Source of the DNA: Candidatus Aminicenantes bacterium
Lineage (GTDB): Bacteria > Acidobacteriota > Aminicenantia > Aminicenantales > JAFGBC01
Direction: 5' to 3'
Assembly (NCBI GenBank): GCA_963702005.1
Contig: OY969696.1
Coordinates: forward strand, 2,272,001-2,336,000
Length of the DNA stretch: 64,000 bases
In this document: positions 1-64,000 of the stretch, piece by piece
Position numbering within the stretch: position 1 is the first letter of the stretch
How the letters are laid out: each line of letters begins with the position of its first letter
Program-made: the position numbers and the translations under genes
Notes under the pieces: generated by a model
The model's input: only the letters and a program-made list of their open reading frames with translations
Told to the model about the DNA's origin: nothing
The model's database searches: none

Positions 1-525
1 CTCGTCTTCGGCATCCGCTTCCTGCGGGCCCAGACTCTTCAGAGGCAGAGCCGCGTCGTGAGCGATCTCCTCAGTCTGAGGGCCGACCTGGACAAGGATC
101 CCAAGAAGCTGGCCGATCTGGAGAAGAAAGCCGGCGACGGCAAGTTCGAGCGTTTCGGCTATATTCTCCTCGGGACCTATTGGATGGACAACGGGGACTT
201 GGCCAAGGCGGAGGCGGCCTTCCGTAAGATCAAGGATCGTCCCAGGGACCTGACTTACTATCAGGCCCAGGATCTGCTCGGCCAGATCGCCTTCCTTCGC
301 AAGGACTACGACGGCGCCGTCAAGATCTATGAGGCGGTCGAGAAGGACAGGCTCGGGGAATACGCCCTGGACGCGATCCTCTTCCACAAGGCCGAGGCCC
401 TGGAAAAGAAAGGCGACAAGGCCGCCGCCCTGGCCCTTTACAAGAAACTCCAGGAGACCTACAGCCAGACCTACTTCGGCTACGATGCGTCTTTCAAGGT
501 TCGAAAGCTCGAAGCCGGCGAATAG
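1..525 (+). CDS. Tetratricopeptide-repeat protein, 5'-truncated by the window
   Basis: Frame is open from base 1; TPR-like helices (LGQIAFLRKDYDGAVKIYE, KAEALEKKGDKAAALALYKKL). Confidence 0.7.
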   Translation, partial: LVFGIRFLRAQTLQRQSRVVSDLLSLRADLDKDPKKLADLEKKAGDGKFERFGYILLGTYWMDNGDLAKAEAAFRKIKDRPRDLTYYQAQDLLGQIAFLRKDYDGAVKIYEAVEKDRLGEYALDAILFHKAEALEKKGDKAAALALYKKLQETYSQTYFGYDASFKVRKLEAGE

Positions 526-534
526 CCGCCGGCC

Positions 535-563
535 TTGGTGACGGCCCGGAAAACGGGTATAAT
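535..563 (+). promoter_or_regulatory. Sigma70-like promoter for the ferredoxin gene
   Basis: TTGGTG(535-540)-N17-TATAAT(558-563), followed by a GAGGAGG RBS before ATG 595. Confidence 0.55.
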
Positions 564-594
564 ACAAACTCACACTAAGCGAGGAGGTTCTTCA

Positions 595-840
595 ATGGCA
601 TTCGTGATCACCGAAGAATGCATCAACTGCGGCGCCTGCGAGCCCGAGTGCCCCAATCAGGCTATCTCGGCCGGGGATGAGCGCTATGTCATCGACCCCG
701 CCAAGTGCACCCAGTGCGTCGGCCATTTCGACGAGCCCCAGTGCGCGGCCGTCTGCCCCGTGGACTCCTGCAAGCCCGACCCGGAACATCCCGAGTCCCG
801 GGAAGCGCTGATGGCAAAGTACAACAAGCTCCACGGATAA
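595..840 (+). CDS. YfhL-family 2x[4Fe-4S] ferredoxin
   Basis: [12 protein letters not shown] and [18 protein letters not shown] motifs; strong RBS. Confidence 0.92.
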
Positions 841-862
841 GCCGGCCACCGAAATAGTATGT

Positions 863-897
863 AAATAGGAGTGAGACCTTTCACTCCTATTTTTTTT
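863..897 (+). terminator. Rho-independent terminator
   Basis: Stem AAATAGGAGTGA/TCACTCCTATTT, 6-nt loop, T-run. Confidence 0.8.
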
Positions 898-904
898 ATC
901 GGCC

Positions 905-1852
905 ATGGACGGCCTCAGAACCTTCTTCGACAAGCCGCGGGTCTGGCTCAACGGGCTCCTGTTCGGCCTGACCGCCGTCTCAACCTTTGCGGTCGGGCTC
1001 GGCTGGAGCCTGAGCTACGTCCATGCCGACGCCTTGGCCGCCGATACGCCGCCGGCATTGACCGCCCAAGCCTTGCGCGATCCCCGCGTCCTCGGCCTGA
1101 GCGCCTTCTATGTCCTCGTCCTCCTCGCCATCCTGCTCGCCCATGAATTCGGCCATTACCTGACCTGCCGCCGCTACGGAATCAGCGCGACCCTGCCGTT
1201 TTTCATCCCGGCGCCCAGCCTGATCGGGACGATGGGGGCTTTCATCCGGATCCGGTCGCCGATCACGAGGCGGCAGCAGCTTTTCGACATCGGAGCGGCC
1301 GGCCCCCTGGCCGGCTTTATCCTGGCCCTGCCCGCTCTCGTCTGGGGATTGGCCCATTCCCGGGTCGTTTCGGCCATTCCCCCCGGCGGAGCGATCGTCT
1401 TCGGGGAGCCGCTCCTCCTCAAGGCGATCGGGTCCGTCCTATTCAGAGGAATCGGGCCGGACAAAGATATCATCCTCCATCCCGTCGCCTTCGCGGGCTG
1501 GGTCGGGATCCTGGTCACGGCCCTCAACTTGATCCCTCTCGGACAGCTCGACGGCGGCCACATCATCTATGCCGTCTTCGGGCCCCGGGCCCGCCGGATC
1601 TCGGTTTTTTTCTTGGCCGCCTTCGTGGTCATGTCCGTTTTATTCTGGGTCGGTTGGATCGTATGGGCCCTGCTCATTCTCGTCCTGGGATTGCAACATC
1701 CGAAGCTCATGGAGGAGGAATCCCGGCTTTCGGCGTCGCGTAAAGCCTTCGCTATCATCATCCTCGTCATCTTCATCCTATCTTTCATCCCCGACCCGGT
1801 CAAAGGCTACGACCTCATCACACTTCTCAGGCAAATCGGGCTTAGAATATGA
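905..1852 (+). CDS. Site-2 protease (M50) membrane metalloprotease
   Basis: HEFGH zinc motif, AGPLAG, NLIPLGQLDGGH, multiple TM segments. Confidence 0.92.
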   Translation: MDGLRTFFDKPRVWLNGLLFGLTAVSTFAVGLGWSLSYVHADALAADTPPALTAQALRDPRVLGLSAFYVLVLLAILLAHEFGHYLTCRRYGISATLPFFIPAPSLIGTMGAFIRIRSPITRRQQLFDIGAAGPLAGFILALPALVWGLAHSRVVSAIPPGGAIVFGEPLLLKAIGSVLFRGIGPDKDIILHPVAFAGWVGILVTALNLIPLGQLDGGHIIYAVFGPRARRISVFFLAAFVVMSVLFWVGWIVWALLILVLGLQHPKLMEEESRLSASRKAFAIIILVIFILSFIPDPVKGYDLITLLRQIGLRI

Positions 1853-1882
1853 TATATTCGGATGAGGACAGCGTTGCCGCAG

Positions 1883-2050
1883 TTATTCACAGAAGTTGTG
1901 GAAAACTTGTGGAAAAACAGCCCGGGATTCGCGGCAAGCTCCGAGGATTATTGAAGATATGACGATCTGCACAAGAAGTTGTTCATGGTTGCTAAGTCAT
2001 TTAAAATGAATAAATTAATATCTGTTTAGGTATCAAGAATTTACATGTAA
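1883..2050. promoter_or_regulatory. DnaA-box-like cluster with adjacent AT-rich tract (candidate oriC or DnaA-binding site)
   Basis: TTATTCACA 1883-1891, TGTGGAAAA 1897-1905 and 1908-1916; AT-rich ~1994-2050. Confidence 0.5.
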
Positions 2051-2091
2051 CCTACGGGATTTGAAGGAGATAAATTCCGAGAGACGCGCCC

Positions 2092-2865
2092 ATGGACAAG
2101 TTCAAAGAGGTCGAGGATAAGCTTCAGGGCCTCAAGGACCGCCTCCGCCGCCGCGAGATCAGCCAGACCGAGTTCGTCGAAGCTCTGAAGAAACTCCGTC
2201 TCACCGATCAGGAGGGCCGGTTCTGGACCATCGGCGTCAAAACCGGCAAGTGGTATTTCTATAACGGCGCGAAGTGGGTCGAATCCGAGTCGCCCGCCTT
2301 CTCGGAGAAAAGGGCCATCTGCATCTATTGCGGCTTCGAGAACAGTCTTGAAGCGGAATCCTGCGTGCGCTGCGGCGTAGGAATGGGGGAAGCCGATGCC
2401 TTTTGCCCCGCCTGCGGGTTCCGTCTCGACGAGACCTCGGGACTCTGCCCGCGCTGTTCGAGCCAGCCCCTGGAGCGATTCGCGGAACCGGGGCCTTTTA
2501 CGGCCGAGTCCGCGGATGAGGGCGGAACGACCGTCGTCTTCCGGTCCCTATCCCCGGTTTCTTTCCTTCTCTATGCCGGGGTTCTGGGCCTTTTCCTGGG
2601 CATTCTACTCGGCGCGCTGACCGGCGCTACGGCGTCCTTTCCCGATTTCGTCGGCCGCCTGCCCCAATTCTTCATAGACATCCAGGGCAAGATGGTCGGG
2701 ACCTTGATTTATGCCGTGCTGGGGGCCTTCCTCGGGTTCATCGTCGCCGGGATCGTAGGATTTACGACAGCCGTCCTCCTCAACCTGACGTCTTATTTCA
2801 TCGGCGGGTTCAGGATCCGGCTGGCCCCGGTCAAAGGGAAGCCCGGGCGCGGCCGCGGGGCTTGA
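2092..2865 (+). CDS. Double zinc-ribbon domain membrane protein
   Basis: Four CxxC pairs (CIYC, CVRC, CPAC, CPRC) and two C-terminal hydrophobic segments. Confidence 0.75.
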   Translation: MDKFKEVEDKLQGLKDRLRRREISQTEFVEALKKLRLTDQEGRFWTIGVKTGKWYFYNGAKWVESESPAFSEKRAICIYCGFENSLEAESCVRCGVGMGEADAFCPACGFRLDETSGLCPRCSSQPLERFAEPGPFTAESADEGGTTVVFRSLSPVSFLLYAGVLGLFLGILLGALTGATASFPDFVGRLPQFFIDIQGKMVGTLIYAVLGAFLGFIVAGIVGFTTAVLLNLTSYFIGGFRIRLAPVKGKPGRGRGA

Positions 2866-5170
2866 GTTTTCCCGATTTTCCCAACGTAGCCAGGGCATAG
2901 GCCGCCTGTCCCAGCGATAGCGATTCATCGTTGGGAGAATAGTGGACCGAACGCAGGACCTGGAATCCCTTTCGCTCAAGCCCGGCCCTCGTCCTGTCAA
3001 GAAGCTTCCGGTTGAGGAAGACCCCCCCCGCCAATGAGACGACGTCTATCCCGTAAGCCCGGCGGACGCGCTCGGCGGTCTGTACAATAACTCGGGCCAA
3101 GGTGTTATGGAATTTGGAAGCCATGATTTCGACCGGCGTCTTCCGTTCGAGTTCATCAAGAATCTGCCGGAAGAGGGGGGCGAACGAGATCGTCCATGGC
3201 TCCGAGGCGCCGCTCATTGAGAAATCGTAGCGGGTCCTGGTCGGAGAAACGGCCCGGGCTTCGAGCCGCTGGGGAGCCTCGGCCTCATACTCGACCCGGG
3301 CGGGCGCGAGGCCGACCAGGAACGAGACGGCGTCGAAGAGCCGTCCGCAGCTTGAAGTCCTTAGGAAGGGCTTGCCGAGAGAAAGAAGCTTGGCCAGCCG
3401 GTCGATCCGATCCGCTTTGACTTGGGCAAAGGCGCGCGGCAGGCGCTTCCCGATCACCCCGGAGCGATGAAGGTGGGCGAGGGCCATCCGCCAAGGCTCG
3501 CGCGCGGCCAAGTCGCCGCCGGGGAGCGGGACGTACTCGAAATGGGCCAGCCTCCGGTAGGAGCGGTAATCAATGAGCAGGAATTCGCCGCCCCAAGCCT
3601 GGCCGTCGTCGCCGTAGCCGTAGCCGTCAAGGGCGATCCCCAGGGCTCGGCCCTCGAGGTCGACCCGATGTTCGAGGAGCGGGGCCAGGACATGGGCGAA
3701 ATGATGCTGAACCTGGAGATGGGGAATCGCCAGCGAGCGGGCGAAGCGCGTCGTCCGAAAGTCGGGATGAAGGTCGGAGACGACGACATCGGGTTCGATG
3801 GCGAAAAGCCTCTTGAGGTGGGCCAGGGTCTCTTTGAAATAGCCGTAGTTTCGATAGTCGTCGAGGTCGCCCAGGAACTGGCTCGTGACGACGCGTCCGT
3901 TTTTATAGAGCGACACTGTGTCCTTGAGCTCGCCCCCCAAGGCCAGCACTTGGGCGGAACGGGTCAGGCTGTCCGGGACCCGCTGGGGGTAGGGCACATA
4001 GCCCCGGGCGCGCCGGAAAAACAGCGGACCGTCGGCCGCCAGCTTGAGGACCGAATCGTCCGACCTGGTCTCAATGGGCCTGTTGTGATCCAGAATTCGA
4101 TCCGCGAGCCGGCCGACCCCTTCTGAGGCGTCCTTCATGATCGGGGCGTCCTTGGGATTCGAGCTCGTGGCGACGACGAAGGGGATATCGCGGAGAAGGA
4201 GATAGTGGAGGGGCGTAGAGGGCAGCATAATGCCGAGCTCGTCCAGGCCGGGCGCGATCGCCGCGATATCCTTTTTCTTGCGAAGGAGCACGATCGGCCT
4301 TTGGGGTGAGGCCAAGGCCTCCCGCTCGGCCGGTCTCAGGACGGCGTACCGTTCGACGACCGCGAGGTCGGCGGCCATCAGGGCGAGGGGCTTCCGTTGC
4401 CGGGCTTTAATCTTTCTTAGGCGGGCGACGGCGGCCCCGTTCAAGGCGTCGCACATCAGATGAAAGCCGCCCAGTCCCTTGACGGCCAGGACGCGGCCTT
4501 TTTTGAGCCAGGCGGAGGCCGCCTCGATCCCGCCGGCGAGGTCTCTCCCGGCGGCGTCGCGGAGAGTCACTCGCGGTCCGCAGACAGGGCAGGCGATTGG
4601 TTGGGCGTGGTATCTACGGTCGAGCGGGTCCCGGTACTCGCGACGGCAGTCCCCGCACATCCGGAAGGCGGCCATGGTCGTTGCGGGCCGGTCGTAAGGC
4701 AGGGACTTGACGATCGTGTAGCGGGGCCCGCAATCCGTGCAGTTGGCGAAGGGGTAGAGGTGCCTGCGGTCTCCCGGCTTCAGGACTTCCGACAGGCAGG
4801 CGTCGCAGACGGAGATATCGGGAGAGATGAAGACGAACTTCGCGCCGCCGGCCGAGGGTTTGATGCTGAAATCGGCCGGGCCGGCGGGCCGGACCCGGCG
4901 GACGGACACATCTTCGATAAGGGCCAGCGGCGGGAGCTCCTTATGCAGCCGCTCCAGGAATTCGCGGACGGCTGAAGCCCGGCCGCCCTCCAGGTGGATC
5001 TCGACCCCCCGGCCCAGGTTCTTGACCCAACCCTTGAGCCCGAGGCCGACGGCCAGCCTGTAGACGAACGGTCTGAATCCCACGCCCTGGACGACGCCCC
5101 TGGCAAGAGCCCGAACCGCGGACGTTCGGCCGGCCGACGCCGGCCTCGGCCTCGCGTCCTCAGCTCCCAT
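2831..5170 (-). CDS. hypF: Carbamoyltransferase HypF (hydrogenase maturation)
   Basis: GVVQGVGFRPFVY acylphosphatase domain, NCTDCGPRY zinc fingers, VKGLGGFHL, QHHFAH, TSSCGRLFDAV; start placed at ATG 5170 overlapping the queH stop. Confidence 0.95.
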   Translation of the reverse strand: MGAEDARPRPASAGRTSAVRALARGVVQGVGFRPFVYRLAVGLGLKGWVKNLGRGVEIHLEGGRASAVREFLERLHKELPPLALIEDVSVRRVRPAGPADFSIKPSAGGAKFVFISPDISVCDACLSEVLKPGDRRHLYPFANCTDCGPRYTIVKSLPYDRPATTMAAFRMCGDCRREYRDPLDRRYHAQPIACPVCGPRVTLRDAAGRDLAGGIEAASAWLKKGRVLAVKGLGGFHLMCDALNGAAVARLRKIKARQRKPLALMAADLAVVERYAVLRPAEREALASPQRPIVLLRKKKDIAAIAPGLDELGIMLPSTPLHYLLLRDIPFVVATSSNPKDAPIMKDASEGVGRLADRILDHNRPIETRSDDSVLKLAADGPLFFRRARGYVPYPQRVPDSLTRSAQVLALGGELKDTVSLYKNGRVVTSQFLGDLDDYRNYGYFKETLAHLKRLFAIEPDVVVSDLHPDFRTTRFARSLAIPHLQVQHHFAHVLAPLLEHRVDLEGRALGIALDGYGYGDDGQAWGGEFLLIDYRSYRRLAHFEYVPLPGGDLAAREPWRMALAHLHRSGVIGKRLPRAFAQVKADRIDRLAKLLSLGKPFLRTSSCGRLFDAVSFLVGLAPARVEYEAEAPQRLEARAVSPTRTRYDFSMSGASEPWTISFAPLFRQILDELERKTPVEIMASKFHNTLARVIVQTAERVRRAYGIDVVSLAGGVFLNRKLLDRTRAGLERKGFQVLRSVHYSPNDESLSLGQAAYALATLGKSGKLKPRGRARASL

Positions 5171-5723
5171 GGGTTTCGCTCCTACGGCTGAAAAGACATC
5201 CGCAGTAATCTTGACGGTAGAGGCCATGGGCCCGGCTTAGTTCGACGCTCTTCTTGAAGCCGTCCTTCTTTTTAAAATTCGCCTCTAGGAACGGAACCCC
5301 GTGGCGACGGCCCAACATCGTCCCCATCCGGTTCAGGGCTTCGGCCTTTTTCCGGGGGCTGACGCTCATGATGGTCGTGAACAGGTCGAAGCCGTCCCGG
5401 GCGGCCGTCTCGGCCGTCCGTTTGAGCCTCATGGCGTAGCAGATGAGGCAGCGACGCCCCATCTCGGGTTCTTTCCGGAACTTGGCGGTCAGCTCCAGCC
5501 AGCGCTCTTCGTCGGGAGGCTCCTCGATGAGCTTGAAGCCGAGCGTCCGGGCGACCTTGCTCAACTCCTCGAGTCTCAGGAGGTATTCTTCGCGCGGCTG
5601 GATGTTGGGATTGTAGAAAAAGCCCGTAACCCGGTACTCCGCCTGAAGCAGTCCCACGACATAGAGGGAATCGGGCGCGCAACAGAGGTGGGCCAGGATC
5701 CTCGGCTTTTCCACGCCCCCCAT
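5160..5723 (-). CDS. queH: Epoxyqueuosine reductase QueH
   Basis: HLCCAPDS, FYNPNIQP, RCLICY, YRQDYCGC motifs. Confidence 0.9.
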   Translation of the reverse strand: MGGVEKPRILAHLCCAPDSLYVVGLLQAEYRVTGFFYNPNIQPREEYLLRLEELSKVARTLGFKLIEEPPDEERWLELTAKFRKEPEMGRRCLICYAMRLKRTAETAARDGFDLFTTIMSVSPRKKAEALNRMGTMLGRRHGVPFLEANFKKKDGFKKSVELSRAHGLYRQDYCGCLFSRRSETHGS

Positions 5724-5728
5724 TTTAC

Positions 5729-5832
5729 CGGAATTCGGGGGACACATCACTTATTTCACGAATTGTTCTAAGTAATAAGATGAGGGTCCGGCGCGGGGCA
5801 GGGGAATTAAGTCGTGTGTCCCCTGAATTCCG
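5729..5832. repeat. Family A inverted-repeat element, degenerate left arm, ~48-nt spacer
   Basis: CGGAATTCGGGGGACACATCACTTATTT (5729-5756) ... AATTAAGTCGTGTGTCCCCTGAATTCCG (5805-5832). Confidence 0.85.
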
Positions 5833-6733
5833 TATCCGAGGAATTGCGAAGGGATTCGATCCTGGCCGCCACGTCCTTGATTGTCTTGTCGAGCCGGTCG
5901 ATCTTGGAGTAGAGGCCGACCAGTTCCAGGTTGTCGGGCCGTTCCTCGTTGACGATCGCTCCCAAAGTCTCGTACAGGGGGTCCATGAGCCGCTCCGTCT
6001 CCCGGATGCGGTCTTGGATGCGGTCCTTGTCCTTTCCCCATTCCCGGATCTCGGCCTCGAGCGACCGGATCTGGACCCGGCCCTTTTCGCGGATGTCCGC
6101 GATGCGGTTGTCCATCTCCTCGAGGGCTTTTTGGACGCCGTCCATCTCCCCGGTCAAAGCGTCCCTGTCCTTCCGCGGCCCCGCCAGCCGGGCCTCCAGG
6201 ACATCCGCCGCCTCCGTACCGGTCCCGCCCTTCTCGGCGGCCTTGATGTCCTTCTCAACGGCTTTGCCCTTCTCCTTGAGTTCGCGCCAGCGGATCTCGT
6301 GGGGCTTCTTCTTTCCTTCTTCCTCCGCGGCTTCGCGCTCGTTGAGATCCTTGAATTCCTCGAGCTTCTTGTGGAGGGTTTCCAAGCGGGCGAATACATC
6401 CTGCCATTCATTTTGCAGGGAGCGCCGTTTGTCCTCGAGGACGCGGAGCTCCTTCACGATGGACTCGGATTGGGCCGGCTGCAGGTCCAGGCTCCAGGCT
6501 TTCTTCCCGATATCCTTGATGAAGCCGAGCCTTCTCTGTTTTTCCCGCTTGAGCCTGACCTGGAGTTGAAGCCGAATGAGCCTGCGTTTTCCCCCGCTCA
6601 AGAGGTAGTTGAGACGCCGGCGCAGGTCCTTATCGCGGAGAAAAATGAAGGTGACGAGCAGGATGATGACGAAGATGAGGAGCCAGAAGGTCCAGTAAGG
6701 AAGACCCTCCCGGGGAAGCGCGTCCTGAAGCAC
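5807..6733 (-). CDS. Hypothetical membrane-anchored coiled-coil protein
   Basis: One N-terminal TM helix then long E/K/R-rich heptads; last codons and stop lie inside a family A arm. Confidence 0.7.
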   Translation of the reverse strand: MLQDALPREGLPYWTFWLLIFVIILLVTFIFLRDKDLRRRLNYLLSGGKRRLIRLQLQVRLKREKQRRLGFIKDIGKKAWSLDLQPAQSESIVKELRVLEDKRRSLQNEWQDVFARLETLHKKLEEFKDLNEREAAEEEGKKKPHEIRWRELKEKGKAVEKDIKAAEKGGTGTEAADVLEARLAGPRKDRDALTGEMDGVQKALEEMDNRIADIREKGRVQIRSLEAEIREWGKDKDRIQDRIRETERLMDPLYETLGAIVNEERPDNLELVGLYSKIDRLDKTIKDVAARIESLRNSSDTEFRGHTT

Positions 6734-6772
6734 CCGAATACTATTCTCCCTTGTCGCTTTTTTGTCAATCCG

Positions 6773-8044
6773 TTATTTAGGGCCGTCGAGCTTGCCTTTC
6801 TTGGGCTGGGGGGGACGGTTGGGCTTCTCCCCGTTTCCGGACGCTTGGTACTTCTGACAGGCGTCATCGATGAGAAAGAGCATGGCCGGCAGGTTCTCGG
6901 CGAAGACGGTCTGGATGTCGTTTTCGGCATTCATGAAGCCGCCGTGGACGAAGTCCAGGGGAGGGAGCTCGATCGTGAAGGCGGGGATGCCCAGAGTTCC
7001 GGAGGCAAAATCGACGGTGTCTCCGTTGGTGAGGTAGAGCAGGGAGGCGGCTTCCGGCGTGTAGTCTCTTCCGTTGACGGGGCGGATGAGCTCGGCCATG
7101 CGCCCGGCCAGGGCGGCGTATTCGGCGGCTTTCGGCGCCGGCAGGGTGGTCCATCCCCAGGCGTAGAGGATGAGCTGGGAATAGCTGTGGTAGCTGACGA
7201 CGACCCGGAAATCCCGGGCTTCGCACAGGCCGCGAATGATCCTCGTCTCGGGCTCGGAGAAAGGCTCCCGGCCGCGGAAGACATCCGAGGACGGATCCGG
7301 ACTCGAGCCCTCGTTGTCGACGCCCCACATATAGCCGTAGTTCCGGTTGAGGTCGACGCCGAAACTCCCGTCGACGTTGAAGCGCCGGTTCTTGCGCCAC
7401 CAGCGGTAAGTTTGGATCGAGTACTCCAGGCCGTCGGGGTTGACGAGCGGAATGATCCAGATTTCGGCCGAATCCACCAGCTTGCGGGCGGTTTCGTTCG
7501 TCCTGTACTCTCCGGTCAGGAAATGGGCGAGAAGAAGCGGAACTTCGACCGAAATCCATTCCCGGGCGTGGTGACAGCCCAGGAACAGGACCTCGGGCTC
7601 GTCCTCGTCGCGGTCGGGATGGTCGCTGATCTTAAGGGCGTAGATGGTCCGGCCTTCGAGCGTCGTCCCGAGCCGAGACAGCCTGGCTATCGCCGGATAG
7701 GCGCGTTCGATGCTCAGGAGATCCTGCTCGAGCTCGACGTAAGAGTGATAGGCGCCGTTGAGTCCGCCTTGGGATGCGGCGCCGGGGGGCGGGGGCGGGG
7801 CCAAGCGCGCCGTTTCGAAGGCGAAGGGGACGCCGAGGCTTCGAAGCCGGGGAAGGTCTCCGGGGGCGAGCACGAGGTAAATTTTATGATCCCATTCCAT
7901 GAGGCGGTCGAGGGGCGTCCGGGCCAGCTTGATCCTGTTTTCCTCGGTCGCCCGGACCGAGACGATATCTTGGGACCGGGCGGTTGTCGCAGGGACGGTC
8001 CATCCCAGGATCAAGAATAGGATCGCGGCGGCGGCTCGTTTCAT
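6773..8044 (-). CDS. Secreted M14 zinc carboxypeptidase (carboxypeptidase T-like)
   Basis: Signal peptide; HAREW, NPDG, WRKNR, GVDLNRN, FSEPET, HSYS, FTIEL. Confidence 0.92.
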   Translation of the reverse strand: MKRAAAAILFLILGWTVPATTARSQDIVSVRATEENRIKLARTPLDRLMEWDHKIYLVLAPGDLPRLRSLGVPFAFETARLAPPPPPGAASQGGLNGAYHSYVELEQDLLSIERAYPAIARLSRLGTTLEGRTIYALKISDHPDRDEDEPEVLFLGCHHAREWISVEVPLLLAHFLTGEYRTNETARKLVDSAEIWIIPLVNPDGLEYSIQTYRWWRKNRRFNVDGSFGVDLNRNYGYMWGVDNEGSSPDPSSDVFRGREPFSEPETRIIRGLCEARDFRVVVSYHSYSQLILYAWGWTTLPAPKAAEYAALAGRMAELIRPVNGRDYTPEAASLLYLTNGDTVDFASGTLGIPAFTIELPPLDFVHGGFMNAENDIQTVFAENLPAMLFLIDDACQKYQASGNGEKPNRPPQPKKGKLDGPK

Positions 8045-9286
8045 TTAAAGCCCGTATCCGAGGGCCAGGGCCGCTCGGTTCGTCCGCAGTTTCCGGCCCG
8101 AACCGTTCTCGGTCCCGAATGAAGCCCCGATGTCGAGCGAGAGATGATCCCAGACGAGGCCGGTCCCGACCGTCCATCCGAGGTAGCCGGACCTGGGGTC
8201 CTTCATGGGCTGAGGGTCGTAGACGATCCCGGCGCGGAAGGGGAGCGTCAGGTTCAAGCCCCAAACCCGGATTTCGGACAGATATTCGGCCCCGGCGCCG
8301 AGCTTCCATGCGTTCCGGAAGGCCCGCGTCTTCGTCTCGTCGAAATAGCGAAATTCGTAGGAAGTCCAATTCAGAAACGTCAAATCGGCGGCCAAGCGGA
8401 GCTGGGGGAGCACCGTCCAGCTGACCCCGGCCCCGGCCGCCATCGGTAAGCGGCTTTTGTCCCGAGATGAGGCTCTAATGGAGATGGATGTTGCCCCCGA
8501 AACGGGCGTATAGTTCAAGGTGCTTGCCGAGTCGGATTTCACGACGAACGGCGCCCGGAGGGCGAACCCCAGCCGGAGGCCGGCCAGAGGCTCCCAGGAT
8601 ACGCCGCCGTTTATAAAGAAACCGGACAGATCCTGATGACGATCATCGTGGATTACAAAGCCCGCATAAGCGTAATCTTCTTCGGAGCTCAGCTCCGTCG
8701 TTCCCGACAGCAGCCCGACGCCTAAGCCGATCGAGAGGCCGGGGCGAAGTTCTCCGGCCAAGGCCAGATGAACGGTCCTAAGAATCCCCTTCTGATGCCA
8801 GCGGAAACTGTAGAGGAAGCGGCTCCCTTCGTAGTAATCGAAGGCGACCTTGGGCCGGTCGTAGACTTCGACCAGGGCCGCGTTGAGGGCGACGGCCCAG
8901 CGGCCGAAGCGGAACGCCAACCCGCCCCAGTCGAGGGCGGAGACGTCGATCGTCAGATTCCCTTGAGTCGTAAAAACTCCGGTGTTGATCGGGCCGAACC
9001 GGAAGATCGCCGCCTGGCGCCGGGAACCGTTCAAGCCCAAAGTCAGCTTGGCAAGCCGGGTCAACAGGGCCGGATTGCCGAGGGCGCAGGAGGGGTCGGA
9101 GGCGAAGGCATAGCCGGTTTCGCCCCGTCCCAAGGACGGTGCCGTCAGAAAAGGAAACGTATTCCAGGTCCCGGCCGGCGCCTCGATCTCATACTGTCCC
9201 ATGACGAGCTGGGCCCGGCCCGGAACGGGAAGGGCGGCCAGCCCCAGGGCGACAAGACAAGGGATGAGGCGGGGGAACGTCCTCAT
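8045..9286 (-). CDS. Outer-membrane beta-barrel, FadL/OmpP1-like
   Basis: Signal peptide, N-terminal GNPALL hatch-like motif, amphipathic strands, C-terminal GYGL. Confidence 0.65.
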   Translation of the reverse strand: MRTFPRLIPCLVALGLAALPVPGRAQLVMGQYEIEAPAGTWNTFPFLTAPSLGRGETGYAFASDPSCALGNPALLTRLAKLTLGLNGSRRQAAIFRFGPINTGVFTTQGNLTIDVSALDWGGLAFRFGRWAVALNAALVEVYDRPKVAFDYYEGSRFLYSFRWHQKGILRTVHLALAGELRPGLSIGLGVGLLSGTTELSSEEDYAYAGFVIHDDRHQDLSGFFINGGVSWEPLAGLRLGFALRAPFVVKSDSASTLNYTPVSGATSISIRASSRDKSRLPMAAGAGVSWTVLPQLRLAADLTFLNWTSYEFRYFDETKTRAFRNAWKLGAGAEYLSEIRVWGLNLTLPFRAGIVYDPQPMKDPRSGYLGWTVGTGLVWDHLSLDIGASFGTENGSGRKLRTNRAALALGYGL

Positions 9287-9368
9287 GATCGAAAATTTTA
9301 TCCGCCCGGCTCTTTATTTGCAAATGGAAAATGGCTATACTATTTGAAATTCCAGGGATGGTGTCATC

Positions 9369-10364
9369 ATGAAAGACCAGCCGATCAGGCGCATCAAAAT
9401 CTCCGGTTCAGGGTTTTATGTGCCGGACAAAATCCTGACCAACGCCGATCTCGAGAAGATGGTCGAGACGACGGACGAATGGATCGTGACCAGGACCGGG
9501 ATCCGGGAGCGGCATGTCTTGAGCGCCGAGCAAGCGACCTCCGACCTGGGCATCGAGGCGGCCCGCCGGGCGCTCAAGAGCGCCCATCTCGATATCAAGG
9601 ACATCGACCTCATCCTGGTCGCGACCAATACACCCGACATGGCATTCCCCGCAACAGCTTGCTGGATTCAGAAGGGACTTAAGGGCCCTCACGTCCCCGC
9701 TTTCGACCTCCAGGCGGGCTGCACCGGCTTTCTCTACGGAATGATCGTAGCCGAGAGCCTGATCCTGAGCGGCCACATGAAGAGGATTCTCCTCGTCGGC
9801 GCTGAAGCCCTGACGCGAATAACGAATTGGGAGGACCGATCGACCTGCATCCTGTTCGGGGACGGGGCGGGCGCTTTCATCCTTGAGGAGAGCAAGGACG
9901 AGTCGGGGATGTTGTCCCATTTCTGGGGGGCGGACGGGAACTTGGGCGATCTGCTAAGCATGCCGGGAGGCGGGAGCCGAAACCCGGCCTCCGCCGAGAC
10001 CGTGGCCAATAAGCTCCATTACCTCCAGATGAAGGGGAACGAAGTTTTCAAACATGCCGTCAAGCGGATGGGGGATGCCGCCGACCAGGCCCTTAAGCGG
10101 GCCGGCCTCAAGAAGGAGGATATCGCCTACCTCATCCCCCATCAGGCCAATATCCGCATCATCGACGCGATGGGCGAGCGGGCCGGCGTCCCCAAGGACA
10201 AGGTCTACGCTAACATCGACCGCTACGGCAACATCTCGGTCGCGACGATCCCGGGTTGCGTCCAGGAGCTCAAGGACGAAGGGAAGCTCAAGAAGGGGGA
10301 TATCCTCGTCCTCGACGCCTTCGGAGCCGGGTTCACCTGGGCGGCCGTCGTCTATTGCTGGTAA
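9369..10364 (+). CDS. fabH: 3-oxoacyl-ACP synthase III
   Basis: TRTGIRERH, AGCTGF (Cys), LFGDGAGA, PHQANIRII, YGNIS, AFGAGFTW. Confidence 0.95.
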   Translation: MKDQPIRRIKISGSGFYVPDKILTNADLEKMVETTDEWIVTRTGIRERHVLSAEQATSDLGIEAARRALKSAHLDIKDIDLILVATNTPDMAFPATACWIQKGLKGPHVPAFDLQAGCTGFLYGMIVAESLILSGHMKRILLVGAEALTRITNWEDRSTCILFGDGAGAFILEESKDESGMLSHFWGADGNLGDLLSMPGGGSRNPASAETVANKLHYLQMKGNEVFKHAVKRMGDAADQALKRAGLKKEDIAYLIPHQANIRIIDAMGERAGVPKDKVYANIDRYGNISVATIPGCVQELKDEGKLKKGDILVLDAFGAGFTWAAVVYCW

Positions 10365-10366
10365 TA

Positions 10367-10447
10367 AATAATTCTGGGGACACACGACTTAATTCAGAAA
10401 ATAAATTAGGTATACTCGGAATTAAGTCGTGTGTCCCCAGAATTATT
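10367..10447. repeat. Family A inverted-repeat element, perfect 29-bp arms, 23-nt spacer
   Basis: AATAATTCTGGGGACACACGACTTAATTC (10367-10395) and its exact reverse complement (10419-10447), between convergent genes. Confidence 0.97.
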
Positions 10448-10454
10448 CCCGAAG

Positions 10455-10961
10455 CTACTCTTCGAGGAGGGGCGTTACGACCTTGACCAGGACGTCCTTC
10501 TCCATCAGGCCGACATGCCGGTGGCGGATGATGCCCTTCTTGTCGATGATGATCGTGGCCGGGATGTACTGGCCGGGCCGATAGGCTTGGGCGATCTCCT
10601 GGGTCCCGAAGGCCACGGTGTAGTTCATTTTCATCTCCCGGGCGAAATCCCCGAGGTCGGTCTCGGGAATGTCCTCCATGGTGACGCCGATGATCTCGAG
10701 CCCTCGGCCGCTCAGCTCGTCATAGACATCGACGAAATCGGGGATTTCGGCACGGCAGGGCGGGCACCAGGTCGCCCAGAAATTGAGGACGAGGACCTTG
10801 CCTTCGTAATCGGCCAAGGTGACCGTCCGTCCCTGAAGATCCTTGAGCGAGAAGTCCGGGGCGGCCACGTTGGTCTGGGAGCTTCCGGCCCCGGCGCAAG
10901 CCGCGGCTAAGAACAGCAAAACGGTTACCATACCGATCGTCGTTTTCAAAGCAGTCTCCAC
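10455..10961 (-). CDS. TlpA/ResA-family thiol-disulfide oxidoreductase
   Basis: APDFSL, NFWATWCPPCRAEIP; N-terminal signal/lipoprotein-like segment. Confidence 0.92.
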   Translation of the reverse strand: METALKTTIGMVTVLLFLAAACAGAGSSQTNVAAPDFSLKDLQGRTVTLADYEGKVLVLNFWATWCPPCRAEIPDFVDVYDELSGRGLEIIGVTMEDIPETDLGDFAREMKMNYTVAFGTQEIAQAYRPGQYIPATIIIDKKGIIRHRHVGLMEKDVLVKVVTPLLEE

Positions 10962-11012
10962 GCGGTTAAATTCTTAGTAAAATCATAGTGATTATAGAAT
11001 AAATCAAACTCA

Positions 11013-11258
11013 GGGTCAAACCTGCACTTTATCATTGTGTAGGTTTGACCGAAAAAAAGGTGACAGACATCTATTTACCCAATTTTTCTTTGGTTTAAAT
11101 TCCAGACAACAATTTCTTTATTAGCTGAGCTAATCAGCGTTGATAGCTTCGGATTTAATCTCGGCTTCCCGGCGCCAGGAAATTAGGGAAATAGATGTCT
11201 GTCATTAATTGAATGCCATATTATCGGAATAAGTGACAAAGTGTAGGTTTGACCCCGA
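11013..11258. repeat. Family C inverted-repeat arms enclosing a family B element
   Basis: GGGTCAAACCTGCACTTTATCA 11013-11034; GTGTAGGTTTGACC 11037-11050; AAGTGACAAAGTGTAGGTTTGACCCCGA 11231-11258. Confidence 0.85.
11059..11204. mobile_element. Family B MITE-like element, copy 1
   Basis: GGTGACAGACATCTATTTACCCAATT 11059-11084 and inverted AATTAGGGAAATAGATGTCTGTCA 11181-11204; AT-rich interior. Confidence 0.8.
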
Positions 11259-11262
11259 TTTA

Positions 11263-11928
11263 TTAATTAGGGGCGAGCATGCCGTCGAAGAGATGAATGG
11301 TCCGCTGGGAATGGGCGGCGATCCGGTCGTCGTGGCTGACCATGACGATGGTCCGGCCCTCTTTCCAGAGCCGGCTCAGAAGCGCCATGATCTCCTCGCC
11401 GCTTTTCGAGTCGAGGTTGCCGGTCGGCTCGTCGGCCAGAATCAAAGGCGGGTCGTTGGCCAGGGCCCGGGCCAGGGCGATCCTCTGCTGCTGCCCTCCC
11501 GAGAGCTCGGACGGCCGGTGCTCCCTCCAGTCCAGGAGCCCGACCGCGTTTAGAAGCTCGGCGACCCGCTCCCGCCGTTGTTTTCCTTTCTTCCCGTTGA
11601 ATAGGAGCGGCAGCTCGACGTTCTCCCAGGCCGTCGCATAGGGTAGGAGATTGAAGTTCTGGAAGACGAAGCCGATCGTCTTGTTCCGGATCGAAGCCAG
11701 CTGGTCGAGGCTGAGGCCGGCGACGTTCCGTCCCTCCAGGACATACTCCCCCTCGGTCGGCGTGTCCAGGCAGCCGATGATGTTCATCAATGTTGATTTT
11801 CCGGAGCCCGACGGCCCCATGATCGATACGAATTCTCCTCGGCCGATCTCGAGCGTCAGGTCGTGCAGCGCCTCGAGGGACTGGCTTCCGGTCCGATAGA
11901 CTTTCTTGATACGTCGGAATTCGATCAT
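11263..11928 (-). CDS. ABC transporter ATP-binding protein (MacB/LolD-like)
   Basis: [35 protein letters not shown]. Confidence 0.93.
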
Positions 11929-11941
11929 GGCCGCACCTCTT

Positions 11942-13192
11942 TTATTCATAGCGGAGGGACTCGATCGGGTTGAGCCGTGAGGCCCGGAGGGCCGGGAAGA
12001 TGCCCGACAGGAAGACGGGGACGCCGACGACGACCAGGAAGATGACCAGAATCTGCACAGAGAATACGGGACGCAGCAGATAGCCGCCCAGGTCGAAGCT
12101 GTCGTAGTTGACCGGGATGCGCCTGACGAGATGGATGATGTTGAAGGCCGTCACGAAGCCCCAGAAGGTCCCCTTGGCGAAAATAAACAGCGTCTCCAGG
12201 ACGATCTGGAGGATAATGACCCGGCGCTTGGCGCCCAGGGCCATCTTGATCCCGATCTCCTGGGTCCGCTCCTTGACGACGGCGTACATGAGGTTGGTGA
12301 CGCCCACGGCGCCGATAAGCAGAGTCAGGGCCCCCATGATCCCCAGGAAGATTTCGATCCCCTTGAAGATGGCCAGGGAGTCCTTGGAATTCTCGATCGT
12401 GTTCCAGATGCCCAGCGCGTAGCGGTCGTCGCTCGCGAAGCGGTACTTGCGTCCGAGGAGGGTCCGAACCCTCTCCTCGATGAGCAGGGAGTAGCGCGGC
12501 TCCTTGGGCCGGATATGGATGCGATCCAGGTAGGGCTGACTGTCGATCTGGCCGAAAGAGGAGAAGGGGAGATAAACCTGATCGGCGTCGGGCCCGTTGT
12601 ACATCGAATCTTGGAGCTTCTTTTGCAGGACCCCGATGACGGTGAAGGGGACCCGGTTGACGACGATCGACTGTCCGATCGGATCCTCGGCCCCGAAGAG
12701 GTCCTTGGCGACGCTCCAGCCGATGAAGGCAACCTTTCGGGCGTCGCGGACGTCGTCCGGGTTGATGAAGCGCCCCCCCGGCCGGGGGATCTGGGTCCGC
12801 ATCTGGGCGAATTCGGCCGTCGTCCCATGGACGGTGCGGTTGATCTCCTTGCGCTTCGCCGAGACCGCCCAGTTGTTGTATGATTCGGGCGCGATGATGT
12901 CGATCTCGGGGATACGCGCTTTGAGATAGTCGATGTCGGCCGTATAGACATAGACGCGTCGCCCCTTGGGCAGCCCCTGGTAGGTCCGGGAGGTCTGTCC
13001 GCCGCTGATCATGATCAGGTCCTGGCCCAGCCCGCTGAAGCTGATCCTGAACTGTTCGGTCATGCCCCGTCCGAAGCCGAGGAAGATGATGATGGACATC
13101 GTTCCCCAGAATAGGGCGAAGGTGATTAGGGCGGCCTTCTTACGGCGCTTGCGGTATTCGCTCAAGAAAAAACGGAGGAGCGTCAGATTCAT
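11942..13192 (-). CDS. ABC transporter permease (MacB/FtsX family)
   Basis: VKERTQEIGIKMALGA, PALRASRLNPIESLRYE. Confidence 0.9.
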   Translation of the reverse strand: MNLTLLRFFLSEYRKRRKKAALITFALFWGTMSIIIFLGFGRGMTEQFRISFSGLGQDLIMISGGQTSRTYQGLPKGRRVYVYTADIDYLKARIPEIDIIAPESYNNWAVSAKRKEINRTVHGTTAEFAQMRTQIPRPGGRFINPDDVRDARKVAFIGWSVAKDLFGAEDPIGQSIVVNRVPFTVIGVLQKKLQDSMYNGPDADQVYLPFSSFGQIDSQPYLDRIHIRPKEPRYSLLIEERVRTLLGRKYRFASDDRYALGIWNTIENSKDSLAIFKGIEIFLGIMGALTLLIGAVGVTNLMYAVVKERTQEIGIKMALGAKRRVIILQIVLETLFIFAKGTFWGFVTAFNIIHLVRRIPVNYDSFDLGGYLLRPVFSVQILVIFLVVVGVPVFLSGIFPALRASRLNPIESLRYE

Positions 13193-13193
13193 A

Positions 13194-14429
13194 TCATTTT
13201 CTCAGGGCGGCGATCGGATTGGTCGAGGCGGCCCGCCGGGCCGGGATGAGGCCGGAGATGGTCCCGATTCCGAGCAGGATGAGAATGGTCGAGATGACGA
13301 CCACGGGGCTGAGGCTGGGGGTGCCCACGAATTCGATAAAATCTTTGGCCGGCAGGGATTGGACAAGCCGGATGACGAAGGTCGACAGGGCGAATCCGAT
13401 GAAGCCGCCCAGGAGCATGATGGCCAGGGACTCGCTGAAGAACTGGGCCAGGATGGTCCGGCGGCGGGCCCCCACGGCCAGCTTGATGCCGATCTCGCGC
13501 GTCCGCTCCTCGACGACGACCATCATGATCGAGGCGACGCCCACTCCTCCGACAAGCAGCGTGAAAGACCCCAAAACGCCCAGGAAGATGTTGAAGGCCA
13601 GGAAGAAGACCGTGAACATCTTCTCGTTCTCCAGGGTGTCCCAGACGGCGATGGCATCGGTGTCCTTGGGGTCGAAGCCGATGAGCTTGGAGAAATGCTG
13701 CTTGATGTCCTGGGTCACGGCCGTGCTCCGCCCCAGGTCCAGCGGGCGGTAGATGATGTTCGAGACGTATTTCTGGCCGTAGAGGGCGGAGAATGTCGTC
13801 CAGGGTATGAAGGCGCAGCGCTCGTCGCGCCCTCCATTATAGTTCGAGTTTTGATTCTTCTTAGCCATGACGCCGACGACGGTGAACGGGACGCCTTCGA
13901 TCAGGATCTGGTGCCCCAGCGGATCGTCGTCGAAAAATAGGTCCTTGGCCAGGACGTCTCCGATGAAACAAACCCGCCTTCGCTCCTCCATATCCGGCGT
14001 GTTGATGAAGCGTCCCCGTCCTGCGATCGTGTTGCGCATCCTTTCGAACGAGGGGTTGACGCCGCGGACGGTGCTCAGGAATTCCTGCCGCCCGTAGCGG
14101 ATGCGCTGGCCCTGGACGAACTCGGGGCTGAGGAGCTCGATGCCCGGCACTTTCCGGACAAGGTCCTCCGCCTGTTCCGGTGTCACCCGGACGGGTTTTC
14201 CCTTCTGGAGCCCCTGGTAGGGCAGGGTGGTTCTCGAGGGGAAAAGGAGAACGATCCCGACACCCATGCCGTGGAAGCGCTTGCGTTGGGCCTGGCCCAC
14301 CGACTCGCCGAAGGCGACCATGAGGACGACTGAAAAGGTTCCCCAGACGACGCCGGAGAGCGTCAAGACGGTCCTCAGCGGTTGGCGAACCAGGTCGCGG
14401 GCCAGGTTTCGGAAAAATGTTGCGATCAC
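13194..14429 (-). CDS. ABC transporter permease (MacB/FtsX family)
   Basis: VEERTREIGIKLAVGA, PARRAASTNPIAALRK. Confidence 0.9.
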   Translation of the reverse strand: MIATFFRNLARDLVRQPLRTVLTLSGVVWGTFSVVLMVAFGESVGQAQRKRFHGMGVGIVLLFPSRTTLPYQGLQKGKPVRVTPEQAEDLVRKVPGIELLSPEFVQGQRIRYGRQEFLSTVRGVNPSFERMRNTIAGRGRFINTPDMEERRRVCFIGDVLAKDLFFDDDPLGHQILIEGVPFTVVGVMAKKNQNSNYNGGRDERCAFIPWTTFSALYGQKYVSNIIYRPLDLGRSTAVTQDIKQHFSKLIGFDPKDTDAIAVWDTLENEKMFTVFFLAFNIFLGVLGSFTLLVGGVGVASIMMVVVEERTREIGIKLAVGARRRTILAQFFSESLAIMLLGGFIGFALSTFVIRLVQSLPAKDFIEFVGTPSLSPVVVISTILILLGIGTISGLIPARRAASTNPIAALRK

Positions 14430-15505
14430 TTAATCTCCCGGGGCGGCCGTTCCACGACCGCTTCGCCTTCGGCCAGCCCGCTTTGGATCTCGACGCTAAG
14501 CCCGTCCGAAAGGCCGGTCTGGACTTCCTTCTTTTCGACGGCCTCGCCCTTCCGGATCTCGACGTACTTCTTTCCGTTCTCGAACAAGACGAGGCGCTCG
14601 GGCAGGGTTAGGATGTCCTTTCGCTCCCGGACGGTTATCGTGGCCGTGGCCGAATAGCCGGCCCGGAGTTGCTGTCCGCCCGCGTCGACGACCAGGATCT
14701 CGATGTCGAACAGGGTCGCGTTGCCGTCTTTCTTGGCCTTGGGGAAGATCCGCTCGACGCGGCCCGTGATCTTGCTGTCGGGCAGGGCCCCGATCTGGAT
14801 GTCCGCTTCGGTGCCGATTATGATCTTACCCACGTCGATCTCGTCGACCGTCCCCTTGAAAAGGAGATAACCCATGTCGGCCAGCGAGCACATCTCGGTC
14901 CCGGGCTGATAATTGGTCAGCGGGACGATCGGATCGCCCTCGAAGACGCTCTGGGAGAGGACCATACCCTTGATGGGCGATTTGACGATCGAGTCGATTT
15001 CGCGGTTGGACATCCGGATGCGACCCTTCTCCATGAGTTCGAAGCGCTCCATGGCGATCTTGTGCCTCAGGTTCGCTTCGTTGAAGGCCGAGTCGATGGC
15101 GTCCATCTCGGCCTGGGAGACCAGGGCGCCCCGGAAGAGCTGAAGTGTCCGTTCCCGGTCGGTCTGGAGCTTGTCGAGCGTGACCTGGGCGACCTCGATA
15201 TTTCGCCGGGCATCGACGTATTCGACCGGCGTCGGGTTGGGCGAGATCTTGAAGAGGGGGCTGCCGGGCTTGACCGGGTCGCCGACCTTGAACATGACCG
15301 CGGCCACAATACCGGGGATAGTCGATTTGACCTTGATCTCCTTATCCGGCTCGATCGTGCCCACGGCCAGGGCTTTTTCGCTGATCGTGCCCCGGACGAC
15401 TTTAACCTCGTTCAGGGTCGCCTTAGCCTTACGGCCTGACAAGAGGAGATAGATAAAGACGCCGACGAAAGCGACGGCCAGGATTCTCCACAGCCATTTT
15501 TTCAT
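14426..15505 (-). CDS. Efflux periplasmic adaptor subunit (MacA/HlyD family)
   Basis: N-terminal TM, lipoyl halves, helical hairpin, VQTGLSDGLSVEIQSGLAEGE. Confidence 0.9.
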   Translation of the reverse strand: MKKWLWRILAVAFVGVFIYLLLSGRKAKATLNEVKVVRGTISEKALAVGTIEPDKEIKVKSTIPGIVAAVMFKVGDPVKPGSPLFKISPNPTPVEYVDARRNIEVAQVTLDKLQTDRERTLQLFRGALVSQAEMDAIDSAFNEANLRHKIAMERFELMEKGRIRMSNREIDSIVKSPIKGMVLSQSVFEGDPIVPLTNYQPGTEMCSLADMGYLLFKGTVDEIDVGKIIIGTEADIQIGALPDSKITGRVERIFPKAKKDGNATLFDIEILVVDAGGQQLRAGYSATATITVRERKDILTLPERLVLFENGKKYVEIRKGEAVEKKEVQTGLSDGLSVEIQSGLAEGEAVVERPPREIK

Positions 15506-15558
15506 GCTACACCTCTATTAGGGCTCTTGTGTATAGACGTAAGCCGGCCGCAAAAGGT

Positions 15559-15586
15559 TCGGGGTCAAACCTACACTTTGTCACTT
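15559..15586. repeat. Family C arm
   Basis: TCGGGGTCAAACCTACACTTTGTCACTT is the exact reverse complement of 11231-11258. Confidence 0.9.
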
Positions 15587-15657
15587 TTTCCAATTATCAG
15601 GCGGCCGCGCGGCTTGACAGATCTCTTCGTCCTGATTTACCATCTGCCGCGAGAGAA

Positions 15658-15726
15658 AATAATTCTGGGGACACACGACTTAATTCACAGGCGCGCGGAA
15701 TTAAGTCGTGTGTCCCCAGAATTATT
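15658..15726. repeat. Family A inverted-repeat element, perfect 29-bp arms, 11-nt spacer
   Basis: Arms 15658-15686 and 15698-15726 identical to the 10367 copy; spacer ACAGGCGCGCG. Confidence 0.97.
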
Positions 15727-15754
15727 GCGCAGGACATGGACGGGGAGTGAAAGC

Positions 15755-16666
15755 ATGACAGCCGCCGGTCTCGCCCGCTGTTTCGTCGTTTCATTATCCG
15801 TTCTCTCGCTTTTCCCCGCCGGAGGAGCCGTGACCGATTTTGGACAATCCATACCCAAGACGTTAGGGGCCTGGGAGGCCCGCGAGGCGGACCGGGTCTA
15901 CGACCGGAAGACCATCTTCGACTACATGGACGGCGGCGCCGAGGTCTTTCTCGCTTTCGATTTCCGCGAAGTCTGGACCCGCCGCTACGCCGGGCTTGAC
16001 GGCCGCGACCTGACCCTGGACATCTACGATATGGGCTCCCCGGCCGAAGCCTTCGGGATTTTCTCGTGCGACCGGGAGGACCCGGACGCCGGGATCGGAC
16101 AGGAGTCTGAATACGGCTTCGGCCTTCTCCGTTATTGGCAGGGCCGCTTCTTTGTGACCGTGACCGCCTCCGGCGAGGATGAAGAGTCACGTAAAGCCGT
16201 CCTGGATGTCGGCAGGGCCGCGGTCGGCCGGCTCGGCCCGCCCGGCCCCAAGCCCGATTTGGTCGATACTCTGCCGGCCGCATCGCTTCTCGCGGACCGG
16301 ACGAGCTTTTTCCACTCGAACGTCAACCTCAATAACCGCTATTTCGTGGCCAGCGATAACATCCTCAACCTCGACCGCTCCACGGACTGCGTCTTCGCCG
16401 AGTACGAGGCGGCCGCTGGAGAGGCGGGCCGCATCCTCGTCGTCCGCTATCCCGACTCCGCCAAGGCCGAAGCCGCGCGCCGGTCATTCCTAGCCGCCTA
16501 TCTCCCCGAGGCCGGCCCCGACGGCCTCGCCCGGACGGAGAACAAGAAATGGGTGCTCGCCCTCCGGAAGGAGTCTGTCCTCATCGTCGTCTTCGAAGCC
16601 CCGGACCCGGATTGGGCCCGGGCGCTGGCGTCATCCGTCTCCTCCGCCAAATCTCCCTCGAGGTGA
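15755..16666 (+). CDS. Exported hypothetical protein (DUF6599-like)
   Basis: Signal peptide after ATG 15755; IFDYMDGGAEVFLAFDF, DIYDMGSPAEAFGIFS; the longer ORF-track start runs through the repeat. Confidence 0.65.
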   Translation: MTAAGLARCFVVSLSVLSLFPAGGAVTDFGQSIPKTLGAWEAREADRVYDRKTIFDYMDGGAEVFLAFDFREVWTRRYAGLDGRDLTLDIYDMGSPAEAFGIFSCDREDPDAGIGQESEYGFGLLRYWQGRFFVTVTASGEDEESRKAVLDVGRAAVGRLGPPGPKPDLVDTLPAASLLADRTSFFHSNVNLNNRYFVASDNILNLDRSTDCVFAEYEAAAGEAGRILVVRYPDSAKAEAARRSFLAAYLPEAGPDGLARTENKKWVLALRKESVLIVVFEAPDPDWARALASSVSSAKSPSR

Positions 16667-16673
16667 AAACGCC

Positions 16674-17551
16674 ATGACCCCCATCATTACCCGACGCGAT
16701 TTCCTCAAGGGGACGACGGCCGTCGTCCTCGGAGCCCATCTGGCGCGGGCTCAAGAGCCGGCCGCCGCCAAAAAAACGAGGGTCGTCTTAATCCGGCATG
16801 CCGACGTCCTGGACGAAAACTCAGCCATCAACCCGGATATCCTCCAGGGCATGCTCGACCAGGCCGTCATGAGGCTCCTCGATGAAAGCGATCCCGTTAA
16901 AGCCTTCGGCAGGCTCGTCAAATCCGGCGAGACGGTGGGCATCAAGACCAACGTCTGGTCTTACCTCCCGACCCCCAAGGAGCTCGAGGCGGCCGTCAAA
17001 AGGCGCCTGATGGACGCTGGCATCGCCGAGGACAAGATCGGGCTCGATGATCATACGGTACGAACCAACCCGCTGTTCGTAAACGCGACCTCCCTGATCA
17101 ACGTCAGGCCGCTCCGGACCCATTACCTGGCCGGTATGTCGGGAACCATCAAGAACTACATCATGTTCGCGGAATCCCAGGAGGCTCTCCACCCGACAGC
17201 TGCGCCGACTTGGGGTCGTTATTCAAGCTCCCGATCGTCCAGGGCAAGACGCGGCTCAACATCCTGTGCGTCCTGACGCCGCAGTTCCACGGCCGCGGGC
17301 CCCATCACTTCAGCCGGCGCTACGTCTGGGCTTACAAGGGCCTGATCGTCGGGCAGGATCCCGTCGCCGTCGACACGATCGGGCTCCGCCTGATCATGGC
17401 CAAGCGCCGCGAGGTCCTGGGCAAGGCCCAGGAGCTGCCGCCGGTGCCCAAGCACATCCAGCTCGCCGACACCCGCCACGGCATCGGAACAAGCGATATC
17501 GACGCCATCGAGCTCATCAAGCTCGGCTGGGACGAGAACATCCTGGTTTGA
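16674..17551 (+). pseudogene. Tat-exported DUF362-like protein with a single-base frameshift near 17192-17194
   Basis: TRRDFLK Tat motif, VGIKTN, DPVAVD; adding one C gives continuous HPDSCADLGSLF; may be a sequencing error. Confidence 0.7.
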
Positions 17552-17580
17552 ACGGCCTCCGGAGGCCTGGAGGACGGACC

Positions 17581-19416
17581 ATGAACTCAGCAAGGACGAT
17601 CGTGATTCTTTTCCTGATCGCGGCCGGGATTTGCCTGCCGCTACGGACCGGAGCCAAGGACGGGAATCCGCGGCTCCTCGGCTCCATCCTGTGGTCCAAG
17701 GCCTACGATGTCGTTGTCGACGGCCGATACGCTTATGGATCCTTCCTCAACGGCCTGGTCGTCCTGGACCTTTTCGACCGACGCTCTCCCGTGGCGGTTT
17801 CACAGCTCTATTTGGGGGGCGGCTACGACATCGAGAAAAAGGGCGGCCTCGTCTATATCGCCGCCGGGCGCGAGGGATTGAAGATCGTAGACGTCTCCAA
17901 TCCCGCCGGGCCGGTTGTCAAGGGCGGAGCGGCCACGTCCGCTCCGGCCAAGGCGGTCGCGGTCGGCGAACGGCACGCCTTCGTCGCGGCCGGAGCGGCA
18001 GGGCTCCAGGTCTTCGACATCGGAAATCCCGGCTCGCCCAAGGCCGTGGCTTCGCTCGACACTCAGGGCGCATCGGAAGGGGTGACCCTGTCGGGAACCA
18101 CGCTGTTTCTATCAGACGGCGACGCCGGGCTCCGGATCATTGATGTCCGGGATCCGGCCGCGCCGAAGATAATCGGCTCTTTCGATACGCCGGGGACGGC
18201 CCGGCAGACGGCCGTCTCGGGCCGGCATGCGTTCGTGGCCGACGGGGCGGCGGGCTTGACCGTCGTCGATATCTCCCGTCCCGAAGTTCCCAAACAGGCC
18301 GGTTCGCTGATGACGTCGAGCTACGCCAACAGCATCGCCCTGGCGGAGGGCGGGATCGCCTGCGTTGGAACCCTCTACGACGGCGGCTTTCAGGTCCTGG
18401 ACATCGGCAAACCGGAGGCGCCCGTCTCGCTGGCCATCGTCAAGTATACGATGTACAACGAAGCCTGGGGGGTGACCGTCTTGGGGACGACGGCCTTCGT
18501 CGTCGACTATTTCTCCGGGATCAATCTAGTGGATATCTCCGATCCGCGCAAGCCGCTTGTAGTCGGGCGCTTTGCGACCCCCAGTTCCATCATCGCCGCC
18601 GCCGTCGAGGACCACACCCTCTACGCGATCGGGGAGCTTTCCGGCCTTCAGGTTTACGACATCGCAGATCCCGCGGCGCCCCGTTTCGTCGGTGCCTCGG
18701 CTATCTCGCGCGGGATCCAGGGGCTGACGGTTCAAGGTTCATTCGCCTATGAGACGGAGAGGCGCGTCCTCAACATCCTGGACGTGTCCGATCCCAAGGC
18801 CATCAAGATCGTGAAGTCCCTTCCGCTTCCGGGCGTTCCCCGGGCCGTGGTGGTCCGGGACCGCTACGCTTTTGTGACGTCCGATCATTCGGGATTTCAC
18901 ATCGTGGACGTCTCGGACCCCCGGTCGCCCAAGGTCGTCGGATCGCTCGAGATGCCCGGGTTCGCCTACGGCCTGACGGTCGTCGGAGACAGAGCCTATC
19001 TCTGCAGCAGCGACACGGGATTCCACGTGCTTGATATCGCCGATCCGATGAAGCCGGCGCTCTTGGGATCGTTCCGTACGCCCGGCGAGCCCTATGCCGC
19101 GGCGGTCAAGGACGGAGTCGCGTTTGTCGCCGACGGCCCCGAGGGACTCCTCGCGCTGGACGTTTCCGATCCGAAGGCCATCAAGTCGATCGGGAGCGCT
19201 TCCTTCGAGGGATTCGCCAACGGCATCGCCGTCGCGGGGACGACCGCCTACGTTTCGGACGAAAGCTTCGGCCTCCGGGCGTTCGATATCGGCAACCCGG
19301 CGGCGCCCAAGCTCGTCGGCGGCACCAAGACGCCGGGCGAGCCCGCGACCGTCCGCATCGCCGACGGCCTCATCATCCTCCCTGACTCCTTCTCTTTATT
19401 TCTTTTTAAATGGTGA
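17581..19416 (+). CDS. LVIVD-repeat secreted beta-propeller protein
   Basis: Many AFVADGxxGL(x)VVDISxP repeats; signal peptide; RBS GGAGG; stop TGA lies in a family B arm. Confidence 0.88.
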   Translation: MNSARTIVILFLIAAGICLPLRTGAKDGNPRLLGSILWSKAYDVVVDGRYAYGSFLNGLVVLDLFDRRSPVAVSQLYLGGGYDIEKKGGLVYIAAGREGLKIVDVSNPAGPVVKGGAATSAPAKAVAVGERHAFVAAGAAGLQVFDIGNPGSPKAVASLDTQGASEGVTLSGTTLFLSDGDAGLRIIDVRDPAAPKIIGSFDTPGTARQTAVSGRHAFVADGAAGLTVVDISRPEVPKQAGSLMTSSYANSIALAEGGIACVGTLYDGGFQVLDIGKPEAPVSLAIVKYTMYNEAWGVTVLGTTAFVVDYFSGINLVDISDPRKPLVVGRFATPSSIIAAAVEDHTLYAIGELSGLQVYDIADPAAPRFVGASAISRGIQGLTVQGSFAYETERRVLNILDVSDPKAIKIVKSLPLPGVPRAVVVRDRYAFVTSDHSGFHIVDVSDPRSPKVVGSLEMPGFAYGLTVVGDRAYLCSSDTGFHVLDIADPMKPALLGSFRTPGEPYAAAVKDGVAFVADGPEGLLALDVSDPKAIKSIGSASFEGFANGIAVAGTTAYVSDESFGLRAFDIGNPAAPKLVGGTKTPGEPATVRIADGLIILPDSFSLFLFKW

Positions 19417-19582
19417 CAGACATCTATTTACCCAATTGTTTTTTTAATAATTCAGCGGCTAATGACTTATTTCTAAAAATATTTCGAGTGTTCCCGGTAT
19501 TGAAAGTAGCTTTGAAGTTCTTTTCGGACCTAATCTCTACTCCCAGGTGCTGAGAAATTCGGTAAATAGATGTCTGTCACCA
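19411..19582. mobile_element. Family B MITE-like element, copy 2
   Basis: TGGTGACAGACATCTATTTACCCAATT 19411-19437 and AATTCGGTAAATAGATGTCTGTCACCA 19556-19582 (1 mismatch). Confidence 0.85.
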
Positions 19583-19599
19583 AATAATTATGACCAAAT

Positions 19600-19627
19600 A
19601 ATTAAGTCGTGTGTCCCCGGAATTATT
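19600..19627. repeat. Family A solo arm
   Basis: AATTAAGTCGTGTGTCCCCGGAATTATT immediately beyond the porB stop. Confidence 0.92.
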
Positions 19628-20530
19628 CTACTGGCACTTTTTCTGGAGAGCGGCCCAATTGCGGTCGACCTCGTCCTGCATAACCTTGATATCGTCATCC
19701 TTGAGATGGCGGAACCGTCCCTGGAGCCGGAGGTAGTCCGTGATCGGCTTCTTTTCGGCGACCTTGATGCTCATCTTGTAAGTCTCGCCGTTCTCGATCT
19801 CATACAGCGGAAATATCCCGTTCTGGACGACCATCCGGGCCAGCTTGACCGTGTCCTCGGGCCGGCTCTTCCAGCCGGTCGGGCAGGGCGCCCAGACGTG
19901 GAGGAACTTGGTGCCCCTAATCTCCTTGGCTTTTTTGGCCTTCTTGACCAGGTCCTCGGGGTAGGCGACGCTGGCCGTCGCGATGTAGGGGATGCGGTGG
20001 GCGGCCATGATGCCCACGATGTCCTTCTTGGGGCGGTTCTTGAAGTGCTTGACGGGGGTCGTGGTCGTCCAAGCCCCGTAAGGGGTTGCCGAGCTGCGCT
20101 GGATGCCCGTGTTCATGTAGGCTTCGTTGTCGTAGCAGACATAAATAATGTCGTCGTTCCGCTCGGCCGCCCCGCTCAGCGCCTGGAGCCCGATGTCGAA
20201 GGTCCCGCCGTCGCCCGCCCAGGCCAGGACTGTCGTCTCGGTATCGCCGACCATCTCCAGCCCGGCCTTGACGCCCGATGCCGACGAGGCCGCCGTCTCG
20301 AAGGCGCAGTGGAAGATTGGGATACCCAGCGAGGAGTGGGGGAAGGGTCCGTCGATGACGGCCCAGCAGCAGGCCGGGATGCAGACGATCGTTTTCTGGC
20401 CGAGACCCTTCAACACGTAGCGCATGGCCATGGTCGCTCCGCAGCCCTGGCAGGCGAGATGGCCCGGGCTCATCAGCTCTTCTTCGGGGATCGTCAGCTT
20501 CATGGTTTTTTTCTTGGCGTCTGGACTCAT
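19628..20530 (-). CDS. porB: Pyruvate/2-oxoacid:ferredoxin oxidoreductase beta subunit (TPP-binding)
   Basis: GHLACQGCG, AGDGGTFDIG, DNEAYMNTGIQRS, PCPTGW. Confidence 0.9.
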   Translation of the reverse strand: MSPDAKKKTMKLTIPEEELMSPGHLACQGCGATMAMRYVLKGLGQKTIVCIPACCWAVIDGPFPHSSLGIPIFHCAFETAASSASGVKAGLEMVGDTETTVLAWAGDGGTFDIGLQALSGAAERNDDIIYVCYDNEAYMNTGIQRSSATPYGAWTTTTPVKHFKNRPKKDIVGIMAAHRIPYIATASVAYPEDLVKKAKKAKEIRGTKFLHVWAPCPTGWKSRPEDTVKLARMVVQNGIFPLYEIENGETYKMSIKVAEKKPITDYLRLQGRFRHLKDDDIKVMQDEVDRNWAALQKKCQ

Positions 20531-21681
20531 CTCTTGACTCCTATCCAGCCGATCGGCTCGGCCTGCCGCGCCTGAGACATGGTGTCCTGGGCGATCTCGC
20601 GGAACATGTCGATCGTGATATCACGGCCTCCCAGCCCGGTGATGTAGCCGAACAGGGCTGGCGCCTTGGCCTCGCCGTACAGGGCGGACTTGATCTCCTG
20701 GTAGAAGATTCCGTGGTGGCCGTAGGAGCAGTTCCGGTCGACGACGGCCGCCTTGGGGACTTTGACGAGCGCCTCACGGACCTTCTGGAACGGGAAGGGC
20801 CGGAAAACCTTGATCCTTAGATTCCCGGCCTTGACGCCCCCTTTGCGGAGCTCGTCGACCGCGACCCGGGCCGTATAGCCGGCCGTGCCCGAGGTCACAA
20901 ACACGAAGTCGGCGTCGTCGCAGCGGTAGTCCTCGACCTGGCCCAGGTAGCGGCCGAAGATCTTCTCGTACTCACGACCGGTCTCCTCGATGGCGGCCGG
21001 GATTTTCTCCATGTCCTTCTGGAGCTTGTAGCGGAGCTCGAAGTAGTGGTCGGGCGAGGTCAGGGCGTTGAAAGCGTGCGGCTCCTTCGGCGTGAGCCGG
21101 AAGGGCGGGTTGAACTTGGGCAGGTAGGCGTCGACCTTGTCCTGGTCCGGGATGTCGACGACTTCGTAGGTATGGCTAAGGGCGAAGGCGTCCAGGACGA
21201 CCATGGAGGGGATCATGAACCGCTCCGAGACCTTGAAGGCCTGGATGACCGTGTCCACGACTTCCTGGTTCGACGCGCAGTAGAACTGGAGCCAGCCCGT
21301 GTCGCGCTGAGAGAGGCTGTCGTTCTGGTCGGTCCAGATGCTCCAGCCCGGCGCCATGGCCCGGTTGATGTTGCCCATCACGACCGGCTGGCGGCCGCCC
21401 GAGGCCCAGTGGAGGAGCTCGTGCATCAGGGCCAGGCCTTGGGCCGAGGTCGCCGTGAAGGTCCGGGCGCCGGCCAGCGACGCTCCCAGGCAGGCGGCCA
21501 TGGCCGAGTGCTCGGACTCGACCTTGATGAACTTGGCGTCGAGGGTCTTGGAGGCGCACATCTCGCTCAGGAGCTCGACGACCTGGGTCTGGGGCGTGAT
21601 CGGGTAGGCGGCGATGACCTGGGAGCGGGCCAGCATCGCCCCGTAGGAGAGGGCGTGGTTGCCCATGATGACTTTTTTCAT
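20527..21681 (-). CDS. porA: Pyruvate/2-oxoacid:ferredoxin oxidoreductase alpha subunit
   Basis: AAYPITPQT, VESEHSA, TATSAQGLALMHE, FRPFP, GLGGRDI. Confidence 0.9.
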   Translation of the reverse strand: MKKVIMGNHALSYGAMLARSQVIAAYPITPQTQVVELLSEMCASKTLDAKFIKVESEHSAMAACLGASLAGARTFTATSAQGLALMHELLHWASGGRQPVVMGNINRAMAPGWSIWTDQNDSLSQRDTGWLQFYCASNQEVVDTVIQAFKVSERFMIPSMVVLDAFALSHTYEVVDIPDQDKVDAYLPKFNPPFRLTPKEPHAFNALTSPDHYFELRYKLQKDMEKIPAAIEETGREYEKIFGRYLGQVEDYRCDDADFVFVTSGTAGYTARVAVDELRKGGVKAGNLRIKVFRPFPFQKVREALVKVPKAAVVDRNCSYGHHGIFYQEIKSALYGEAKAPALFGYITGLGGRDITIDMFREIAQDTMSQARQAEPIGWIGVKR

Positions 21682-21977
21682 TTCTCCTCCTCGACCATGG
21701 CGATGCACTTGGACGGGCATTCCTCGGCGCAGATGCCGCAGCCCTTGCAGTAGTCGTAGTCGATGACCGGGAAGTCGTCCTCGATGTAGATGGAAGTGTC
21801 CGGGCAGTACTTCCAGCAGATGCCGCACTGGATGCAGGCGGCCTTGTCGATGACGGGCCTGATGTTCCGCCAGGCCCCGGTCAGGTTATAAAGCATGGAG
21901 CCGAGGGACATCGGGGTCAGCGGGACCTCTTTCTCGGAAGCGAAAACGATCTTCTTGGTCGGCTTGAATTTCTTCAT
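21678..21977 (-). CDS. porD: Oxidoreductase delta subunit (2x4Fe-4S)
   Basis: TGAWR, CIQCGICWKYCP, YCKGCGICAEECP. Confidence 0.9.
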   Translation of the reverse strand: MKKFKPTKKIVFASEKEVPLTPMSLGSMLYNLTGAWRNIRPVIDKAACIQCGICWKYCPDTSIYIEDDFPVIDYDYCKGCGICAEECPSKCIAMVEEEK

Positions 21978-22007
21978 GGCGGTCCTTTCGCTCCTCCGGC
22001 GGCGGCC

Positions 22008-22556
22008 TCAGGCGGAGGCCTTCTTGTAAGCCTCCCGGGCGGCCGCCATGTTGGCGTCGGCGGCGGTCGGGACGCCCTCCTTGATGGCTGCGATCAGGGA
22101 TTCGAGCTTGGTCAGCCCGAGTAACTTGACGACGGCGCCGACGATGGCCGTATTGACGATGGGCGCGGCCAGCGTCCCCAGCTTGTGCTTGACGGCGATC
22201 CCGGTCGCGTTGATGGTCACGACCTTGAAGGCCTTGGGGAGCTTGAGTTCGCCGGGGTTCCGGTCGCTGTTGACGATGATCATGCCTCCCGGCTTGAGCC
22301 CTTCTGTGACGTCGATCGCCTCGAGCAGGGTCGGGTCGACCACGACCACATGGTCGGGGGTATAAATGCGGCTTTTGTCGTAAATGGGCTTGTCGTCGAT
22401 CCGGAGGAAGGCGAAGACCGGCGCCCCCCGGCGCTCCACCCCAAATTCCGGGTAGGCCTGGACGTAGTTTCCCTCTTTAGCCAGAGCGTCGGCGAGGACT
22501 TTGGAGGCGACGACCGTGCCCTGGCCGCCCCGGCCGTGGAAACGGATCTCGATCAT
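22008..22556 (-). CDS. porC: Oxidoreductase gamma subunit
   Basis: MIEIRFHGRGGQG, FGVERRGAPV; RBS AAAGGAG upstream. Confidence 0.9.
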   Translation of the reverse strand: MIEIRFHGRGGQGTVVASKVLADALAKEGNYVQAYPEFGVERRGAPVFAFLRIDDKPIYDKSRIYTPDHVVVVDPTLLEAIDVTEGLKPGGMIIVNSDRNPGELKLPKAFKVVTINATGIAVKHKLGTLAAPIVNTAIVGAVVKLLGLTKLESLIAAIKEGVPTAADANMAAAREAYKKASA

Positions 22557-22574
22557 TTCAAACTCCTTTCTAAA

Positions 22575-22643
22575 TAATTCGGGGGACACACGACTTAATT
22601 CCCTCGGCGGCTGTGATAATTAAGTCGTGTGTCCCCCGAATTA
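22575..22643. repeat. Family A inverted-repeat element, perfect 26-bp arms, 17-nt spacer
   Basis: TAATTCGGGGGACACACGACTTAATT 22575-22600 / AATTAAGTCGTGTGTCCCCCGAATTA 22618-22643. Confidence 0.96.
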
Positions 22644-22662
22644 CCTCGACCATGAGTTTTAA

Positions 22663-22691
22663 AGTTTATGGTTTGGAGCGGGGAGTGTCAA
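22663..22691 (-). promoter_or_regulatory. Sigma70-like promoter of the por operon
   Basis: Minus strand TTGACA(22691-22686)-N17-TAAACT(22668-22663). Confidence 0.7.
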
Positions 22692-22692
22692 G

Positions 22693-24486
22693 TTATTCGG
22701 CGATGACAGCGGCGTAGGAGGGAATCGTCCGGACGAGCTCCTCATGACTTCCGGCCCCCGCGAGCCTGCCGCCCTCGAAAAACAGGACGCGCTGCGCCCG
22801 CTTAATAGTCGATAGACGGTGCGAGACGAGGAACAGGGTCTTTTTCCTGGCGGCCTCGGGCAGCATCACGAACAAAGACCGCTCCGTGGCGCCGTCCAGA
22901 GCTGAGGTCGGTTCATCGAGGACGAGGATGTCCGGTTTCTTGACAAGGGCCCTGGCGATCGAAAGCCTCTGCCGCTGGCCCTCCGAAAAATTGACGCCGT
23001 CTTCGCCGACGTGCGTCTCGTAGCCGTTGGGAAGCCCGGCGATGAAAAAGTGGATTCCGGCCAGCTTGGCGGCTTCGCGCGCCCCCTCCGGACCGGCCGA
23101 TTCATCCCCGTACAGGATGTTCTCCATGATGGTCCCGCTCTGTAGCTGGGTCGACTGGGAGACATAGCCGATCCGCTTGCGGAGCGAGTCGAGCTCGTAT
23201 TCTCCGGCCGGCCGCCCGTCGATATAAACTTCGCCCGACGTCGGCTTGTAGAAGCGGAGGATGAGGCTGAGAAGGGTCGTTTTTCCGACGCCGGAAGCCC
23301 CCACCAGGGCGATTTGCTCCCCGGGCTCGACTTTGAACGAAACTCCGTCCAGAACTTTCTCGCCGCCGCCGTAGGAGAACGAAACGCCCCTGAACTCGAC
23401 CCGCCCCTTCAGCCGTTCCACCTGCAGCCCCTGTCCCAAGTTCTCCTCGGGAACGATCTCGAACAGGTTCGAAACCCTCTCCAACGCGGCGAAGGCGAGC
23501 TGGAACTGGAAATTGGCGCCGGCCAGGAATTGGGCGGGCGAAAAGACATAGCCGAGCGAGGTCTGGAAGGCCAGCAGAGACCCGATCGTCCATCGGCCGC
23601 GGATGATCAGGATGGCCCCCACGACCAGGACGATGAATTGGGCCAGGTAGGGGACGAGGCCCACGGCCGTCCCGGCCGCCGACGAGACCGTGCTCTGCTC
23701 AATGTTGATCTGGACGAGCGACCGGAGGCGGGACATGACCTTCCCGACCTCCCTCTTTTCGGCGGCGAAGGCCTTGACCAGGGTCGAGGTCGCCAGGGAC
23801 TCCTCCATGACCCGCGTCACCTCGGCCTGCCGCTCCATCCCGTGATGGCCGAGGTGCCTCATCTTTTGGCTGAAGAAACGGACGGCCCAGACGAGAAGCG
23901 GCAGGGTCGCCAGGACGGACGCGGCCAGCAGCCATTTGAGATAGAGGAGGAGCGCGACGCCGCCGACGAGGCGGATGGCCGACGCGGCGATGTGGGGGAC
24001 CGTCGCGGAAAAAAACCAGCGCAAACCCTGAACGTCCCCCAAAACCCGGGACATGATGTAGCCCGTCTCCTTCTCGTCGAAGAAGGATTTGGGGAGACGC
24101 AGAGTCCGGTCGATGAGGTCTTCTTGGATCTCGAGAAGGACCTCCTGCTCGAACCGGGCGAAGAAATAATTCTGCCAGGCCCCGAGCAGGATCTCGGCCG
24201 CCTTGGCCGCAACCAGGAGCGCGACGGCCGCCGCTAAAAGCCCGATCTGCTTGCCCAAAATGACGCGGTCGACGAGATAGCGCATGATGAGCGGAACGGG
24301 AAGGGCGACGATCGAGGCCGCCGCGACGATCGCGGCCCCCAAGGCGGCCCGCGCCCAGCGGCGCTGCAGGTAAGGCGCGAAGCGGCGGAGCCGGTCTCGC
24401 CAATCCTTGCCGGGCGCGAGGCCGATCCGGTCCTCGGGCATCGGGCGTTCGAGGCCCTGTTTCAGGTATCGAATGAACGATCTCAT
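22693..24486 (-). CDS. ABC exporter, fused permease/ATPase
   Basis: TM domain plus GASGVGKTT, FSEGQRQRLSIARAL, LDEPTSALD; ATGA overlap with the upstream gene. Confidence 0.9.
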   Translation of the reverse strand: MRSFIRYLKQGLERPMPEDRIGLAPGKDWRDRLRRFAPYLQRRWARAALGAAIVAAASIVALPVPLIMRYLVDRVILGKQIGLLAAAVALLVAAKAAEILLGAWQNYFFARFEQEVLLEIQEDLIDRTLRLPKSFFDEKETGYIMSRVLGDVQGLRWFFSATVPHIAASAIRLVGGVALLLYLKWLLAASVLATLPLLVWAVRFFSQKMRHLGHHGMERQAEVTRVMEESLATSTLVKAFAAEKREVGKVMSRLRSLVQINIEQSTVSSAAGTAVGLVPYLAQFIVLVVGAILIIRGRWTIGSLLAFQTSLGYVFSPAQFLAGANFQFQLAFAALERVSNLFEIVPEENLGQGLQVERLKGRVEFRGVSFSYGGGEKVLDGVSFKVEPGEQIALVGASGVGKTTLLSLILRFYKPTSGEVYIDGRPAGEYELDSLRKRIGYVSQSTQLQSGTIMENILYGDESAGPEGAREAAKLAGIHFFIAGLPNGYETHVGEDGVNFSEGQRQRLSIARALVKKPDILVLDEPTSALDGATERSLFVMLPEAARKKTLFLVSHRLSTIKRAQRVLFFEGGRLAGAGSHEELVRTIPSYAAVIAE

Positions 24487-25121
24487 AGTTTGGGTCCGCC
24501 GATCCAGCCGGCCGCCGCTTCCCGCTTCCGGTTGATCTCCCTCCACAGGACGAGGTCGAAAGGCTTCCGGATGCGATATTCGTTCCGGGTGGGCCACCAA
24601 GTTCCCACGACGCGGCCGCGGTAAGTATATTCTACATAGCCCCCGTCCGGAGAGCCATACCGGACCCGGCTGATATCCGGTTTCCAGAGGCCGGCGACGA
24701 GCCCGCTTTGCCTCAGCCCCCGGTAAAGCGGCCTCAAGGGAGCGGCTATTAGGCGCCCGGCCGCGCGAAGCGCCCGATGTCTGAGAGTCTGCCGGAGCCC
24801 CTGTCGTCCGCCGTGGATTTTATGGATGCGGCCTCCGCGCTCGATTCGAACGACGCGTCCGATGACCTCATCCGGCCGGACCGGTCTCTCGTCGGGCAGG
24901 GGGTTGAAGTCTCCCCGGGTGATGAATCCTCGGGGAGTCGAGAGGATGATCCGGTGGGCTGTCTCGCGGGTAGCCGGGTCCGCGCCCTCCGTTTGATAGA
25001 TGATGATATCGCCCGGACTGAGGTCGTCGACGCGTACGGCCAAGTCGATGTGGAGGATGTCACCGGGCCGGAAGATCGGTTCCATGCTCCGGCCGCGGTA
25101 ATAGCGAATCTGGTTACCCAT
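24483..25121 (-). CDS. S24/S26-family peptidase-like protein, soluble
   Basis: GRSMEP (Ser), AHRI (His), TRGDFN..D, VIGRV; no TM anchor. Confidence 0.7.
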   Translation of the reverse strand: MGNQIRYYRGRSMEPIFRPGDILHIDLAVRVDDLSPGDIIIYQTEGADPATRETAHRIILSTPRGFITRGDFNPLPDERPVRPDEVIGRVVRIERGGRIHKIHGGRQGLRQTLRHRALRAAGRLIAAPLRPLYRGLRQSGLVAGLWKPDISRVRYGSPDGGYVEYTYRGRVVGTWWPTRNEYRIRKPFDLVLWREINRKREAAAGWIGGPKL

Positions 25122-25209
25122 TTAATGGTTTGCCTCTTCGAAAATGCCCTAACAGATTCTATTTAGAGAGTCCTATCGATGTCAACAAAGAGGCGTCGGA
25201 ATAGATCGT

Positions 25210-26214
25210 TCAGCGGAGGCCGAGTAGCAACCTTCTAGTCAGGACGTAACGCTGGAAAACAATATGGGCCAGGATCGATAGGGAGAGGGCACCCAAAAGA
25301 ATAATCCCAAAGCGAGCGGCCGGATCATGGATTGGTACTAAGTTCGCGAGGAGTATCTGAACGGCCACGATGGCGTAGATATGATATAGAAAGATCGAGT
25401 AGGAATACTCGCCAAGGGGGGCCAGCCATCCGATTTTGGCTTTGAATTTGAACAAGAAAAACAGCAAGGGCAAGCTGATGCAAACATAGAACAGACTGCC
25501 CTTATAATCCGGTATCTTTAATCGCCCCAGAAGAATCAGAATCTGTAGTATCAGGCCGAACAAAGCTAAAACCGCCGCCAAACACGCGCTCCGACGAAAA
25601 TTTAAGAGAGCCTTGAAGCGGCCGAGGCCCATCCCGAAGAGGAAATAGGGGAGTAAAAAAAGGAATCCATCGAGCGAAAAAGGGAAGTTAATTATTGAGA
25701 ACGTTTTGGGTCCCGCCAAGAGGAGGACCGGCAGGATCGCCAAGCCCATAGCCATTAGCCACGATAATGATTTGTCCAATAATTTTTTTGACTCGAAAAT
25801 GGTTAGGATGGCAAAAATTAAAAAGAGGGCTTGGAGAAACCAGAATTGACCGACGGGGAAAATGAAGATTTTCCATATTTCAAGGATTTTTGCGGGCGGT
25901 TCTACATAGGGGGGCGCATGATTGAAGAGAAGGTAGATAGGGCTTATACAGAACATGGGAATGAGCAGCCTCCTGGCTTTCCCTTGCAGAAACTTCAGGC
26001 TGCCTCCCGGAGCGAGCGGCCGGAGCGCATAAACATAGCCGGAAATGCCCGCGAACAAAGGCATCCGGATAAAGCCGAGAATGTGCATAAACCCAGAGAA
26101 TAAGCCGGGAGGCGAACTCCCGGCCCAAACATTAATATGGGATGCCGCGATCAACAAAATGGCCAGGCCGCGGAGAGACTCTAGCTTCTGATCCTTGTTC
26201 TCGTTTTGTGCCAT
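25210..26214 (-). CDS. Acyltransferase family 3 (membrane O-acyltransferase)
   Basis: LRGLAILLI..H, RMPLF..ISGY, RRLLIP, WFLQAL, LGEYSYSIFLYH. Confidence 0.85.
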   Translation of the reverse strand: MAQNENKDQKLESLRGLAILLIAASHINVWAGSSPPGLFSGFMHILGFIRMPLFAGISGYVYALRPLAPGGSLKFLQGKARRLLIPMFCISPIYLLFNHAPPYVEPPAKILEIWKIFIFPVGQFWFLQALFLIFAILTIFESKKLLDKSLSWLMAMGLAILPVLLLAGPKTFSIINFPFSLDGFLFLLPYFLFGMGLGRFKALLNFRRSACLAAVLALFGLILQILILLGRLKIPDYKGSLFYVCISLPLLFFLFKFKAKIGWLAPLGEYSYSIFLYHIYAIVAVQILLANLVPIHDPAARFGIILLGALSLSILAHIVFQRYVLTRRLLLGLR

Positions 26215-26230
26215 GATTTTTTTAAAAGTC

Positions 26231-27085
26231 TCAGGCGTGCTTGAATTCCTGCGACCGGTATAGGTCCTTGAGCCAGAGGGCGTCCTCCTCGAGGTTGGGG
26301 CTCTCGCAGATGACCAGCCCCCGCGTCCCGAACTCCCTCAGGGCCCGGATCCATTCCTCGGCCCGGAAATCCGAGTCTGCCAGGTTGATGTGGCGGATCT
26401 CGCCCTTCTCGTTGAAGTCCGCGCCGGAAATGTGTATGTGGACGTCGTGAAGCGCCTTCTCGCCCAGCTTCTTGCGGACCTTGGACAGGATCCGGCGGAA
26501 CCCGTCGTAGGAGTTGACCTTGCCTTCCCGCGCATAGATATGGGAGAAATCGAGGCAGGGCTGGAGCCCCTCGAGCTCCCGGCACAGCAAAAGGACCTCG
26601 TCGAACGACCCGAACTGGGAGCGCTTGCCCATGGTCTCGATCCGGAGCCTGACCGGGTTCTTCTCGGCCCTGAGGATGGAGAGAATCTCCTTAAGCTCAG
26701 CCTTAATCGCGGCAAAAGCCTTTTCAGCCGGGTCCTGCCCGTAGTACCCGGCGTGGAAGACAAGGCTCCGGGCGCCGCAGGCCCGGCCCAGCCGCGCCGT
26801 GTTGAGGAGGCGCTCCCGGCTCATGAGGCGCTTCCCCTGATCGGGCGAGTTGAGGTTGATAAAGTAGGGAGCGTGGACGGACAGGACGATCTCCAGCCGC
26901 GCCGCCTTGTCCCGGATGGCCTGGGCCGTATCCGTCCCCATTTTCGCCCCTTTGACGAACTCGATCTCCATGCCGTCGAGCTCGAGCCGGACGACCTGGT
27001 CAAGGGCGGCCAGGGAGGAATCGGTCGGCGTCGCGTGGGGGATTCCGGCGGTCCCGAACAGGAGCCTCTCAGCAGCGGTCAACAT
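26231..27085 (-). CDS. Endonuclease IV / AP-endonuclease-2 TIM-barrel protein
   Basis: HAPYFINLNS, FHAG, ETMGKRSQFG, CLDFSH, HIHIS, CESP. Confidence 0.85.
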   Translation of the reverse strand: MLTAAERLLFGTAGIPHATPTDSSLAALDQVVRLELDGMEIEFVKGAKMGTDTAQAIRDKAARLEIVLSVHAPYFINLNSPDQGKRLMSRERLLNTARLGRACGARSLVFHAGYYGQDPAEKAFAAIKAELKEILSILRAEKNPVRLRIETMGKRSQFGSFDEVLLLCRELEGLQPCLDFSHIYAREGKVNSYDGFRRILSKVRKKLGEKALHDVHIHISGADFNEKGEIRHINLADSDFRAEEWIRALREFGTRGLVICESPNLEEDALWLKDLYRSQEFKHA

Positions 27086-28376
27086 CGGCCCTTCCCTTCG
27101 GATTCAGGAATTCGCCGACGATGCGCATGGCGCAGAAGTCGCCGCACATGGAACAGGCCTTGGACCGCGTTTTCCGTTTAGCGCGGACCGCGTCGAATTT
27201 ATAGGGATCGATGACGAAATCGCGCTGGCGGGCCCAGTCGAGCTTCTTGCGCGCCAGCGAGACCTGGAGGTCGCGGTCGATCGCGCCCTTGACCCCCTTG
27301 ACGATGTCGCCCGCGTGGGCGGCGATCCGAGAAGCGATGATCCCGTCGCGGACGTCCTCCGCTGTGGGAAGGCCCAGGTGCTCGGCCGGCGTGACGTAGC
27401 AGAGAAAGTCGGCGCCTGCGGCCGCAGCAATGGCCCCTCCGACGGCTCCTGCGATGTGATCGTAGCCGGCCGCGATGTCGGTTACGAGCGGGCCGAGGAC
27501 GTAGAAGGGCGCGCCGTGGCAGAGGCGCTTTTCGAGCTTCATGTTCATTTCGACCTGGTCGAGCGGGACGTGGCCGGGCCCCTCGACCATGACCTGGACG
27601 TCCGCCTGCCGGCAGCGCTTGACGAGCTCGCCCAGGGTTAAAAGCTCTTCGAACTGAGGACGATCAGAGGCGTCGACGACAGAGCCGGGCCTTAGGCCGT
27701 CGCCAAGGCTGAGCGTGATGTCGAAGCGGCGCGCGATCTCGAGGAGCCGGTCGAAGCGCTCGAAGAGGGGATTCTCCCGGTCATGATGGAGCATCCAGGC
27801 GAGATGGAATGCGCCGCCCCGAGACACGATGTCGGCGACCCGGCCCTGGCTTTTAAGGCGGGCGATGGCCCGCTGGGTGAGTCCGCAATGGACGGTCATG
27901 AAATCGACGCCCTCGCGCGCCTGGGACTCGATCGAGGCGAACAGGTCTTCCTCGGTCATACGGACGATGGAGCCGCGCCGGCCGATGGCCTTGATCGCGG
28001 CTTGGTAGATGGGTACGGTTCCGAGCGGGATGGGCGTCGCGGCCAGTATGCGGCTCCGGATGCGGACGAGGTCGCCGCCCGTGCTCAGATCCATAAGAGT
28101 GTCGCCGCCGTATTTGAGGGTGACCCTGACCTTGGCCAGCTCCTGCCGGACTTCAGGGAAGTCGCGGGAAGTGCCGAGGTTGACGTTGATTTTGGTGCGG
28201 AGGCCGCGGCCGATCCCGCAGGCGAGGAGGGGGGCATGTCGGGGGTTCCAGGGGATGACGGCGAAGCCGCGGAGAAGTAGGTCGGCGATCTCTTCGGCCG
28301 GAAAGCCTTCGGACCGAGCGACCTTCCGGACCGGATGCGGGATCGTCCCTTTTCGGACTTTTTCGATGAGTGTCAT
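27069..28376 (-). CDS. thiC: Phosphomethylpyrimidine synthase ThiC (short form)
   Basis: MDLSTGG, GTVPIYQ, SRGG, LGDGLRPG, EGPGH, CYVTPAEHL, CSMCGDFC. Confidence 0.93.
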   Translation of the reverse strand: MTLIEKVRKGTIPHPVRKVARSEGFPAEEIADLLLRGFAVIPWNPRHAPLLACGIGRGLRTKINVNLGTSRDFPEVRQELAKVRVTLKYGGDTLMDLSTGGDLVRIRSRILAATPIPLGTVPIYQAAIKAIGRRGSIVRMTEEDLFASIESQAREGVDFMTVHCGLTQRAIARLKSQGRVADIVSRGGAFHLAWMLHHDRENPLFERFDRLLEIARRFDITLSLGDGLRPGSVVDASDRPQFEELLTLGELVKRCRQADVQVMVEGPGHVPLDQVEMNMKLEKRLCHGAPFYVLGPLVTDIAAGYDHIAGAVGGAIAAAAGADFLCYVTPAEHLGLPTAEDVRDGIIASRIAAHAGDIVKGVKGAIDRDLQVSLARKKLDWARQRDFVIDPYKFDAVRAKRKTRSKACSMCGDFCAMRIVGEFLNPKGRADVDRC

Positions 28377-28409
28377 GACGGTTAGGCCTGAACGTTCGGC
28401 CAGGGCCTA

Positions 28410-28438
28410 AGTATAGAGGAGGGGCAGGGGAGAGTCAA
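28410..28438 (-). promoter_or_regulatory. Sigma70-like promoter of thiC
   Basis: Minus strand TTGACT-N17-TATACT. Confidence 0.65.
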
Positions 28439-28650
28439 GAAAGGGGTTGTTTTATGGCGTCACCCCTCCCGATGAGGGGGGGAACTGAATTTCACCCCTG
28501 GATTCATCCTCTACGACGATTGTCTATCTGGGGAAGCGGGTTGTATCCTCTTGCTGAGCGCGAGAGATAGCGCTATAGGTGTGCCTTTCCAGGGACGGGA
28601 GGGCATCGGATTGAGCCCGACCCGGGGAAAAGGCTGAAAAAATGCATGCT

Positions 28651-28686
28651 GGGTTTTTATCTAAGAACCCTAACGGCGGTAGCCTG
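28651..28686 (+). promoter_or_regulatory. JUMPstart/ops-like antitermination element
   Basis: Hairpin GGGTTTTTA/TAAGAACCC followed by GGCGGTAGCCTG (28675-28686), matching ops GGCGGTAGnnTG, at the front of the polysaccharide locus. Confidence 0.7.
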
Positions 28687-28864
28687 CCGGTATTAATCCT
28701 TTATTGTTATTATATAGAAAACTGTGCTTTTCCCTTTTCAAGGCTGTGACTATGATCAGATTGACTCTGATCTTGGCAGGACAGGTCCTCAAGCCGCCGT
28801 CCCAATTTATAGGAGATGTCAGATTGTATTCCTTCTTTCACAGAGTCTAGGACATTGCAAGAAC

Positions 28865-29695
28865 TTATTTAATATAAATAGCGTGGTAGGTATTACGTCT
28901 CATAATTATTTCATTTAGCTTGAACCCACAGCCAGAAATGAGCTCATGAATATCTACCTCTTTTATTTCTTTGGGTAACATCTCAGGATGAATTTCAATA
29001 CAGATCATTCGGCATTTGAGATCTTGTATTACTTTTTTTATCCCTTTGACCACGTAAAATTCAAATCCTTCGACATCAATTTTTACTACTTTTGGAATCG
29101 GGATATTAAAATTGCTGACTAGATAATCGCCGGGATAAACATCCACAAAATATGCATATTCGTTTGAACAATTTTCTTGAGCGACTAGTGATGTTTCGCA
29201 TTCTTTCAGATATAAAGGCATTTTAGAAATATTCTCACCGAGAGCAAAAGGAAAAACGGTTACATTGCTAAGATCATTCAGTTTGATGTTTGTAATCAAT
29301 TTATTGTAATAATCTTTCTCTGGTTCGAAAGAGAATAATTTTCCTTTGGGTCCAATTCTTTTTGCCAAAAATATTGAATGGATACCAACATTTGCGCCTA
29401 TGTCATATACGACATCACCAGGATCAAGAAAAGAAAACATTTTTTCTAAAATCGAACTTTCTTTTTGTCTTTTATCAAAAAGGGCAAGTTCGATGGATAA
29501 AAAATCGTCTGGATCGTCAATTTGAAATTGGGCCTTATAGCCCTGGATCGTGGACGTCACTAATTTGTTCGAGGGAAAAGAAATTTTATAATAAATATTT
29601 TTAAGATACCTATTTAAATGAAGGGCTTTAAATATCCATACTGTAAAAGCGGAATGGGCAAATGGTCTCATCCAAGAGGGTACCGGAATATGCAT
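28865..29695 (-). CDS. FkbM-family methyltransferase
   Basis: YDIGANVG, FEP, KIDVEGFE. Confidence 0.9.
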   Translation of the reverse strand: MHIPVPSWMRPFAHSAFTVWIFKALHLNRYLKNIYYKISFPSNKLVTSTIQGYKAQFQIDDPDDFLSIELALFDKRQKESSILEKMFSFLDPGDVVYDIGANVGIHSIFLAKRIGPKGKLFSFEPEKDYYNKLITNIKLNDLSNVTVFPFALGENISKMPLYLKECETSLVAQENCSNEYAYFVDVYPGDYLVSNFNIPIPKVVKIDVEGFEFYVVKGIKKVIQDLKCRMICIEIHPEMLPKEIKEVDIHELISGCGFKLNEIIMRRNTYHAIYIK

Positions 29696-29719
29696 TGGTC
29701 CTTTCCTATATGTGAAAGA

Positions 29720-30601
29720 TTATGTTGAAAGCGATGGTTTTCTAAAGAAGGCTAAAACTACCATTCCAAGACCGAAAATGTCCCAGAGTGCTAAAAAATA
29801 ATAAAAAGTGCGCCATGACAGCTTTAACAATATAGGCAGCTTAATCATCTCAAAATATTTCGTCTTGGGAATCTTTGAAACAGTTAAGATTTTTTCTGGA
29901 AATAGGCTACTGGATTTAAGCAATGATTCTAAGCCGGTCTTGGAAAAGTAATTAAGATGTTCAGGGGGGCTGATGAACATATCTTTTTTCCCTTGTACTT
30001 TGGATACAAAGGACCCATAAAATGGAACGGAAATTGCGGCGATTCCTCCTGGCCGTAAAACTTGGAAGAGATTGTTTACAAGCGAAGCGGGGTCGAAAGA
30101 ATGCTCTAGAACGTGGCTAAGCAAAACAACATCAAATGAATTATTATTTTTTATTACAAAATTAGTATCAAACATTGAAGCCTCGGCTTCAAAACCAGTT
30201 AGATCACGAAAAATCCTTCTAGAATTTGGATTTGGCTCACAAGCTACGACTTCAAACCCAAAATCAACGGCGACCTTAGAGAATGTGCCAAAACCGGCGC
30301 CTGCATCTAAAAAGCGAGTCCCTTTTGATAGGCTCCGGCAAATGGAGAGAATACGACGCGCTTCCTGAACAGCCGTGGGGTAATAACTGTTATCAAGCTT
30401 GATAGCTTCAGGGGGCGTGAATGGATGATAAGTTATATTTCTATAATATTCTTCGATTTGTTCAGAACTAGGTCTGGGCCAACAAAATGCCGACAGGCAA
30501 TCCAAACACTTATGTATGTGATAAACTCCATGGACATTCTTTTTTTGTTGCCAAAAAACTATTCTTGAACCCTGACAGGCTACGCATTTAATTTTTTCCA
30601 T
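29720..30601 (-). CDS. Class I SAM-dependent methyltransferase
   Basis: N-terminal CxxC..CxxC, LDAGAGFG, HVLEH, LRPGG, PPEHLNYF. Confidence 0.88.
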   Translation of the reverse strand: MEKIKCVACQGSRIVFWQQKKNVHGVYHIHKCLDCLSAFCWPRPSSEQIEEYYRNITYHPFTPPEAIKLDNSYYPTAVQEARRILSICRSLSKGTRFLDAGAGFGTFSKVAVDFGFEVVACEPNPNSRRIFRDLTGFEAEASMFDTNFVIKNNNSFDVVLLSHVLEHSFDPASLVNNLFQVLRPGGIAAISVPFYGSFVSKVQGKKDMFISPPEHLNYFSKTGLESLLKSSSLFPEKILTVSKIPKTKYFEMIKLPILLKLSWRTFYYFLALWDIFGLGMVVLAFFRKPSLST

Positions 30602-30790
30602 TTATTTTGCAATCCAATATGAGAAACTATACGTGTTTGACAAACCATTATATTATATCTTGAAAAAATGAATTATTAAACGTTTGTTTTAATAGACAAT
30701 GATTATTGAGCCTCGGCTATAGATATCATTGAGTATAAGATAATTATTTGTTGGATTTAGTAGAAGTTGTTTATTGGAGAACAGAGTATC

Positions 30791-31975
30791 ATGACGTATC
30801 CAAAAATTGCCATTATCCATCCTAGGCTGATGGGATATGGCGGATCAGAAATTAAGGCCATGTGGACCGCGCAAGCTCTTAAAAGAGATTTTAGGATCAG
30901 CATTATTACGATGGGAGATGTTAATTTGCCCTCACTCAACAATTACTGCGGTACCAGTATCGCTGAAGAGGAGGTCAATATAATATCACTTCCAATTCCT
31001 TCTTTCATGAATAGGTACTTTGCTGCCGTTCGCTCCTATCGGTTGTTTAGATTATGTAAATCAATCTCAAAAGACTATGATGTCATGATTTCTGCCTATA
31101 ACGTCATGGATTTTGGGAAGCCGGGTATTCAATTCATAGCCGATTTCTCCTTCGATGATGAATTAAGGTCGAAATATGATGCTGGTGTTGGAATATTGCA
31201 TAATCTAATATATAAATCGTCGCCGCTTAGAAAAATCTACCTTAATATTGCAGAAAAGGTAAGGGGAGAAAACGAAAATGCTTGGAAGAGGAATGTGACA
31301 ATTGCTAATTCTCAGTGGACCAAAAACGTATTTGCTGATAAATATAATATTCATCCCATAGTCATCTATCCTCCGGTTCCGGGCCGATATCCCTTTGTGC
31401 CCTGGAAGAAAAGGGAAAATGGTTTTGTTTATGTTGGAAGAATCTCGCCTGAAAAAAATATTGATGAAATGATTGAGATCATTAGGCGATTAAATGAAAA
31501 AGGAGAGAAACTGCATTTTCATATTTACGGAGAATTGAAAAAATCAAAATATGTCAGCAATATCGAAAAACTCTGTAAGATCAATAAAGATTGGGCATTT
31601 TTAGAGGGCGTTATTCTAGGGGAGCAGAAATACAAAGAGCTTAGCAAACATAAATATGCCATTTCGGGACGAAGAGCGGAGCCTTTTGGTATTTCGGTTG
31701 CCGAAATGGTTAAAGCAGGTTGCCTAGTTTGGGTACCTGACGGAGGCGGGCAAGTAGAAATTATAGAAGATGCAAGACTGACATATAAGAGTATTGAAGA
31801 CGCTGTCACTAAAATTCAATCTGTCTTAAGATCAGCTGTTCTTCAGGAAGTTTTAAGAGAGAGATTGAAGAAAAGACACTTATTATATTCTACAGATAGG
31901 TTCATTAAAGAAATTAGAGATGTTATTTTCAAATTTATCAGAAAAGATAGAGTTAGCGTTTCAATTAATACTTAA
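30791..31975 (+). CDS. Glycosyltransferase family 4
   Basis: GGSE, ANSQWT, VGRISPEKN, EPFGISVAEMVKAG. Confidence 0.88.
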   Translation: MTYPKIAIIHPRLMGYGGSEIKAMWTAQALKRDFRISIITMGDVNLPSLNNYCGTSIAEEEVNIISLPIPSFMNRYFAAVRSYRLFRLCKSISKDYDVMISAYNVMDFGKPGIQFIADFSFDDELRSKYDAGVGILHNLIYKSSPLRKIYLNIAEKVRGENENAWKRNVTIANSQWTKNVFADKYNIHPIVIYPPVPGRYPFVPWKKRENGFVYVGRISPEKNIDEMIEIIRRLNEKGEKLHFHIYGELKKSKYVSNIEKLCKINKDWAFLEGVILGEQKYKELSKHKYAISGRRAEPFGISVAEMVKAGCLVWVPDGGGQVEIIEDARLTYKSIEDAVTKIQSVLRSAVLQEVLRERLKKRHLLYSTDRFIKEIRDVIFKFIRKDRVSVSINT

Positions 31976-32008
31976 ACACTCCTGAAAATATTCAAGAGAA
32001 AATCCATA

Positions 32009-33151
32009 ATGTTCAAGGAAAATGGTCCCAAAGTCATGATCGCATTTTATAAGGTTTGGCCGCCTGAATGCGGCGCAGCTGTAGTAAGCTATCATCTAGC
32101 AAGAAATATTATTAGCCCGGTTGAATTGATCCAGTTGGCTAGCGGAAAAAGAATAACGTCCAGACCGCATGGATTCAAATTAGTAGATATCTCAGGGCTT
32201 CCTGAAAATAAAGTATTCAAGGCGGCATGGATAATCGTTCAATTGCCTCGCATAGTGCGTTTATTAATGAAAAGGAAACCCTCCAATTTAATTTTCGAGG
32301 GTGCGGCCTGGAGCTTCTATTATGTTGTACTTTTTTGGCTCTTACGATTGTTCAAATTGAAATGTCCAATACTCTATCATGCGCATAATGTCGAGTACTT
32401 ATTAAGGCGGGGCAAAAATCATTGGCTCACGACGATAATAAGTAAATGGTCGGAAGGCTATCTCCTTAAAAAGGCAAATTATTCTTTCGCAGTCTCGGAC
32501 GTTGATGCGGCAATATTTAATAAATTATATAAGGTTTATCCGAAAATATTGCCAAATGGAATTGACCCGGAACTTTATGAAAAGATCACCTCTAAAGATA
32601 TTATTAAAATAAAAAATAAATATCATCTTTCCAATCCGATTGTTTTATTCATGGGGCTCATGGGATTTCCTCCAAACGATGAAGCGATTGAGTACTTAAT
32701 TGAAAAGGTTATGCCTATTATCCTTTCTAAGGATTCGTCGGTTCGTTTGGTATTGCTCGGTGGAAAAGCTAAATATACCTTACCGTGGATAATAAATCCT
32801 GGAAGAATACCGTTTGAAGATGTTCCCGCGATGATCATGGCATCCGACATCTGTGCAGCGCCGGTTTTCTCTGGATCGGGCACAAAATTAAAAGTCCTCG
32901 AATATCTAGCCGCAGGTAAACCAGTTGTTTCAACAAACAAAGGAATAGAGGGGATTAAGGTAAGACCAGGAAAAGATTTAATCGTGGTGGAGACCGCTAA
33001 GGAATTTGCGGAGGCTATTCTCCTCCTAAAAGAAAAAAAAGAATTCGCTTCGAGCTTAGGTGTAAGCGGAAAAAGATGGATAAATAAATATTACTCTTGG
33101 GAAAGCATTGTCGGAGAGATGAACAGAATTTTAGAGAAATCTAAATATTAA
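32009..33151 (+). CDS. Glycosyltransferase family 4
   Basis: HNVE, LPNGID, GSGTKLKVLEYLAAGKPVVST. Confidence 0.9.
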   Translation: MFKENGPKVMIAFYKVWPPECGAAVVSYHLARNIISPVELIQLASGKRITSRPHGFKLVDISGLPENKVFKAAWIIVQLPRIVRLLMKRKPSNLIFEGAAWSFYYVVLFWLLRLFKLKCPILYHAHNVEYLLRRGKNHWLTTIISKWSEGYLLKKANYSFAVSDVDAAIFNKLYKVYPKILPNGIDPELYEKITSKDIIKIKNKYHLSNPIVLFMGLMGFPPNDEAIEYLIEKVMPIILSKDSSVRLVLLGGKAKYTLPWIINPGRIPFEDVPAMIMASDICAAPVFSGSGTKLKVLEYLAAGKPVVSTNKGIEGIKVRPGKDLIVVETAKEFAEAILLLKEKKEFASSLGVSGKRWINKYYSWESIVGEMNRILEKSKY

Positions 33152-33163
33152 GTAAGAATTCCG

Positions 33164-33946
33164 ATGTTAAAAAAATATATCTGGAATAAATTATCGAGAG
33201 TTCTTCCAAATAAGGCCACGCAATTTGTCTGGAATAGATACTACTACGGGCTTATTAGGAATTATTCTGAAGAAACGATCTTCGATTTTCTAATCATTAA
33301 AGATTTAATCGATGTTGGAGATTGGGCAGTGGATATCGGTGCTCATGCGGGCGTTTATACAAAATATCTTTCAAAATATGTGGGACAATCTGGGCGCGTT
33401 TTTAGTTTTGAGCCGGTTCAAATGACATTCCAGGCACTCTCCAATACAGTGAAAAAGCTCAAATTGCATAACGTGAGTCTTTTTCAACTCGCCTTATCTA
33501 ACCAAGCTTCGAAAGGATGTATGGTAATCCCATTCGACCAGAATGGGAATAAAGATTACTATGGCGCAACGTTCTTTGAAGAATGTAGAGATCCACTCAG
33601 GGGAGAACCCGTACAATCCGAAACCCTGGATAATATCCTATTGGCAAAAAGCCGAAGAATAAGCTTCATTAAGTGCGATGTGGAAGGGAATGAGCTTAAC
33701 GTCCTGGCGGGGGGGCATAGGATTATCAGCAGGTTCCGACCAGCTCTTCTTATCGAAGTGAAAAACAACAAAAAAACGCTTGATGCTCTCCTTTCACCCC
33801 TTGGATATTACGGCTACGAAATCGCTAAGATTGAGCCTGTTGATCCGAAATACCGAGGAATTGACAATAGCGAAAACGTATTCTATCTCTGCGGCGACCA
33901 TTTGAAAAAGCTGTCAAGGAATCGATATTGGAGAATAAAAGATTAG
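33164..33946 (+). CDS. FkbM-family methyltransferase
   Basis: VDIGAHAG, FSFEP, IKCDVEGNE. Confidence 0.9.
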   Translation: MLKKYIWNKLSRVLPNKATQFVWNRYYYGLIRNYSEETIFDFLIIKDLIDVGDWAVDIGAHAGVYTKYLSKYVGQSGRVFSFEPVQMTFQALSNTVKKLKLHNVSLFQLALSNQASKGCMVIPFDQNGNKDYYGATFFEECRDPLRGEPVQSETLDNILLAKSRRISFIKCDVEGNELNVLAGGHRIISRFRPALLIEVKNNKKTLDALLSPLGYYGYEIAKIEPVDPKYRGIDNSENVFYLCGDHLKKLSRNRYWRIKD

Positions 33947-33972
33947 GTTTATCTATTGAAAACTCGTTTCTT

Positions 33973-35307
33973 ATGAAGAATATCATATTGCAGCTGATCA
34001 AGAAAACAATCTTGAGAAAATCGAGATCTATAGTTTTTACATCTTATCTGGGTCTGCTTGCCTCCATGAACATGCTCTTGGCTTTCCTTTATCAATGGTA
34101 TGTCGCCAAGCAAAAGGGCCCCGGCGTTGAAACGGACGCCCTTTTTGCCGGAATGATCTTTCCCCAGGTCGTATTAGCAATTTTTAGCACTTCTTTCAGC
34201 AATGTGATAATTCCTCTCTTGGCCAATAAAAAAGAAGAAGATTTCCATAAAGACGCATGGAACTATTTCAGCCTTTGTGGATTCTTTTTTATAGGATTGT
34301 CCTTAATACTATTTTCTTGTGCGAATTATTGGGTCAAATGGATAGTTCCAGGATTTAATGCTGATGGTATTCGCTTAACTGTTTTGCTGACGCGCATTCA
34401 ACTAATCGGACTTGTATTTACCGCATTAACGGGGATTTTATGGGCGGTAAATCAAGCCAGACACCGGTTCATATATGTTGAAACAAGCGCAATTTGTGCA
34501 AATATACTGGGATTTTGCTTTTTGATTTGGGGTATAAAGCACTTCGGAATACTCGCAGCGGCCTGGGCGCTAAATATTCGAATGCTGTTCCAGGTTATTT
34601 TTTTATTCCCAAGCATGGGTCGATATCATAGATTCCGTTGGCGAAGCCCAGCGAATAAAATATTTTGGAAAAAGCTGCATCCTCTTCTTTTAGGCGCCAG
34701 CTATTCGAAAACAGAGTTAGTTGTAGATAGGTTTTTTGCTTCTTTAGCCCCGCGGGGGATATTAACCCTATACCACCTTTCTCAGCAGTTTTATGGAGCC
34801 ATCACTACCATAATAGGCAAAGCTTTCACAAATCCGATTGTGCCTATCCTTTCTAAACATGCTCACAAGACAGAGTGGCCGCAATTCAATTCGCTCTACT
34901 TGCGAAGGCTCGCCAAGGTTATTCTTGTAACGTTAATAGGTATTACTTTCGTTGTTGTATTAGGTCAGCCCGTTCTGGCTTTTATTTTCAGAAACAGGCA
35001 ATTTACTTCAAAAAATATTAGAGAGCTATGGCTGTTGTTAATTGCTTTGGCGATGGGGTTTATTGGGAATTCGGTTTGTCAAGTCCTGGCGGCAAGTTTT
35101 TATGCCATGGGCAACACTAAGACACCGACGCGAATAGGCGTGTTCAGTTTTACTCTTGGTTTGCTGTTGAAAATTCTGGGGTTTTATCTGGCCGGGATCA
35201 TTGGATTAGCGATTGGAACAAGTATTTATTCTGCCTTGAATGCGATATTGTTATTCATCTATCTGCAGAAGCATCTGGAATCATCGAGGAGTATTGTCCG
35301 TATATGA
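33973..35307 (+). CDS. MurJ/MviN-like (MOP superfamily) flippase
   Basis: Many TM helices; ETDALF, VDRFFAS, FYAMGNTKTP, GLAIGTS. Confidence 0.8.
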   Translation: MKNIILQLIKKTILRKSRSIVFTSYLGLLASMNMLLAFLYQWYVAKQKGPGVETDALFAGMIFPQVVLAIFSTSFSNVIIPLLANKKEEDFHKDAWNYFSLCGFFFIGLSLILFSCANYWVKWIVPGFNADGIRLTVLLTRIQLIGLVFTALTGILWAVNQARHRFIYVETSAICANILGFCFLIWGIKHFGILAAAWALNIRMLFQVIFLFPSMGRYHRFRWRSPANKIFWKKLHPLLLGASYSKTELVVDRFFASLAPRGILTLYHLSQQFYGAITTIIGKAFTNPIVPILSKHAHKTEWPQFNSLYLRRLAKVILVTLIGITFVVVLGQPVLAFIFRNRQFTSKNIRELWLLLIALAMGFIGNSVCQVLAASFYAMGNTKTPTRIGVFSFTLGLLLKILGFYLAGIIGLAIGTSIYSALNAILLFIYLQKHLESSRSIVRI

Positions 35308-35317
35308 AGGACCTATC

Positions 35318-36229
35318 ATGAGAACAACTGTTTTAAATACGGACTATATCCTAGTTACGGTTGTTTACAATGAAGAAAATAGGCTTCCTCGTCTAATTGA
35401 AACAGTTATGAACCAAACGATAAAACCTTTGAAGTGGATGATTGTCAGCGACGGGTCAACCGATCGAACAGATGAGATAATCCAAAATTCCAGTAAAACG
35501 TGTGATTTTATTTGCTATGGGAGGCAAGAGAAAAAGAAGGAATATGCAAATCGGCTAGAGAAAGTGACGATTGCTCAAGCCCGCGCCATGGAATTGGCGA
35601 GGGATTTATTTCAGAACATGGCTTATGGATTTATTGGCAATCTTGATGTTGATATTACTCTTGTTCCCGACTATTACGAGCGCCTAATTAAGCGATGTGC
35701 GTTAGAGCCAGATTTAGGTATTGTCGGGGGCGGGGTTTATAATATGGATAAGTTCGGAGTCCAGATTCCTGGGGGTTTTTTAAAGTCGGAATTCGTGGGA
35801 GGGCCTATTCAACTGTTTCGAAAGGCATGCAGCGATGATATCGGAGGATATGCGCCTTATGGCCACGCGGATGTCATCGCGATCGTGAAAGCAAAAATGC
35901 GAGGATGGAAGGTTAGATGTTATCCCGAAATTCGGGCTTTCCAGCACGAGATGCCCCGATATACTTTTAGGGAGAAGATTCCGGATTGTTTTGAGATGGG
36001 CAAGTTTGATTACATCATGGGGAGTCTTTTCATTTTTCAAGTAAGCCGAGTCTTTTATAACATTTTCAAGAAACCCTATGTCATCGCCGCTGTTTCTCTT
36101 TGGGCAGGATATTGCTGGGCCTTCCTCAGCGGACAAAGAAAGACAGTTCCAAATAAATTGCGTGTACAGATGCACAAAGAACAACTGGAAAAAATGAAGA
36201 ACTTTTTCAAAAAGAATATGACCTTATGA
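35318..36229 (+). CDS. Glycosyltransferase family 2
   Basis: YNEE, VSDGSTDRT, NLDVD. Confidence 0.88.
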   Translation: MRTTVLNTDYILVTVVYNEENRLPRLIETVMNQTIKPLKWMIVSDGSTDRTDEIIQNSSKTCDFICYGRQEKKKEYANRLEKVTIAQARAMELARDLFQNMAYGFIGNLDVDITLVPDYYERLIKRCALEPDLGIVGGGVYNMDKFGVQIPGGFLKSEFVGGPIQLFRKACSDDIGGYAPYGHADVIAIVKAKMRGWKVRCYPEIRAFQHEMPRYTFREKIPDCFEMGKFDYIMGSLFIFQVSRVFYNIFKKPYVIAAVSLWAGYCWAFLSGQRKTVPNKLRVQMHKEQLEKMKNFFKKNMTL

Positions 36230-37518
36230 GAATTAAGAGTCCTCGAGTTCTGGTTTCCGCCTACGCCTGCAACCCTGAAGGATCGCTACAGCTTCATCCC
36301 GGGGAGGATTTGACCGGCTGGAAGATCGTCGGGCAGCTGGGCCGCCGGTTCGACGTTTGGGTCATCACGCATAGCTATAACCGGCGGGGGATCGAGGCTG
36401 CCTCCCCTCAAGACAAACCCCCGCAGGTCAGGTTCATTTATGTCGATCTTCCACCCTGGCTCCGCTGGCTCTACCGCATCGAATTCGCTCAACGGATCTA
36501 TTACTACCTGTGGCAGATCAAGGCCTGGCGAGTCGCTGTCGGCCTCCATAATGACGTCCATTTCGATGCCGCCCAGCACGTGACGTTCGGAAATTATTGG
36601 ATTGGGAGTTTCATCGGAGCTTTCTTGCCCGTACCCTTTATTTGGGGGCCCGTCGGAGGCGGACAACAAACGCCTCCGGGGCTTCTCAAAGAGTACTCAT
36701 TCTACGGCGTTTTAGCCGAACGATTCCGGGCTGGCGCGCAATGGATCGGCCTTCATATTCTGTTGTCGAGACGGCTTTGTCTCAAGCGGGCCAAAACGAT
36801 CTTGGTCTGTAATTATGAGACGAAAAAAAATATTCCGGTCAAGTATGCCGACAAAGTCCGATTATTTCCGGTCAACGGCATTTCTCAAGAAGATCTGAAA
36901 GCACCTGATGGGAGCCAAAGGGGACGGGATAAATTCAGAGTGATAACCACGGGGCGCTTTGTCCGTTTGAAAGGATTTGCGTTGGCGATTCGAGCTTTTT
37001 CTCGTTTTATTAAGGACGCTCCGGACGCCGAATTTGAAATCATCGGGAACGGTCCCGAAGAAGGACGGTTGAAGGCTTTAGCGCGAGAACTGGGGATTCA
37101 GGATCGAGTCCTTTTCCGGGGCTGGCTGCCGAGATCCGAGGTCCTGGCTCATATGCGGCAAGCCGATGTGTTCTTGTTCCCCAGCTTTCGAGACGGCGGG
37201 GGCGCGGTTGTGGCCGAAGCGATGGCCTCGGGTCTTCCCGTTATCGTCATTGACAGCGGGGGGCCGGGATTCTATGTCGAACCGCCCTGGGGGATCAAGG
37301 TCGAGCCTCGGGATCCCGAGTCCTCGGTTGGCGAGATGACGGTTGCTCTCGCGACTCTCTACCGAGATCGAAAGCTTTTAGCCAAGATGGGAACCGCCGG
37401 GCGCGCGAGGGCCGAGGACTATTTTCTGTGGGATAAGCTCGGCGAAAGACTGAATACGATCTATCAAGAAGCTTTAGGACAAGAAGCGTCTCGCGGATCG
37501 GATGGACCTCGATGCTGA
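36226..37518 (+). CDS. Glycosyltransferase family 4
   Basis: SAYACNP, WGPVGGG, FPSFRDGGGAVVAEAMASGLPV. Confidence 0.9.
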   Translation: MRIKSPRVLVSAYACNPEGSLQLHPGEDLTGWKIVGQLGRRFDVWVITHSYNRRGIEAASPQDKPPQVRFIYVDLPPWLRWLYRIEFAQRIYYYLWQIKAWRVAVGLHNDVHFDAAQHVTFGNYWIGSFIGAFLPVPFIWGPVGGGQQTPPGLLKEYSFYGVLAERFRAGAQWIGLHILLSRRLCLKRAKTILVCNYETKKNIPVKYADKVRLFPVNGISQEDLKAPDGSQRGRDKFRVITTGRFVRLKGFALAIRAFSRFIKDAPDAEFEIIGNGPEEGRLKALARELGIQDRVLFRGWLPRSEVLAHMRQADVFLFPSFRDGGGAVVAEAMASGLPVIVIDSGGPGFYVEPPWGIKVEPRDPESSVGEMTVALATLYRDRKLLAKMGTAGRARAEDYFLWDKLGERLNTIYQEALGQEASRGSDGPRC

Positions 37519-38708
37519 TCACGATCATCTTGTGGCTGCTAGTCTGGGGCGGGATGTTCTCGGATCCCATCAACCTCAAAGCCCCAAATCTCTTGACAAG
37601 CCCTTTCGCCTTTTTTCAGGGCGTAAGGTCTATGCTTCCCATTTTGGTCGTCTATCTGGTTTTGCTCTGGATCCTGGCTGCCAAGGCCCGCTATCCTTTC
37701 ATACGGGCGCCTCTCCAATTTCTGCTCTACTACTGCGGCCTGGGAATCGTTGTCTCCCTCTTCCTGTCTCCCGCCGTCCTGACTTCCCTTTACTGGGCGG
37801 GCCTTTATTTGTCTCCGATTCTCGTGATCTGGTTCATGTCCGAACGAAAAGATCCGCTCGATATTCTTCGAAAACTTATCTATGTCAACTACGGGATCTT
37901 TGTTCTCATCACCATGATGCTGTTCCCCGAAAGTTATCGTGGTCCGAGAATGGATCCGACTCGGGTTCAATTCTATAATCTTCCGTTTAACCTCGGGACT
38001 ATGAGGGTTAATGGGGCCGGGCGATTTGCTTTGGTCGTGATCATCATTTCAACGGTCAGGTTCCTCTCGAGCAGGAGTAAGAAACGATACTTCTGGATTC
38101 CGCTTGTAATACCTTCGTTTTATATGTTGGCCAGGACTCAATCTCGCACCGCGCTTTTAGGCTTGGCGGTGGCCGGCGCGCTTTTCATATTCATGAAACA
38201 CCCCGATTGGCGGCTGTTATTCGCGGGTCCGGCTGCCGCCTACGTCATTTGGCTCTCGGGATTTAAATGGCGGGCCCAGGGGCGTTTCGGGGGACTTATC
38301 AGTCTCACCGGCAGGGAACTGACCTGGGAGAGGGCTATCTCCCAGATCAAACAATCCCCATTCTTGGGCTGGGGGTTTAACGCCGATCGGATATTGCTCA
38401 ACGCGGAACACATGCACAACTCCTATCTCCATGCCATGATTCATGCCGGGATTTTGGGGACCGTGCTTTTTACCGTGGGATTTATCGTGGCTTGGTCTCT
38501 GATTATAAAATCCAAGATCTTATATCGCGCGCGCTATACCTCAATGCCCGATCAAGCTCTTCTCATGGAGTCCGTGATGATCTTTGGCTTCTTATCGTCG
38601 CGGAGTTTCTTCGAATCCACCGGAGCCTTCTATGGCGTCGACCTACTTCTCCTAGTCCCGGCCATGACCTTTATCCACCTTTGGACCGTGAACAATCCTC
38701 AATCCTGA
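37512..38708 (+). CDS. Wzy/O-antigen-ligase-family membrane protein (probable polymerase)
   Basis: TQSRTA, LTGR..W, PFLGWG, HNSYL; many TM helices. Confidence 0.8.
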   Translation: MLITIILWLLVWGGMFSDPINLKAPNLLTSPFAFFQGVRSMLPILVVYLVLLWILAAKARYPFIRAPLQFLLYYCGLGIVVSLFLSPAVLTSLYWAGLYLSPILVIWFMSERKDPLDILRKLIYVNYGIFVLITMMLFPESYRGPRMDPTRVQFYNLPFNLGTMRVNGAGRFALVVIIISTVRFLSSRSKKRYFWIPLVIPSFYMLARTQSRTALLGLAVAGALFIFMKHPDWRLLFAGPAAAYVIWLSGFKWRAQGRFGGLISLTGRELTWERAISQIKQSPFLGWGFNADRILLNAEHMHNSYLHAMIHAGILGTVLFTVGFIVAWSLIIKSKILYRARYTSMPDQALLMESVMIFGFLSSRSFFESTGAFYGVDLLLLVPAMTFIHLWTVNNPQS

Positions 38709-38715
38709 CCGTGCC

Positions 38716-39921
38716 ATGAAAATCTCCATCCACACCATGTACTTCCTCCCCGACTTCGGAAGCGCGCCCATCCTCATGAACGAGCTGGCCGCCGGCCTGG
38801 CTGCGCGAGGCCATAAGGTCGAGGTCGTCGCGACAATCCCCCGGGAAAGGGGAGACCGTTTCCGATGGACGATTCATTGCGTGGAACGAAAGGACGGCTT
38901 CATCGTCCATCGTTTCCGGACTAACGCGAACCCCAGACCGTTCCGGCGGCTCATGGCCTGGAATGCATACACGCTTTGGACCATACTCCACATGCCGACA
39001 TTCAAGAGGGGACAGGTCGTTTTTCTGAGGACTCCGCCCGTCCAGCTCGGCATCATGGGTTGGCTGGCGATAAGACTCAAAGGCGTCAAGGTCCTCCTCA
39101 ACGTCCAGGACATCCATCCCGACCTGTCCATCGAGTCCGGGATCCTCAAACACGGATTTTTGATCAAGCTCGCTCTCCGGTTCGAGCGCTGGGTTTACGA
39201 CAGGGCCGATCGAATCGCGGTCATCAGCGAAGGATTCAAATCCAATCTCCTGGCCAAAGGAGTCGATCCGGAGAAGCTCGACGTCATCCCCAATTGGGTG
39301 GATACCGATCTCCTCAAGCCGCATCCCAAGGACAACCCCGTCGCCCGCAAGTACGGCTTCGAATCCAAATTTGTAGCCATGTACTCCGGCACGATCTCCA
39401 TCAGCAGCAACCTGGCCCTGGAACTCATCCTGGAGGCGGCCGCCCTCCTCAGGGATGATCCCGACATCCTGATCGTCCTGGTCGGGGAGGGGACCAAGAA
39501 GCCGGAACTCGAAGCGCGGGCGCGTAGCCTCGGCCTGACCAACGTTCGTTTCCTGCCCTTCCAGCCATATGAGGATCTTCCGCTCTCTCTCAGCGCGGCC
39601 GACGTCCTCCTCGTCCCCCTCGACAAGGAAAAATCTCATCTCTCGGTTCCCTCCAAGCTCTACAATTTCATGGCAGCCGGGCGCCCCGTCCTGGGCCTTG
39701 CCGTCGAGGATTCCGAGGTCGCCCGGATCATCCGGGAGACGAAATGCGGCGTCTGCGCTCCTCCCGACGACACCAGGGCGATCGCGGCCGCATTGAGGAC
39801 GCTAAAAGCCTCTCCGGCGGAGCGGCGCGCTCAAGGCGAGAACGGCCGGCGCCATGTCGTCGAACATTTCGCTAAGGATATGATCCTCGATAGATACGAG
39901 AAGCTGATGGCCTCACTCTGA
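38716..39921 (+). CDS. Glycosyltransferase family 4 (WbuB/WcaI-like)
   Basis: YFLPD, VQDIHPD, IPNWVD, VPSKLYNFMAAGRPV. Confidence 0.9.
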   Translation: MKISIHTMYFLPDFGSAPILMNELAAGLAARGHKVEVVATIPRERGDRFRWTIHCVERKDGFIVHRFRTNANPRPFRRLMAWNAYTLWTILHMPTFKRGQVVFLRTPPVQLGIMGWLAIRLKGVKVLLNVQDIHPDLSIESGILKHGFLIKLALRFERWVYDRADRIAVISEGFKSNLLAKGVDPEKLDVIPNWVDTDLLKPHPKDNPVARKYGFESKFVAMYSGTISISSNLALELILEAAALLRDDPDILIVLVGEGTKKPELEARARSLGLTNVRFLPFQPYEDLPLSLSAADVLLVPLDKEKSHLSVPSKLYNFMAAGRPVLGLAVEDSEVARIIRETKCGVCAPPDDTRAIAAALRTLKASPAERRAQGENGRRHVVEHFAKDMILDRYEKLMASL

Positions 39922-39930
39922 TTAAGAGCC

Positions 39931-41016
39931 ATGAAAAAGTTCATCAAGTACTGGGTTCCGCCGATCCTGTGGATGGCTTTCATGTTTCCCGTCGGGAATA
40001 AAGTTTTCGCCAGCCCCTGGCTGTATCGATTGGTGTATTGGCTGGGACCCAAGATCGTCCCCGGGATCGGCTTCGATACTCTCGGGACGATTTATATCGT
40101 CATCCGCAAGACGATGCACGTCATGGAGTACGCGATCCTCGCCTACCTCCTCTACCGGGCCTTCCGGAGAGGCCGGCCCCGGCGCTGGAGCTTCCGCTGG
40201 GCTGCCCAAGCGGCCTCGATCGCAGTGCCGTTCGGGTTTCTTGACGAGTACCTCCAGTCCTTCGTCCCCAACCGGCGAGGCTCTCCGCTGGACTGGGGGA
40301 TCGATTCCGCGGGGATCATTCTGGCCTTGGCGGCCGTAGGACTCAGGAACGGGACCGGCAACAAAAGCGAGGCGGGACCGGTGAATCCGAATTTCAACGA
40401 TAAGGGGCTTTGGCTCAAGCGCCTGTTCGATATCGCCCTGTCTTCGTTCGGGATCATCATCTCCTCGCCGCTCTGGGTCCTGTTCGGATTCCTAGTTTGG
40501 GTCCAGGACCGGGGCCCGGTGTTTTACACCCAGGAACGGGTAGGGAAGGACGGCCGTATCTTTAGGGCCTTCAAGTTCCGGTCCATGATCAAGGATGCCG
40601 AGAGAGAAGCCGGGCCTGTTCAGGCCGTGGAGAACGATCCGCGCGTGACTAAGATCGGCCGAATCCTAAGGGCGACGGCCATGGACGAGCTCCCCCAGAT
40701 CTGGAATATCCTCAAGGGCGACATGAGCTTCGTCGGACCCCGGGCCTTGCGTCCCGCTGAGAAGGAAGTCCACGGCGACGGCACCTCGGTCTCCATCAGT
40801 GAAATTCCTGGCTATGGCGAGCGTTATCGAGTCCGTCCGGGCCTGACGGGGCTCGCCCAGGTCTATTTGCCGGGCGAAGCGCCCCGCCACAAGAAATTCG
40901 AATACGACCTGCTCTATATCGAGACGCGCTCCTTCGGGCTCGACCTCAAGACGATCTTTCTCTCGTTCTGGATCACGTTCCGGGGGAAGTGGGAATCCAG
41001 GGAGAAGAAGGTCTGA
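39931..41016 (+). CDS. VanZ-like domain fused to a priming sugar-phosphate transferase
   Basis: RKTMHVMEYAIL..DEYLQSFVPNR (VanZ); KRLFDI, FKFRSM, DPRVT, DELPQ, MSFVGPR, RPGLTGLAQV. Confidence 0.88.
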   Translation: MKKFIKYWVPPILWMAFMFPVGNKVFASPWLYRLVYWLGPKIVPGIGFDTLGTIYIVIRKTMHVMEYAILAYLLYRAFRRGRPRRWSFRWAAQAASIAVPFGFLDEYLQSFVPNRRGSPLDWGIDSAGIILALAAVGLRNGTGNKSEAGPVNPNFNDKGLWLKRLFDIALSSFGIIISSPLWVLFGFLVWVQDRGPVFYTQERVGKDGRIFRAFKFRSMIKDAEREAGPVQAVENDPRVTKIGRILRATAMDELPQIWNILKGDMSFVGPRALRPAEKEVHGDGTSVSISEIPGYGERYRVRPGLTGLAQVYLPGEAPRHKKFEYDLLYIETRSFGLDLKTIFLSFWITFRGKWESREKKV

Positions 41017-41096
41017 AGTTTGACTTCCAGGGAGGAATGGCGAATAATAATCCGTAAAGTAGGGTTTTATACTCTTTTAGCTCAGAAAAAAAAGCG

Positions 41097-42284
41097 ATGA
41101 CGAAAAGAAGTGATGTCTTGGTCGTCGGCGGCGGACCGAGCGGGCTGTGTCTGGCCCGGGAGCTCGCCGCGAGCGGCCTCGATGTCCGCGTCCTCGAGAA
41201 GAAGGATGAGATCGGGAAGGACGTCTTGTGCACCGGGATCGTGGGGAAGATGGTTTTTCCGGAGTTCGGCCTTCAGACCGATTCGGTCCGTGCCGAGATC
41301 GGCGATGTGCGCCTCGTTTCGCCGGGCGGGAACGCGCTCGTTTACCGCCATCCCCATGCTTTCGCCCGCGTCGTCGACAGGGGCCTTTTCGATAAGGCCC
41401 TGGCCGGGCAGGCCGAGACGGCCGGGGCACGGATCGAACTTAAGACTCAGGTGAACGATATCGTCCCGGATGACGAAGGCGTGAAAGTCCTTGCCCATAA
41501 CGGAGGATGGGAGCCTGCCGAGTTCCGGACCCGGATCGCCGTCCTGGCCACCGGCGTCCATCATGGGCTTCAGAAGAAGCTTGGCCTGGGTTCTGCCCGG
41601 GCGTACCTCTACGGCGCCCAAATCGAACTGGAGACGGAAAAGCCCGATGTTACGTCCATCTATTTCGGGAAGGATGTAGCGCCGGGCGGCTTCGCCTGGG
41701 TTGTCCCTTCAGGAGCGGGAAAGGCGCGTATCGGGCTCATCACCTCCTCTCATCCCAAGGCCCGCTTTTACCGTTTTATGGAATCCAGGGATTGGCAGCG
41801 AAATCGGGCCGTCGGACAGCCGCTCGGGTTCAAGGCGATCGCCCAGGGGCTGGTGTCGAAAACCTTCGGCGACCGGATTCTGGTCCTGGGGGAGGCCGCC
41901 GGCCAGGTCAAGACGACGACGGGCGGCGGCATTTATTTCGGGCTCCTCTGCTCGCGGATCGCCTCGGACGTCATTCGCCGCGCACTCGCCAGAAGCGACT
42001 GTTCCGCGAGTGGACTCGCCCCCTATGAAGCCGGCTGGCGGAAACTCCTGCGGAAGGAGATCCGGATCGGGGAAGCCGCCCGGAAGCTCCTGGCCGGGGT
42101 CTCCGACGCGCGACTGGAACGGCTCTTCGACCTGGCCAGGAACGACGGCATGATCCCGATCGTGCGCGAAAAGGGGAATTTCGACTGGCACAGCGGCCTC
42201 ATCCTGGCCCTGATCCGGCGGCTGCCCCTCTCGCTCCTGGGCCAATGGTTCCGCCGCAGGCCCGAAGGCTTGGAAGTCAATTAA
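41097..42284 (+). CDS. Geranylgeranyl-reductase-family FAD oxidoreductase
   Basis: VVGGGPSG, DRGLFD, FAWVVP, GEAAGQVKTTTGGGI. Confidence 0.85.
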   Translation: MTKRSDVLVVGGGPSGLCLARELAASGLDVRVLEKKDEIGKDVLCTGIVGKMVFPEFGLQTDSVRAEIGDVRLVSPGGNALVYRHPHAFARVVDRGLFDKALAGQAETAGARIELKTQVNDIVPDDEGVKVLAHNGGWEPAEFRTRIAVLATGVHHGLQKKLGLGSARAYLYGAQIELETEKPDVTSIYFGKDVAPGGFAWVVPSGAGKARIGLITSSHPKARFYRFMESRDWQRNRAVGQPLGFKAIAQGLVSKTFGDRILVLGEAAGQVKTTTGGGIYFGLLCSRIASDVIRRALARSDCSASGLAPYEAGWRKLLRKEIRIGEAARKLLAGVSDARLERLFDLARNDGMIPIVREKGNFDWHSGLILALIRRLPLSLLGQWFRRRPEGLEVN

Positions 42285-42432
42285 TTAAGCGTTCAGGCAT
42301 CATAACCCCGATACTCGGAATAATTCTTTTAGGTCATTAAATGAAAAACCTCAAGGACATCCGATGGACCGCCGTCTGGCCGTGGCTGCTCCTGGCGGCC
42401 CTCGCCTATTTTCTCGCCAAGAGGATCGCCGG

Positions 42433-43692
42433 ATGAGATTCTCGAAGCGGACCGTCCTCGTCCTGGGCCTCCTGGCCGGAGTCCTTCCCCTCTGCGGCCA
42501 GGAATATCGGACCTTCCAGGATGAGCTGGCCGCGGTCCGCGAACGGGCCCGCTGGCGGCTGGGGCCGTTGAGGCTCGTCCCGACCCTCCAGATCCGAAAC
42601 ATCGGTTACGACAACAATGTCTATTATCGAACCCAGGACGGCCATCCTGTCGGCGATTATACCGGAACCATCGCTCCGGACCTGAAAGCCTATCTTCTTT
42701 TGGGAAGCAGCCTGATCCTCTCTTTCCAGGAAAACCCGGAATACGTCTTTTATGCCAGGGAAAAAGGATATAGGTCTTTCGCCAATAGTTACGCTCCGGG
42801 CGTCAAGCTGAACCTATTCCGGCGATTTGTCCTTTCGGGGAATTATCAGAATCAGAAACACCGGCGGCGTGTCTCGCCCGAAATCGACTACTTGACGACG
42901 GACCTAATTCGCGGAGGGGACGGCGGGTTCTTTTTCGAGACCGTCCGGAAGACCGCCCTGGGAATCACGGGCAACGTCCGGCGCTATTCTTACGAGGCTA
43001 TCCGCTTGCCGGGCTCCGACGCCCCCTTATCCCGGGAATTGGGCCGCGAGGAAAAGACCGGACAGCTCGAGTTCTATTACCGTCTCTATCCGGAAAACTT
43101 CTTTTTTCTGGACGCGGGATACACGGACGTCCGTTTTCTGGATCAGTCGGTGGCATGGCGGAACGTCTATTCCTATCAGACCTCGGGCGGCATCCGCTTC
43201 TCGCCGACGGGCCGCGTCCGCGGGCTTCTGACGCTCGGCTGGAAAAAGCTCGTTCCGCGAGCGGCCGGTCGAAAAGGGTTCCAAGGTCTCACGGCCCGGA
43301 CCGAGCTCGAGGTCCGGCTGGGGCGGATCGTCCTCAACGCCCTCCACAGCCGGGACAGCAATTTTTCCTACTGGACGAACGTCATCTATTTCATCGATCA
43401 TCGCTATGGAGCGGGCCTCTCTTTCTATCTGAATAGGTCCCTCCGCCTTGACTACAAATATCAGCAGGGCCGGATGAACTATCCGGAAAATATTTCTTAT
43501 GCGACCCCGGAGGGTCCCGTCATCCTCCAAAGGAAAGACCGGGATGAATCCCATTCCCTCGGGTTTATGGTCCGCTTGTTCCAAAGGACCGGAGTCGGGA
43601 TCTCGGCGGATTACTGGAAGAAACGGTCGAACCTGCCCGGAACAAGTATTGACCGCTGGTTCATCGGCGGCTATCTTAGCTACGAATTCTAA
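42433..43692 (+). CDS. Outer-membrane beta-barrel associated with polysaccharide export
   Basis: Signal peptide, GYDNNVY, amphipathic strands, terminal YEF; directly upstream of wza. Confidence 0.7.
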   Translation: MRFSKRTVLVLGLLAGVLPLCGQEYRTFQDELAAVRERARWRLGPLRLVPTLQIRNIGYDNNVYYRTQDGHPVGDYTGTIAPDLKAYLLLGSSLILSFQENPEYVFYAREKGYRSFANSYAPGVKLNLFRRFVLSGNYQNQKHRRRVSPEIDYLTTDLIRGGDGGFFFETVRKTALGITGNVRRYSYEAIRLPGSDAPLSRELGREEKTGQLEFYYRLYPENFFFLDAGYTDVRFLDQSVAWRNVYSYQTSGGIRFSPTGRVRGLLTLGWKKLVPRAAGRKGFQGLTARTELEVRLGRIVLNALHSRDSNFSYWTNVIYFIDHRYGAGLSFYLNRSLRLDYKYQQGRMNYPENISYATPEGPVILQRKDRDESHSLGFMVRLFQRTGVGISADYWKKRSNLPGTSIDRWFIGGYLSYEF

Positions 43693-43712
43693 GCCGCGAC
43701 AGGAGATAGGAA

Positions 43713-44591
43713 ATGAAAAATACAGGCGTTGCGATCATCGCCCTCGCGACCCTCATCGTCATCGTCCTCGCCCCGGGCCTCGTCCCTCTCCGAGCCCAGG
43801 AGAAGGCCCAAACCCCGTCCCAGTACATCGTAGAGTACAAGATCGGGGCCAAAGACCTCCTTGAGATCAGCGTCTTCGGAGTCAATGAACTCAACACGAC
43901 CGTCCGCGTCTCCGAGGACGGGAAGATCACGCTTCCCTTGCTGGGCGAGGTCAGCGTCGACGGTTTGACCAAGTCCGAGCTCGAGAAGAAGCTGGCGACG
44001 CTCCTCGAGGAGAAGTACGTCCAGAATCCCCAGGTCACGATCTTCATCAAGGAGTACCAGAGCAAGCGGGTCTCGGTCATGGGCGCTGTCGGCAAACCGG
44101 GGGACTACGAACTTCTCGGCCGCCAGACGCTCCTCCAGATCCTGTCCCAAGCGGGCGGGCTGACCCGCGACGCCGCGAAGGAGATCATCGTCATGCGCCA
44201 GCTCCAGGACGGATCGAGCGTCTCCCACCATATCCTCATCGACGAGCTCATCCTGCGCGGCGACCCCAAGTTCAACATCCTCATCGAGCCCGGCGACATC
44301 GTCAACGTCCCGGTCGACAGGACCGTTCCCGTCTACATCTTCGGCCAGGTCAAGAATCCGGGCGCCCTGCAGGTCAAAAAATCCAGCATGCCGACCCTCC
44401 TCCAGGCCATCGCCCAGGCCGGCGGGTTCACGGACCGGGCCGCCAAGGGCTCGGTCCTCATCAAGCGCAAGGACGCGGCCGGGAAGGAAATCGAGATCAA
44501 GGTCAACGTCAAGGACATCATCAAGGGCAAGAAAAAGGATGTCCCGCTCGAGGAGAACGACACCGTCTATGTGCCCGAGAGCTTCTTTTAA
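43713..44591 (+). CDS. wza: Polysaccharide export protein (Wza/Poly_export plus SLBB)
   Basis: YKIGAKDLLEISVF, DGKITLPLLG, two SLBB domains, VYVPESFF. Confidence 0.88.
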   Translation: MKNTGVAIIALATLIVIVLAPGLVPLRAQEKAQTPSQYIVEYKIGAKDLLEISVFGVNELNTTVRVSEDGKITLPLLGEVSVDGLTKSELEKKLATLLEEKYVQNPQVTIFIKEYQSKRVSVMGAVGKPGDYELLGRQTLLQILSQAGGLTRDAAKEIIVMRQLQDGSSVSHHILIDELILRGDPKFNILIEPGDIVNVPVDRTVPVYIFGQVKNPGALQVKKSSMPTLLQAIAQAGGFTDRAAKGSVLIKRKDAAGKEIEIKVNVKDIIKGKKKDVPLEENDTVYVPESFF

Positions 44592-44621
44592 GGCGAAGCG
44601 TCCGGGCCAAAGGGGTACACC

Positions 44622-46982
44622 ATGAACACGACGCCAGAACGGAAAGAAATCGACCTCCTGGAATACTGGAGGATCATCCTCAAGCGGAAGTGGATCCTCC
44701 TGACCTTCTGCGCCCTTCTCCTCGCCTTCGTCGGGATCTTTTCCTTCACGGCCACGCCGCTCTACCGGGCGACGGCCACGGTCATGATCGAGGAGCCGAG
44801 CTCGGGGGTCTTCAACATCCAGGAGGTCCTGGGGATGGGGGGCTTCCAGACCGATTTTTTAGGGACCTACTTCAACACCCAGCTCCGGCTCCTCCAGAGC
44901 CGGTCCCTGGCCGAGCGGGTCGCCAAGAAGATGAACCTGGCCGCCCGGCCCGAGCTCCAATCGAGGCGGACGCCCCGGCCGAACCTGCTGAGCTACGTCA
45001 AGCGGGTTCTGAGCTTGAGCTGGCTCCTCCCCGGCAAAAAGGCTTCGGCCGAAAGCGGCGGAGGGGAAACGGGGTCGGTCAAGCCGATCCAGAACGTGAA
45101 CGCTCTGTATGCGTTTACGGTCCTGGGCGGTCTCGGCATCTCCCCCGTTCCGGAGACCAGGCTCGTCCAGGTCAGCTACAGCTCCCCCTATCCCGTCCTG
45201 GCCGCGGACATCGTCAACAACCTCGTCGAGGAGTTCATCGATTTCTCGGTCGAGACGCGCTACGAGGCAACTCAGCAGGCCTCCGAGTTCCTGAGCAGCC
45301 AGATCGCCCAGCTTCGGGACGACTTGGCCGCCAAGGAACGGGAGCTCCAGCGCTACGGCGAGGAGAAGAAGCTCCTCTTCCTCAGCGACAAGGAGAGCTC
45401 GGTCGTGTCCAAGTATTCGGAGGTCAACACGGCTTACACGACGGCCCAGATCGACCGGATCAATAAAGAGGCCGTCTGGCGGGAGCTTAAGGACCTCAAG
45501 ATCGACTCGCTGCCGCCTTCGATCAACAATCCGGTCATCGAAAGCCTCAAGACGGCCTACATCCAGAACAAGAACGAGTACGACGAGAAGAGCAAGGTCT
45601 TCAAGCCCGATTACCCGGGCATGATCCAGCTCATGGCCCGCCTCGACAGCGCCCGGGGCAATCTCGAAAGCGAGATCGGGAAGGCGGTCGACGCGGCCGA
45701 GTCCGACTACCGGGCGGCCTTCAAGACCGAGCAGTCCCTCCAGGGCCTGCTCGAAACCCAGCGGACCGACGTCGTCAAGATGAACAACAACGCCATCCTC
45801 TACAACAACCTCCGGATCGACGTCGAGAACAAGCGGATCCTCCTCAACTCGCTCGTCGCCAAGCAGAACGAGACCCTCGTCTCGGCCCGGCTGGGCGGGC
45901 TGCGGACCTCGAGCATCAAGATCATCGATCGGGCCCTCGTCCCGGGGGGGCCGTACTCCCCCAACACGCATCGGAACCTGATTATGGCCATCCTGCTCGG
46001 AGTCATCGGCGGGCTGGGGCTCATCTTCCTGGTCGAGTTCCTGGACAATGCCGTTAAGGGGCCGGAGGACGTCGAGAAGCTGGTCGGGCTTCCCTCGCTG
46101 GGAGTCATTCCCTACCTGTCCCCCGAAGCGACCAAGAAGAGGTACGATTCGCGAAATTACGGCTACAACTACAGGAGCAGCTACGCGAGCACCTACGGAG
46201 ACGGCGAAGCGAGCAAGAGCGACCAGCCGCCGCCCGAACAGCGCCAGATCGAGCTCATCAACCACCTCTACCCCAAATTCTCCATCTCCGAGGACTACCG
46301 GACGGTCCGGACCTCGATCCTGTTCTCCCACGCCGACACCGCCCCCAAGGTCATCAGCTTTACGAGCTCGATGCCCCAGGAAGGAAAGACGGCCACCGTC
46401 GCCAACTTGGCCGTATCGTTCGCCCAGCTCGAAGGCCGGGTCCTCATCGTCGACGCCGACCTCCGCAAGCCGCGGATGCACAAGGTCTTCAAGGCCCGCA
46501 ACACGATCGGCCTGGCCGGGTTCCTGACCGGGAAGGTCGCCCTGGAGGAGATCGTCCAGAAGACCTCGATCGACCGCATCTGGCTCATTCCCAGCGGCCC
46601 CCATCCGCCCAACCCGGCGGAGCTCCTCAACTCCAAGCGGATGCGGGACCTGGTCAACGTCGTCCGGGAGAAGTTCGACATCGTTCTCGTCGACGCCCCG
46701 CCCGCCCTGGCCGTCATCGACCCGGTCATCATCAGCTCCCTCTCGGACGTGACGGTCTTTATTATTCGGGCCGGAAAGACGACGCGCAAGGCTTTGGTCA
46801 AGGCCGTCGGGGAAGTCCGAAAGTCCAAGGCCGACATCGTCGGCGTCATCTTCAACGAGGTCAAGACCGGCGGCGAAGGCCGCGGCGCCCCTTACTATCA
46901 TTACTATCAGTACGAGTACTACACGAACGAATCCGAACCGGCTCGGGGTCATGAGACGGCCGCTAACGGGAAACGTTCGTAA
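44622..46982 (+). CDS. wzc: Polysaccharide co-polymerase / tyrosine autokinase
   Basis: IDLLEYW, coiled coil, TSSMPQEGKT, DADLRKP, PNPAELL, C-terminal YYHYYQYEYY. Confidence 0.92.
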   Translation: MNTTPERKEIDLLEYWRIILKRKWILLTFCALLLAFVGIFSFTATPLYRATATVMIEEPSSGVFNIQEVLGMGGFQTDFLGTYFNTQLRLLQSRSLAERVAKKMNLAARPELQSRRTPRPNLLSYVKRVLSLSWLLPGKKASAESGGGETGSVKPIQNVNALYAFTVLGGLGISPVPETRLVQVSYSSPYPVLAADIVNNLVEEFIDFSVETRYEATQQASEFLSSQIAQLRDDLAAKERELQRYGEEKKLLFLSDKESSVVSKYSEVNTAYTTAQIDRINKEAVWRELKDLKIDSLPPSINNPVIESLKTAYIQNKNEYDEKSKVFKPDYPGMIQLMARLDSARGNLESEIGKAVDAAESDYRAAFKTEQSLQGLLETQRTDVVKMNNNAILYNNLRIDVENKRILLNSLVAKQNETLVSARLGGLRTSSIKIIDRALVPGGPYSPNTHRNLIMAILLGVIGGLGLIFLVEFLDNAVKGPEDVEKLVGLPSLGVIPYLSPEATKKRYDSRNYGYNYRSSYASTYGDGEASKSDQPPPEQRQIELINHLYPKFSISEDYRTVRTSILFSHADTAPKVISFTSSMPQEGKTATVANLAVSFAQLEGRVLIVDADLRKPRMHKVFKARNTIGLAGFLTGKVALEEIVQKTSIDRIWLIPSGPHPPNPAELLNSKRMRDLVNVVREKFDIVLVDAPPALAVIDPVIISSLSDVTVFIIRAGKTTRKALVKAVGEVRKSKADIVGVIFNEVKTGGEGRGAPYYHYYQYEYYTNESEPARGHETAANGKRS

Positions 46983-47006
46983 TCCGATAGTCATTAAACC
47001 GACACG

Positions 47007-47813
47007 ATGATCGACCTTCACTGCCATATCCTGCCGGGCTTGGACGACGGCGCCGTCGACATGGCCGAGTCCGTCGAGATGGCCCGGATCCTCCGCGACG
47101 AGGGGGTGCGGACCGTCGTCGCGACGCCCCACGTCTTCCGCGACGGCTCGGATCCCAAGGTCCTGACCCTGATGGTCAGGAAGCGGGAGGAACTGGCCCA
47201 GGCCCTGGCCAAGGAAAAGATCGACCTCGATGTCGTCAGCGGGGCCGAGGCCTATTTCTCTCACGAATTCCTCGACGAGGTCCGCAAGAAGAGGAAACGG
47301 CTCGTCGTCAACGGCTCTGCCTATCTGTTCGTCGAATTCCCCGCCGACCACATCTACGCCGGCGCCCGGAACATCTTCTTCGACCTCCTCAACGAGGGGC
47401 TCATCCCGATCATCGCCCATCCCGAGCGGAACACCGGCTTTCAAAAGGAGCCGGCCCTCCTCTATGAGCTGGTCCGGATGGGTGCCCTTGCCCAAGCCAA
47501 CAGCCGGAGCTTCCTGGGCGGATACGGAACCCGGGTCCGGGAAACGGCGGTATCGTTTCTAAAGCTCAACCTCGTCCAGCTCATTGCCAGTGACGGGCAC
47601 AGCCCCCGGACGCGGAGCCCGCGGATGCGGGCGGCCGTGGCCGAGGTTGCCAAGATGGTGGGCGAGAAGGCCGCCCTGGCCATGGTGACGGCGAACCCGG
47701 AGGCCGTCATCAAGGATGGGGAGCCGCCTTATCGCCCCGACCCCGTCGATCCATCGACCCGGAAGAAATCGCTCAAGGTCCCGATCCCCTCTTTTTTCAA
47801 GTTCAGGAAATAG
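47007..47813 (+). CDS. CpsB/CapC-family PHP tyrosine phosphatase
   Basis: IDLHCHILPGLDDG, ATPH, IAHPERN, ASDGH. Confidence 0.92.
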   Translation: MIDLHCHILPGLDDGAVDMAESVEMARILRDEGVRTVVATPHVFRDGSDPKVLTLMVRKREELAQALAKEKIDLDVVSGAEAYFSHEFLDEVRKKRKRLVVNGSAYLFVEFPADHIYAGARNIFFDLLNEGLIPIIAHPERNTGFQKEPALLYELVRMGALAQANSRSFLGGYGTRVRETAVSFLKLNLVQLIASDGHSPRTRSPRMRAAVAEVAKMVGEKAALAMVTANPEAVIKDGEPPYRPDPVDPSTRKKSLKVPIPSFFKFRK

Positions 47814-47848
47814 GGGATCATGGGGTATGATACCTTGAGGAAACGACC

Positions 47849-49324
47849 ATGGAGATAGAAGCGCAGGCGGCCGTCCTGTCCGACAAGGATATCTTCCTAC
47901 GCCGCGTCATCGAGTACGGCCTGCTGGCCGTCATCGTCCTGAGCCCGCTCCCGGCCGCCTCGGTCTACGAGTGGTCCATTCTGGGGATTCAGCTCGTGGC
48001 GCTGGCAATGACGGCCGCCTTCGTCTTCCTCGATGAAAAACCGGCCGTCAACACGATCCTCCTGTCGTCATTGAAATGGCCGGGCCGGCTACTCAAAGTC
48101 TTCGCGGCCTTCGTCCTCGTCCAAATCATCCCTTGGCCCGGGTTTCTCGTTTCCCTCCTCTCGCCCGGCGCCGCGGCCTTCCGCGGGGACTTCCATCCGC
48201 TCTTTCCGTCCTCCGATTTCATGAGCTTCTCGCTCGTCCCGGCCCGAACCCTCCAGGCCGGGCTCGAGCTGCTGCCATACATCCTGATCGGCTTCCTTAT
48301 CATCCGTACCATTCATCACCGACAGCAGATCCGCCGCATGCTGATCGTCCTCGTCGCCATGGGATTCTTCGAGGCCTTCTACGGCCTGTTCGAGCTGTCC
48401 CGCTCCAACCCCCGGGTCCTGTTCTATAAGAAGCTCTACAACCTCGATTCCCTGACGGGCACCTTCATCAACCGGAACCACCTGTCCGGCTATCTCGAGA
48501 TGATCCTGCCCCTGGCCATCGGGCTCGTCCTGGCCCGGATCGATTTCTTCGCCGTATCCGGAAAAGGCTGGCGGGACAAGCTCATCCAGTTCGCCGGCAA
48601 GGGCGCCTCCCAGAATGTCCTCATGACCATGGCCGCCGTCGTCATTTCCATCGGCATCGTCCTGTCCAGGTCCCGGTCGGGCGCCTTCGCCCTCGTCTTC
48701 GGGTTCATCCTGTTTTTCGGCCTGACCGCGCTCTACTTCGGCAAGCTGCGGACCCGCCAGATCTGGATGAGGAACTTTCTGACCGTGACCTTTTGGATCG
48801 TCATCGCCCTTTCCCTTTATGTCGGAATCGGCGCGACCATCCAGCGATTCGGCGCGGACAACCTTCTTCAGGGCGGGCGGCCGATTTACTGGAAGAACGT
48901 CTTGGGCATGATCGGCCGCTTCCCGCTCCTGGGGACCGGGTTGGGGACGTTCGGCTACGTCTATCCGGCCTTCGAAGCGGCCGGCGGCGGCGAGGGGGTC
49001 CTCCTCCACGCCCATAACGACTACCTGGAGTTCTTCTCCGAGCTGGGTTTGGCAGGCACGATCCTCTTGGGCGGAGCCGTCATTCTCCTGATCCTCAAGG
49101 CGTTCATGATGTGGAGGACGCGCGTCAACCCCGAGATGAAGGGGCTGGCCTTGGGTGGGCTCGTCTCTTTGTTTCTGATCCTGTTCCACAGCCTGACCGA
49201 TTTCAACCTCCAGATCCCGGCCAACCGGCTCCTATTCACGGTCGTCTTGGCCTTGACCCTGGTTGCGGCTTACCACGGGCGAACCCCGGGGCGCGTCGCC
49301 CAGCTCCGGAGATTCCCGCGATGA
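47849..49324 (+). CDS. O-antigen ligase / O-oligosaccharyltransferase-family protein
   Basis: GTFINRNH, SRSRSG, PLLGTGLGTF, HAHNDYLE, HSLTDFNLQIPAN. Confidence 0.85.
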   Translation: MEIEAQAAVLSDKDIFLRRVIEYGLLAVIVLSPLPAASVYEWSILGIQLVALAMTAAFVFLDEKPAVNTILLSSLKWPGRLLKVFAAFVLVQIIPWPGFLVSLLSPGAAAFRGDFHPLFPSSDFMSFSLVPARTLQAGLELLPYILIGFLIIRTIHHRQQIRRMLIVLVAMGFFEAFYGLFELSRSNPRVLFYKKLYNLDSLTGTFINRNHLSGYLEMILPLAIGLVLARIDFFAVSGKGWRDKLIQFAGKGASQNVLMTMAAVVISIGIVLSRSRSGAFALVFGFILFFGLTALYFGKLRTRQIWMRNFLTVTFWIVIALSLYVGIGATIQRFGADNLLQGGRPIYWKNVLGMIGRFPLLGTGLGTFGYVYPAFEAAGGGEGVLLHAHNDYLEFFSELGLAGTILLGGAVILLILKAFMMWRTRVNPEMKGLALGGLVSLFLILFHSLTDFNLQIPANRLLFTVVLALTLVAAYHGRTPGRVAQLRRFPR

Positions 49325-51021
49325 AAGCCCTCAAGCGCTTTCTGTTCATCGGCGGGCTTCTCCTCATCGCGGCCGTCGACATCGCGATCTACTGGAACTT
49401 CCATCTCTACCGGAAGACCGTTCGCTCCGAGGCCATCAACGCGGACAAGGTCGTAGAGCTGGAGAGGGCGGACCGCCTCTTTCCCTTCAACGAGTTGGTT
49501 CGGTTCGAGCTGGGCCAGGCCCGCTTCGGCTTGGCCATGGACGAGCTGGCGAACGCCAAGGTCCGGGACGCTGCGCTCGATGCCGGACTCCGCGACCTGG
49601 AAGCCTCGCTACGGCTGAACCCGGCCTCGGCCCGCGTCCAGTTCCAGTATGCCCAGGCCCTTCTCTATCGGAGCTACTTCGCTCCCTTGGATAAAACGCG
49701 CGTCTACGAGGAATACAAAAAGGCGGCCCGTCTGACCGGGCACCAAGCGCCGATTTACTTCGAGGTCGGCAAGATCCTTTTATCCCAGTGGGCGAGCCTC
49801 GGCGAGGCGGACCGGACTTTCACGCTCGGGCTCCTCGAGACCGTCCTCCGCCAGCCGGAAAAAACCAAGCTGGCGACCGTCCTCCAAATCTGGGACCTCG
49901 CGGTCCGGGACTACGGCGTCATGGAGAAGATCTTTCCCGCAAACGCCGACGCCTGCCGACAGTATGGCCAGTTCCTGGGCGAGAAGGAATTGTCCCTGGC
50001 CGAACGGCAGCGCGTCCTGGCCAAGGCCGAGGGCCTGGACTTCGACCGGGCCAAGCGGGAATTCGAGCTCGGCGACCGGGCGTTTCAGCTTTTCCAGTTC
50101 GGCGACGCTTTCAACCGCTACCAGTGGTGCCTGGGCATCCTGAAGGGAATCCGCTTCTACCAGGACCTGGGCGGGGAGAAGATCATCGATCCGGCCGAGT
50201 ACCGAAGTCTGCTCAAAGCGACCTACCTCGTCATGGCCAAGAGCCGCCTGGAGGAGGGGAGGCCGTTCGAGGACGCGCTGCCCTTCCTGCAGAGCTACGT
50301 CGAGCTCGAGGATGAGATCCCCGCGCTCGGGGATCTGGAGACGTTCTTCAAGGAGAGGGGACTCGTCGAGGACAACCTCGCGGCCGGCGCCAAGGACTTC
50401 AGGCTTTTCGCCTTCCATGCCCTGCTCGCCTTCAAGCAGAGCCGCTACCGGGACGTCATCCAGGTCGGGGTGGACATGCAGCGGGGGGTTCTCGTCGTGC
50501 CCGAGGCGTCCAAGCAGGATTACGCGACGATCCTCGAGCTGGTGGGCGATTCCTACCAGAAGCTCGACTACATCTACGAGTCCAACGATTATTACGCCAA
50601 GGCGCTGGCTCAGGAGCCGGACGACCTGGCCGTGCTCTTGAAGCTGAGAAAGAACCGCGAAAGACTCAACGAGGAGGCGGGCATTCGCGAAGCCGATTCC
50701 AAGATCGCGAGGCTCCTGACGCCGAGCGAGGCGGTCCCGAGCGACCGCCCCGTGGAGAAGGGGAAGCCTTTCGTCAAGACTCTGACACTTGACGGCTCCG
50801 ACCTGACGTTGGAAATCGCCGTCAGCGCCCCTAAAACCGAACGGGTCCCGCTCCTGGAGATCGCCTGGAACGATCGTATCGTCTGGGAGGGTTTCGTCCG
50901 GGCACAAACGATCAAGCTTGATGTCTCATCCCTGCTCGGAATGAATAATTTAACCCTGATTCCGGTCAACATTCCCGTCTCCATAGGTAGAATTTTCTGG
51001 GAATTTGGAAAAAAAACATAA
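49321..51021 (+). CDS. TPR-like membrane-anchored protein
   Basis: ATGA overlap with the ligase gene; N-terminal TM; helical repeats (LEASLRLNPAS, YYAKALAQEP). Confidence 0.65.
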   Translation: MKALKRFLFIGGLLLIAAVDIAIYWNFHLYRKTVRSEAINADKVVELERADRLFPFNELVRFELGQARFGLAMDELANAKVRDAALDAGLRDLEASLRLNPASARVQFQYAQALLYRSYFAPLDKTRVYEEYKKAARLTGHQAPIYFEVGKILLSQWASLGEADRTFTLGLLETVLRQPEKTKLATVLQIWDLAVRDYGVMEKIFPANADACRQYGQFLGEKELSLAERQRVLAKAEGLDFDRAKREFELGDRAFQLFQFGDAFNRYQWCLGILKGIRFYQDLGGEKIIDPAEYRSLLKATYLVMAKSRLEEGRPFEDALPFLQSYVELEDEIPALGDLETFFKERGLVEDNLAAGAKDFRLFAFHALLAFKQSRYRDVIQVGVDMQRGVLVVPEASKQDYATILELVGDSYQKLDYIYESNDYYAKALAQEPDDLAVLLKLRKNRERLNEEAGIREADSKIARLLTPSEAVPSDRPVEKGKPFVKTLTLDGSDLTLEIAVSAPKTERVPLLEIAWNDRIVWEGFVRAQTIKLDVSSLLGMNNLTLIPVNIPVSIGRIFWEFGKKT

Positions 51022-51104
51022 AATAGCTTGACATGAGCAGGAAAAGCGGCGAAAATGGGCTTTCTTTTTTTGTTAAAGAGTCTATTTTTTTTGAAAATAA
51101 GGCC

Positions 51105-51133
51105 TTGACAAATCAAGTCTAAGGTGTTAAATT
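51105..51133 (+). promoter_or_regulatory. Sigma70-like promoter
   Basis: TTGACA-N17-TAAATT; RBS AAGGAGG before GTG 51160. Confidence 0.55.
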
Positions 51134-51159
51134 CATAGTGACTCTCGAAGGAGGATTTT

Positions 51160-51963
51160 GTGTTTGAGGCGCGATTGAAAGGAAGTAGAGGTATACTCTG
51201 TGCAGCAACCCTGTTGGTTTGCGCGCTTCACCCCGTTTTGCAGGCTTCGGAAGCGTCGGCGTCTAGGGGCAATCTGATCGGCTTTATCTACGGCCAGGAT
51301 GAGACTACCCCGCTTTCGGGCGCCATCGTCACCCTGAAGAGCATCGAGACTGGGTCCACTTTTGAAAGCGTTCCAACCGACTCCCTGGGCATTTTCAGGA
51401 TGAGCGGGCTGGTCGCGGGCGTATACGCCATGGGCGTCGCCTCGCCGGCCGGCGGGTTCAACGCCACGAGCTTGGTCGGGGTCAAGGCCAACGAAACCGC
51501 CAAGGTCAGCGTTGCCCTCCAGCCCTATGAACAGCAAGTCGCCAAAGCCGTCGCCCAGGTCAACAACTCCCAGACAAAAGCCGGCGAATCCCGGGTGGGC
51601 CGTGTTATTGAATTCCTCCCGGGGACCGTCGAGGGCCAGGTCTTTATCGAACTGGGCCTCCTTCAGCAGAACGACCGGATCCGAGTCCTCGGGAAACGGA
51701 CGGATTTCTACCAGGACGTCAAGAGCCTCGTGTTCCAGGGCATGCCCGTCAAGCGGGCCTTCGGCGGCCAGACCGTCCAGCTCAAGCTCATCAAGCCGGC
51801 TGAGGCGGGCGATATCGTCTATATCGTCTGCAAGCGGGGGATCCCCCCCATCTTCCTCAGCCCGCTGGGGATCGCCGCCATCGTGGCCGGGACGGGCGCC
51901 ATCGCTTACGGCGTCATCGTCATACCGGACGAACCGGTCCCGGTTTCCGTTTACAAGTACTGA
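51160..51963 (+). CDS. Exported protein: carboxypeptidase-regulatory-like domain, small beta-barrel, C-terminal hydrophobic tail
   Basis: G.I.GQDETTPLSGAIVTL..TDSLGIF..GVY; RTDFYQDVKS..GQTVQLK..GDIVY; FLSPLGIAAIVAGTGAIAYGVIVI. Confidence 0.65.
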   Translation: MFEARLKGSRGILCAATLLVCALHPVLQASEASASRGNLIGFIYGQDETTPLSGAIVTLKSIETGSTFESVPTDSLGIFRMSGLVAGVYAMGVASPAGGFNATSLVGVKANETAKVSVALQPYEQQVAKAVAQVNNSQTKAGESRVGRVIEFLPGTVEGQVFIELGLLQQNDRIRVLGKRTDFYQDVKSLVFQGMPVKRAFGGQTVQLKLIKPAEAGDIVYIVCKRGIPPIFLSPLGIAAIVAGTGAIAYGVIVIPDEPVPVSVYKY

Positions 51964-52008
51964 CCGGCGGCGCCCGCGCTCCTCGTTTTGCGGAGGGGGT
52001 ATTCATCC

Positions 52009-53172
52009 ATGTCCGCGAAGATCCTGATTCTCTGCGCGCGCCTGAATAGGGCCGAGCGAGAAAAGGCGCTTCTAAGCCGATTGCTGGGCGAGCCGCTTGA
52101 TTGGCCCGGCTTGATCCGGAGCGCCGTCGCTGACGGCGTCGCCGTTCTGGCTTATCGGGCCTTTAAAGAATACCAGGACCGCGTCCCGCGCGAAGCCCTC
52201 GAACAACTCAAGGGCTTCTACTACGGCAACGCGGCCCGCTATCTCCGTCTCCGAGCGTCCCTCGGACCGCTTATCCGTGAACTCTCCAGCCGCGGCTTCA
52301 GGTTTGCGTTCACCAAGGGCATCCGGCTGGCCGGGTCCGTTTACGAGGATTTCGCCCTCCGCCCGTTCACGGATATCGATCTCCTCGTCCATCCCCGGGA
52401 CGGCGCCCGGATCGAGGCCGCCCTGGGCGAGCTCGGCTTCAAGCTCGAAGGGGAGGGTGGGGCAGGACTTGCCAAGGAGAAGCAGCTCGTCCTCCGGACC
52501 TACTCGCCCTATTTCCGCAGAGACGAACTCCTCCTCGAAGTCCACTACGACGCCCTCGGCCTTCAGATCCCGCTCGCTTCCGAGGAAGATGTCTGGGCCG
52601 GAGTCCGCGACATCGAGATCGGAGGCTTCCGGATTCCTGTTTTATCGACCGAGGACGAGCTCTGTCATCTCTGCCTCCACGTCATGGAACATTCCTACAG
52701 CCGGCTCATCTGGCTGACCGACATCGCCGAGCTCGTTTCGCGGCACGGCCTGGACTGGGATAAGCTCAAAGCGACCTGCCGGCGCGAGGGCATCGGCGCT
52801 CCGGTCTATTACGGGCTTTTCTTGGCCGATCGGCTCTGGCCCGGTGCCATTCCCCGGGAGGCGCTGGGCGGTTTGCGGCCGGGTCCCGTTCAACGCGGGA
52901 TTCTTGAATTGTTCTGGCCCGTGACGAAGGTCCGCGCCCGCCGTCTCTCCCTCCTATTCCCGTTCTTCATGCCGACCTTTTTCGCGCTCATCGGCCGGAA
53001 GGATCCCGGCCTTCTCATCCGGACGGTCCTTCGCACTCTGTTCCCTCCGCGCGCCTGGGTCGCCCATTACTATGGGACCGGCCTCGGAACCCTGCGGCTC
53101 GCCGGGCATTACCTTTGGCGGATCCAGAGGCCTTTCGTCCTGGTCGCCCGCCGTTTGCTTCGTTTCGGCTGA
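52009..53172 (+). CDS. Nucleotidyltransferase-family protein (NTP_transf_5-like)
   Basis: KGIRLA..Y..RPFTDIDLLV, LEVH, HLCLH, WLTDI. Confidence 0.8.
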   Translation: MSAKILILCARLNRAEREKALLSRLLGEPLDWPGLIRSAVADGVAVLAYRAFKEYQDRVPREALEQLKGFYYGNAARYLRLRASLGPLIRELSSRGFRFAFTKGIRLAGSVYEDFALRPFTDIDLLVHPRDGARIEAALGELGFKLEGEGGAGLAKEKQLVLRTYSPYFRRDELLLEVHYDALGLQIPLASEEDVWAGVRDIEIGGFRIPVLSTEDELCHLCLHVMEHSYSRLIWLTDIAELVSRHGLDWDKLKATCRREGIGAPVYYGLFLADRLWPGAIPREALGGLRPGPVQRGILELFWPVTKVRARRLSLLFPFFMPTFFALIGRKDPGLLIRTVLRTLFPPRAWVAHYYGTGLGTLRLAGHYLWRIQRPFVLVARRLLRFG

Positions 53173-53247
53173 GTCTTTCCACCTGAGACGTCCGTTTTAC
53201 TTTAGCCGGGGGAATCTGGTAGCATGGGCCGAGGAGAGAATTCCGGC

Positions 53248-53832
53248 ATGCGGCGGATCGGACGAATAAGCTGTCTCGTCGTCTTGGCGGCGGGCGTCGG
53301 GCTCCGGGCCGGAGGGCAGACCGCCGCCGGCCCAAGGGCCGAGTTGACCGCCGACGCCCTTAAGGTATTCCAAGCCCTCGCCACGATCGAAGCGGCCGAT
53401 CCTCCGGCCGCCGGCTCGCTGAGGCGGATCACGGTCAGCGAAGGGGAGCTCAACGCCTATATCGCCTTCCGGATCGCCGACGAGAAAGAACAGATGATGA
53501 AGGAGCTGCGCCTGAAGCTCCTGGACGAGCAGAAGCTGGAGGGAAAGCTGGTTCTTGACCTGCGCGGCAGCAAGATCTCGAGCCTGCTGCCGGAAACGGC
53601 GACCTTCTTTTTCGCGGCGCGGCTCGAGGCCGCCGACGGGAGGGCCCGGCTTCGCTTCGATAAACTCTTCTTGGAGCAGCAACCGATCCAGCCCGCCGTC
53701 ATCGACCTCATTCTTCTTTTCGCCGCCCGCAAGGACAATACCATTCCCTCCAGCCTGGGCGATTGGATCGAGCTCCCTTTGGGAATCCGCGAACTGCGGA
53801 TAGCTAAGGAGAGCCTGACGGCCACCTATTGA
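53248..53832 (+). CDS. Exported hypothetical protein
   Basis: RBS GAGGAG, signal peptide, SEGELNAY motif, host-like codon usage. Confidence 0.6.
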   Translation: MRRIGRISCLVVLAAGVGLRAGGQTAAGPRAELTADALKVFQALATIEAADPPAAGSLRRITVSEGELNAYIAFRIADEKEQMMKELRLKLLDEQKLEGKLVLDLRGSKISSLLPETATFFFAARLEAADGRARLRFDKLFLEQQPIQPAVIDLILLFAARKDNTIPSSLGDWIELPLGIRELRIAKESLTATY

Positions 53833-53853
53833 AGGACGAGGACGAGACCGGCC

Positions 53854-54405
53854 ATGATCCGTATCATCAGCGGGACGTATAAAGGCAAGCGGCTCAAGCG
53901 CGTCCCCAGCCCCCTCGTCCGTCCCATGCCGGACAAGCTCAAGGAGTCCCTGTTTAGCATTCTCAAAGAAACGGTCAGGGGAAGGGCTTTCTTGGACGCC
54001 TTCGCCGGGACCGGATCGGTCGGGATCGAGGCTTTGAGCCGGGGGGCGGACAAGGCCGTTTTCATCGAGGAGTATCCCCGGGCCGTCCGCATCATCAAGG
54101 AGAACTTGGCCAAAGTCGGGGCCGAGGATCGGGCCCTGGTCGTGGCGCGGGAGTACAACCGGGCCGTCATCGAGCTGGCCAAGGACGGATTCCTGTTCGA
54201 CCTCGTCTTTCTCGACCCGCCCTACAAGCTTCTCGATGAGCGGGATCCGCTCAAGGTCCTCCGCAAGCGGGGTATCGTCCGGCCGGGCGGAACCGTCATC
54301 CTCAGGCACCATTTCAAGACGAAGCCGCCCCTCGGGGATTTTCCGCTGGTGCGGGCGGTCACCCTCGGCGACGACACCTTGTCGTTTTTCCTGCCCGGCA
54401 AATAA
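53854..54405 (+). CDS. rsmD: 16S rRNA m2G966 methyltransferase RsmD
   Basis: IRIISGTYKG, LDAFAGTGSVGIEALSRGA, FLDPPY; stop lies inside the family A arm. Confidence 0.93.
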   Translation: MIRIISGTYKGKRLKRVPSPLVRPMPDKLKESLFSILKETVRGRAFLDAFAGTGSVGIEALSRGADKAVFIEEYPRAVRIIKENLAKVGAEDRALVVAREYNRAVIELAKDGFLFDLVFLDPPYKLLDERDPLKVLRKRGIVRPGGTVILRHHFKTKPPLGDFPLVRAVTLGDDTLSFFLPGK

Positions 54406-55206
54406 TTCTGGGGACACACGACTTAATTGCCCTTAGGACCCGGCTTTTTCTTAGCGATTATTCGCTCCGTAAGGGCTTCCAACTTACGGATAAAAGCATC
54501 ATCTCCCAAAGGTCTACCCGTTCGAAAATGTTTCCTCAATTCATCATTCTCAGATGGCACTTCTTTTCTAAGAAATGAAGCCCAATCAGAGATCCGTTGT
54601 GTTAGATGAAAATCCGCTAAGATGGGATCTTCTCTTCCGAATATGTGTGAACGGGCGCTTGACCAAGCGTAGTCTTCTGCATACCTAACGATTCCCGCCC
54701 TGACGGGGTTTCTTTCCACATATCGGACAGCTGCATAGAGGTACGGTTCATCGAGTGGACATGAATAGAACCGTCCTTGCCATAAATATCCGTTCCATCC
54801 CTCTCTCTTGTTGATCCTATTTGAATATTCCTGATGGGTTTGACCGATTCCCTGGGCAAGGCTTTTAGGGTTGGAAGGGACGATAATCAAATGTACATGG
54901 TTGTTCATTAGACAAAAAGCCCAGATTTTGATTCCGTTCAATGCGCTCTGTTTTTTCAAGATCTCTAAGTACGCCCCTTTATCATGCTCCGAAAAAAAGG
55001 TTGTTTGCCTACGGTTGCCTCGCTGGACGACATGATGGGGGATGTTTGGGATGACAATGCGGGCCAGCCTAGCCATCGGCGTTCAGAAAAAATCAACTTT
55101 GGTTTTAAATTCTCTCATGATAAAGACGCTTAGAAAAACCAGAAATCATCATGGGATTGCAGCTTCGAGATTCCAAATAATTAAGTCGTGTGTCCCCAGA
55201 ATTATT
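54401..55206. mobile_element. 806-bp element: HUH tyrosine transposase bounded by perfect 28-bp family A terminal inverted repeats
   Basis: AATAATTCTGGGGACACACGACTTAATT 54401-54428 / AATTAAGTCGTGTGTCCCCAGAATTATT 55179-55206; interior AT-richer than host; no target duplication seen. Confidence 0.9.
54423..55076 (-). CDS. Y1 (HUH) tyrosine transposase, RAYT/TnpA-REP-like
   Basis: HHVVQRGN, CLMNNHVHL (HUH), LWQGRF, RYVERNPVRAG (catalytic Tyr region), YAWSS. Confidence 0.93.
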   Translation of the reverse strand: MARLARIVIPNIPHHVVQRGNRRQTTFFSEHDKGAYLEILKKQSALNGIKIWAFCLMNNHVHLIIVPSNPKSLAQGIGQTHQEYSNRINKREGWNGYLWQGRFYSCPLDEPYLYAAVRYVERNPVRAGIVRYAEDYAWSSARSHIFGREDPILADFHLTQRISDWASFLRKEVPSENDELRKHFRTGRPLGDDAFIRKLEALTERIIAKKKPGPKGN

Positions 55207-55280
55207 CCAGGGGGGGTTGCGGAGGCGGGCCGTTTCGCTTACAATGGCGCTCAGGCTTTTTTGAGGGAACGCGAGTCCAA

Positions 55281-56156
55281 GTGGCAAAAAAGGCAAAGAA
55301 GACGTCTAAGGTGAAGCCGTTCTGGGAGGAAACGCCTCTCGTCGGCGAGACCGAGCTCTTCAGCCACCTGGCTGAGGAGAAGGGGAGCGCTCTGTTCCTG
55401 GGGCGCTATTCGCTGTCCGAAGTCATCGCCGTCCTGGGGAAAAGGAACTTCCTTCGCGAAGCCCGCAAGCGGAAGCTTTGGCCTCTCGCCTTCAACCTGG
55501 ATTCCTCGGCTTACCCTCTTCAGCGTTTCCAGATTTATTATAAAGACAAGACTCCCCGGAATCTCATCGTCGACCTCAAGATCCGGGAAGGCTTGTTTCG
55601 GCCGGCCGGGGGCATCCTCCTGGGCCGGCCTTTCCCCGAGCAGAAATGCCTCATGTTCGAATGGCTGACCCTCCAGAACCCGGTCCAGGACTTCGGTCTT
55701 CAGAAGACCGCCCTGCCCGGTCAGCTTCATCCCGGGCTCAACATCGGGAAGAAGGTCATGGACCTGTTCGTCTACCTGGCCAGGGTCACCGGCAAGGATG
55801 CCCTGATGGCATTCCCGGCCTATTTCCACAACTCGCTTCTTTTCTCGCGCTACTTCACTTTCGTCAATCCGGAGAAGCAGGCCGAGGTCTTGGCCATCCG
55901 GCGGACGTTCCACGACATCCCCTGGAAGCAGCTGGCTTGGATCGTCCATCTCAACTGCCTCCTCCGCCAGGACGGCACGCCCTACGAGTGGAAGGCCGAG
56001 GAACAGATCTTGCCCCTGAGCCGCTTCCTCAAGGATCTGTTTGATTCCCGGGATTATCGGGACGCCGTCCGCAGGGCCCTTCCCGAGTTCCGGTTCACGA
56101 TCGATTGGGAGGCTTTTTACCGTAAATCCTCCGAGATCGGCCCCGCCTCGGATTAG
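55281..56156 (+). CDS. Conserved-looking hypothetical protein
   Basis: GTG start, host codon usage; EWLTLQNP, LPGQLHPGL, PAYFHN motifs; function not assignable. Confidence 0.7.
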   Translation: MAKKAKKTSKVKPFWEETPLVGETELFSHLAEEKGSALFLGRYSLSEVIAVLGKRNFLREARKRKLWPLAFNLDSSAYPLQRFQIYYKDKTPRNLIVDLKIREGLFRPAGGILLGRPFPEQKCLMFEWLTLQNPVQDFGLQKTALPGQLHPGLNIGKKVMDLFVYLARVTGKDALMAFPAYFHNSLLFSRYFTFVNPEKQAEVLAIRRTFHDIPWKQLAWIVHLNCLLRQDGTPYEWKAEEQILPLSRFLKDLFDSRDYRDAVRRALPEFRFTIDWEAFYRKSSEIGPASD

Positions 56157-56175
56157 TCCTTGTTCGAGGCCCGCT

Positions 56176-56204
56176 TTGTCATTAGGCGGGGAATTTGCTA
56201 TAAT
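56176..56204 (+). promoter_or_regulatory. Sigma70-like promoter of rpmE-prfA-prmC
   Basis: TTGTCA-N17-TATAAT with TG extension. Confidence 0.7.
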
Positions 56205-56234
56205 ACCGCCTCCTGACAGAGGAGTGAGACCAAG

Positions 56235-56444
56235 ATGAAGAAGAATGTCCATCCCGAATACGGCGAGTGCCTGGTCGTCTGCGCCTGCGGAAATACCTTC
56301 AAGACCCGCTCGACCAAGAAAGAGATCCGGGTCGAGATCTGCTCCCAGTGCCATCCTTTCTTCACCGGCAAGCAGAAGTTCATCGACAGCGCCGGCCGCG
56401 TCGAGAAGTTCAGGAAGAAGTACGGTGAGACCAAGACGAAGTAA
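56235..56444 (+). CDS. rpmE: 50S ribosomal protein L31 (Zn-binding type)
   Basis: [26 protein letters not shown]. Confidence 0.97.
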
Positions 56445-56449
56445 GCGCG

Positions 56450-57547
56450 ATGCTCGACGAGCTGGCTGGTCTTGAGGAGAAGTACCGTCGTCTGATTCTA
56501 TCCCTGTCCGACCCCGCCTTCCTGTCCGATCCTAAAAAGCTCAAGGACCTCTCCAAGCAACGGGCCGAGCTCGAGCCCCTCGTTCGTAAGTACGCGGACC
56601 TGAAGCGGATCCGGAAGAGCTTGACCGAATCCCGGGACATCGCCGCCGACCCCCAGGCCGATCCCGACCTCCGGAAACTCGCCCAGGCGGAGCTTGACGA
56701 ATTGGCCGCCCGCGAGGAACGGATCCGCGAGGAGCTCCGGGTCCTTCTCCTCCCCACGGACCCCCTCGACGAAAAAGACGTCCTGCTCGAGGTCCGGGCC
56801 GGGGCCGGCGGCGACGAGGCCTCCCTGTTCGCCCAGGACCTGGTCCGTATGTACAGCCGCTTCGCCGAGACCAAGGGCTGGAAGTTCGAGATCGTCGAGA
56901 CAAGCCAGTCCCCGATCGGGGGTTTCAAGGAAGCGATCGCCCTCATTAAGGGGAAGAAGGTTTACTCCATCCTCAAGTACGAGAGCGGCGTCCACCGCGT
57001 CCAGCGCGTCCCTAAGACCGAAGCCAGCGGCCGGATCCACACTTCGACGGTGACGGTCGCCGTCCTCCCCGAAGCCGACGAGGTCGACGTCAAGATCGAT
57101 CCCAACGACCTCAGGATCGAGGCGTTCGGGGCCTCGGGGCCGGGCGGCCAGAACGTCAACCGGAACTATACGGCCATCCGCGTCACCCATAAACCGTCCG
57201 GGCTCGTCGTGTCTTGCCAGGACGAAAAATCCCAACACCGGAACAAAGAAAAGGCCTTCAAGATCCTCCGCTCCCGGCTCCTGGACATCGCCCAGCGCAG
57301 GCAGCAGGAGGAGATCGCCGAAAACCGGAAGTCCCAGGTTGGGACCGGAGAGCGGAGCGAGAAGATCCGAACCTACAACTTCGCCCAGTCCCGGGTTACC
57401 GACCACCGCCTCATCCGAAGCTGGCATAACCTTGAGGCCGTCCTCGACGGCGACCTGGAAGAGATCATCAAAGCCCTCGTCCTTTTCCACCACGCTCAAC
57501 AGCTGGGTAAGAAGCCCGGGTCCTCCTCCCGGGAGCTCGGTCTTTAG
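56450..57547 (+). CDS. prfA: Peptide chain release factor 1
   Basis: ESGVHRVQRVPKTE (PxT), GPGGQ, RSEKIRTYNF. Confidence 0.97.
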   Translation: MLDELAGLEEKYRRLILSLSDPAFLSDPKKLKDLSKQRAELEPLVRKYADLKRIRKSLTESRDIAADPQADPDLRKLAQAELDELAAREERIREELRVLLLPTDPLDEKDVLLEVRAGAGGDEASLFAQDLVRMYSRFAETKGWKFEIVETSQSPIGGFKEAIALIKGKKVYSILKYESGVHRVQRVPKTEASGRIHTSTVTVAVLPEADEVDVKIDPNDLRIEAFGASGPGGQNVNRNYTAIRVTHKPSGLVVSCQDEKSQHRNKEKAFKILRSRLLDIAQRRQQEEIAENRKSQVGTGERSEKIRTYNFAQSRVTDHRLIRSWHNLEAVLDGDLEEIIKALVLFHHAQQLGKKPGSSSRELGL

Positions 57548-58393
57548 TTGGGAACGATCCGGGACCTCCATCGCGCGGGAGCCTTGCTCCTGACGGGTTT
57601 GGAAACCCCCTCCTTGGACGCGAAGGTCCTGCTTCTCCATGCGGCCGGCCTGACCGAGGAGGCTTTCCATACGCGTCCCGAGACCGTCATCCCTCAGCGG
57701 GCGGCCGGTCGTTTCCGCAGGCTCGTCGCCCGGCGCCGCCGGGGCGTCCCTTTGGCTTACCTGACCGGGATCCGGGAATTCTGGTCGCTCCCCCTCGAGG
57801 TCCGGCCGGGCGTCCTCATCCCTCGTCCCGAGACCGAGCTCGTCGTGGAGACCGTCCTGGCCTTGTCGGCGAGACCGGACGAGGTCATCGCCGATATCGG
57901 GACGGGCAGCGGGGCCATCGCCCTGGCCCTGGCCGCGGAGCGTCCTAAGGCCCGGATCGTCGCTGTGGATCTTTCCCGCCGGGCCCTCCGGGTCGCGCGC
58001 CGGAACGCCCGCCGTCTCGGGCACGCCGATATCGTCTTCCTGCGGGGCGATCTTTTCGCCCCCGTGGCGAGACGCGGCCTTCGCGCATACTGCGATTTCG
58101 TCGTGTCAAACCCGCCCTACCTTTCGAGCGCCGATTGGGAGGGGCTCTCTCGGGACGTCCGGGACCATGAGCCGGCGCGAGCCCTCCTGGCCGGGCCAAG
58201 CGGGCTCGAAGTCATCGAACGGATCGTGGAGGAGGCTCCGGCTTATCTAAAGCCCGGCGGCCATCTCGTCATCGAAATTGGCGCGGGCCAAGCGGAGTGC
58301 GTCCTCAAGCTGTTCGGGCCGGTCTGGGCCGGGGCCGCTTGCCGCCAGGACCTAACCGGGATCCCCCGAGTCGTAACGGCCCGCCGCTTCTGA
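57548..58393 (+). CDS. prmC: Release factor glutamine methyltransferase
   Basis: VLIPRPETE, DIGTGSGAIA, SNPPY. Confidence 0.95.
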   Translation: MGTIRDLHRAGALLLTGLETPSLDAKVLLLHAAGLTEEAFHTRPETVIPQRAAGRFRRLVARRRRGVPLAYLTGIREFWSLPLEVRPGVLIPRPETELVVETVLALSARPDEVIADIGTGSGAIALALAAERPKARIVAVDLSRRALRVARRNARRLGHADIVFLRGDLFAPVARRGLRAYCDFVVSNPPYLSSADWEGLSRDVRDHEPARALLAGPSGLEVIERIVEEAPAYLKPGGHLVIEIGAGQAECVLKLFGPVWAGAACRQDLTGIPRVVTARRF

Positions 58394-58431
58394 CCGAGAA
58401 AGAGTCGCGATAGGACAAAGACAGGTTCTTC

Positions 58432-59535
58432 TTAGGCCTTGAGGTCCTGGAAGAAGTCCATGCAGGTCAGGATGCTCGTCGTCTCGTAGCGGATTTTCTC
58501 CCATTCTCCCAGCTCGAGCGAAGAGAAGGCGTCCACGATGACCGGGTCGAACTGACTGCCGCAGGCCTTCTGGATCTCCCGCCGGGCGGCCTTGAAGTCG
58601 CGGGGCTTACGGTAGGGCCGGTGGGAGGTGATGGCGTCCAAGGCATCGGCCAGGGCGAATATTCGGGCCTCGAGCGGGATGATGTCTTTCTTGAGGCCGC
58701 TCGGATAGCCTCCGCCGTCATAACGCTCGTGATGGTGGAGGATGATGTTTCCGATTTCCTGGACGAGCTTGATCTCCCGGATCAATCCGAAGCCCAGGGC
58801 CGGGTGGAGGCGGATCTTCTCCCATTCGTCGCCGTTGAGCGAACCGGGCTTTTTAAGGATGATGTCGGGGATGGCGATCTTGCCGATGTCGTGGAGGAGG
58901 GCGCCTTTTCGGATGTGGTCGAGGGCCATCTTGTCCTGGATGCCGAGGATTCCGGCCAGGACTTGGCTGTATTTGGCGACCGTCTGGGAATGGCCGAAGG
59001 TCTCGACGTCCCGGAGGTCGAGGGCCGTCATCAGATTCTCGATGGTCGTGTCGTAGACCTCCTCGAGTTCGATGGCTTTATGCAGGTTCCGGGATTCCTC
59101 GGCCTTGAGCTTGCGGAGGCGCTTTTTGAGGTCTTCGAGCTTCTCCTGGAGCTCCCTTTTCTGAAGGACGGCCAGCGCGGCGGAGACGATGTGGAGATCG
59201 TTGTCGGGGCAGGCCACGGCGTCGATGACGCCCTCCCTGAAGAGACGGAGGGCGAGCGGATTGTCGCTCTTCTCGGCGAGGAGGAGGACGTTCAAACGGG
59301 AATAGGACCTCCTGAGGGCCTGGACCGTCCGAAGCCTATCGTTGCTGAACAGCTGGACGTCGGCGACCAGGAGGTCGAGACCGTCCCGCAAGTAGGGGTC
59401 GAGCTTGAGGGCGGGGAAAGCGGAAAGGGCGTGGACCTCTGCTCCGAGACGGCTGAGCGTTCGGGCCAGCGTTTGCCTTCGCTCGGGATCCCGCTCGACG
59501 ACCAGGAACTTCTTGGGGCTCAGTGGAGCTTCCAT
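58432..59535 (-). CDS. HD-GYP phosphodiesterase with a degenerate receiver-like N-domain
   Basis: LLHDIGKI, HHERYDGGGYP, ADALDAIT, GSQFDP. Confidence 0.88.
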   Translation of the reverse strand: MEAPLSPKKFLVVERDPERRQTLARTLSRLGAEVHALSAFPALKLDPYLRDGLDLLVADVQLFSNDRLRTVQALRRSYSRLNVLLLAEKSDNPLALRLFREGVIDAVACPDNDLHIVSAALAVLQKRELQEKLEDLKKRLRKLKAEESRNLHKAIELEEVYDTTIENLMTALDLRDVETFGHSQTVAKYSQVLAGILGIQDKMALDHIRKGALLHDIGKIAIPDIILKKPGSLNGDEWEKIRLHPALGFGLIREIKLVQEIGNIILHHHERYDGGGYPSGLKKDIIPLEARIFALADALDAITSHRPYRKPRDFKAARREIQKACGSQFDPVIVDAFSSLELGEWEKIRYETTSILTCMDFFQDLKA

Positions 59536-59776
59536 CCCGTCTTTTATACCGTTTTTATCCGAGATTTTCAAGGTGTTCCTTCCCGGGAAGGGGAACGGCC
59601 GGACGGGCGATTAGTCGTTATGGGTGAGGAAAGAGGCCTAAAAATCCCCCCGGCTATCGTCGGGAAAGGCGATTGTGCCCCCAGGGCTTCTGTCGGATAG
59701 TAGAAACGGATTCTGCGGGCTTTTTGGTTTGACTCCCCAAGGGGGGAGGTATCTGAAATCTGGGGAGAATTTGTCG

Positions 59777-61072
59777 ATGGCCGATGAGAAAGGACGGTAC
59801 AGGGATCCGACGGCCGTCCTCAAGGAAATCGAGGAAGAAATCGAGCGGCTCAAGTCCGGCCGCAAAGAACAGATCGAGAAAAAGCTCCAGGAGAAAATTC
59901 TCCGCGAACGGAAGGAAGCCGCCGACGAAATCTCCCGGGTCGACAAGGAATACGAGCGAGACCGGGAGGGATTCGTCAAGTATGAGACCGTCATCGCCGA
60001 TTACGATAAGGCCCGGGCCGAGCTCCAGGGGCGGATCCAGGAACATCTGAAAAGGGTCGAGCAGTGCCGGGCCGAAGTCGCCAAGTCGGCCCTGGCCGCC
60101 GCGACCAGCCTTCGCGAGGTCGACCGTCAAAACAAGAAGTACCGCGACCTCCGCCAGGCCGTCGAGGAGAGGGTGGCCCTTCTCAAGAAAGGCATCGGCG
60201 AAAAATTCAACATCAACGTCCAGCTTCCGGGGCGTCAGGATTCGGATGAAATCAAGCTCGACATCGAGCGGGAGATCGTCTGGTTCGATCGAGTCATCAA
60301 TGATCTGGAAGGGAAATTTAGTGTCCACGCGGAGGTGAAACCCGGGGCGAGGCCCGAGCCGAGACCGGAACTCAGGCCGGAGCCAAAGCCCGAGCCGAGA
60401 CCCGAGTCAAGGCCGGTGGTCAAGCCGGCGTCTCCCGCCGCTCCCGTCGTTCAGTTCCCCGAGCTTCAAGATCTCATCGACGCCCCCCCGCTCAAGAAAA
60501 GCGAACCGGCCCGGAACGACGTCAAGAAGCCTGCACCCGCCCCTCCGCCCGCCGCAGCGCCCGATAAGGCGGCCAAAACTGCCAAGGCCGTCCATGATGC
60601 CTTGAAGCAATACATGAGGTTTGATCCGACCGACCACGCCGGAGAGATGCGTTATTTCCAGAAGGACGACAAGGTCATTTTGGACGGCGAATTCATCGTT
60701 GCGTCCATCAACGACAGTCTCGAGGCGACCCGCGTCCTCTACGAGAGGATCGGTCAGACGAAGGCCTCCAAGGACCAGTTCTTCCTCAAGCAGGAGATCG
60801 TCAACCGTCAGGAAGCCCTGCGCAAGGTCATCCTGCGCGGCGTCCGGATGTGCGAAAACGAGGACTGCCAGCTTCCGGCTTTTACCCTCGATATCATGAA
60901 CGTGGCCATCCTCAAAAATATCCTGGAGATGCTCAACGTCGGGAACTGGAGCACCGAGGAGGACTTTCGCTATTTCGTCCGCTACGCCGACCGGGTCAAG
61001 GCCGCCTTCTCCACCCGGATCACGCCGGCCGCCATCTACTTCGCCGCCGTCCTCTCCGAGCTCGAGTCGTAG
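59777..61072 (+). CDS. Hypothetical coiled-coil protein with Pro-rich linker
   Basis: E/K/R-rich N-terminus, (R/K)PEP tandem repeats ~60350-60415, globular C-domain. Confidence 0.7.
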   Translation: MADEKGRYRDPTAVLKEIEEEIERLKSGRKEQIEKKLQEKILRERKEAADEISRVDKEYERDREGFVKYETVIADYDKARAELQGRIQEHLKRVEQCRAEVAKSALAAATSLREVDRQNKKYRDLRQAVEERVALLKKGIGEKFNINVQLPGRQDSDEIKLDIEREIVWFDRVINDLEGKFSVHAEVKPGARPEPRPELRPEPKPEPRPESRPVVKPASPAAPVVQFPELQDLIDAPPLKKSEPARNDVKKPAPAPPPAAAPDKAAKTAKAVHDALKQYMRFDPTDHAGEMRYFQKDDKVILDGEFIVASINDSLEATRVLYERIGQTKASKDQFFLKQEIVNRQEALRKVILRGVRMCENEDCQLPAFTLDIMNVAILKNILEMLNVGNWSTEEDFRYFVRYADRVKAAFSTRITPAAIYFAAVLSELES

Positions 61073-61198
61073 GGGATAGGGTCGCTTCGGCCTTTTCGGC
61101 CGCATCCCAATTTATAGGTTTTTTAAATGATAATTTTGATATTGTCTTGGGAGCTGTGATATATTTTTTGTTCAGCTAATAAACATGAGGAGGACCCG

Positions 61199-62878
61199 AT
61201 GATCAGCGCGGAGACATCGATATACAAGCCGGTCCGGGCGCCGCGCGGGACAAAGCTCCATACCAAGGGCTGGTCCCAAGAGGGCGCGCTCCGGATGCTT
61301 ATGAACAACCTCGACCCCGACGTCGCCGAAAAGCCCCAGGAGCTCATCGTCTACGGCGGGACCGGGAAGGCCGCCCGTAACTGGGAGTGCTTCCGGGCCC
61401 TCGTCGCCTCCCTAAAAAAGCTGGAGAACGACGAAACCTTGATCGTCCAATCCGGAAAGCCGGTCGCCGTCTTCAAGACCCACGACGAGGCGCCCCGGGT
61501 TCTGATCGCGAACGCCCTGATCGTCCCCCAATGGGCGACCTGGGACGAGTTCCGCCGCTTGGAAGCGAAGGGATTGACCATGTACGGCCAGATGACGGCC
61601 GGAAGCTGGATCTACATCGGGACTCAAGGGATTCTCCAGGGGACCTTTGAAACCCTGGCCGCCGTGGCCCGCCGGCATTTCGGCGGGACCCTCAAGGGGA
61701 CGCTGACGCTCACGGCCGGCCTGGGCGGCATGGGCGGGGCCCAACCCCTGGCCGTGACCATGAACGACGGCGTCGCCATCGTTGTCGAGGTCGACCGGGA
61801 CCGGATCCGGCGGCGGCTCGAAACCCGCTATCTGGACACCATGGTCGAGAATCTCGACGAGGCGCTGAAGCTCGCCTTCGACGCTAAAAAAAAGGGGGAG
61901 GCCCTGTCCATCGCTCTTCTCGGCAACGCGGCCGACGTCCTGCCCGAGTTCGTCAAGCGGGGAATCACGCCGGACGTCCTCACCGACCAGACCTCGGCCC
62001 ATGACGAGCTCAACGGTTATGTGCCGCACGGGATTCCCTACCAGGAAGCCCTCCGCCTGCGCGCGGCCGATCCCAAGGATTACATCCGACGGGCGTACCA
62101 ATCTATGGGTCTTCACCTCCAGGCCATGATCGAGCTCCAGAAGCGGGGAGCCAAGTCTTTTGACTACGGTAACAACCTCCGCGGTCAAGCCCGGAAGGCC
62201 GGGGTTGAAAATGCCTTCGACATCCCGGGCTTCGTGCCGGAATACATCCGGCCCTTGTTTTGCCTGGGGAAAGGGCCGTTCCGCTGGGCGGCCCTGTCGG
62301 GGAAGCCGCAGGATATCTACGCGACCGACGAGGCCGTCCTCAAGGAATTTCCCGAGGATGAGGCCCTGGAGCGCTGGATCCGCAAGGCGCGGAAGCAGGT
62401 CAAGTTCCAGGGACTGCCGGCCCGGATTTGCTGGCTGGGCTACGGCGAGAGGGCCCGCTTCGGCGATGTCATCAACCGTCTCGTCAAACGGGGCAAGGTC
62501 GGGGCGCCGATCGTCATCGGCCGGGACCATCTCGACACGGGATCGGTCGCCTCGCCCAACCGAGAGACGGAGGGCATGAGGGACGGCTCGGATGCCATCG
62601 CCGATTGGCCCATCCTGAATGCGCTCTTGAACGCGGTCAGCGGCGCCTCCTGGGTGTCCGTCCATCATGGAGGAGGGGTCGGGATCGGCCTCTCCATCCA
62701 TGCCGGCATGGTCATCGTTGCCGACGGGACCGCCTCGGCCGCGCGGCGCCTGGCCCGGGTCCTGACCGTGGATCCCGGCCTGGGGGTCGCCCGCCATGCC
62801 GACGCGGGCTACGAGGACGCCGTGCTCTGCGCGAAGAAAAATAAAATAAGGCTGCCGCTGGCGTTGAAACGCGGCTGA
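61199..62878 (+). CDS. hutU: Urocanate hydratase
   Basis: [47 protein letters not shown]. Confidence 0.97.
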
Positions 62879-62891
62879 GCGGCCGCCTCAA

Positions 62892-62945
62892 AGTGTGACA
62901 TCAGCGTGTCATAGTGTGACATGCGGATGGATTTAATTCCATCCG
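62892..62945. promoter_or_regulatory. Candidate regulator site: AGTGTGACAT direct repeats with 21-bp period plus an adjacent palindrome
   Basis: 62892-62901 and 62913-62922; CGGATGGA/TCCATCCG 62924-62945. Confidence 0.4.
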
Positions 62946-63121
62946 TGGGAAGGAGTTAGAGAGGGGGGTCTCAAAGCGTGACCGTGTCCGCCCAAAACAG
63001 GGCCGCCGCGGGAGCCGGAATCCCTCCTGGATTTTCCCTGATCGCGGCGGAAAATGAGAAGGCGAAGGTGCGGTCCGGCGCTGGCACGGAGCTTGCTATA
63101 CAAAGGGCGAAAGGAGGTCCG

Positions 63122-63346
63122 ATGAAAAGGACAGTTTTTCTCGTTCTCGTGCTTCTCGTGTTGTTCTCCGCCGCGCTGTTCTTCCCGCGGCAGGCCGCCG
63201 GCGCCGTCAGCGTGGATGATTGTTACAACAATCATTCGCGTTGTCGGCAGCTGGCTTTAGGCTCTGATGTGGGTTGGATCAAGACAACGCTCATGCTGAC
63301 GGCCTGCGACCTGGGTTTCGGGGTCTGCCTCTACCACGCGAACTAG
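63122..63346 (+). CDS. Small secreted cysteine-rich peptide (74 aa)
   Basis: RBS AAGGAGG, Sec signal peptide, mature region with CX6C-X20-CX6C. Confidence 0.75.
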   Translation: MKRTVFLVLVLLVLFSAALFFPRQAAGAVSVDDCYNNHSRCRQLALGSDVGWIKTTLMLTACDLGFGVCLYHAN

Positions 63347-63370
63347 AGGATTTGGCGCGAGAGAACGAAA

Positions 63371-63399
63371 GGGGCCCTCCGTCTTCGACGGAGGGCCCC
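63371..63399. terminator. Strong GC hairpin after the peptide gene (attenuator or stabiliser)
   Basis: GGGGCCCTCCGTC-TTC-GACGGAGGGCCCC; no + strand U-tract. Confidence 0.6.
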
Positions 63400-63438
63400 G
63401 ACTCAACCCGACTCAAAGGGAGGGGGGAGGTTGGTGGC

Positions 63439-64000
63439 ATGCGGAAGACGCTGACGTTTTTAGCGGCTCTTTTAATCATCCTGACGGGGGGAATCCGGGG
63501 AGCGGCCCAGGAGCGTTCCGGCCGGATTCTGAAGACCGTCAAGGATCACAAGGCCGATTTCGAGAGCGACGATTGCGCGATTTTTTCGACGCCCGTGGCC
63601 TTATCGGTCTGGGGGGACGCCCTTTATGTCGTGGACGCTCAGGACTGCGCCGTCAAGGTCTTTTCAAGGATGGGGCGGCATGTCAAGGATATCGGCCGGC
63701 AGGGGAAGGGACCGGGGGAGTTCGATCATCCCTCATCTCTCGCCAGGCTCGGTGAGAAAATTTATATCGCGGACGCGTTCAATAATAGGGTGCATATTCT
63801 GGACCCGGATGGCCGCCCTCTGGGAGGTTTTAAGCTGGCCGAATCTCCGAATCAACTTATCGTTCTCGGGGAGGGCCGGATCGTCGTCTCGCATCATCCC
63901 GGCCTGCCGCCCAGACCGGAGAAGCTTGTGCGCTGCTACGATGAAAAGGGAAAGCTCCTCTGGGAAGCCTTGGACGCCCTCATGTCTTCGGACGCGATCT
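63439..64000 (+). CDS. Secreted NHL/6-bladed beta-propeller protein, 3'-truncated
   Basis: Own translation from ATG 63439: signal peptide, IGRQGKGPGEFDHP, IYIADAFNNRVHILDPDG. Confidence 0.8.
   Translation, partial: MRKTLTFLAALLIILTGGIRGAAQERSGRILKTVKDHKADFESDDCAIFSTPVALSVWGDALYVVDAQDCAVKVFSRMGRHVKDIGRQGKGPGEFDHPSSLARLGEKIYIADAFNNRVHILDPDGRPLGGFKLAESPNQLIVLGEGRIVVSHHPGLPPRPEKLVRCYDEKGKLLWEALDALMSSDAI

Follow-up and report, generated by a model that had tools for sequence, protein, structure and literature searches.

The window analysed here, a 64,000-nt stretch of a Candidatus Aminicenantes genome, raises the question of why the ends of one transposase-like gene recur nearby as short inverted pairs that carry no gene and enclose seemingly unrelated sequence. 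An earlier note, made from the letters alone, had placed four such inverted pairs, a solo arm and two gene-flanking arms in this stretch. All of them are where it put them, and its inventory was correct except for one decayed pair that it missed. Its spacers of about 48, 23, 11 and 17 nt become 48, 25, 13 and 17 nt when measured between the 19-nt cores, so the first and last stand. The features of this repeat family (family A) in the window are as follows.

5729..5832, no strand: gene-less pair with a 48-nt loop; its right arm is of the current CG type.
10367..10447, no strand: gene-less pair with perfect 29-nt arms and 25 nt between cores (-32.4 kcal/mol, z -14).
15658..15726, no strand: pair without a gene, its 29-nt arms perfect and its loop 13 nt long.
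About 19447..19501, no strand: decayed pair of family A that sits inside the loop formed by a pair of a different hairpin family.
19597..19627, minus strand: solo arm, AATAATTCCGGGGACACACGACTTAATT on that strand, which forms no hairpin alone.
22575..22643, no strand: pair without a gene, with 26-nt arms that both have N = G and a 17-nt loop.
54401..54428, plus strand: left terminal inverted repeat (TIR) of the gene unit, AATAATTCTGGGGACACACGACTTAATT; the two 28-nt arms of the unit are 100% complementary and lie 750 nt apart.
54423..55076, minus strand: TIRYT (TIR-associated tyrosine transposase) gene, encoding a 217-aa Y1/HUH tyrosine transposase-like protein (PF01797, E 1e-14).
55179..55206, minus strand: the unit's right TIR; the TIRYT ATG lies 102 nt downstream of it.

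The stop codon of the minus-strand TIRYT gene is supplied by the inner AATTAA of the left TIR. In the pair at 5729..5832 the left arm is a 3-mismatch variant, GGGGACACATCACTTATTT, of the older TC type with a mutated inner end (ATTT), and N is unmatched (G versus the complement of T). The pair at 10367..10447 sits between two convergent ORF ends, and that at 22575..22643 lies directly upstream of the start of a minus-strand gene.

To count arms we searched for the 19-nt core GGGGACACACGACTTAATT with at most 3 mismatches and used 100 shuffles as the null. The window holds 11 family-A arms where 0.01 are expected. The whole 4.31-Mb genome, searched together with a tabulation of spacers as the earlier note had proposed, holds 94 arms, which form 37 inverted pairs and 20 single arms and include one tandem; 84 of the 94 are identical over the 19 nt. 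Each arm is laid out as AATTC-N-GGGGACACACGACTTAATT-C, and its edges are razor-sharp, with AATTC 100% conserved and the bases next outward close to random. Within 400 nt the inner ends face each other in 37 pairs and take the opposite order in none. A single arm folds at 0 kcal/mol, while pairs reach -29 to -32 kcal/mol (z -10 to -14). End-anchored tandem duplications occur at 4 of 94 arms and at 0 of 94 controls.

The protein encoded between the TIRs carries the motifs NHVH, WQGRF and RYVERNP, and all 7 of the 7 homologues aligned keep its HUH and Tyr motifs (NHVH, RYVE-NP) without change. Its gene is present once in the genome, with paralogues of only 32% and 29% identity, and has a GC content of 45.7% (genome, 60.4%). 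Homologues share a conserved C-terminal tail of 80 aa (WSSA..H, GRP.G); a Pfam search of the last 87 aa of TIRYT, with E up to 10, returned nothing, including no HTH. On metagenome contigs the exact arm 19-mer adjoins TIRYT genes that are only 51–59% identical, which argues that the protein reads that sequence. The flanks at 65 of 71 metagenome loci with the 19-mer have no match to this genome.

The repeats of family A belong to a TIRtron, which is a single-copy TIRYT gene, probably of the TnpA-Y1 subclass 2.1 type, with non-palindromic TIRs of 26–29 nt. Because the TIRtron/TIRYT kind was already described in 2013, and has been little studied since, family A is not a new kind of MITE. In the portion of that description drawn on here, TIRtrons are a RAYT-like Y1/HUH gene between long non-REP TIRs, and GGGGWSAS marks the main TIR type, not all TIRs (Di Nocera, De Gregorio and Rocco 2013, PMC3733652). 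The present unit shares with that portion a RAYT-like HUH/Tyr gene, non-palindromic TIRs, the GGGGWSAS signature (fitted by GGGGACAC, found in all family-A arms) and a TIR overlapping the 3' end of the gene. Both have scattered TIR copies, there as singles, dimers and groups, here as pairs, solos and the one tandem. The number of arms and dimers found here is high compared with the "moderately abundant" copies of that report, and dimer loops, orthologous sites and between-species arm variants, all treated here, are absent from the part of its text drawn on.

Quentin et al. 2018 (PMC6006769), in the part used here, equate TnpA-Y1 subclass 2.1 with TIRYTs, with GGGG[AT][CG]A[CG] in flanking repeats and no REP-like sequences near the genes. 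This subclass corresponds to the Group 1 RAYTs of Bertels 2017 (10.1101/119735), described in the part used here as single-copy, mostly not REP-associated and flanked by 16-mers with about 12 occurrences; low copy number is common to both and to TIRYT. TIRYT has 217 aa where the subclass median is 238, and both carry a C-terminal tail beyond the core. Among the motifs reported in that part of PMC6006769 (NHVH, W[EQ], and YIELNP or Y[IV]HLNP), NHVH and WQ are present in TIRYT, whose YVERNP retains Y, E, N and P and differs at two positions. The C-terminal domain of the subclass is reported there as HTH-like, whereas the TIRYT tail is conserved without a Pfam HTH match. A further difference is the large repeat family here, against the none or few flanking repeats in those parts of the two sources.

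REPIN/RAYT systems resemble this one in their single-copy tyrosine transposase and their many inverted doublets forming hairpins in intergenic DNA. They also resemble it in vertical inheritance at conserved positions, where, according to the part of the REPORTH preprint used here (10.1101/2024.10.14.618302), REPINs switch to match the predominant RAYT, and in arm changes that are mirrored. Family A differs in that its loops are not conserved. We rejected a canonical REP/RAYT system because the single arm is not palindromic and has no structure, because there is no GT[AG]G foot (GTAG and GTGG are on neither arm strand), and because the protein scores 61.1 bits against NCBIfam REP_Tyr_transpos, below the cut-off of 80. 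With IS200/IS605 elements TIRYT has in common the Y1/HUH catalytic core PF01797 and a presumed action on single-stranded DNA; that family was rejected on the single gene copy, the inverted ends instead of two subterminal hairpins, and 23.8 bits against NF033573 (cut-off 55). A classical MITE of a DDE transposon was rejected since three filled/empty comparisons revealed no consistent target duplication and no loop matches the interior of the parent element. The earlier note's idea of a REPIN/MITE-like non-autonomous population tied to one transposase unit is supported.

To see how such arms change over time we turned to two congeners only, G001 and G002, both fragmented assemblies. The arms of G002 are decayed and heterogeneous, and its assembly is without the TIRtron region. 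In G001, 25 of 30 mappable units lie at sites that have an arm in this genome, so family-A copies are old residents and not recent insertions. The earlier note had regarded fixation at the same sites across distant relatives lacking the transposase as telling against its reading. Sites are indeed shared with congeners, but one of these carries the gene, so the part about relatives without the transposase does not apply. The arms at these old addresses follow the genome that they are in: in 22 of 25 shared-site comparisons the arm is TC in G001 and CG here, and TC is also the arm of G001's own TIRtron. Arms equal the local master in 84 of 94 cases here and 41 of 48 in G001. Conversion extends to sites that are solo in both species (u7, u11, u13 and u25), and at the site orthologous to 15658..15726 G001 has a TC-type pair with a 12-nt loop. 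The G001 ortholog of the decayed pair at 19447..19501 is a pair that has half decayed. Exceptions are an intact TC/TC pair at genome position 1195233 that is unconverted here, one intact CG arm unconverted in G001, and two mixed pairs here, each with a mutation in the inner AATT of its unconverted arm.

Partner arms also match each other. N is identical in both arms of 35 of 37 pairs (21.5 expected, permutation p < 1e-5), and it differs between species at 8 of 11 shared pair sites. Three internal arm variants occur on both sides of a pair, and each of them is mirrored. As the earlier note had suggested, we also compared filled with empty sites (n = 3): the empty site has AATT in two comparisons and lacks it in one, with no clear duplication and no consistent target. 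The site u27 has a solo arm in G001 and is empty here, and the ortholog of 4041168 in G001 holds another family's pair between similar outer boundaries.

The loops behave quite differently from the arms. They range from 3 to 170 nt and are essentially unrelated, and 15 of 37 cluster at 25–35 nt. No BLAST-level similarity was found among 25 spacers of at least 13 nt or between them and the interior of the gene unit. By a global-alignment test the loops at genome positions 576628 and 750915 share 24/35 identical positions, while a second pair of loops is marginally similar; the remaining loops, with ends trimmed, match the shuffled null. The earlier statement that arms are conserved and loops variable therefore stands, with this one pair as an exception to unrelated loops. 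As the arms of these two units are identical, their loops have diverged faster than their arms, and the recurrence of one loop at two different loci indicates copying of a whole unit. Between species, loop length differs at most of the 11 shared pair sites, and loop homology is demonstrable at one of them and marginal at one more. The flanks meet the arms identically while the loops measure 35 versus 4, 25 versus 6, 6 versus 48, 29 versus 148 and 4 versus 127 nt. Loops are strain-level indel hot spots: 4 of the 12 strain-level indels listed fall in 103 nt of loops within 19.9 kb. We also observed hairpins of one family lodged in loops of another.

What best explains this pattern, in our somewhat guarded judgement, is a set of fixed addresses whose arms are renewed where they stand, with loops that are free of constraint and prone to indels. 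The gene-less pairs are miniatures of the gene unit, their inner TTAATT ends facing each other and their single strands folding into 26–29-bp hairpins. Renewal would proceed arm by arm, most likely with TIRYT cutting single-stranded DNA at the arm and joining it again, and ordinary ectopic gene conversion would be an alternative agent. Hairpin templating from arm to arm may then make partner arms identical. The loop would be passive DNA that drifts and takes large insertions and deletions, down to 3–6 nt, which is why loops would come to look unrelated, and whole units would rarely be copied to new sites or lost. Several points count against this explanation: loop homology at 1 of 11 sites fits "same loop, many indels" and replacement of the whole element at one address alike; the intact TC/TC pair here and the CG arm in G001 stayed unconverted; and the filled/empty comparisons gave no consistent target.

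We can go one step further, in a reading that we ourselves consider doubtful: TIRYT would be an in-place rewriter of short DNA cassettes and not a usual transposase. It would swap 26-nt arms, flanked on either side by the self-complementary AATT, at fixed addresses and so keep about 90 arms, among them the solos, the same as its own ends, with the partner following by hairpin templating; the hypervariable loops, the mirrored yet fast-changing N beside the outer AATTC and the end-anchored tandem duplications would be scars of repeated cutting. If true, an enzyme would be driving the concerted evolution of a bacterium's non-coding DNA. Taken by itself the element is an unremarkable instance of a kind already described, and TIRtrons are both common and little studied, proteins resembling TIRYT forming at least 7915 clusters; what is unusually clear here is the comparative picture of old addresses, arms matching the ends of the local gene and freely changing loops. 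A like pattern has been proposed for REPINs in the part of the 2024 preprint used here (10.1101/2024.10.14.618302), and here it concerns a different branch with non-palindromic arms. By analogy this suggests an activity that single-copy tyrosine nucleases may share across the REPIN and TIRtron branches.

It is rather unlikely, taking both versions together, that loops are instead made or captured anew in each event. Either single arms would be mobile, a second arm being added nearby in inverted orientation with the loop as DNA lying or filled in between, or a resident element would be overwritten at the same address. The 20 solo arms, conserved and converted as solos, fit such a process, as do the scarcity of loops resembling one another, the 10 of 11 shared-site loops that are not demonstrably homologous between species, and a loop GC content of 50%, like non-ORF DNA (52%) and unlike the gene unit (44%). 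Further support comes from u27, the ortholog of 4041168 and the nesting of hairpin families. Independent insertion of a second arm at a variable distance would, however, shift the flank, so the finding that both flanks join the arms at identical bases in two species, with only the loop different, counts against it. So do the 35-nt loop common to two loci, the clustering of loop lengths, the small loop indels among near-identical strains, and the matching of N in nearly all pairs, where independent arrivals would give about half. The earlier note's locally captured loop belongs to this reading and may still apply; the recurring loop, identical flanks and strain indels favour drift and indels in old loops, but loop replacement may also have taken place.

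Fixed addresses with arms renewed in place could also arise if the TIRYT-like gene were domesticated for a different role and had no action on the dispersed copies, with arms kept uniform by RecA-type ectopic gene conversion and hairpin correction from arm to arm; we regard this as distinctly improbable. Unbiased conversion would homogenise the gene's own arms too, so that their match to the population is expected and is no proof of enzyme action, and very few new sites have been gained since the species split. Arms of 26–29 nt, however, are at the lower limit for homologous conversion. The same 19-mer beside TIRYT genes of only 51–59% identity, on contigs whose flanks are unmatched here, also speaks against domestication, as do the razor-sharp arm edges, the damaged inner AATT on the unconverted arm of both mixed pairs, and the tandem duplications anchored at arm ends, which signal nicking or trouble there. 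In its favour is also the single-copy, mostly REP-free state of Group 1 RAYTs in the part of 10.1101/119735 used here.

It is very improbable that the hairpins serve the host in regulation, as terminators, mRNA stabilisers or parts of promoters, with purifying selection at every site keeping them identical and the gene unit incidental: the elements are intergenic and often 0–10 nt from ORF ends, an outer AAATAATTC...GAATTATTT supplies an A/T-rich tail on both sides, and at two sites the AATAAT of the arm is scored as resembling a -10 hexamer, but selection site by site cannot switch the same two bases at about 20 shared sites, a terminator scan picked up no pair, there is no Rfam match, and all three intergenic settings are occupied (19 tandem, 13 convergent and 10 divergent). 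The earlier description of arms as "all at gene boundaries" is roughly right, in that 42 of 57 units lie outside ORFs in crude calls that cover 82% of the genome. The other 15 fall inside such calls, several of which are over-extended ORF starts.

We searched the window for the 19-nt core of the family-A arm, GGGGACACACGACTTAATT, at up to three mismatches and found 11 occurrences against 0.01 expected, at the very places named in the earlier note. Across the genome, a single contig of 4,309,361 bp with 60.4% GC in which the window takes up C1:2272001-2336000, there are 94 arms (84 exact, five with one mismatch, four with two and one with three), arranged as 37 inverted pairs and 20 single arms, hereafter solos. 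A logo of all 94 arms gives razor-sharp limits: AATTC stands in 93-94 of them, the free base directly after it (N) is T in 64, G in 14, C in 12 and A in 4, and a C follows the core in 78; the next three bases outward, AAT, are about 55% conserved, and the sequence outside the AAT is random. With a 25-nt probe at up to seven mismatches the genome yields 132 matches, as against 3 for the reversed control, and family A is tight within this set, with 93 matches at three mismatches or fewer. The looser matches are sister families, which have AATTC-N-GGGGACAC in common, differ in the middle and carry AATT again at the end.

Genome-wide, e.g. genome 672332-672539: sister-family examples, ...GGGGACACGATACCGAATT and ...GGGGACACGCACCAGAATT

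The 170-nt loop of one family-A pair contains some of these sister-family hairpins, a nesting that is kept in G001, one of two congener genomes (the other is G002). Rfam at gathering thresholds returned no match in the whole window, and a terminator scan flagged none of the family-A pairs.

Arms of the same family frame a gene for a Y1/HUH tyrosine transposase-like protein (TIRYT), forming a TIRtron.

Window 54423-55076, minus strand: TIRYT open reading frame, 217 aa, Pfam Y1_Tnp (PF01797), E 1e-14

This gene unit ends in perfect inverted repeats of 28 nt, separated by 750 nt, and the left repeat's inner AATTAA contains the TIRYT stop codon. The gene is single-copy, with a GC content of 45.7% as compared to 60.4% for the genome; two paralogues elsewhere in the genome (32% and 29% identity) have other repeats beside them. 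Among NCBIfam models the protein is nearest to REP_Tyr_transpos, at 61 bits and under the 80-bit cut-off, and its score falls far under the IS200 cut-off. At least 7915 of 8000 scored clusters reach E 1e-10 to it, so the family is very large; the source names for these clusters read 'transposase' and nothing more, and no PDB sequence matched the protein at E <=0.01. Upstream, a 183-aa open reading frame (window 53854-54405) bears a DPPY motif and, judged by its sequence, looks methyltransferase-like; its TAA stop sits in the outer AATAATTC of the arm at 54401-54428. Several further open reading frames in the genome stop 0-2 nt from an arm.

A DDE-type MITE was rejected on the features tested, as was an IS200/IS605 element, whose cut-off the protein misses by far. 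A canonical REP/RAYT system was also rejected: a lone arm has no predicted secondary structure and GT[AG]G is absent from it, so it is not a canonical REP, and the protein stays below the REP_Tyr_transpos cut-off. Pairs of arms fold to 26-29-bp hairpins (-29 to -32 kcal/mol, z -10 to -14). Di Nocera et al. (2013, PMC3733652) gave the name 'TIRtrons' to RAYT-like genes framed by long inverted repeats that are not REPs, and called their proteins 'TIRYTs'; for the repeats they report a common GGGGWSAS motif and 'moderately abundant families' that occur as singles, dimers or clusters. In the classification of Quentin et al. (2018, PMC6006769) TIRYTs make up subclass 2.1, for which the paper gives NHVH, W[EQ] and YIELNP as motifs and 238 aa as the median length; the protein here has NHVH, WQ and YVERNP and 217 aa. 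Within the literature searched, the term TIRYT occurs in these two papers only. As a TIRtron repeat family, family A is genuine, well preserved and unusually rich in copies.

The pairs are strictly oriented and symmetrical. In all 37 close pairs the inner (TTAATT) ends point towards one another, which is also how the gene unit is arranged, and the opposite arm order does not occur within 400 nt anywhere in the genome. N is identical in both arms of 35 of the 37 pairs (21.5 expected, p < 1e-5), and mirroring also holds for the three internal variants that both arms of a pair carry (1195233, 1688768 and 3498764). Solos in inverted orientation at genome 1171855/1174081 (2.2 kb apart) and 2127866/2132817 (4.9 kb apart) enclose ordinary genes, and a reading of them as composite elements was rejected. 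The solos at genome 1171855-1174099 closely bracket a predicted ABC-transporter-like pair of open reading frames (469 aa, permease-like; 236 aa, ATPase-like), and G001 too has the left solo of this bracket.

Loop lengths between the cores of the 37 pairs range from 3 to 170 nt, with twelve loops of 3-6 nt and fifteen of 25-35 nt. The earlier note had held the loops to be unrelated to each other and to the interior of the gene unit, a claim that BLAST and a shuffle null bear out with one clear exception. BLAST among the 25 loops of at least 13 nt found nothing past 7-8-nt words, and the same loops gave nothing convincing against the gene-unit interior; the sole loop that matches DNA elsewhere is the 170-nt loop, because of the sister-family hairpins inside it. 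A weak overall similarity among loops (mean z 0.64) was set aside as mostly gone after trimming 3 nt per end, the excess being due to shared C...G loop ends. After trimming, 5.9% of comparisons exceed z 2, equal to the null, and z 3 is passed by 4 of 153, where about 1 would be expected. The exception concerns the loops at 576628 and 750915, which lie at different loci and are identical at 24/35 positions (z 5.8, global alignment); this likeness shows that copying of an entire unit can happen and that loops diverge far more quickly than arms do. Contigs of near-identical strains from four metagenome runs (X1-X4, window 4500-24400) have the elements present, and of the 12 indels listed over 19.9 kb, 4 are in the loops, which total 103 nt. 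These contigs bridge the element at 5729-5832 and mostly break at the remaining arms; none of the 15 joints listed of 124 is an element excision, and contigs are by nature blind to circles.

To compare sites between species, we took the DNA around all 47 units of G001 and G002 and mapped its flanks to this genome. In G001, 30 of 33 units could be placed, and 25 of these fall at arm-bearing places here (22 distinct sites; the other five lie elsewhere). Core positions 10-11 vary across genomes and the remainder is constant, reading CG here, TC in G001 and AT in genome G212; at the shared places, arms are TC in G001 and CG here in 22 of 25 comparisons. The G001 TIRtron is syntenic with the one here, and its intact arm is TC. 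The two TIRYT proteins are only 61-62% identical and the neighbouring DNA about 80-85%; either fast evolution of the gene or replacement of the gene unit is at work. Four sites are solo in both species and are converted too, and we therefore rejected the idea that conversion of an arm requires an intact partner. At the 11 sites with a pair in both species N is mirrored in 22 of 22 pairs, and it differs between species at 8 of the 11, approximately as independent draws from two pools would.

Exceptions to conversion are an intact TC/TC pair here (genome 1195233), an intact CG arm in G001 and a decayed CG-type pair in G001, the ortholog of 3563623. Mixed CG/TC pairs occur here at window 5729 and genome 3762649, in both with the inner AATT of the TC arm mutated; the same damaged TC arm at 3762649 is found in G001, so the damage predates the species split. 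The arms of G002 are heterogeneous, with 5 of 17 exact and decay at one shared site; no TIRYT was found in its 83%-complete assembly, from which the syntenic region is absent. At genome 3687130-3688030 only the right arm is present here and a full pair in G001; the place of the loop and left arm is taken by about 900 nt of other DNA.

At shared sites the flanks join the arms at identical bases in both species and the loops differ, with lengths of 35 vs 4, 25 vs 6, 6 vs 48, 29 vs 148, 48 vs 14 and, for a comparison with G002, 4 vs 127 nt. By eye, some short loops resemble the ends of long orthologous ones, an impression that we downgraded after local alignment against non-orthologous loops: homology was detected at 1 of 11 shared sites (G001 unit u1, score 10 vs a background maximum of 6) and was marginal at one additional site. 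In a cheap-gap global alignment, discarded as uninformative, orthologous loops scored no higher than non-orthologous ones.

Three comparisons of filled and empty sites gave no consistent target or duplication. At 406300 a lone GAATT in G001 corresponds to AATT-[element]-AATT here; at unit u27, TTAATTATT here corresponds to a solo arm plus 17 nt in G001, with a 10-nt imperfect repeat flanking; at 576628 G001 is empty, with a junction lacking AATT, and G002 bears an arm. End-anchored tandem duplications, with periods of 15, 17, 19 and 45 nt, occur at 4 of 94 arms and in none of 94 control windows.

Genome 52979, 2070803, 3706190 and 3834612: end-anchored tandem duplications of the outer arm part plus 2-26 nt of flank

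Of the three short duplications, two have a duplicated unit that stops after GGGGACA.

Onto the observed element kind, the fixed addresses, the genome-specific arms that equal the ends of the local gene, the mirrored N and the unconserved loops, we would place a mechanism in which arms are renewed in place, one arm at a time, partner arms are made equal within the hairpin, and loops are passive and prone to indels. Renewal would most likely be the work of the TIRYT, acting on single strands of DNA as Y1/HUH enzymes of its superfamily do; such action is established for IS608 and for the TnpA-REP of E. coli (summarised in PMC6006769). Ectopic gene conversion is a credible competing process for renewing the arms. 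Alternatively, whole elements may have been replaced at the same address, or loops captured, since loop homology at shared sites is mostly not demonstrable. In-place change of arms, as in the renewal proposed here, has a precedent in the sister REPIN/RAYT family. What our data add to the described TIRtron kind is comparative evidence for fixed-site arm renewal and hypervariable loops.

The core occurs with up to two mismatches in 9 of 41 relatives and is present in 6 of 301 sampled genomes of the phylum (G000 included in both counts); among the 41 relatives, many arms are found in this genus only, 48 in G001 and 17 in the 83%-complete G002. The exact 19-mer was found in 72 metagenome-contig stretches representing 71 loci, 65 of which have flanks without similarity to this genome. 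The scan of these 71 loci yielded no presence/absence polymorphisms for the elements of this genome, because the contigs mostly have unmatched flanks and are not close strains. Nine loci have a TIRYT gene next to the arm, and the full-length ones are 51-59% identical to the protein here; with the exact 19-mer kept beside them, the arm is therefore far better conserved than the protein. Tandem partial copies of the arm's outer end frequently precede the 19-mer, and several loci have, after the arm, a stretch that reads as promoter-like (TTGACG-17-TATAAC). At metagenome loci L070-L140 a conserved stretch resembling a promoter, together with the beginning of a TIRYT gene, often comes after the 19-mer.

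The window contains at least two further hairpin families, whose arms read TGACAAAGTGTAGGTTTGACCCC and TGACAGACATCTATTTACC.

Window 11007-11261, 11061-11204 and 19406-19587; genome 714058-714693 and 3854827-3855249: other hairpin families

The TGACAAAGTGTAGGTTTGACCCC family also adjoins the 32%-identical Y1 paralogue elsewhere in the genome. At G001 locus L182, the ortholog of genome 4041168-4041245, a pair of a different family, …GTGACGCTAATCAGTGTCCCC / GGGGACACTGATTAGCGTCAC…, occupies the site of the family-A pair; its GGGG ends point inward and its outer boundaries, AATAAyTC ... GAATT, are similar. A second TIRYT gene in G001 (53% identical, contig C204) has ends of this L182-pair type. The loops of the other hairpin families likewise differ between species, as at site 52926.

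Follow-up and report, generated by a model that had tools for sequence, protein, structure and literature searches.

In 2013, Di Nocera, De Gregorio and Rocco (BMC Genomics 14:522; PMC3733652) defined TIRtrons and TIRYTs (TIR-associated tyrosine transposases) together with GTAG/CGTC repeats; the TIRs share the tag GGGGWSAS, TIR families of some members comprise singles, dimers and groups, and the class is also present in the acidobacterium Koribacter versatilis. On the protein side, TnpA-Y1 subclass 2.1 is characterised by the motifs NHVH or NH[YF]H, W[EQ], and YIELNP or Y[IV]HLNP (Quentin et al. 2018, PMC6006769, Table 1), and is given as Bertels Group 1 of the RAYTs (PMC6006769; Bertels et al. 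2017, PMC5581495). Quentin et al. found no REP-like sequences for this subclass (PMC6006769), and a REPORTH preprint describes REPINs as associated only with RAYT Groups 2 and 3.

We analysed a window of 64,000 nt from a Candidatus Aminicenantes genome that contains an 806-bp unit downstream of rsmD. With a probability of about 0.85, we assign this unit to the TIRtrons, as a TIRYT gene, by its motifs of TnpA-Y1 subclass 2.1 or RAYT Group 1, framed by its cognate repeats. The kind of element has been known since 2013, and the unit is a well-documented new example of it. The initial annotation had named a match to an already characterised IS family as grounds for refutation; at the descriptive level such a match exists, with the TIRtron/TIRYT outline of PMC3733652. 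The annotation had also called the mechanism little characterised; literature searches, none of them aimed specifically at that question, found no report of TIRYT enzymology, but the kind of element itself had carried the name TIRtron since 2013.

The likeness to TIRtrons covers both architecture and sequence. Here, too, a RAYT-like HUH/Tyr gene lies between long TIRs and not between GTAG palindromes, the arm carries the GGGGWSAS tag as GGGGACAC, the 3′ end of the gene runs into one TIR, and further TIR copies are scattered through the genome, singly or as dimers. To that description, the present analysis adds near-identical ends across many phyla, apparent species-specific rewriting and the abutment of arms to TAA.

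The 806-bp unit downstream of rsmD

A repeat search revealed perfect 28-nt inverted repeats at the ends of the unit (Table 1), 100% complementary and with 750 nt between them. The 28-mer arm has 9 matches in the 64-kb window at up to 3 mismatches and none in any of 100 dinucleotide-preserving shuffles, which rules out a chance origin. The left arm houses two stop codons, that of rsmD (TAA, 54403-54405) and that of the transposase (plus-strand TTA, 54423-54425), in accordance with the initial annotation, which had noted that the gene ends inside one arm. Neither GTAG nor CGTC is present on either strand of the arm, and the self-structure of a single arm is no better than that of its shuffles (z -1.3 and -1.8), so the earlier description of arms that are neither tagged in this way nor REP-like palindromes stands. 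No direct repeat borders the 806-bp unit, the left flank ending in ...CCCGGCA and the right flank starting with CCAGGGG..., consistent with the earlier statement that no target duplication is visible.

The interior of the unit has a GC content of 44.8%, compared with 63.1% for rsmD, 59.1% for the downstream gene and 60.4% for the whole genome, verifying that it is AT-richer than its host. It contains no second ORF such as tnpB, and no Rfam family was found in the 64-kb window. The only hit of a promoter consensus scan (0.9 expected from shuffles) lies at the rsmD end of the unit on the plus strand (54379-54406), with no promoter-like site on the minus (transposase) strand of the leader. Furthermore, the unit interrupts a gene order conserved throughout the order (rsmD, downstream gene, rpmE, prfA), and judged by that gene order it is an insertion. 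Specifically, of 13 loci in other families of the order, 12 have the downstream gene directly next to rsmD and no transposase between the two, while the site is occupied in the sister species; comparing this locus among related genomes had been proposed earlier as a check.

Table 1. Coordinates of the unit and of representative dispersed repeats in the window
Feature	Position	Strand	Remarks
Left terminal inverted repeat	54401..54428	+	Head outward; conserved unit AATTC-N-GGGGACACACGACTTAATT, here after AAT
TIRYT / RAYT-like Y1 HUH transposase gene	54423..55076	-	217 aa; Y1_Tnp profile match
Leader, right arm to transposase start codon	55077..55178	-	102 nt
Right terminal inverted repeat	55179..55206	-	Head outward; identical to left arm
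Hybrid doublet	5732..5829	.	One arm CG, other TC (sister-typical); orthologous sister site also a doublet
Gene-less inverted doublet	10367..10447	.	Both arms exact; 25-nt loop; ssDNA hairpin -32.9 kcal/mol
Inverted doublet	15658..15726	.	13-nt loop; orthologous doublet of sister species has its own variant in both arms
Singlet	19600..19627	-	1 mismatch
Inverted doublet	22573..22645	.	T-to-G variant shared by both arms; sister species site without repeat

The transposase and its relatives

The 217-aa protein matches the Pfam profile Y1_Tnp with 55.2 bits (cut-off 23), confirming the initial annotation of a Y1/HUH protein inside exact 28-bp TIRs. The HUH motif is H60-V-H62 and the catalytic Tyr119 lies within YVERNP; H60, H62 and Y119 are invariant across 82 aligned sequences. 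Among solved structures, the sole sequence match is 4ER8, TnpA_REP (E 6e-6). The AF2 model of the protein (pLDDT 92.6) likewise has 4er8_A as its best Foldseek match (E 4.6e-9, TM 0.70), followed by the ISDra2, IS608 and IS200 TnpA structures, making E. coli TnpA_REP the closest solved fold to the modelled protein. In the model, the C-terminal tail (approximately residues 140-217) is small and helical. It has no Pfam family, and no HTH family was detected whether the search, with E values up to 0.01, covered the whole protein or its final 85 residues, whereas members of subclass 2.1 have a Bac_DnaA_C, HTH_23 or HTH_28 tail (PMC6006769).

In other respects, the protein is reminiscent of subclass 2.1. 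It contains NNHVH, LWQGRF and YVERNP, the last of which fits Y[IV]E.NP and is an inexact match; it has a serine-bearing tail (WSS) and a length of 217 aa compared with a median of 238; and low copy number and a wide, patchy taxonomic spread are shared. Two other assignments fit less well. A classical RAYT of Groups 2/3 is disfavoured by a score of 61.1 bits for NCBIfam REP_Tyr_transpos, under its curated equivalog cut-off of 80, and by an arm without a GT[AG]G foot or self-structure. A plain IS200 is ruled out by a score of 23.8 bits for NCBIfam transpos_IS200 (cut-off 55), by YVERNP instead of Y---Q and by the single copy. The Y1 HUH fold is shared with the TnpA of IS200/IS605 elements such as IS608 and ISDra2, and the ssDNA chemistry is presumably the same, but the element here is not multi-copy, has no subterminal hairpins and no tnpB, and its Y motif ends in NP and not in Q.

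Homologue loci were found by an alignment query of genome contigs; a single-protein query gave only four Achromobacter loci, at 28% identity. Flanking inverted repeats scoring at least 32 are present at 54 of 68 testable homologue loci (control medians 21), giving a positive answer to the question, raised in the initial annotation, of whether relatives carry similar inverted ends. Homologues with near-identical ends occur in many phyla; the family consensus end is AATT-CC-GGGGACAC-AATACTTAWTT, and the near-invariant end AATTCCGGGGACACAATACTTAATT recurs across many phyla. In a tree, the transposase joins sequences from Omnitrophota and Planctomycetota and not the main clade of its own order, with weak support. 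Repeat heads, counted with the pattern AATT-N(1,2)-GGKGMCA in 41 related genomes whose heads vary by lineage and whose assemblies are fragmented, do not track the gene, with 24-61 heads in three genomes without a match and 2-9 in three with an orthologue.

The dispersed repeats and their counterparts in a sister species

The repeat core occurs genome-wide in 94 copies, 84 with an exact 19-nt core, an unusually large and clean population; PMC3733652 describes its families as 'moderately abundant', and the mean for 16-mers that flank Group 1 genes is 12 copies per genome. The copies form 37 head-out inverted doublets and 20 singlets, with repeat units of 26-29 nt and doublet loops of 3-170 nt. 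Arms are identical in 31 of the 37 doublets; among variant doublets, ten carry the variant in both arms and two are asymmetric. The doublets that were tested fold as ssDNA hairpins, with energies of -29.7 to -32.9 kcal/mol and z of -11 to -14. The analysis bears out the initial view that a RAYT-like HUH protein lies between true TIRs, and the dispersed copies are its cognate repeats.

The arrangement resembles REPIN-RAYT systems of Groups 2/3, in which a single-copy gene likewise lies between cognate repeats and inverted doublets form ssDNA hairpins. In addition, both have a repeat type that follows the gene and compensatory changes in both arms, the latter a feature of Pseudomonas REPINs (Bertels and Rainey 2011, PMC3116915), and resident repeats shifting to the prevailing enzyme are described in the REPORTH preprint. 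Unlike in those systems, one arm by itself is not palindromic here, a GT[AG]G foot is missing, the hairpin needs two arms, the loops are unique in sequence and range from 3 to 170 nt, and the NCBIfam RAYT model stays below cut-off. The hairpin population described here counters the statement that limits REPIN-like populations to RAYT Groups 2 and 3.

Arms adjoin stop codons far more often than background. Specifically, in 21 of the 49 arms that follow a T, the TAA formed at the junction terminates an open frame of 100 codons or more; the background is 10% for TAA in general and 8% for TAATT outside the repeats. Singlet orientation is unbiased with respect to cumulative GC skew (5+/7- before the skew maximum and 2+/4- after it, with a weak skew), and lagging-strand targeting therefore gets no support.

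Doublet loops of at least 17 nt have no match elsewhere in the genome, unit interior included, the one exception being a loop of 170 nt in which minor-family hairpins are nested; hence nothing indicates that loops were transduced from flanks or derived from the transposase unit. This result bears on the possibility of an autonomous IS200/IS605-like IS, with the 806-bp unit moving as one piece and giving rise to the gene-less doublets by MITE-like internal deletion. Such an IS would agree with the insertion relative to the order-wide gene order, the interior of 44.8% GC inside a 60% GC genome, the weakly supported position in the tree and the head-out orientation shared by doublets and unit ends. 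We nevertheless regard it as very improbable, given the unmatched loops, the one genomic copy at the same locus in a species with flanks about 85% identical, and the transpos_IS200 score, YVERNP motif and missing tnpB-like ORF described above. Single copy, shared sister locus and unrelated loops point to a resident RAYT, not to an active IS with deletion derivatives. Accordingly, the earlier designation of the unit as the autonomous member of the family keeps its footing in the interrupted gene order but not in copy number, sister-species locus or loop sequences.

The sister species (G001; the present genome is G000) permits a site-by-site comparison of repeats. The G001 transposase gene is at the same locus but is only 62% identical, against 82-93% for neighbouring proteins. 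G001 has 52 repeats, mostly of a TC variant, in contrast to the CG variant of G000, and for 15 of 20 G001 repeat loci the orthologous position in G000 is also occupied by a repeat. At 16 shared sites, CG is found in 25 of 27 G000 arms and TC in 29 of 30 G001 arms, while the flanks of shared sites are 76-90% identical between the species and parts of the loop are kept at a few sites. On this genome comparison, the repeat sequence changes between the two species together with the gene. Arms that are species-specific despite such flanks suggest that resident repeats are rewritten in situ, as reported for Pseudomonas REPINs, and hybrid doublets and a single decayed copy resemble sites at which conversion was incomplete or failed to occur. 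Sites also differ in occupancy. The G001 site that is empty for the doublet at 22573 has ragged borders and lacks ~17 further bases, where G000 has a doublet at 52926 the sister species has ~56 nt of unrelated sequence in place of a clean empty site, and four G001-only repeat loci coincide with larger rearrangements.

The concerted arm change could also stem from RecA-type gene conversion or repeated hot-spot insertion, without the enzyme. Carried further, the enzyme would be domesticated and move nothing, and the repeats would belong to the host, for example as 3′-end hairpins for mRNA stability or termination, with ordinary homologous gene conversion and selection maintaining their uniformity. 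The excess of arms at stop codons of long open frames and the 15 of 20 shared loci would fit such a history, and gene conversion of REPs is reportedly an old proposal, attributed to Higgins in 1988. Arms of 26 nt, however, are short substrates for RecA-type conversion. Moreover, the species-specific arm variant goes with a fast-diverging enzyme, the presence and absence of repeats differ between the two species, and wherever the gene is present its end sequence is conserved from phylum to phylum, which points to protein recognition and not to a host RNA function. On this evidence, a domesticated enzyme with repeats kept as host elements is very improbable.

A proposed mechanism

We propose that, in ssDNA, the two arms of a doublet would anneal into a 26-29-bp hairpin, and that the arms 750 nt apart around the gene would anneal likewise, though less readily. 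The enzyme would recognise the conserved AATT..GGGGACAC foot sequence-specifically, nick through a 5′-phosphotyrosine link and rejoin strands in the manner of IS608 TnpA and E. coli TnpA_REP. Repeats would spread in trans, preferring gene 3′ ends at TAA stop codons, and the enzyme could overwrite resident copies, leaving arms uniform within a genome while flanks diverge. The gene itself would rarely move, may have settled downstream of rsmD before the two species diverged, and could have come from a low-GC donor. Beyond its assignment as a TIRYT, the enzyme might be a site-specific single-strand recombinase more than a transposase, one that rewrites resident repeats in place, a tentative view to which we give less than even odds.

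If the rewriting reading is true, Group 1 TIRYTs would run a REPIN-like system of a type thought limited to Groups 2/3, and the near-invariant end would be a ready-made substrate for work on mechanism. The large repeat population, the end shared across many phyla and the sister-species comparison together supply oligonucleotides of defined sequence as substrates and make in-place rewriting open to a natural test. The transposase gene is single-copy in this genome; two further matches are paralogues at 31-33% identity, one of which owns a separate TIR family of 67 copies.

The transposase unit and its class

The unit downstream of rsmD consists of a single Y1 transposase gene and two inverted arms (Table). 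The initial annotation described perfect 28-bp inverted ends around a 217-aa Y1/HUH gene, and these are exact in the sequence. With up to 3 mismatches allowed, the window contains 9 matches to the 28-mer, compared with 0 in 100 shuffles. The left arm contains the stop codon of the transposase gene, as had been claimed, together with that of the upstream gene, which is rsmD (TIGR00095, 142.6 bits; cut-off 117.5). The interior is indeed AT-richer than the host, at 44.8% GC versus 59–63% in the flanking genes and 60.4% in the genome. In addition, the flanking sequence reveals no direct repeat at the unit borders, and GTAG and CGTC are absent from the arm, as annotated.

Coordinates of the transposase unit, related genes and repeat elements (plain positions refer to the window; G000, genome of the window; G001, sister species; L-numbers, fetched loci)
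Feature	Location	Strand	Description
Left arm	54401–54428		28 nt; 100% complementary to right arm; inverted-repeat search
Right arm	55179–55206		28 nt; 750 nt from left arm; inverted-repeat search
Y1 transposase ORF	54423–55076	minus	217 aa; sole long ORF between arms
Downstream gene	55281–56156	+	about 290–320 aa; no Pfam or NCBIfam family
439-aa DDE transposase gene	L008 2275–3594 (G001:C207)		DUF772 + DDE_Tnp_1
312-aa paralogue gene	G000:C1:714067–714690 (L002)		
Paralogue-repeat copy	11012–11034	+	
Paralogue-repeat copy	11234–11256	-	
Paralogue-repeat copy	15561–15583	+	
Nested minor hairpins	G000:C1:672351–672520		in main-family doublet loop
ABC permease/ATPase pair	G000:C1:1171855–1174099 (L153 1056–3300)		2.2 kb; between two inverted main-repeat singlets
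G+C-rich composite hairpin repeat	G000:C1:1369991–1370177		about 130–186 nt

The 217-aa protein scores 55.2 bits with Pfam Y1_Tnp, 61.1 bits with NCBIfam REP_Tyr_transpos (under the cut-off of 80) and just 23.8 bits with NCBIfam transpos_IS200, and its last 85 residues match no Pfam family. Residues H60 and H62 (HUH) and Y119 are invariant in 82 of 82 alignment rows. With a profile of 11 orthologues, the sole solved structure matched by sequence is E. coli TnpA_REP (4ER8, E 6e-6). The structural model predicted by AlphaFold2 from the 82-row alignment (mean pLDDT 92.6) likewise retrieves 4er8_A first in Foldseek (E 4.6e-9, target TM 0.70), followed by the ISDra2, IS608 and IS200 transposases. 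The host genome, a single 4.31-Mb contig in which the window spans G000:C1:2272001–2336000, carries one copy of the gene and two further Y1 genes at 33% and 31% identity.

Related genomes carry matches at E ≤0.001 in 29 of 40 cases and at orthologue level (E <1e-60) in 19 of 40. Clear inverted repeats (score ≥38) flank the gene in 7 of the 11 orthologue loci retrieved; in an eighth the 5′ arm is whole and the 3′ arm is cut. A wider scan yielded 608 candidate stretches, of which 592 were confirmed and the best 80 kept; by record title these belong to Candidatus Aminicenantes, Omnitrophota, Planctomycetota, Alphaproteobacteria, Thermodesulfobacteriota and others. Leaving out 4 loci missed by the motif filter and 8 with too short flanks, 54 of the remaining 68 (from the best 80 of 592) are flanked by inverted repeats scoring ≥32, so that relatives carry similar inverted ends across phyla, a point the initial annotation had proposed to check. 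The median score is 41.5, versus 21 for direct-orientation and shuffled controls. The GGGGWSAS-anchored end consensus is AATT-CC-GGGGACAC-AATACTTAWTT. Among 62 homologue loci, a head-out copy of the strict motif is found upstream of the gene in 38, downstream in 33 and at both ends in 27; copies facing the other way occur upstream in 11 loci and downstream in 11. As in G000, the 3′ arm overlies the stop codon in many relatives. Repeat-head counts in 41 genomes do not track gene presence.

These features match published descriptions, as far as the cited parts of the papers go. Di Nocera et al. 2013 (PMC3733652) define TIRtrons and their transposases (TIRYTs), with terminal inverted repeats overlapping gene ends, report cases in Koribacter versatilis, and call the repeat families 'moderately abundant', occurring as singles, dimers or groups. 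According to Quentin et al. 2018 (PMC6006769), TIRYTs equal TnpA-Y1 subclass 2.1 and Bertels Group 1, with motifs NHVH, W[EQ] and YIELNP, a median of 238 aa, and GGGG[AT][CG]A[CG] common to the flanking repeats. In Group 1 the flanking 16-mer averages 12 genomic copies (Bertels et al. 2017, PMC5581495). Since all descriptive TIRtron features are found, the rsmD-locus element is a TIRtron and thus a new example of a kind already described. The original interpretation is partly borne out: a RAYT-like HUH gene with terminal inverted repeats stands, but the kind of element is not an uncharacterised one. In the parts cited here, none of these papers reports TIRYT enzymology.

History of the locus

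In G001, a transposase gene of 62% identity is next to the downstream gene, likewise in divergent orientation (82%), and to rpmE (93%) and prfA. Its outer arm breaks off, with a DDE transposase gene about 110 nt beyond, and is cut by this DDE-transposase IS. The query used did not find rsmD in G001 or the related genome G002, both fragmented assemblies. None of the 13 rsmD loci retrieved from the order's other families has a transposase match. In 12 of them the downstream gene follows rsmD directly, and the thirteenth runs out at a contig end. Because the gene occupies the same locus in both species and is absent from the 13 other-family loci, the unit is an insertion that predates the divergence of G000 and G001.

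A quick tree places the proteins of G000 and G001 together (SH-aLRT 98) among Omnitrophota and Planctomycetota rows, outside their own order's main clade, with weak deeper branches. This position and the low GC hint at a horizontal origin of the unit.

The downstream gene keeps its place between rsmD and rpmE-prfA across the order's other families (12 of 13 loci). Its ORF as listed begins within the right arm, and homologues align just from about residue 44.

The repeat family and its turnover

The 19-nt core occurs in 94 copies in G000 at ≤3 mismatches, 84 of them exact; a reversed control for a 23-nt version gives 0. Its conserved unit, AATTC-N-GGGGACACACGACTTAATT(C), follows AAT in 38 of the 94 arms. 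The 94 copies are arranged as 37 inverted doublets and 20 singlets, both gene-flanking arms counted as singlets. Doublets are head-out without exception, with 3–170 nt between cores and loops of unique sequence. The 26-nt arms are identical in 31 of 37 doublets, and 4 more differ just at the loop-adjoining base; a variant is present in both arms of 10 doublets and asymmetric in 2. REPINs show the same compensatory pattern (Bertels and Rainey 2011, PMC3116915). As single-stranded DNA, doublets have strong hairpin potential (predicted −29.7 to −32.9 kcal/mol, z −11 to −14), while single arms fold no better than shuffles and so are not REP-like palindromes by themselves, as annotated.

Minor hairpin families have an AATTC-N-GGGGACA head and a different inner sequence (e.g. 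...CGATACCGAATT...). That they carry the main-repeat head follows from the 140 occurrences of AATT-N(1,2)-GGGGACA in G000, versus 0 for its reversal. Some are nested in a main-family doublet loop, with copies elsewhere, and one lies downstream of rsmD in the related genome G016 (locus L151). No cognate gene was identified in G000.

G001 contains 52 repeats, nearly all of variant TC where G000 has CG, its gene-flanking arm included. G002 (83% complete), an assembly too fragmentary for interpretation, yielded no transposase and 10 repeat copies, half of them mutated. For 15 of the 20 G001 repeat loci fetched, G000 carries a repeat at the orthologous site, with 76–90% flank identity; for 4 it does not, and 1 locus is unplaceable. 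The window doublet at 15658 brings the shared sites to 16. There, arms are CG in 25 of 27 cases in G000 and TC in 29 of 30 in G001, so that repeats and gene co-vary between the species, and such species-specific arms at shared sites require concerted arm change. Loops often differ in length; at 3 sites part of the sequence is kept, suggesting that these loops were inherited and underwent internal deletion. In G000, two hybrid doublets each combine one CG and one TC arm, one pristine doublet matches a decayed G001 copy, and the window doublet at 22573 lacks a G001 counterpart. The REPORTH preprint describes the same pattern for Group 3 REPINs of Pseudomonas chlororaphis; in the parts cited here, it takes RAYTs to be able to alter or replace REPINs, and limits REPIN association to Groups 2 and 3.

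Gene ends, mechanism and other elements

At 48 of 94 arms, an open frame of ≥100 codons enters from outside and ends in or beside the arm. In 21 of those 48 the stop is a TAA made of a flanking T and the repeat's first two bases; 49 arms have a T in front, giving 21 of 49. As background, such a frame ends at 10% of TAA overall and at 8% of TAATT outside the repeats. Either target choice or selection may place arms at gene ends. Singlets show no orientation bias, which argues against lagging-strand targeting. By analogy with IS608 TnpA and TnpA_REP, the enzyme would recognise the hairpin foot, nick single-stranded DNA via a tyrosine linkage and then carry out strand transfer; it may likewise mobilise repeats in trans and rewrite resident ones.

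The 312-aa Y1 paralogue (33% identical) has its own flanking inverted repeats of 27–43 nt with a GGGGTCAAACCT... head, present in 67 genomic copies at ≤4 mismatches, with 20 head-out pairs (reversed control 0). It constitutes a second, independent TIRYT system. Given the separate repeat sets at both genes, each enzyme is paired with a separate repeat family, an arrangement also described for RAYTs (PMC6006769).

The ABC-2 permease and ABC ATPase pair looks like cargo between two transposase ends. Each bracketing singlet adjoins the TAA of a convergent outside gene, and G001 has the left repeat, the same outside genes and about 800 bp of different sequence between. The G+C-rich composite is unrelated to the transposase repeat and has no copy inside the window. 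It occurs in many copies in G000 and G001, with about 35 further places among the matches listed, 86 partial matches in G000 (median identity 91.5%) and G001 matches 87–97% identical.
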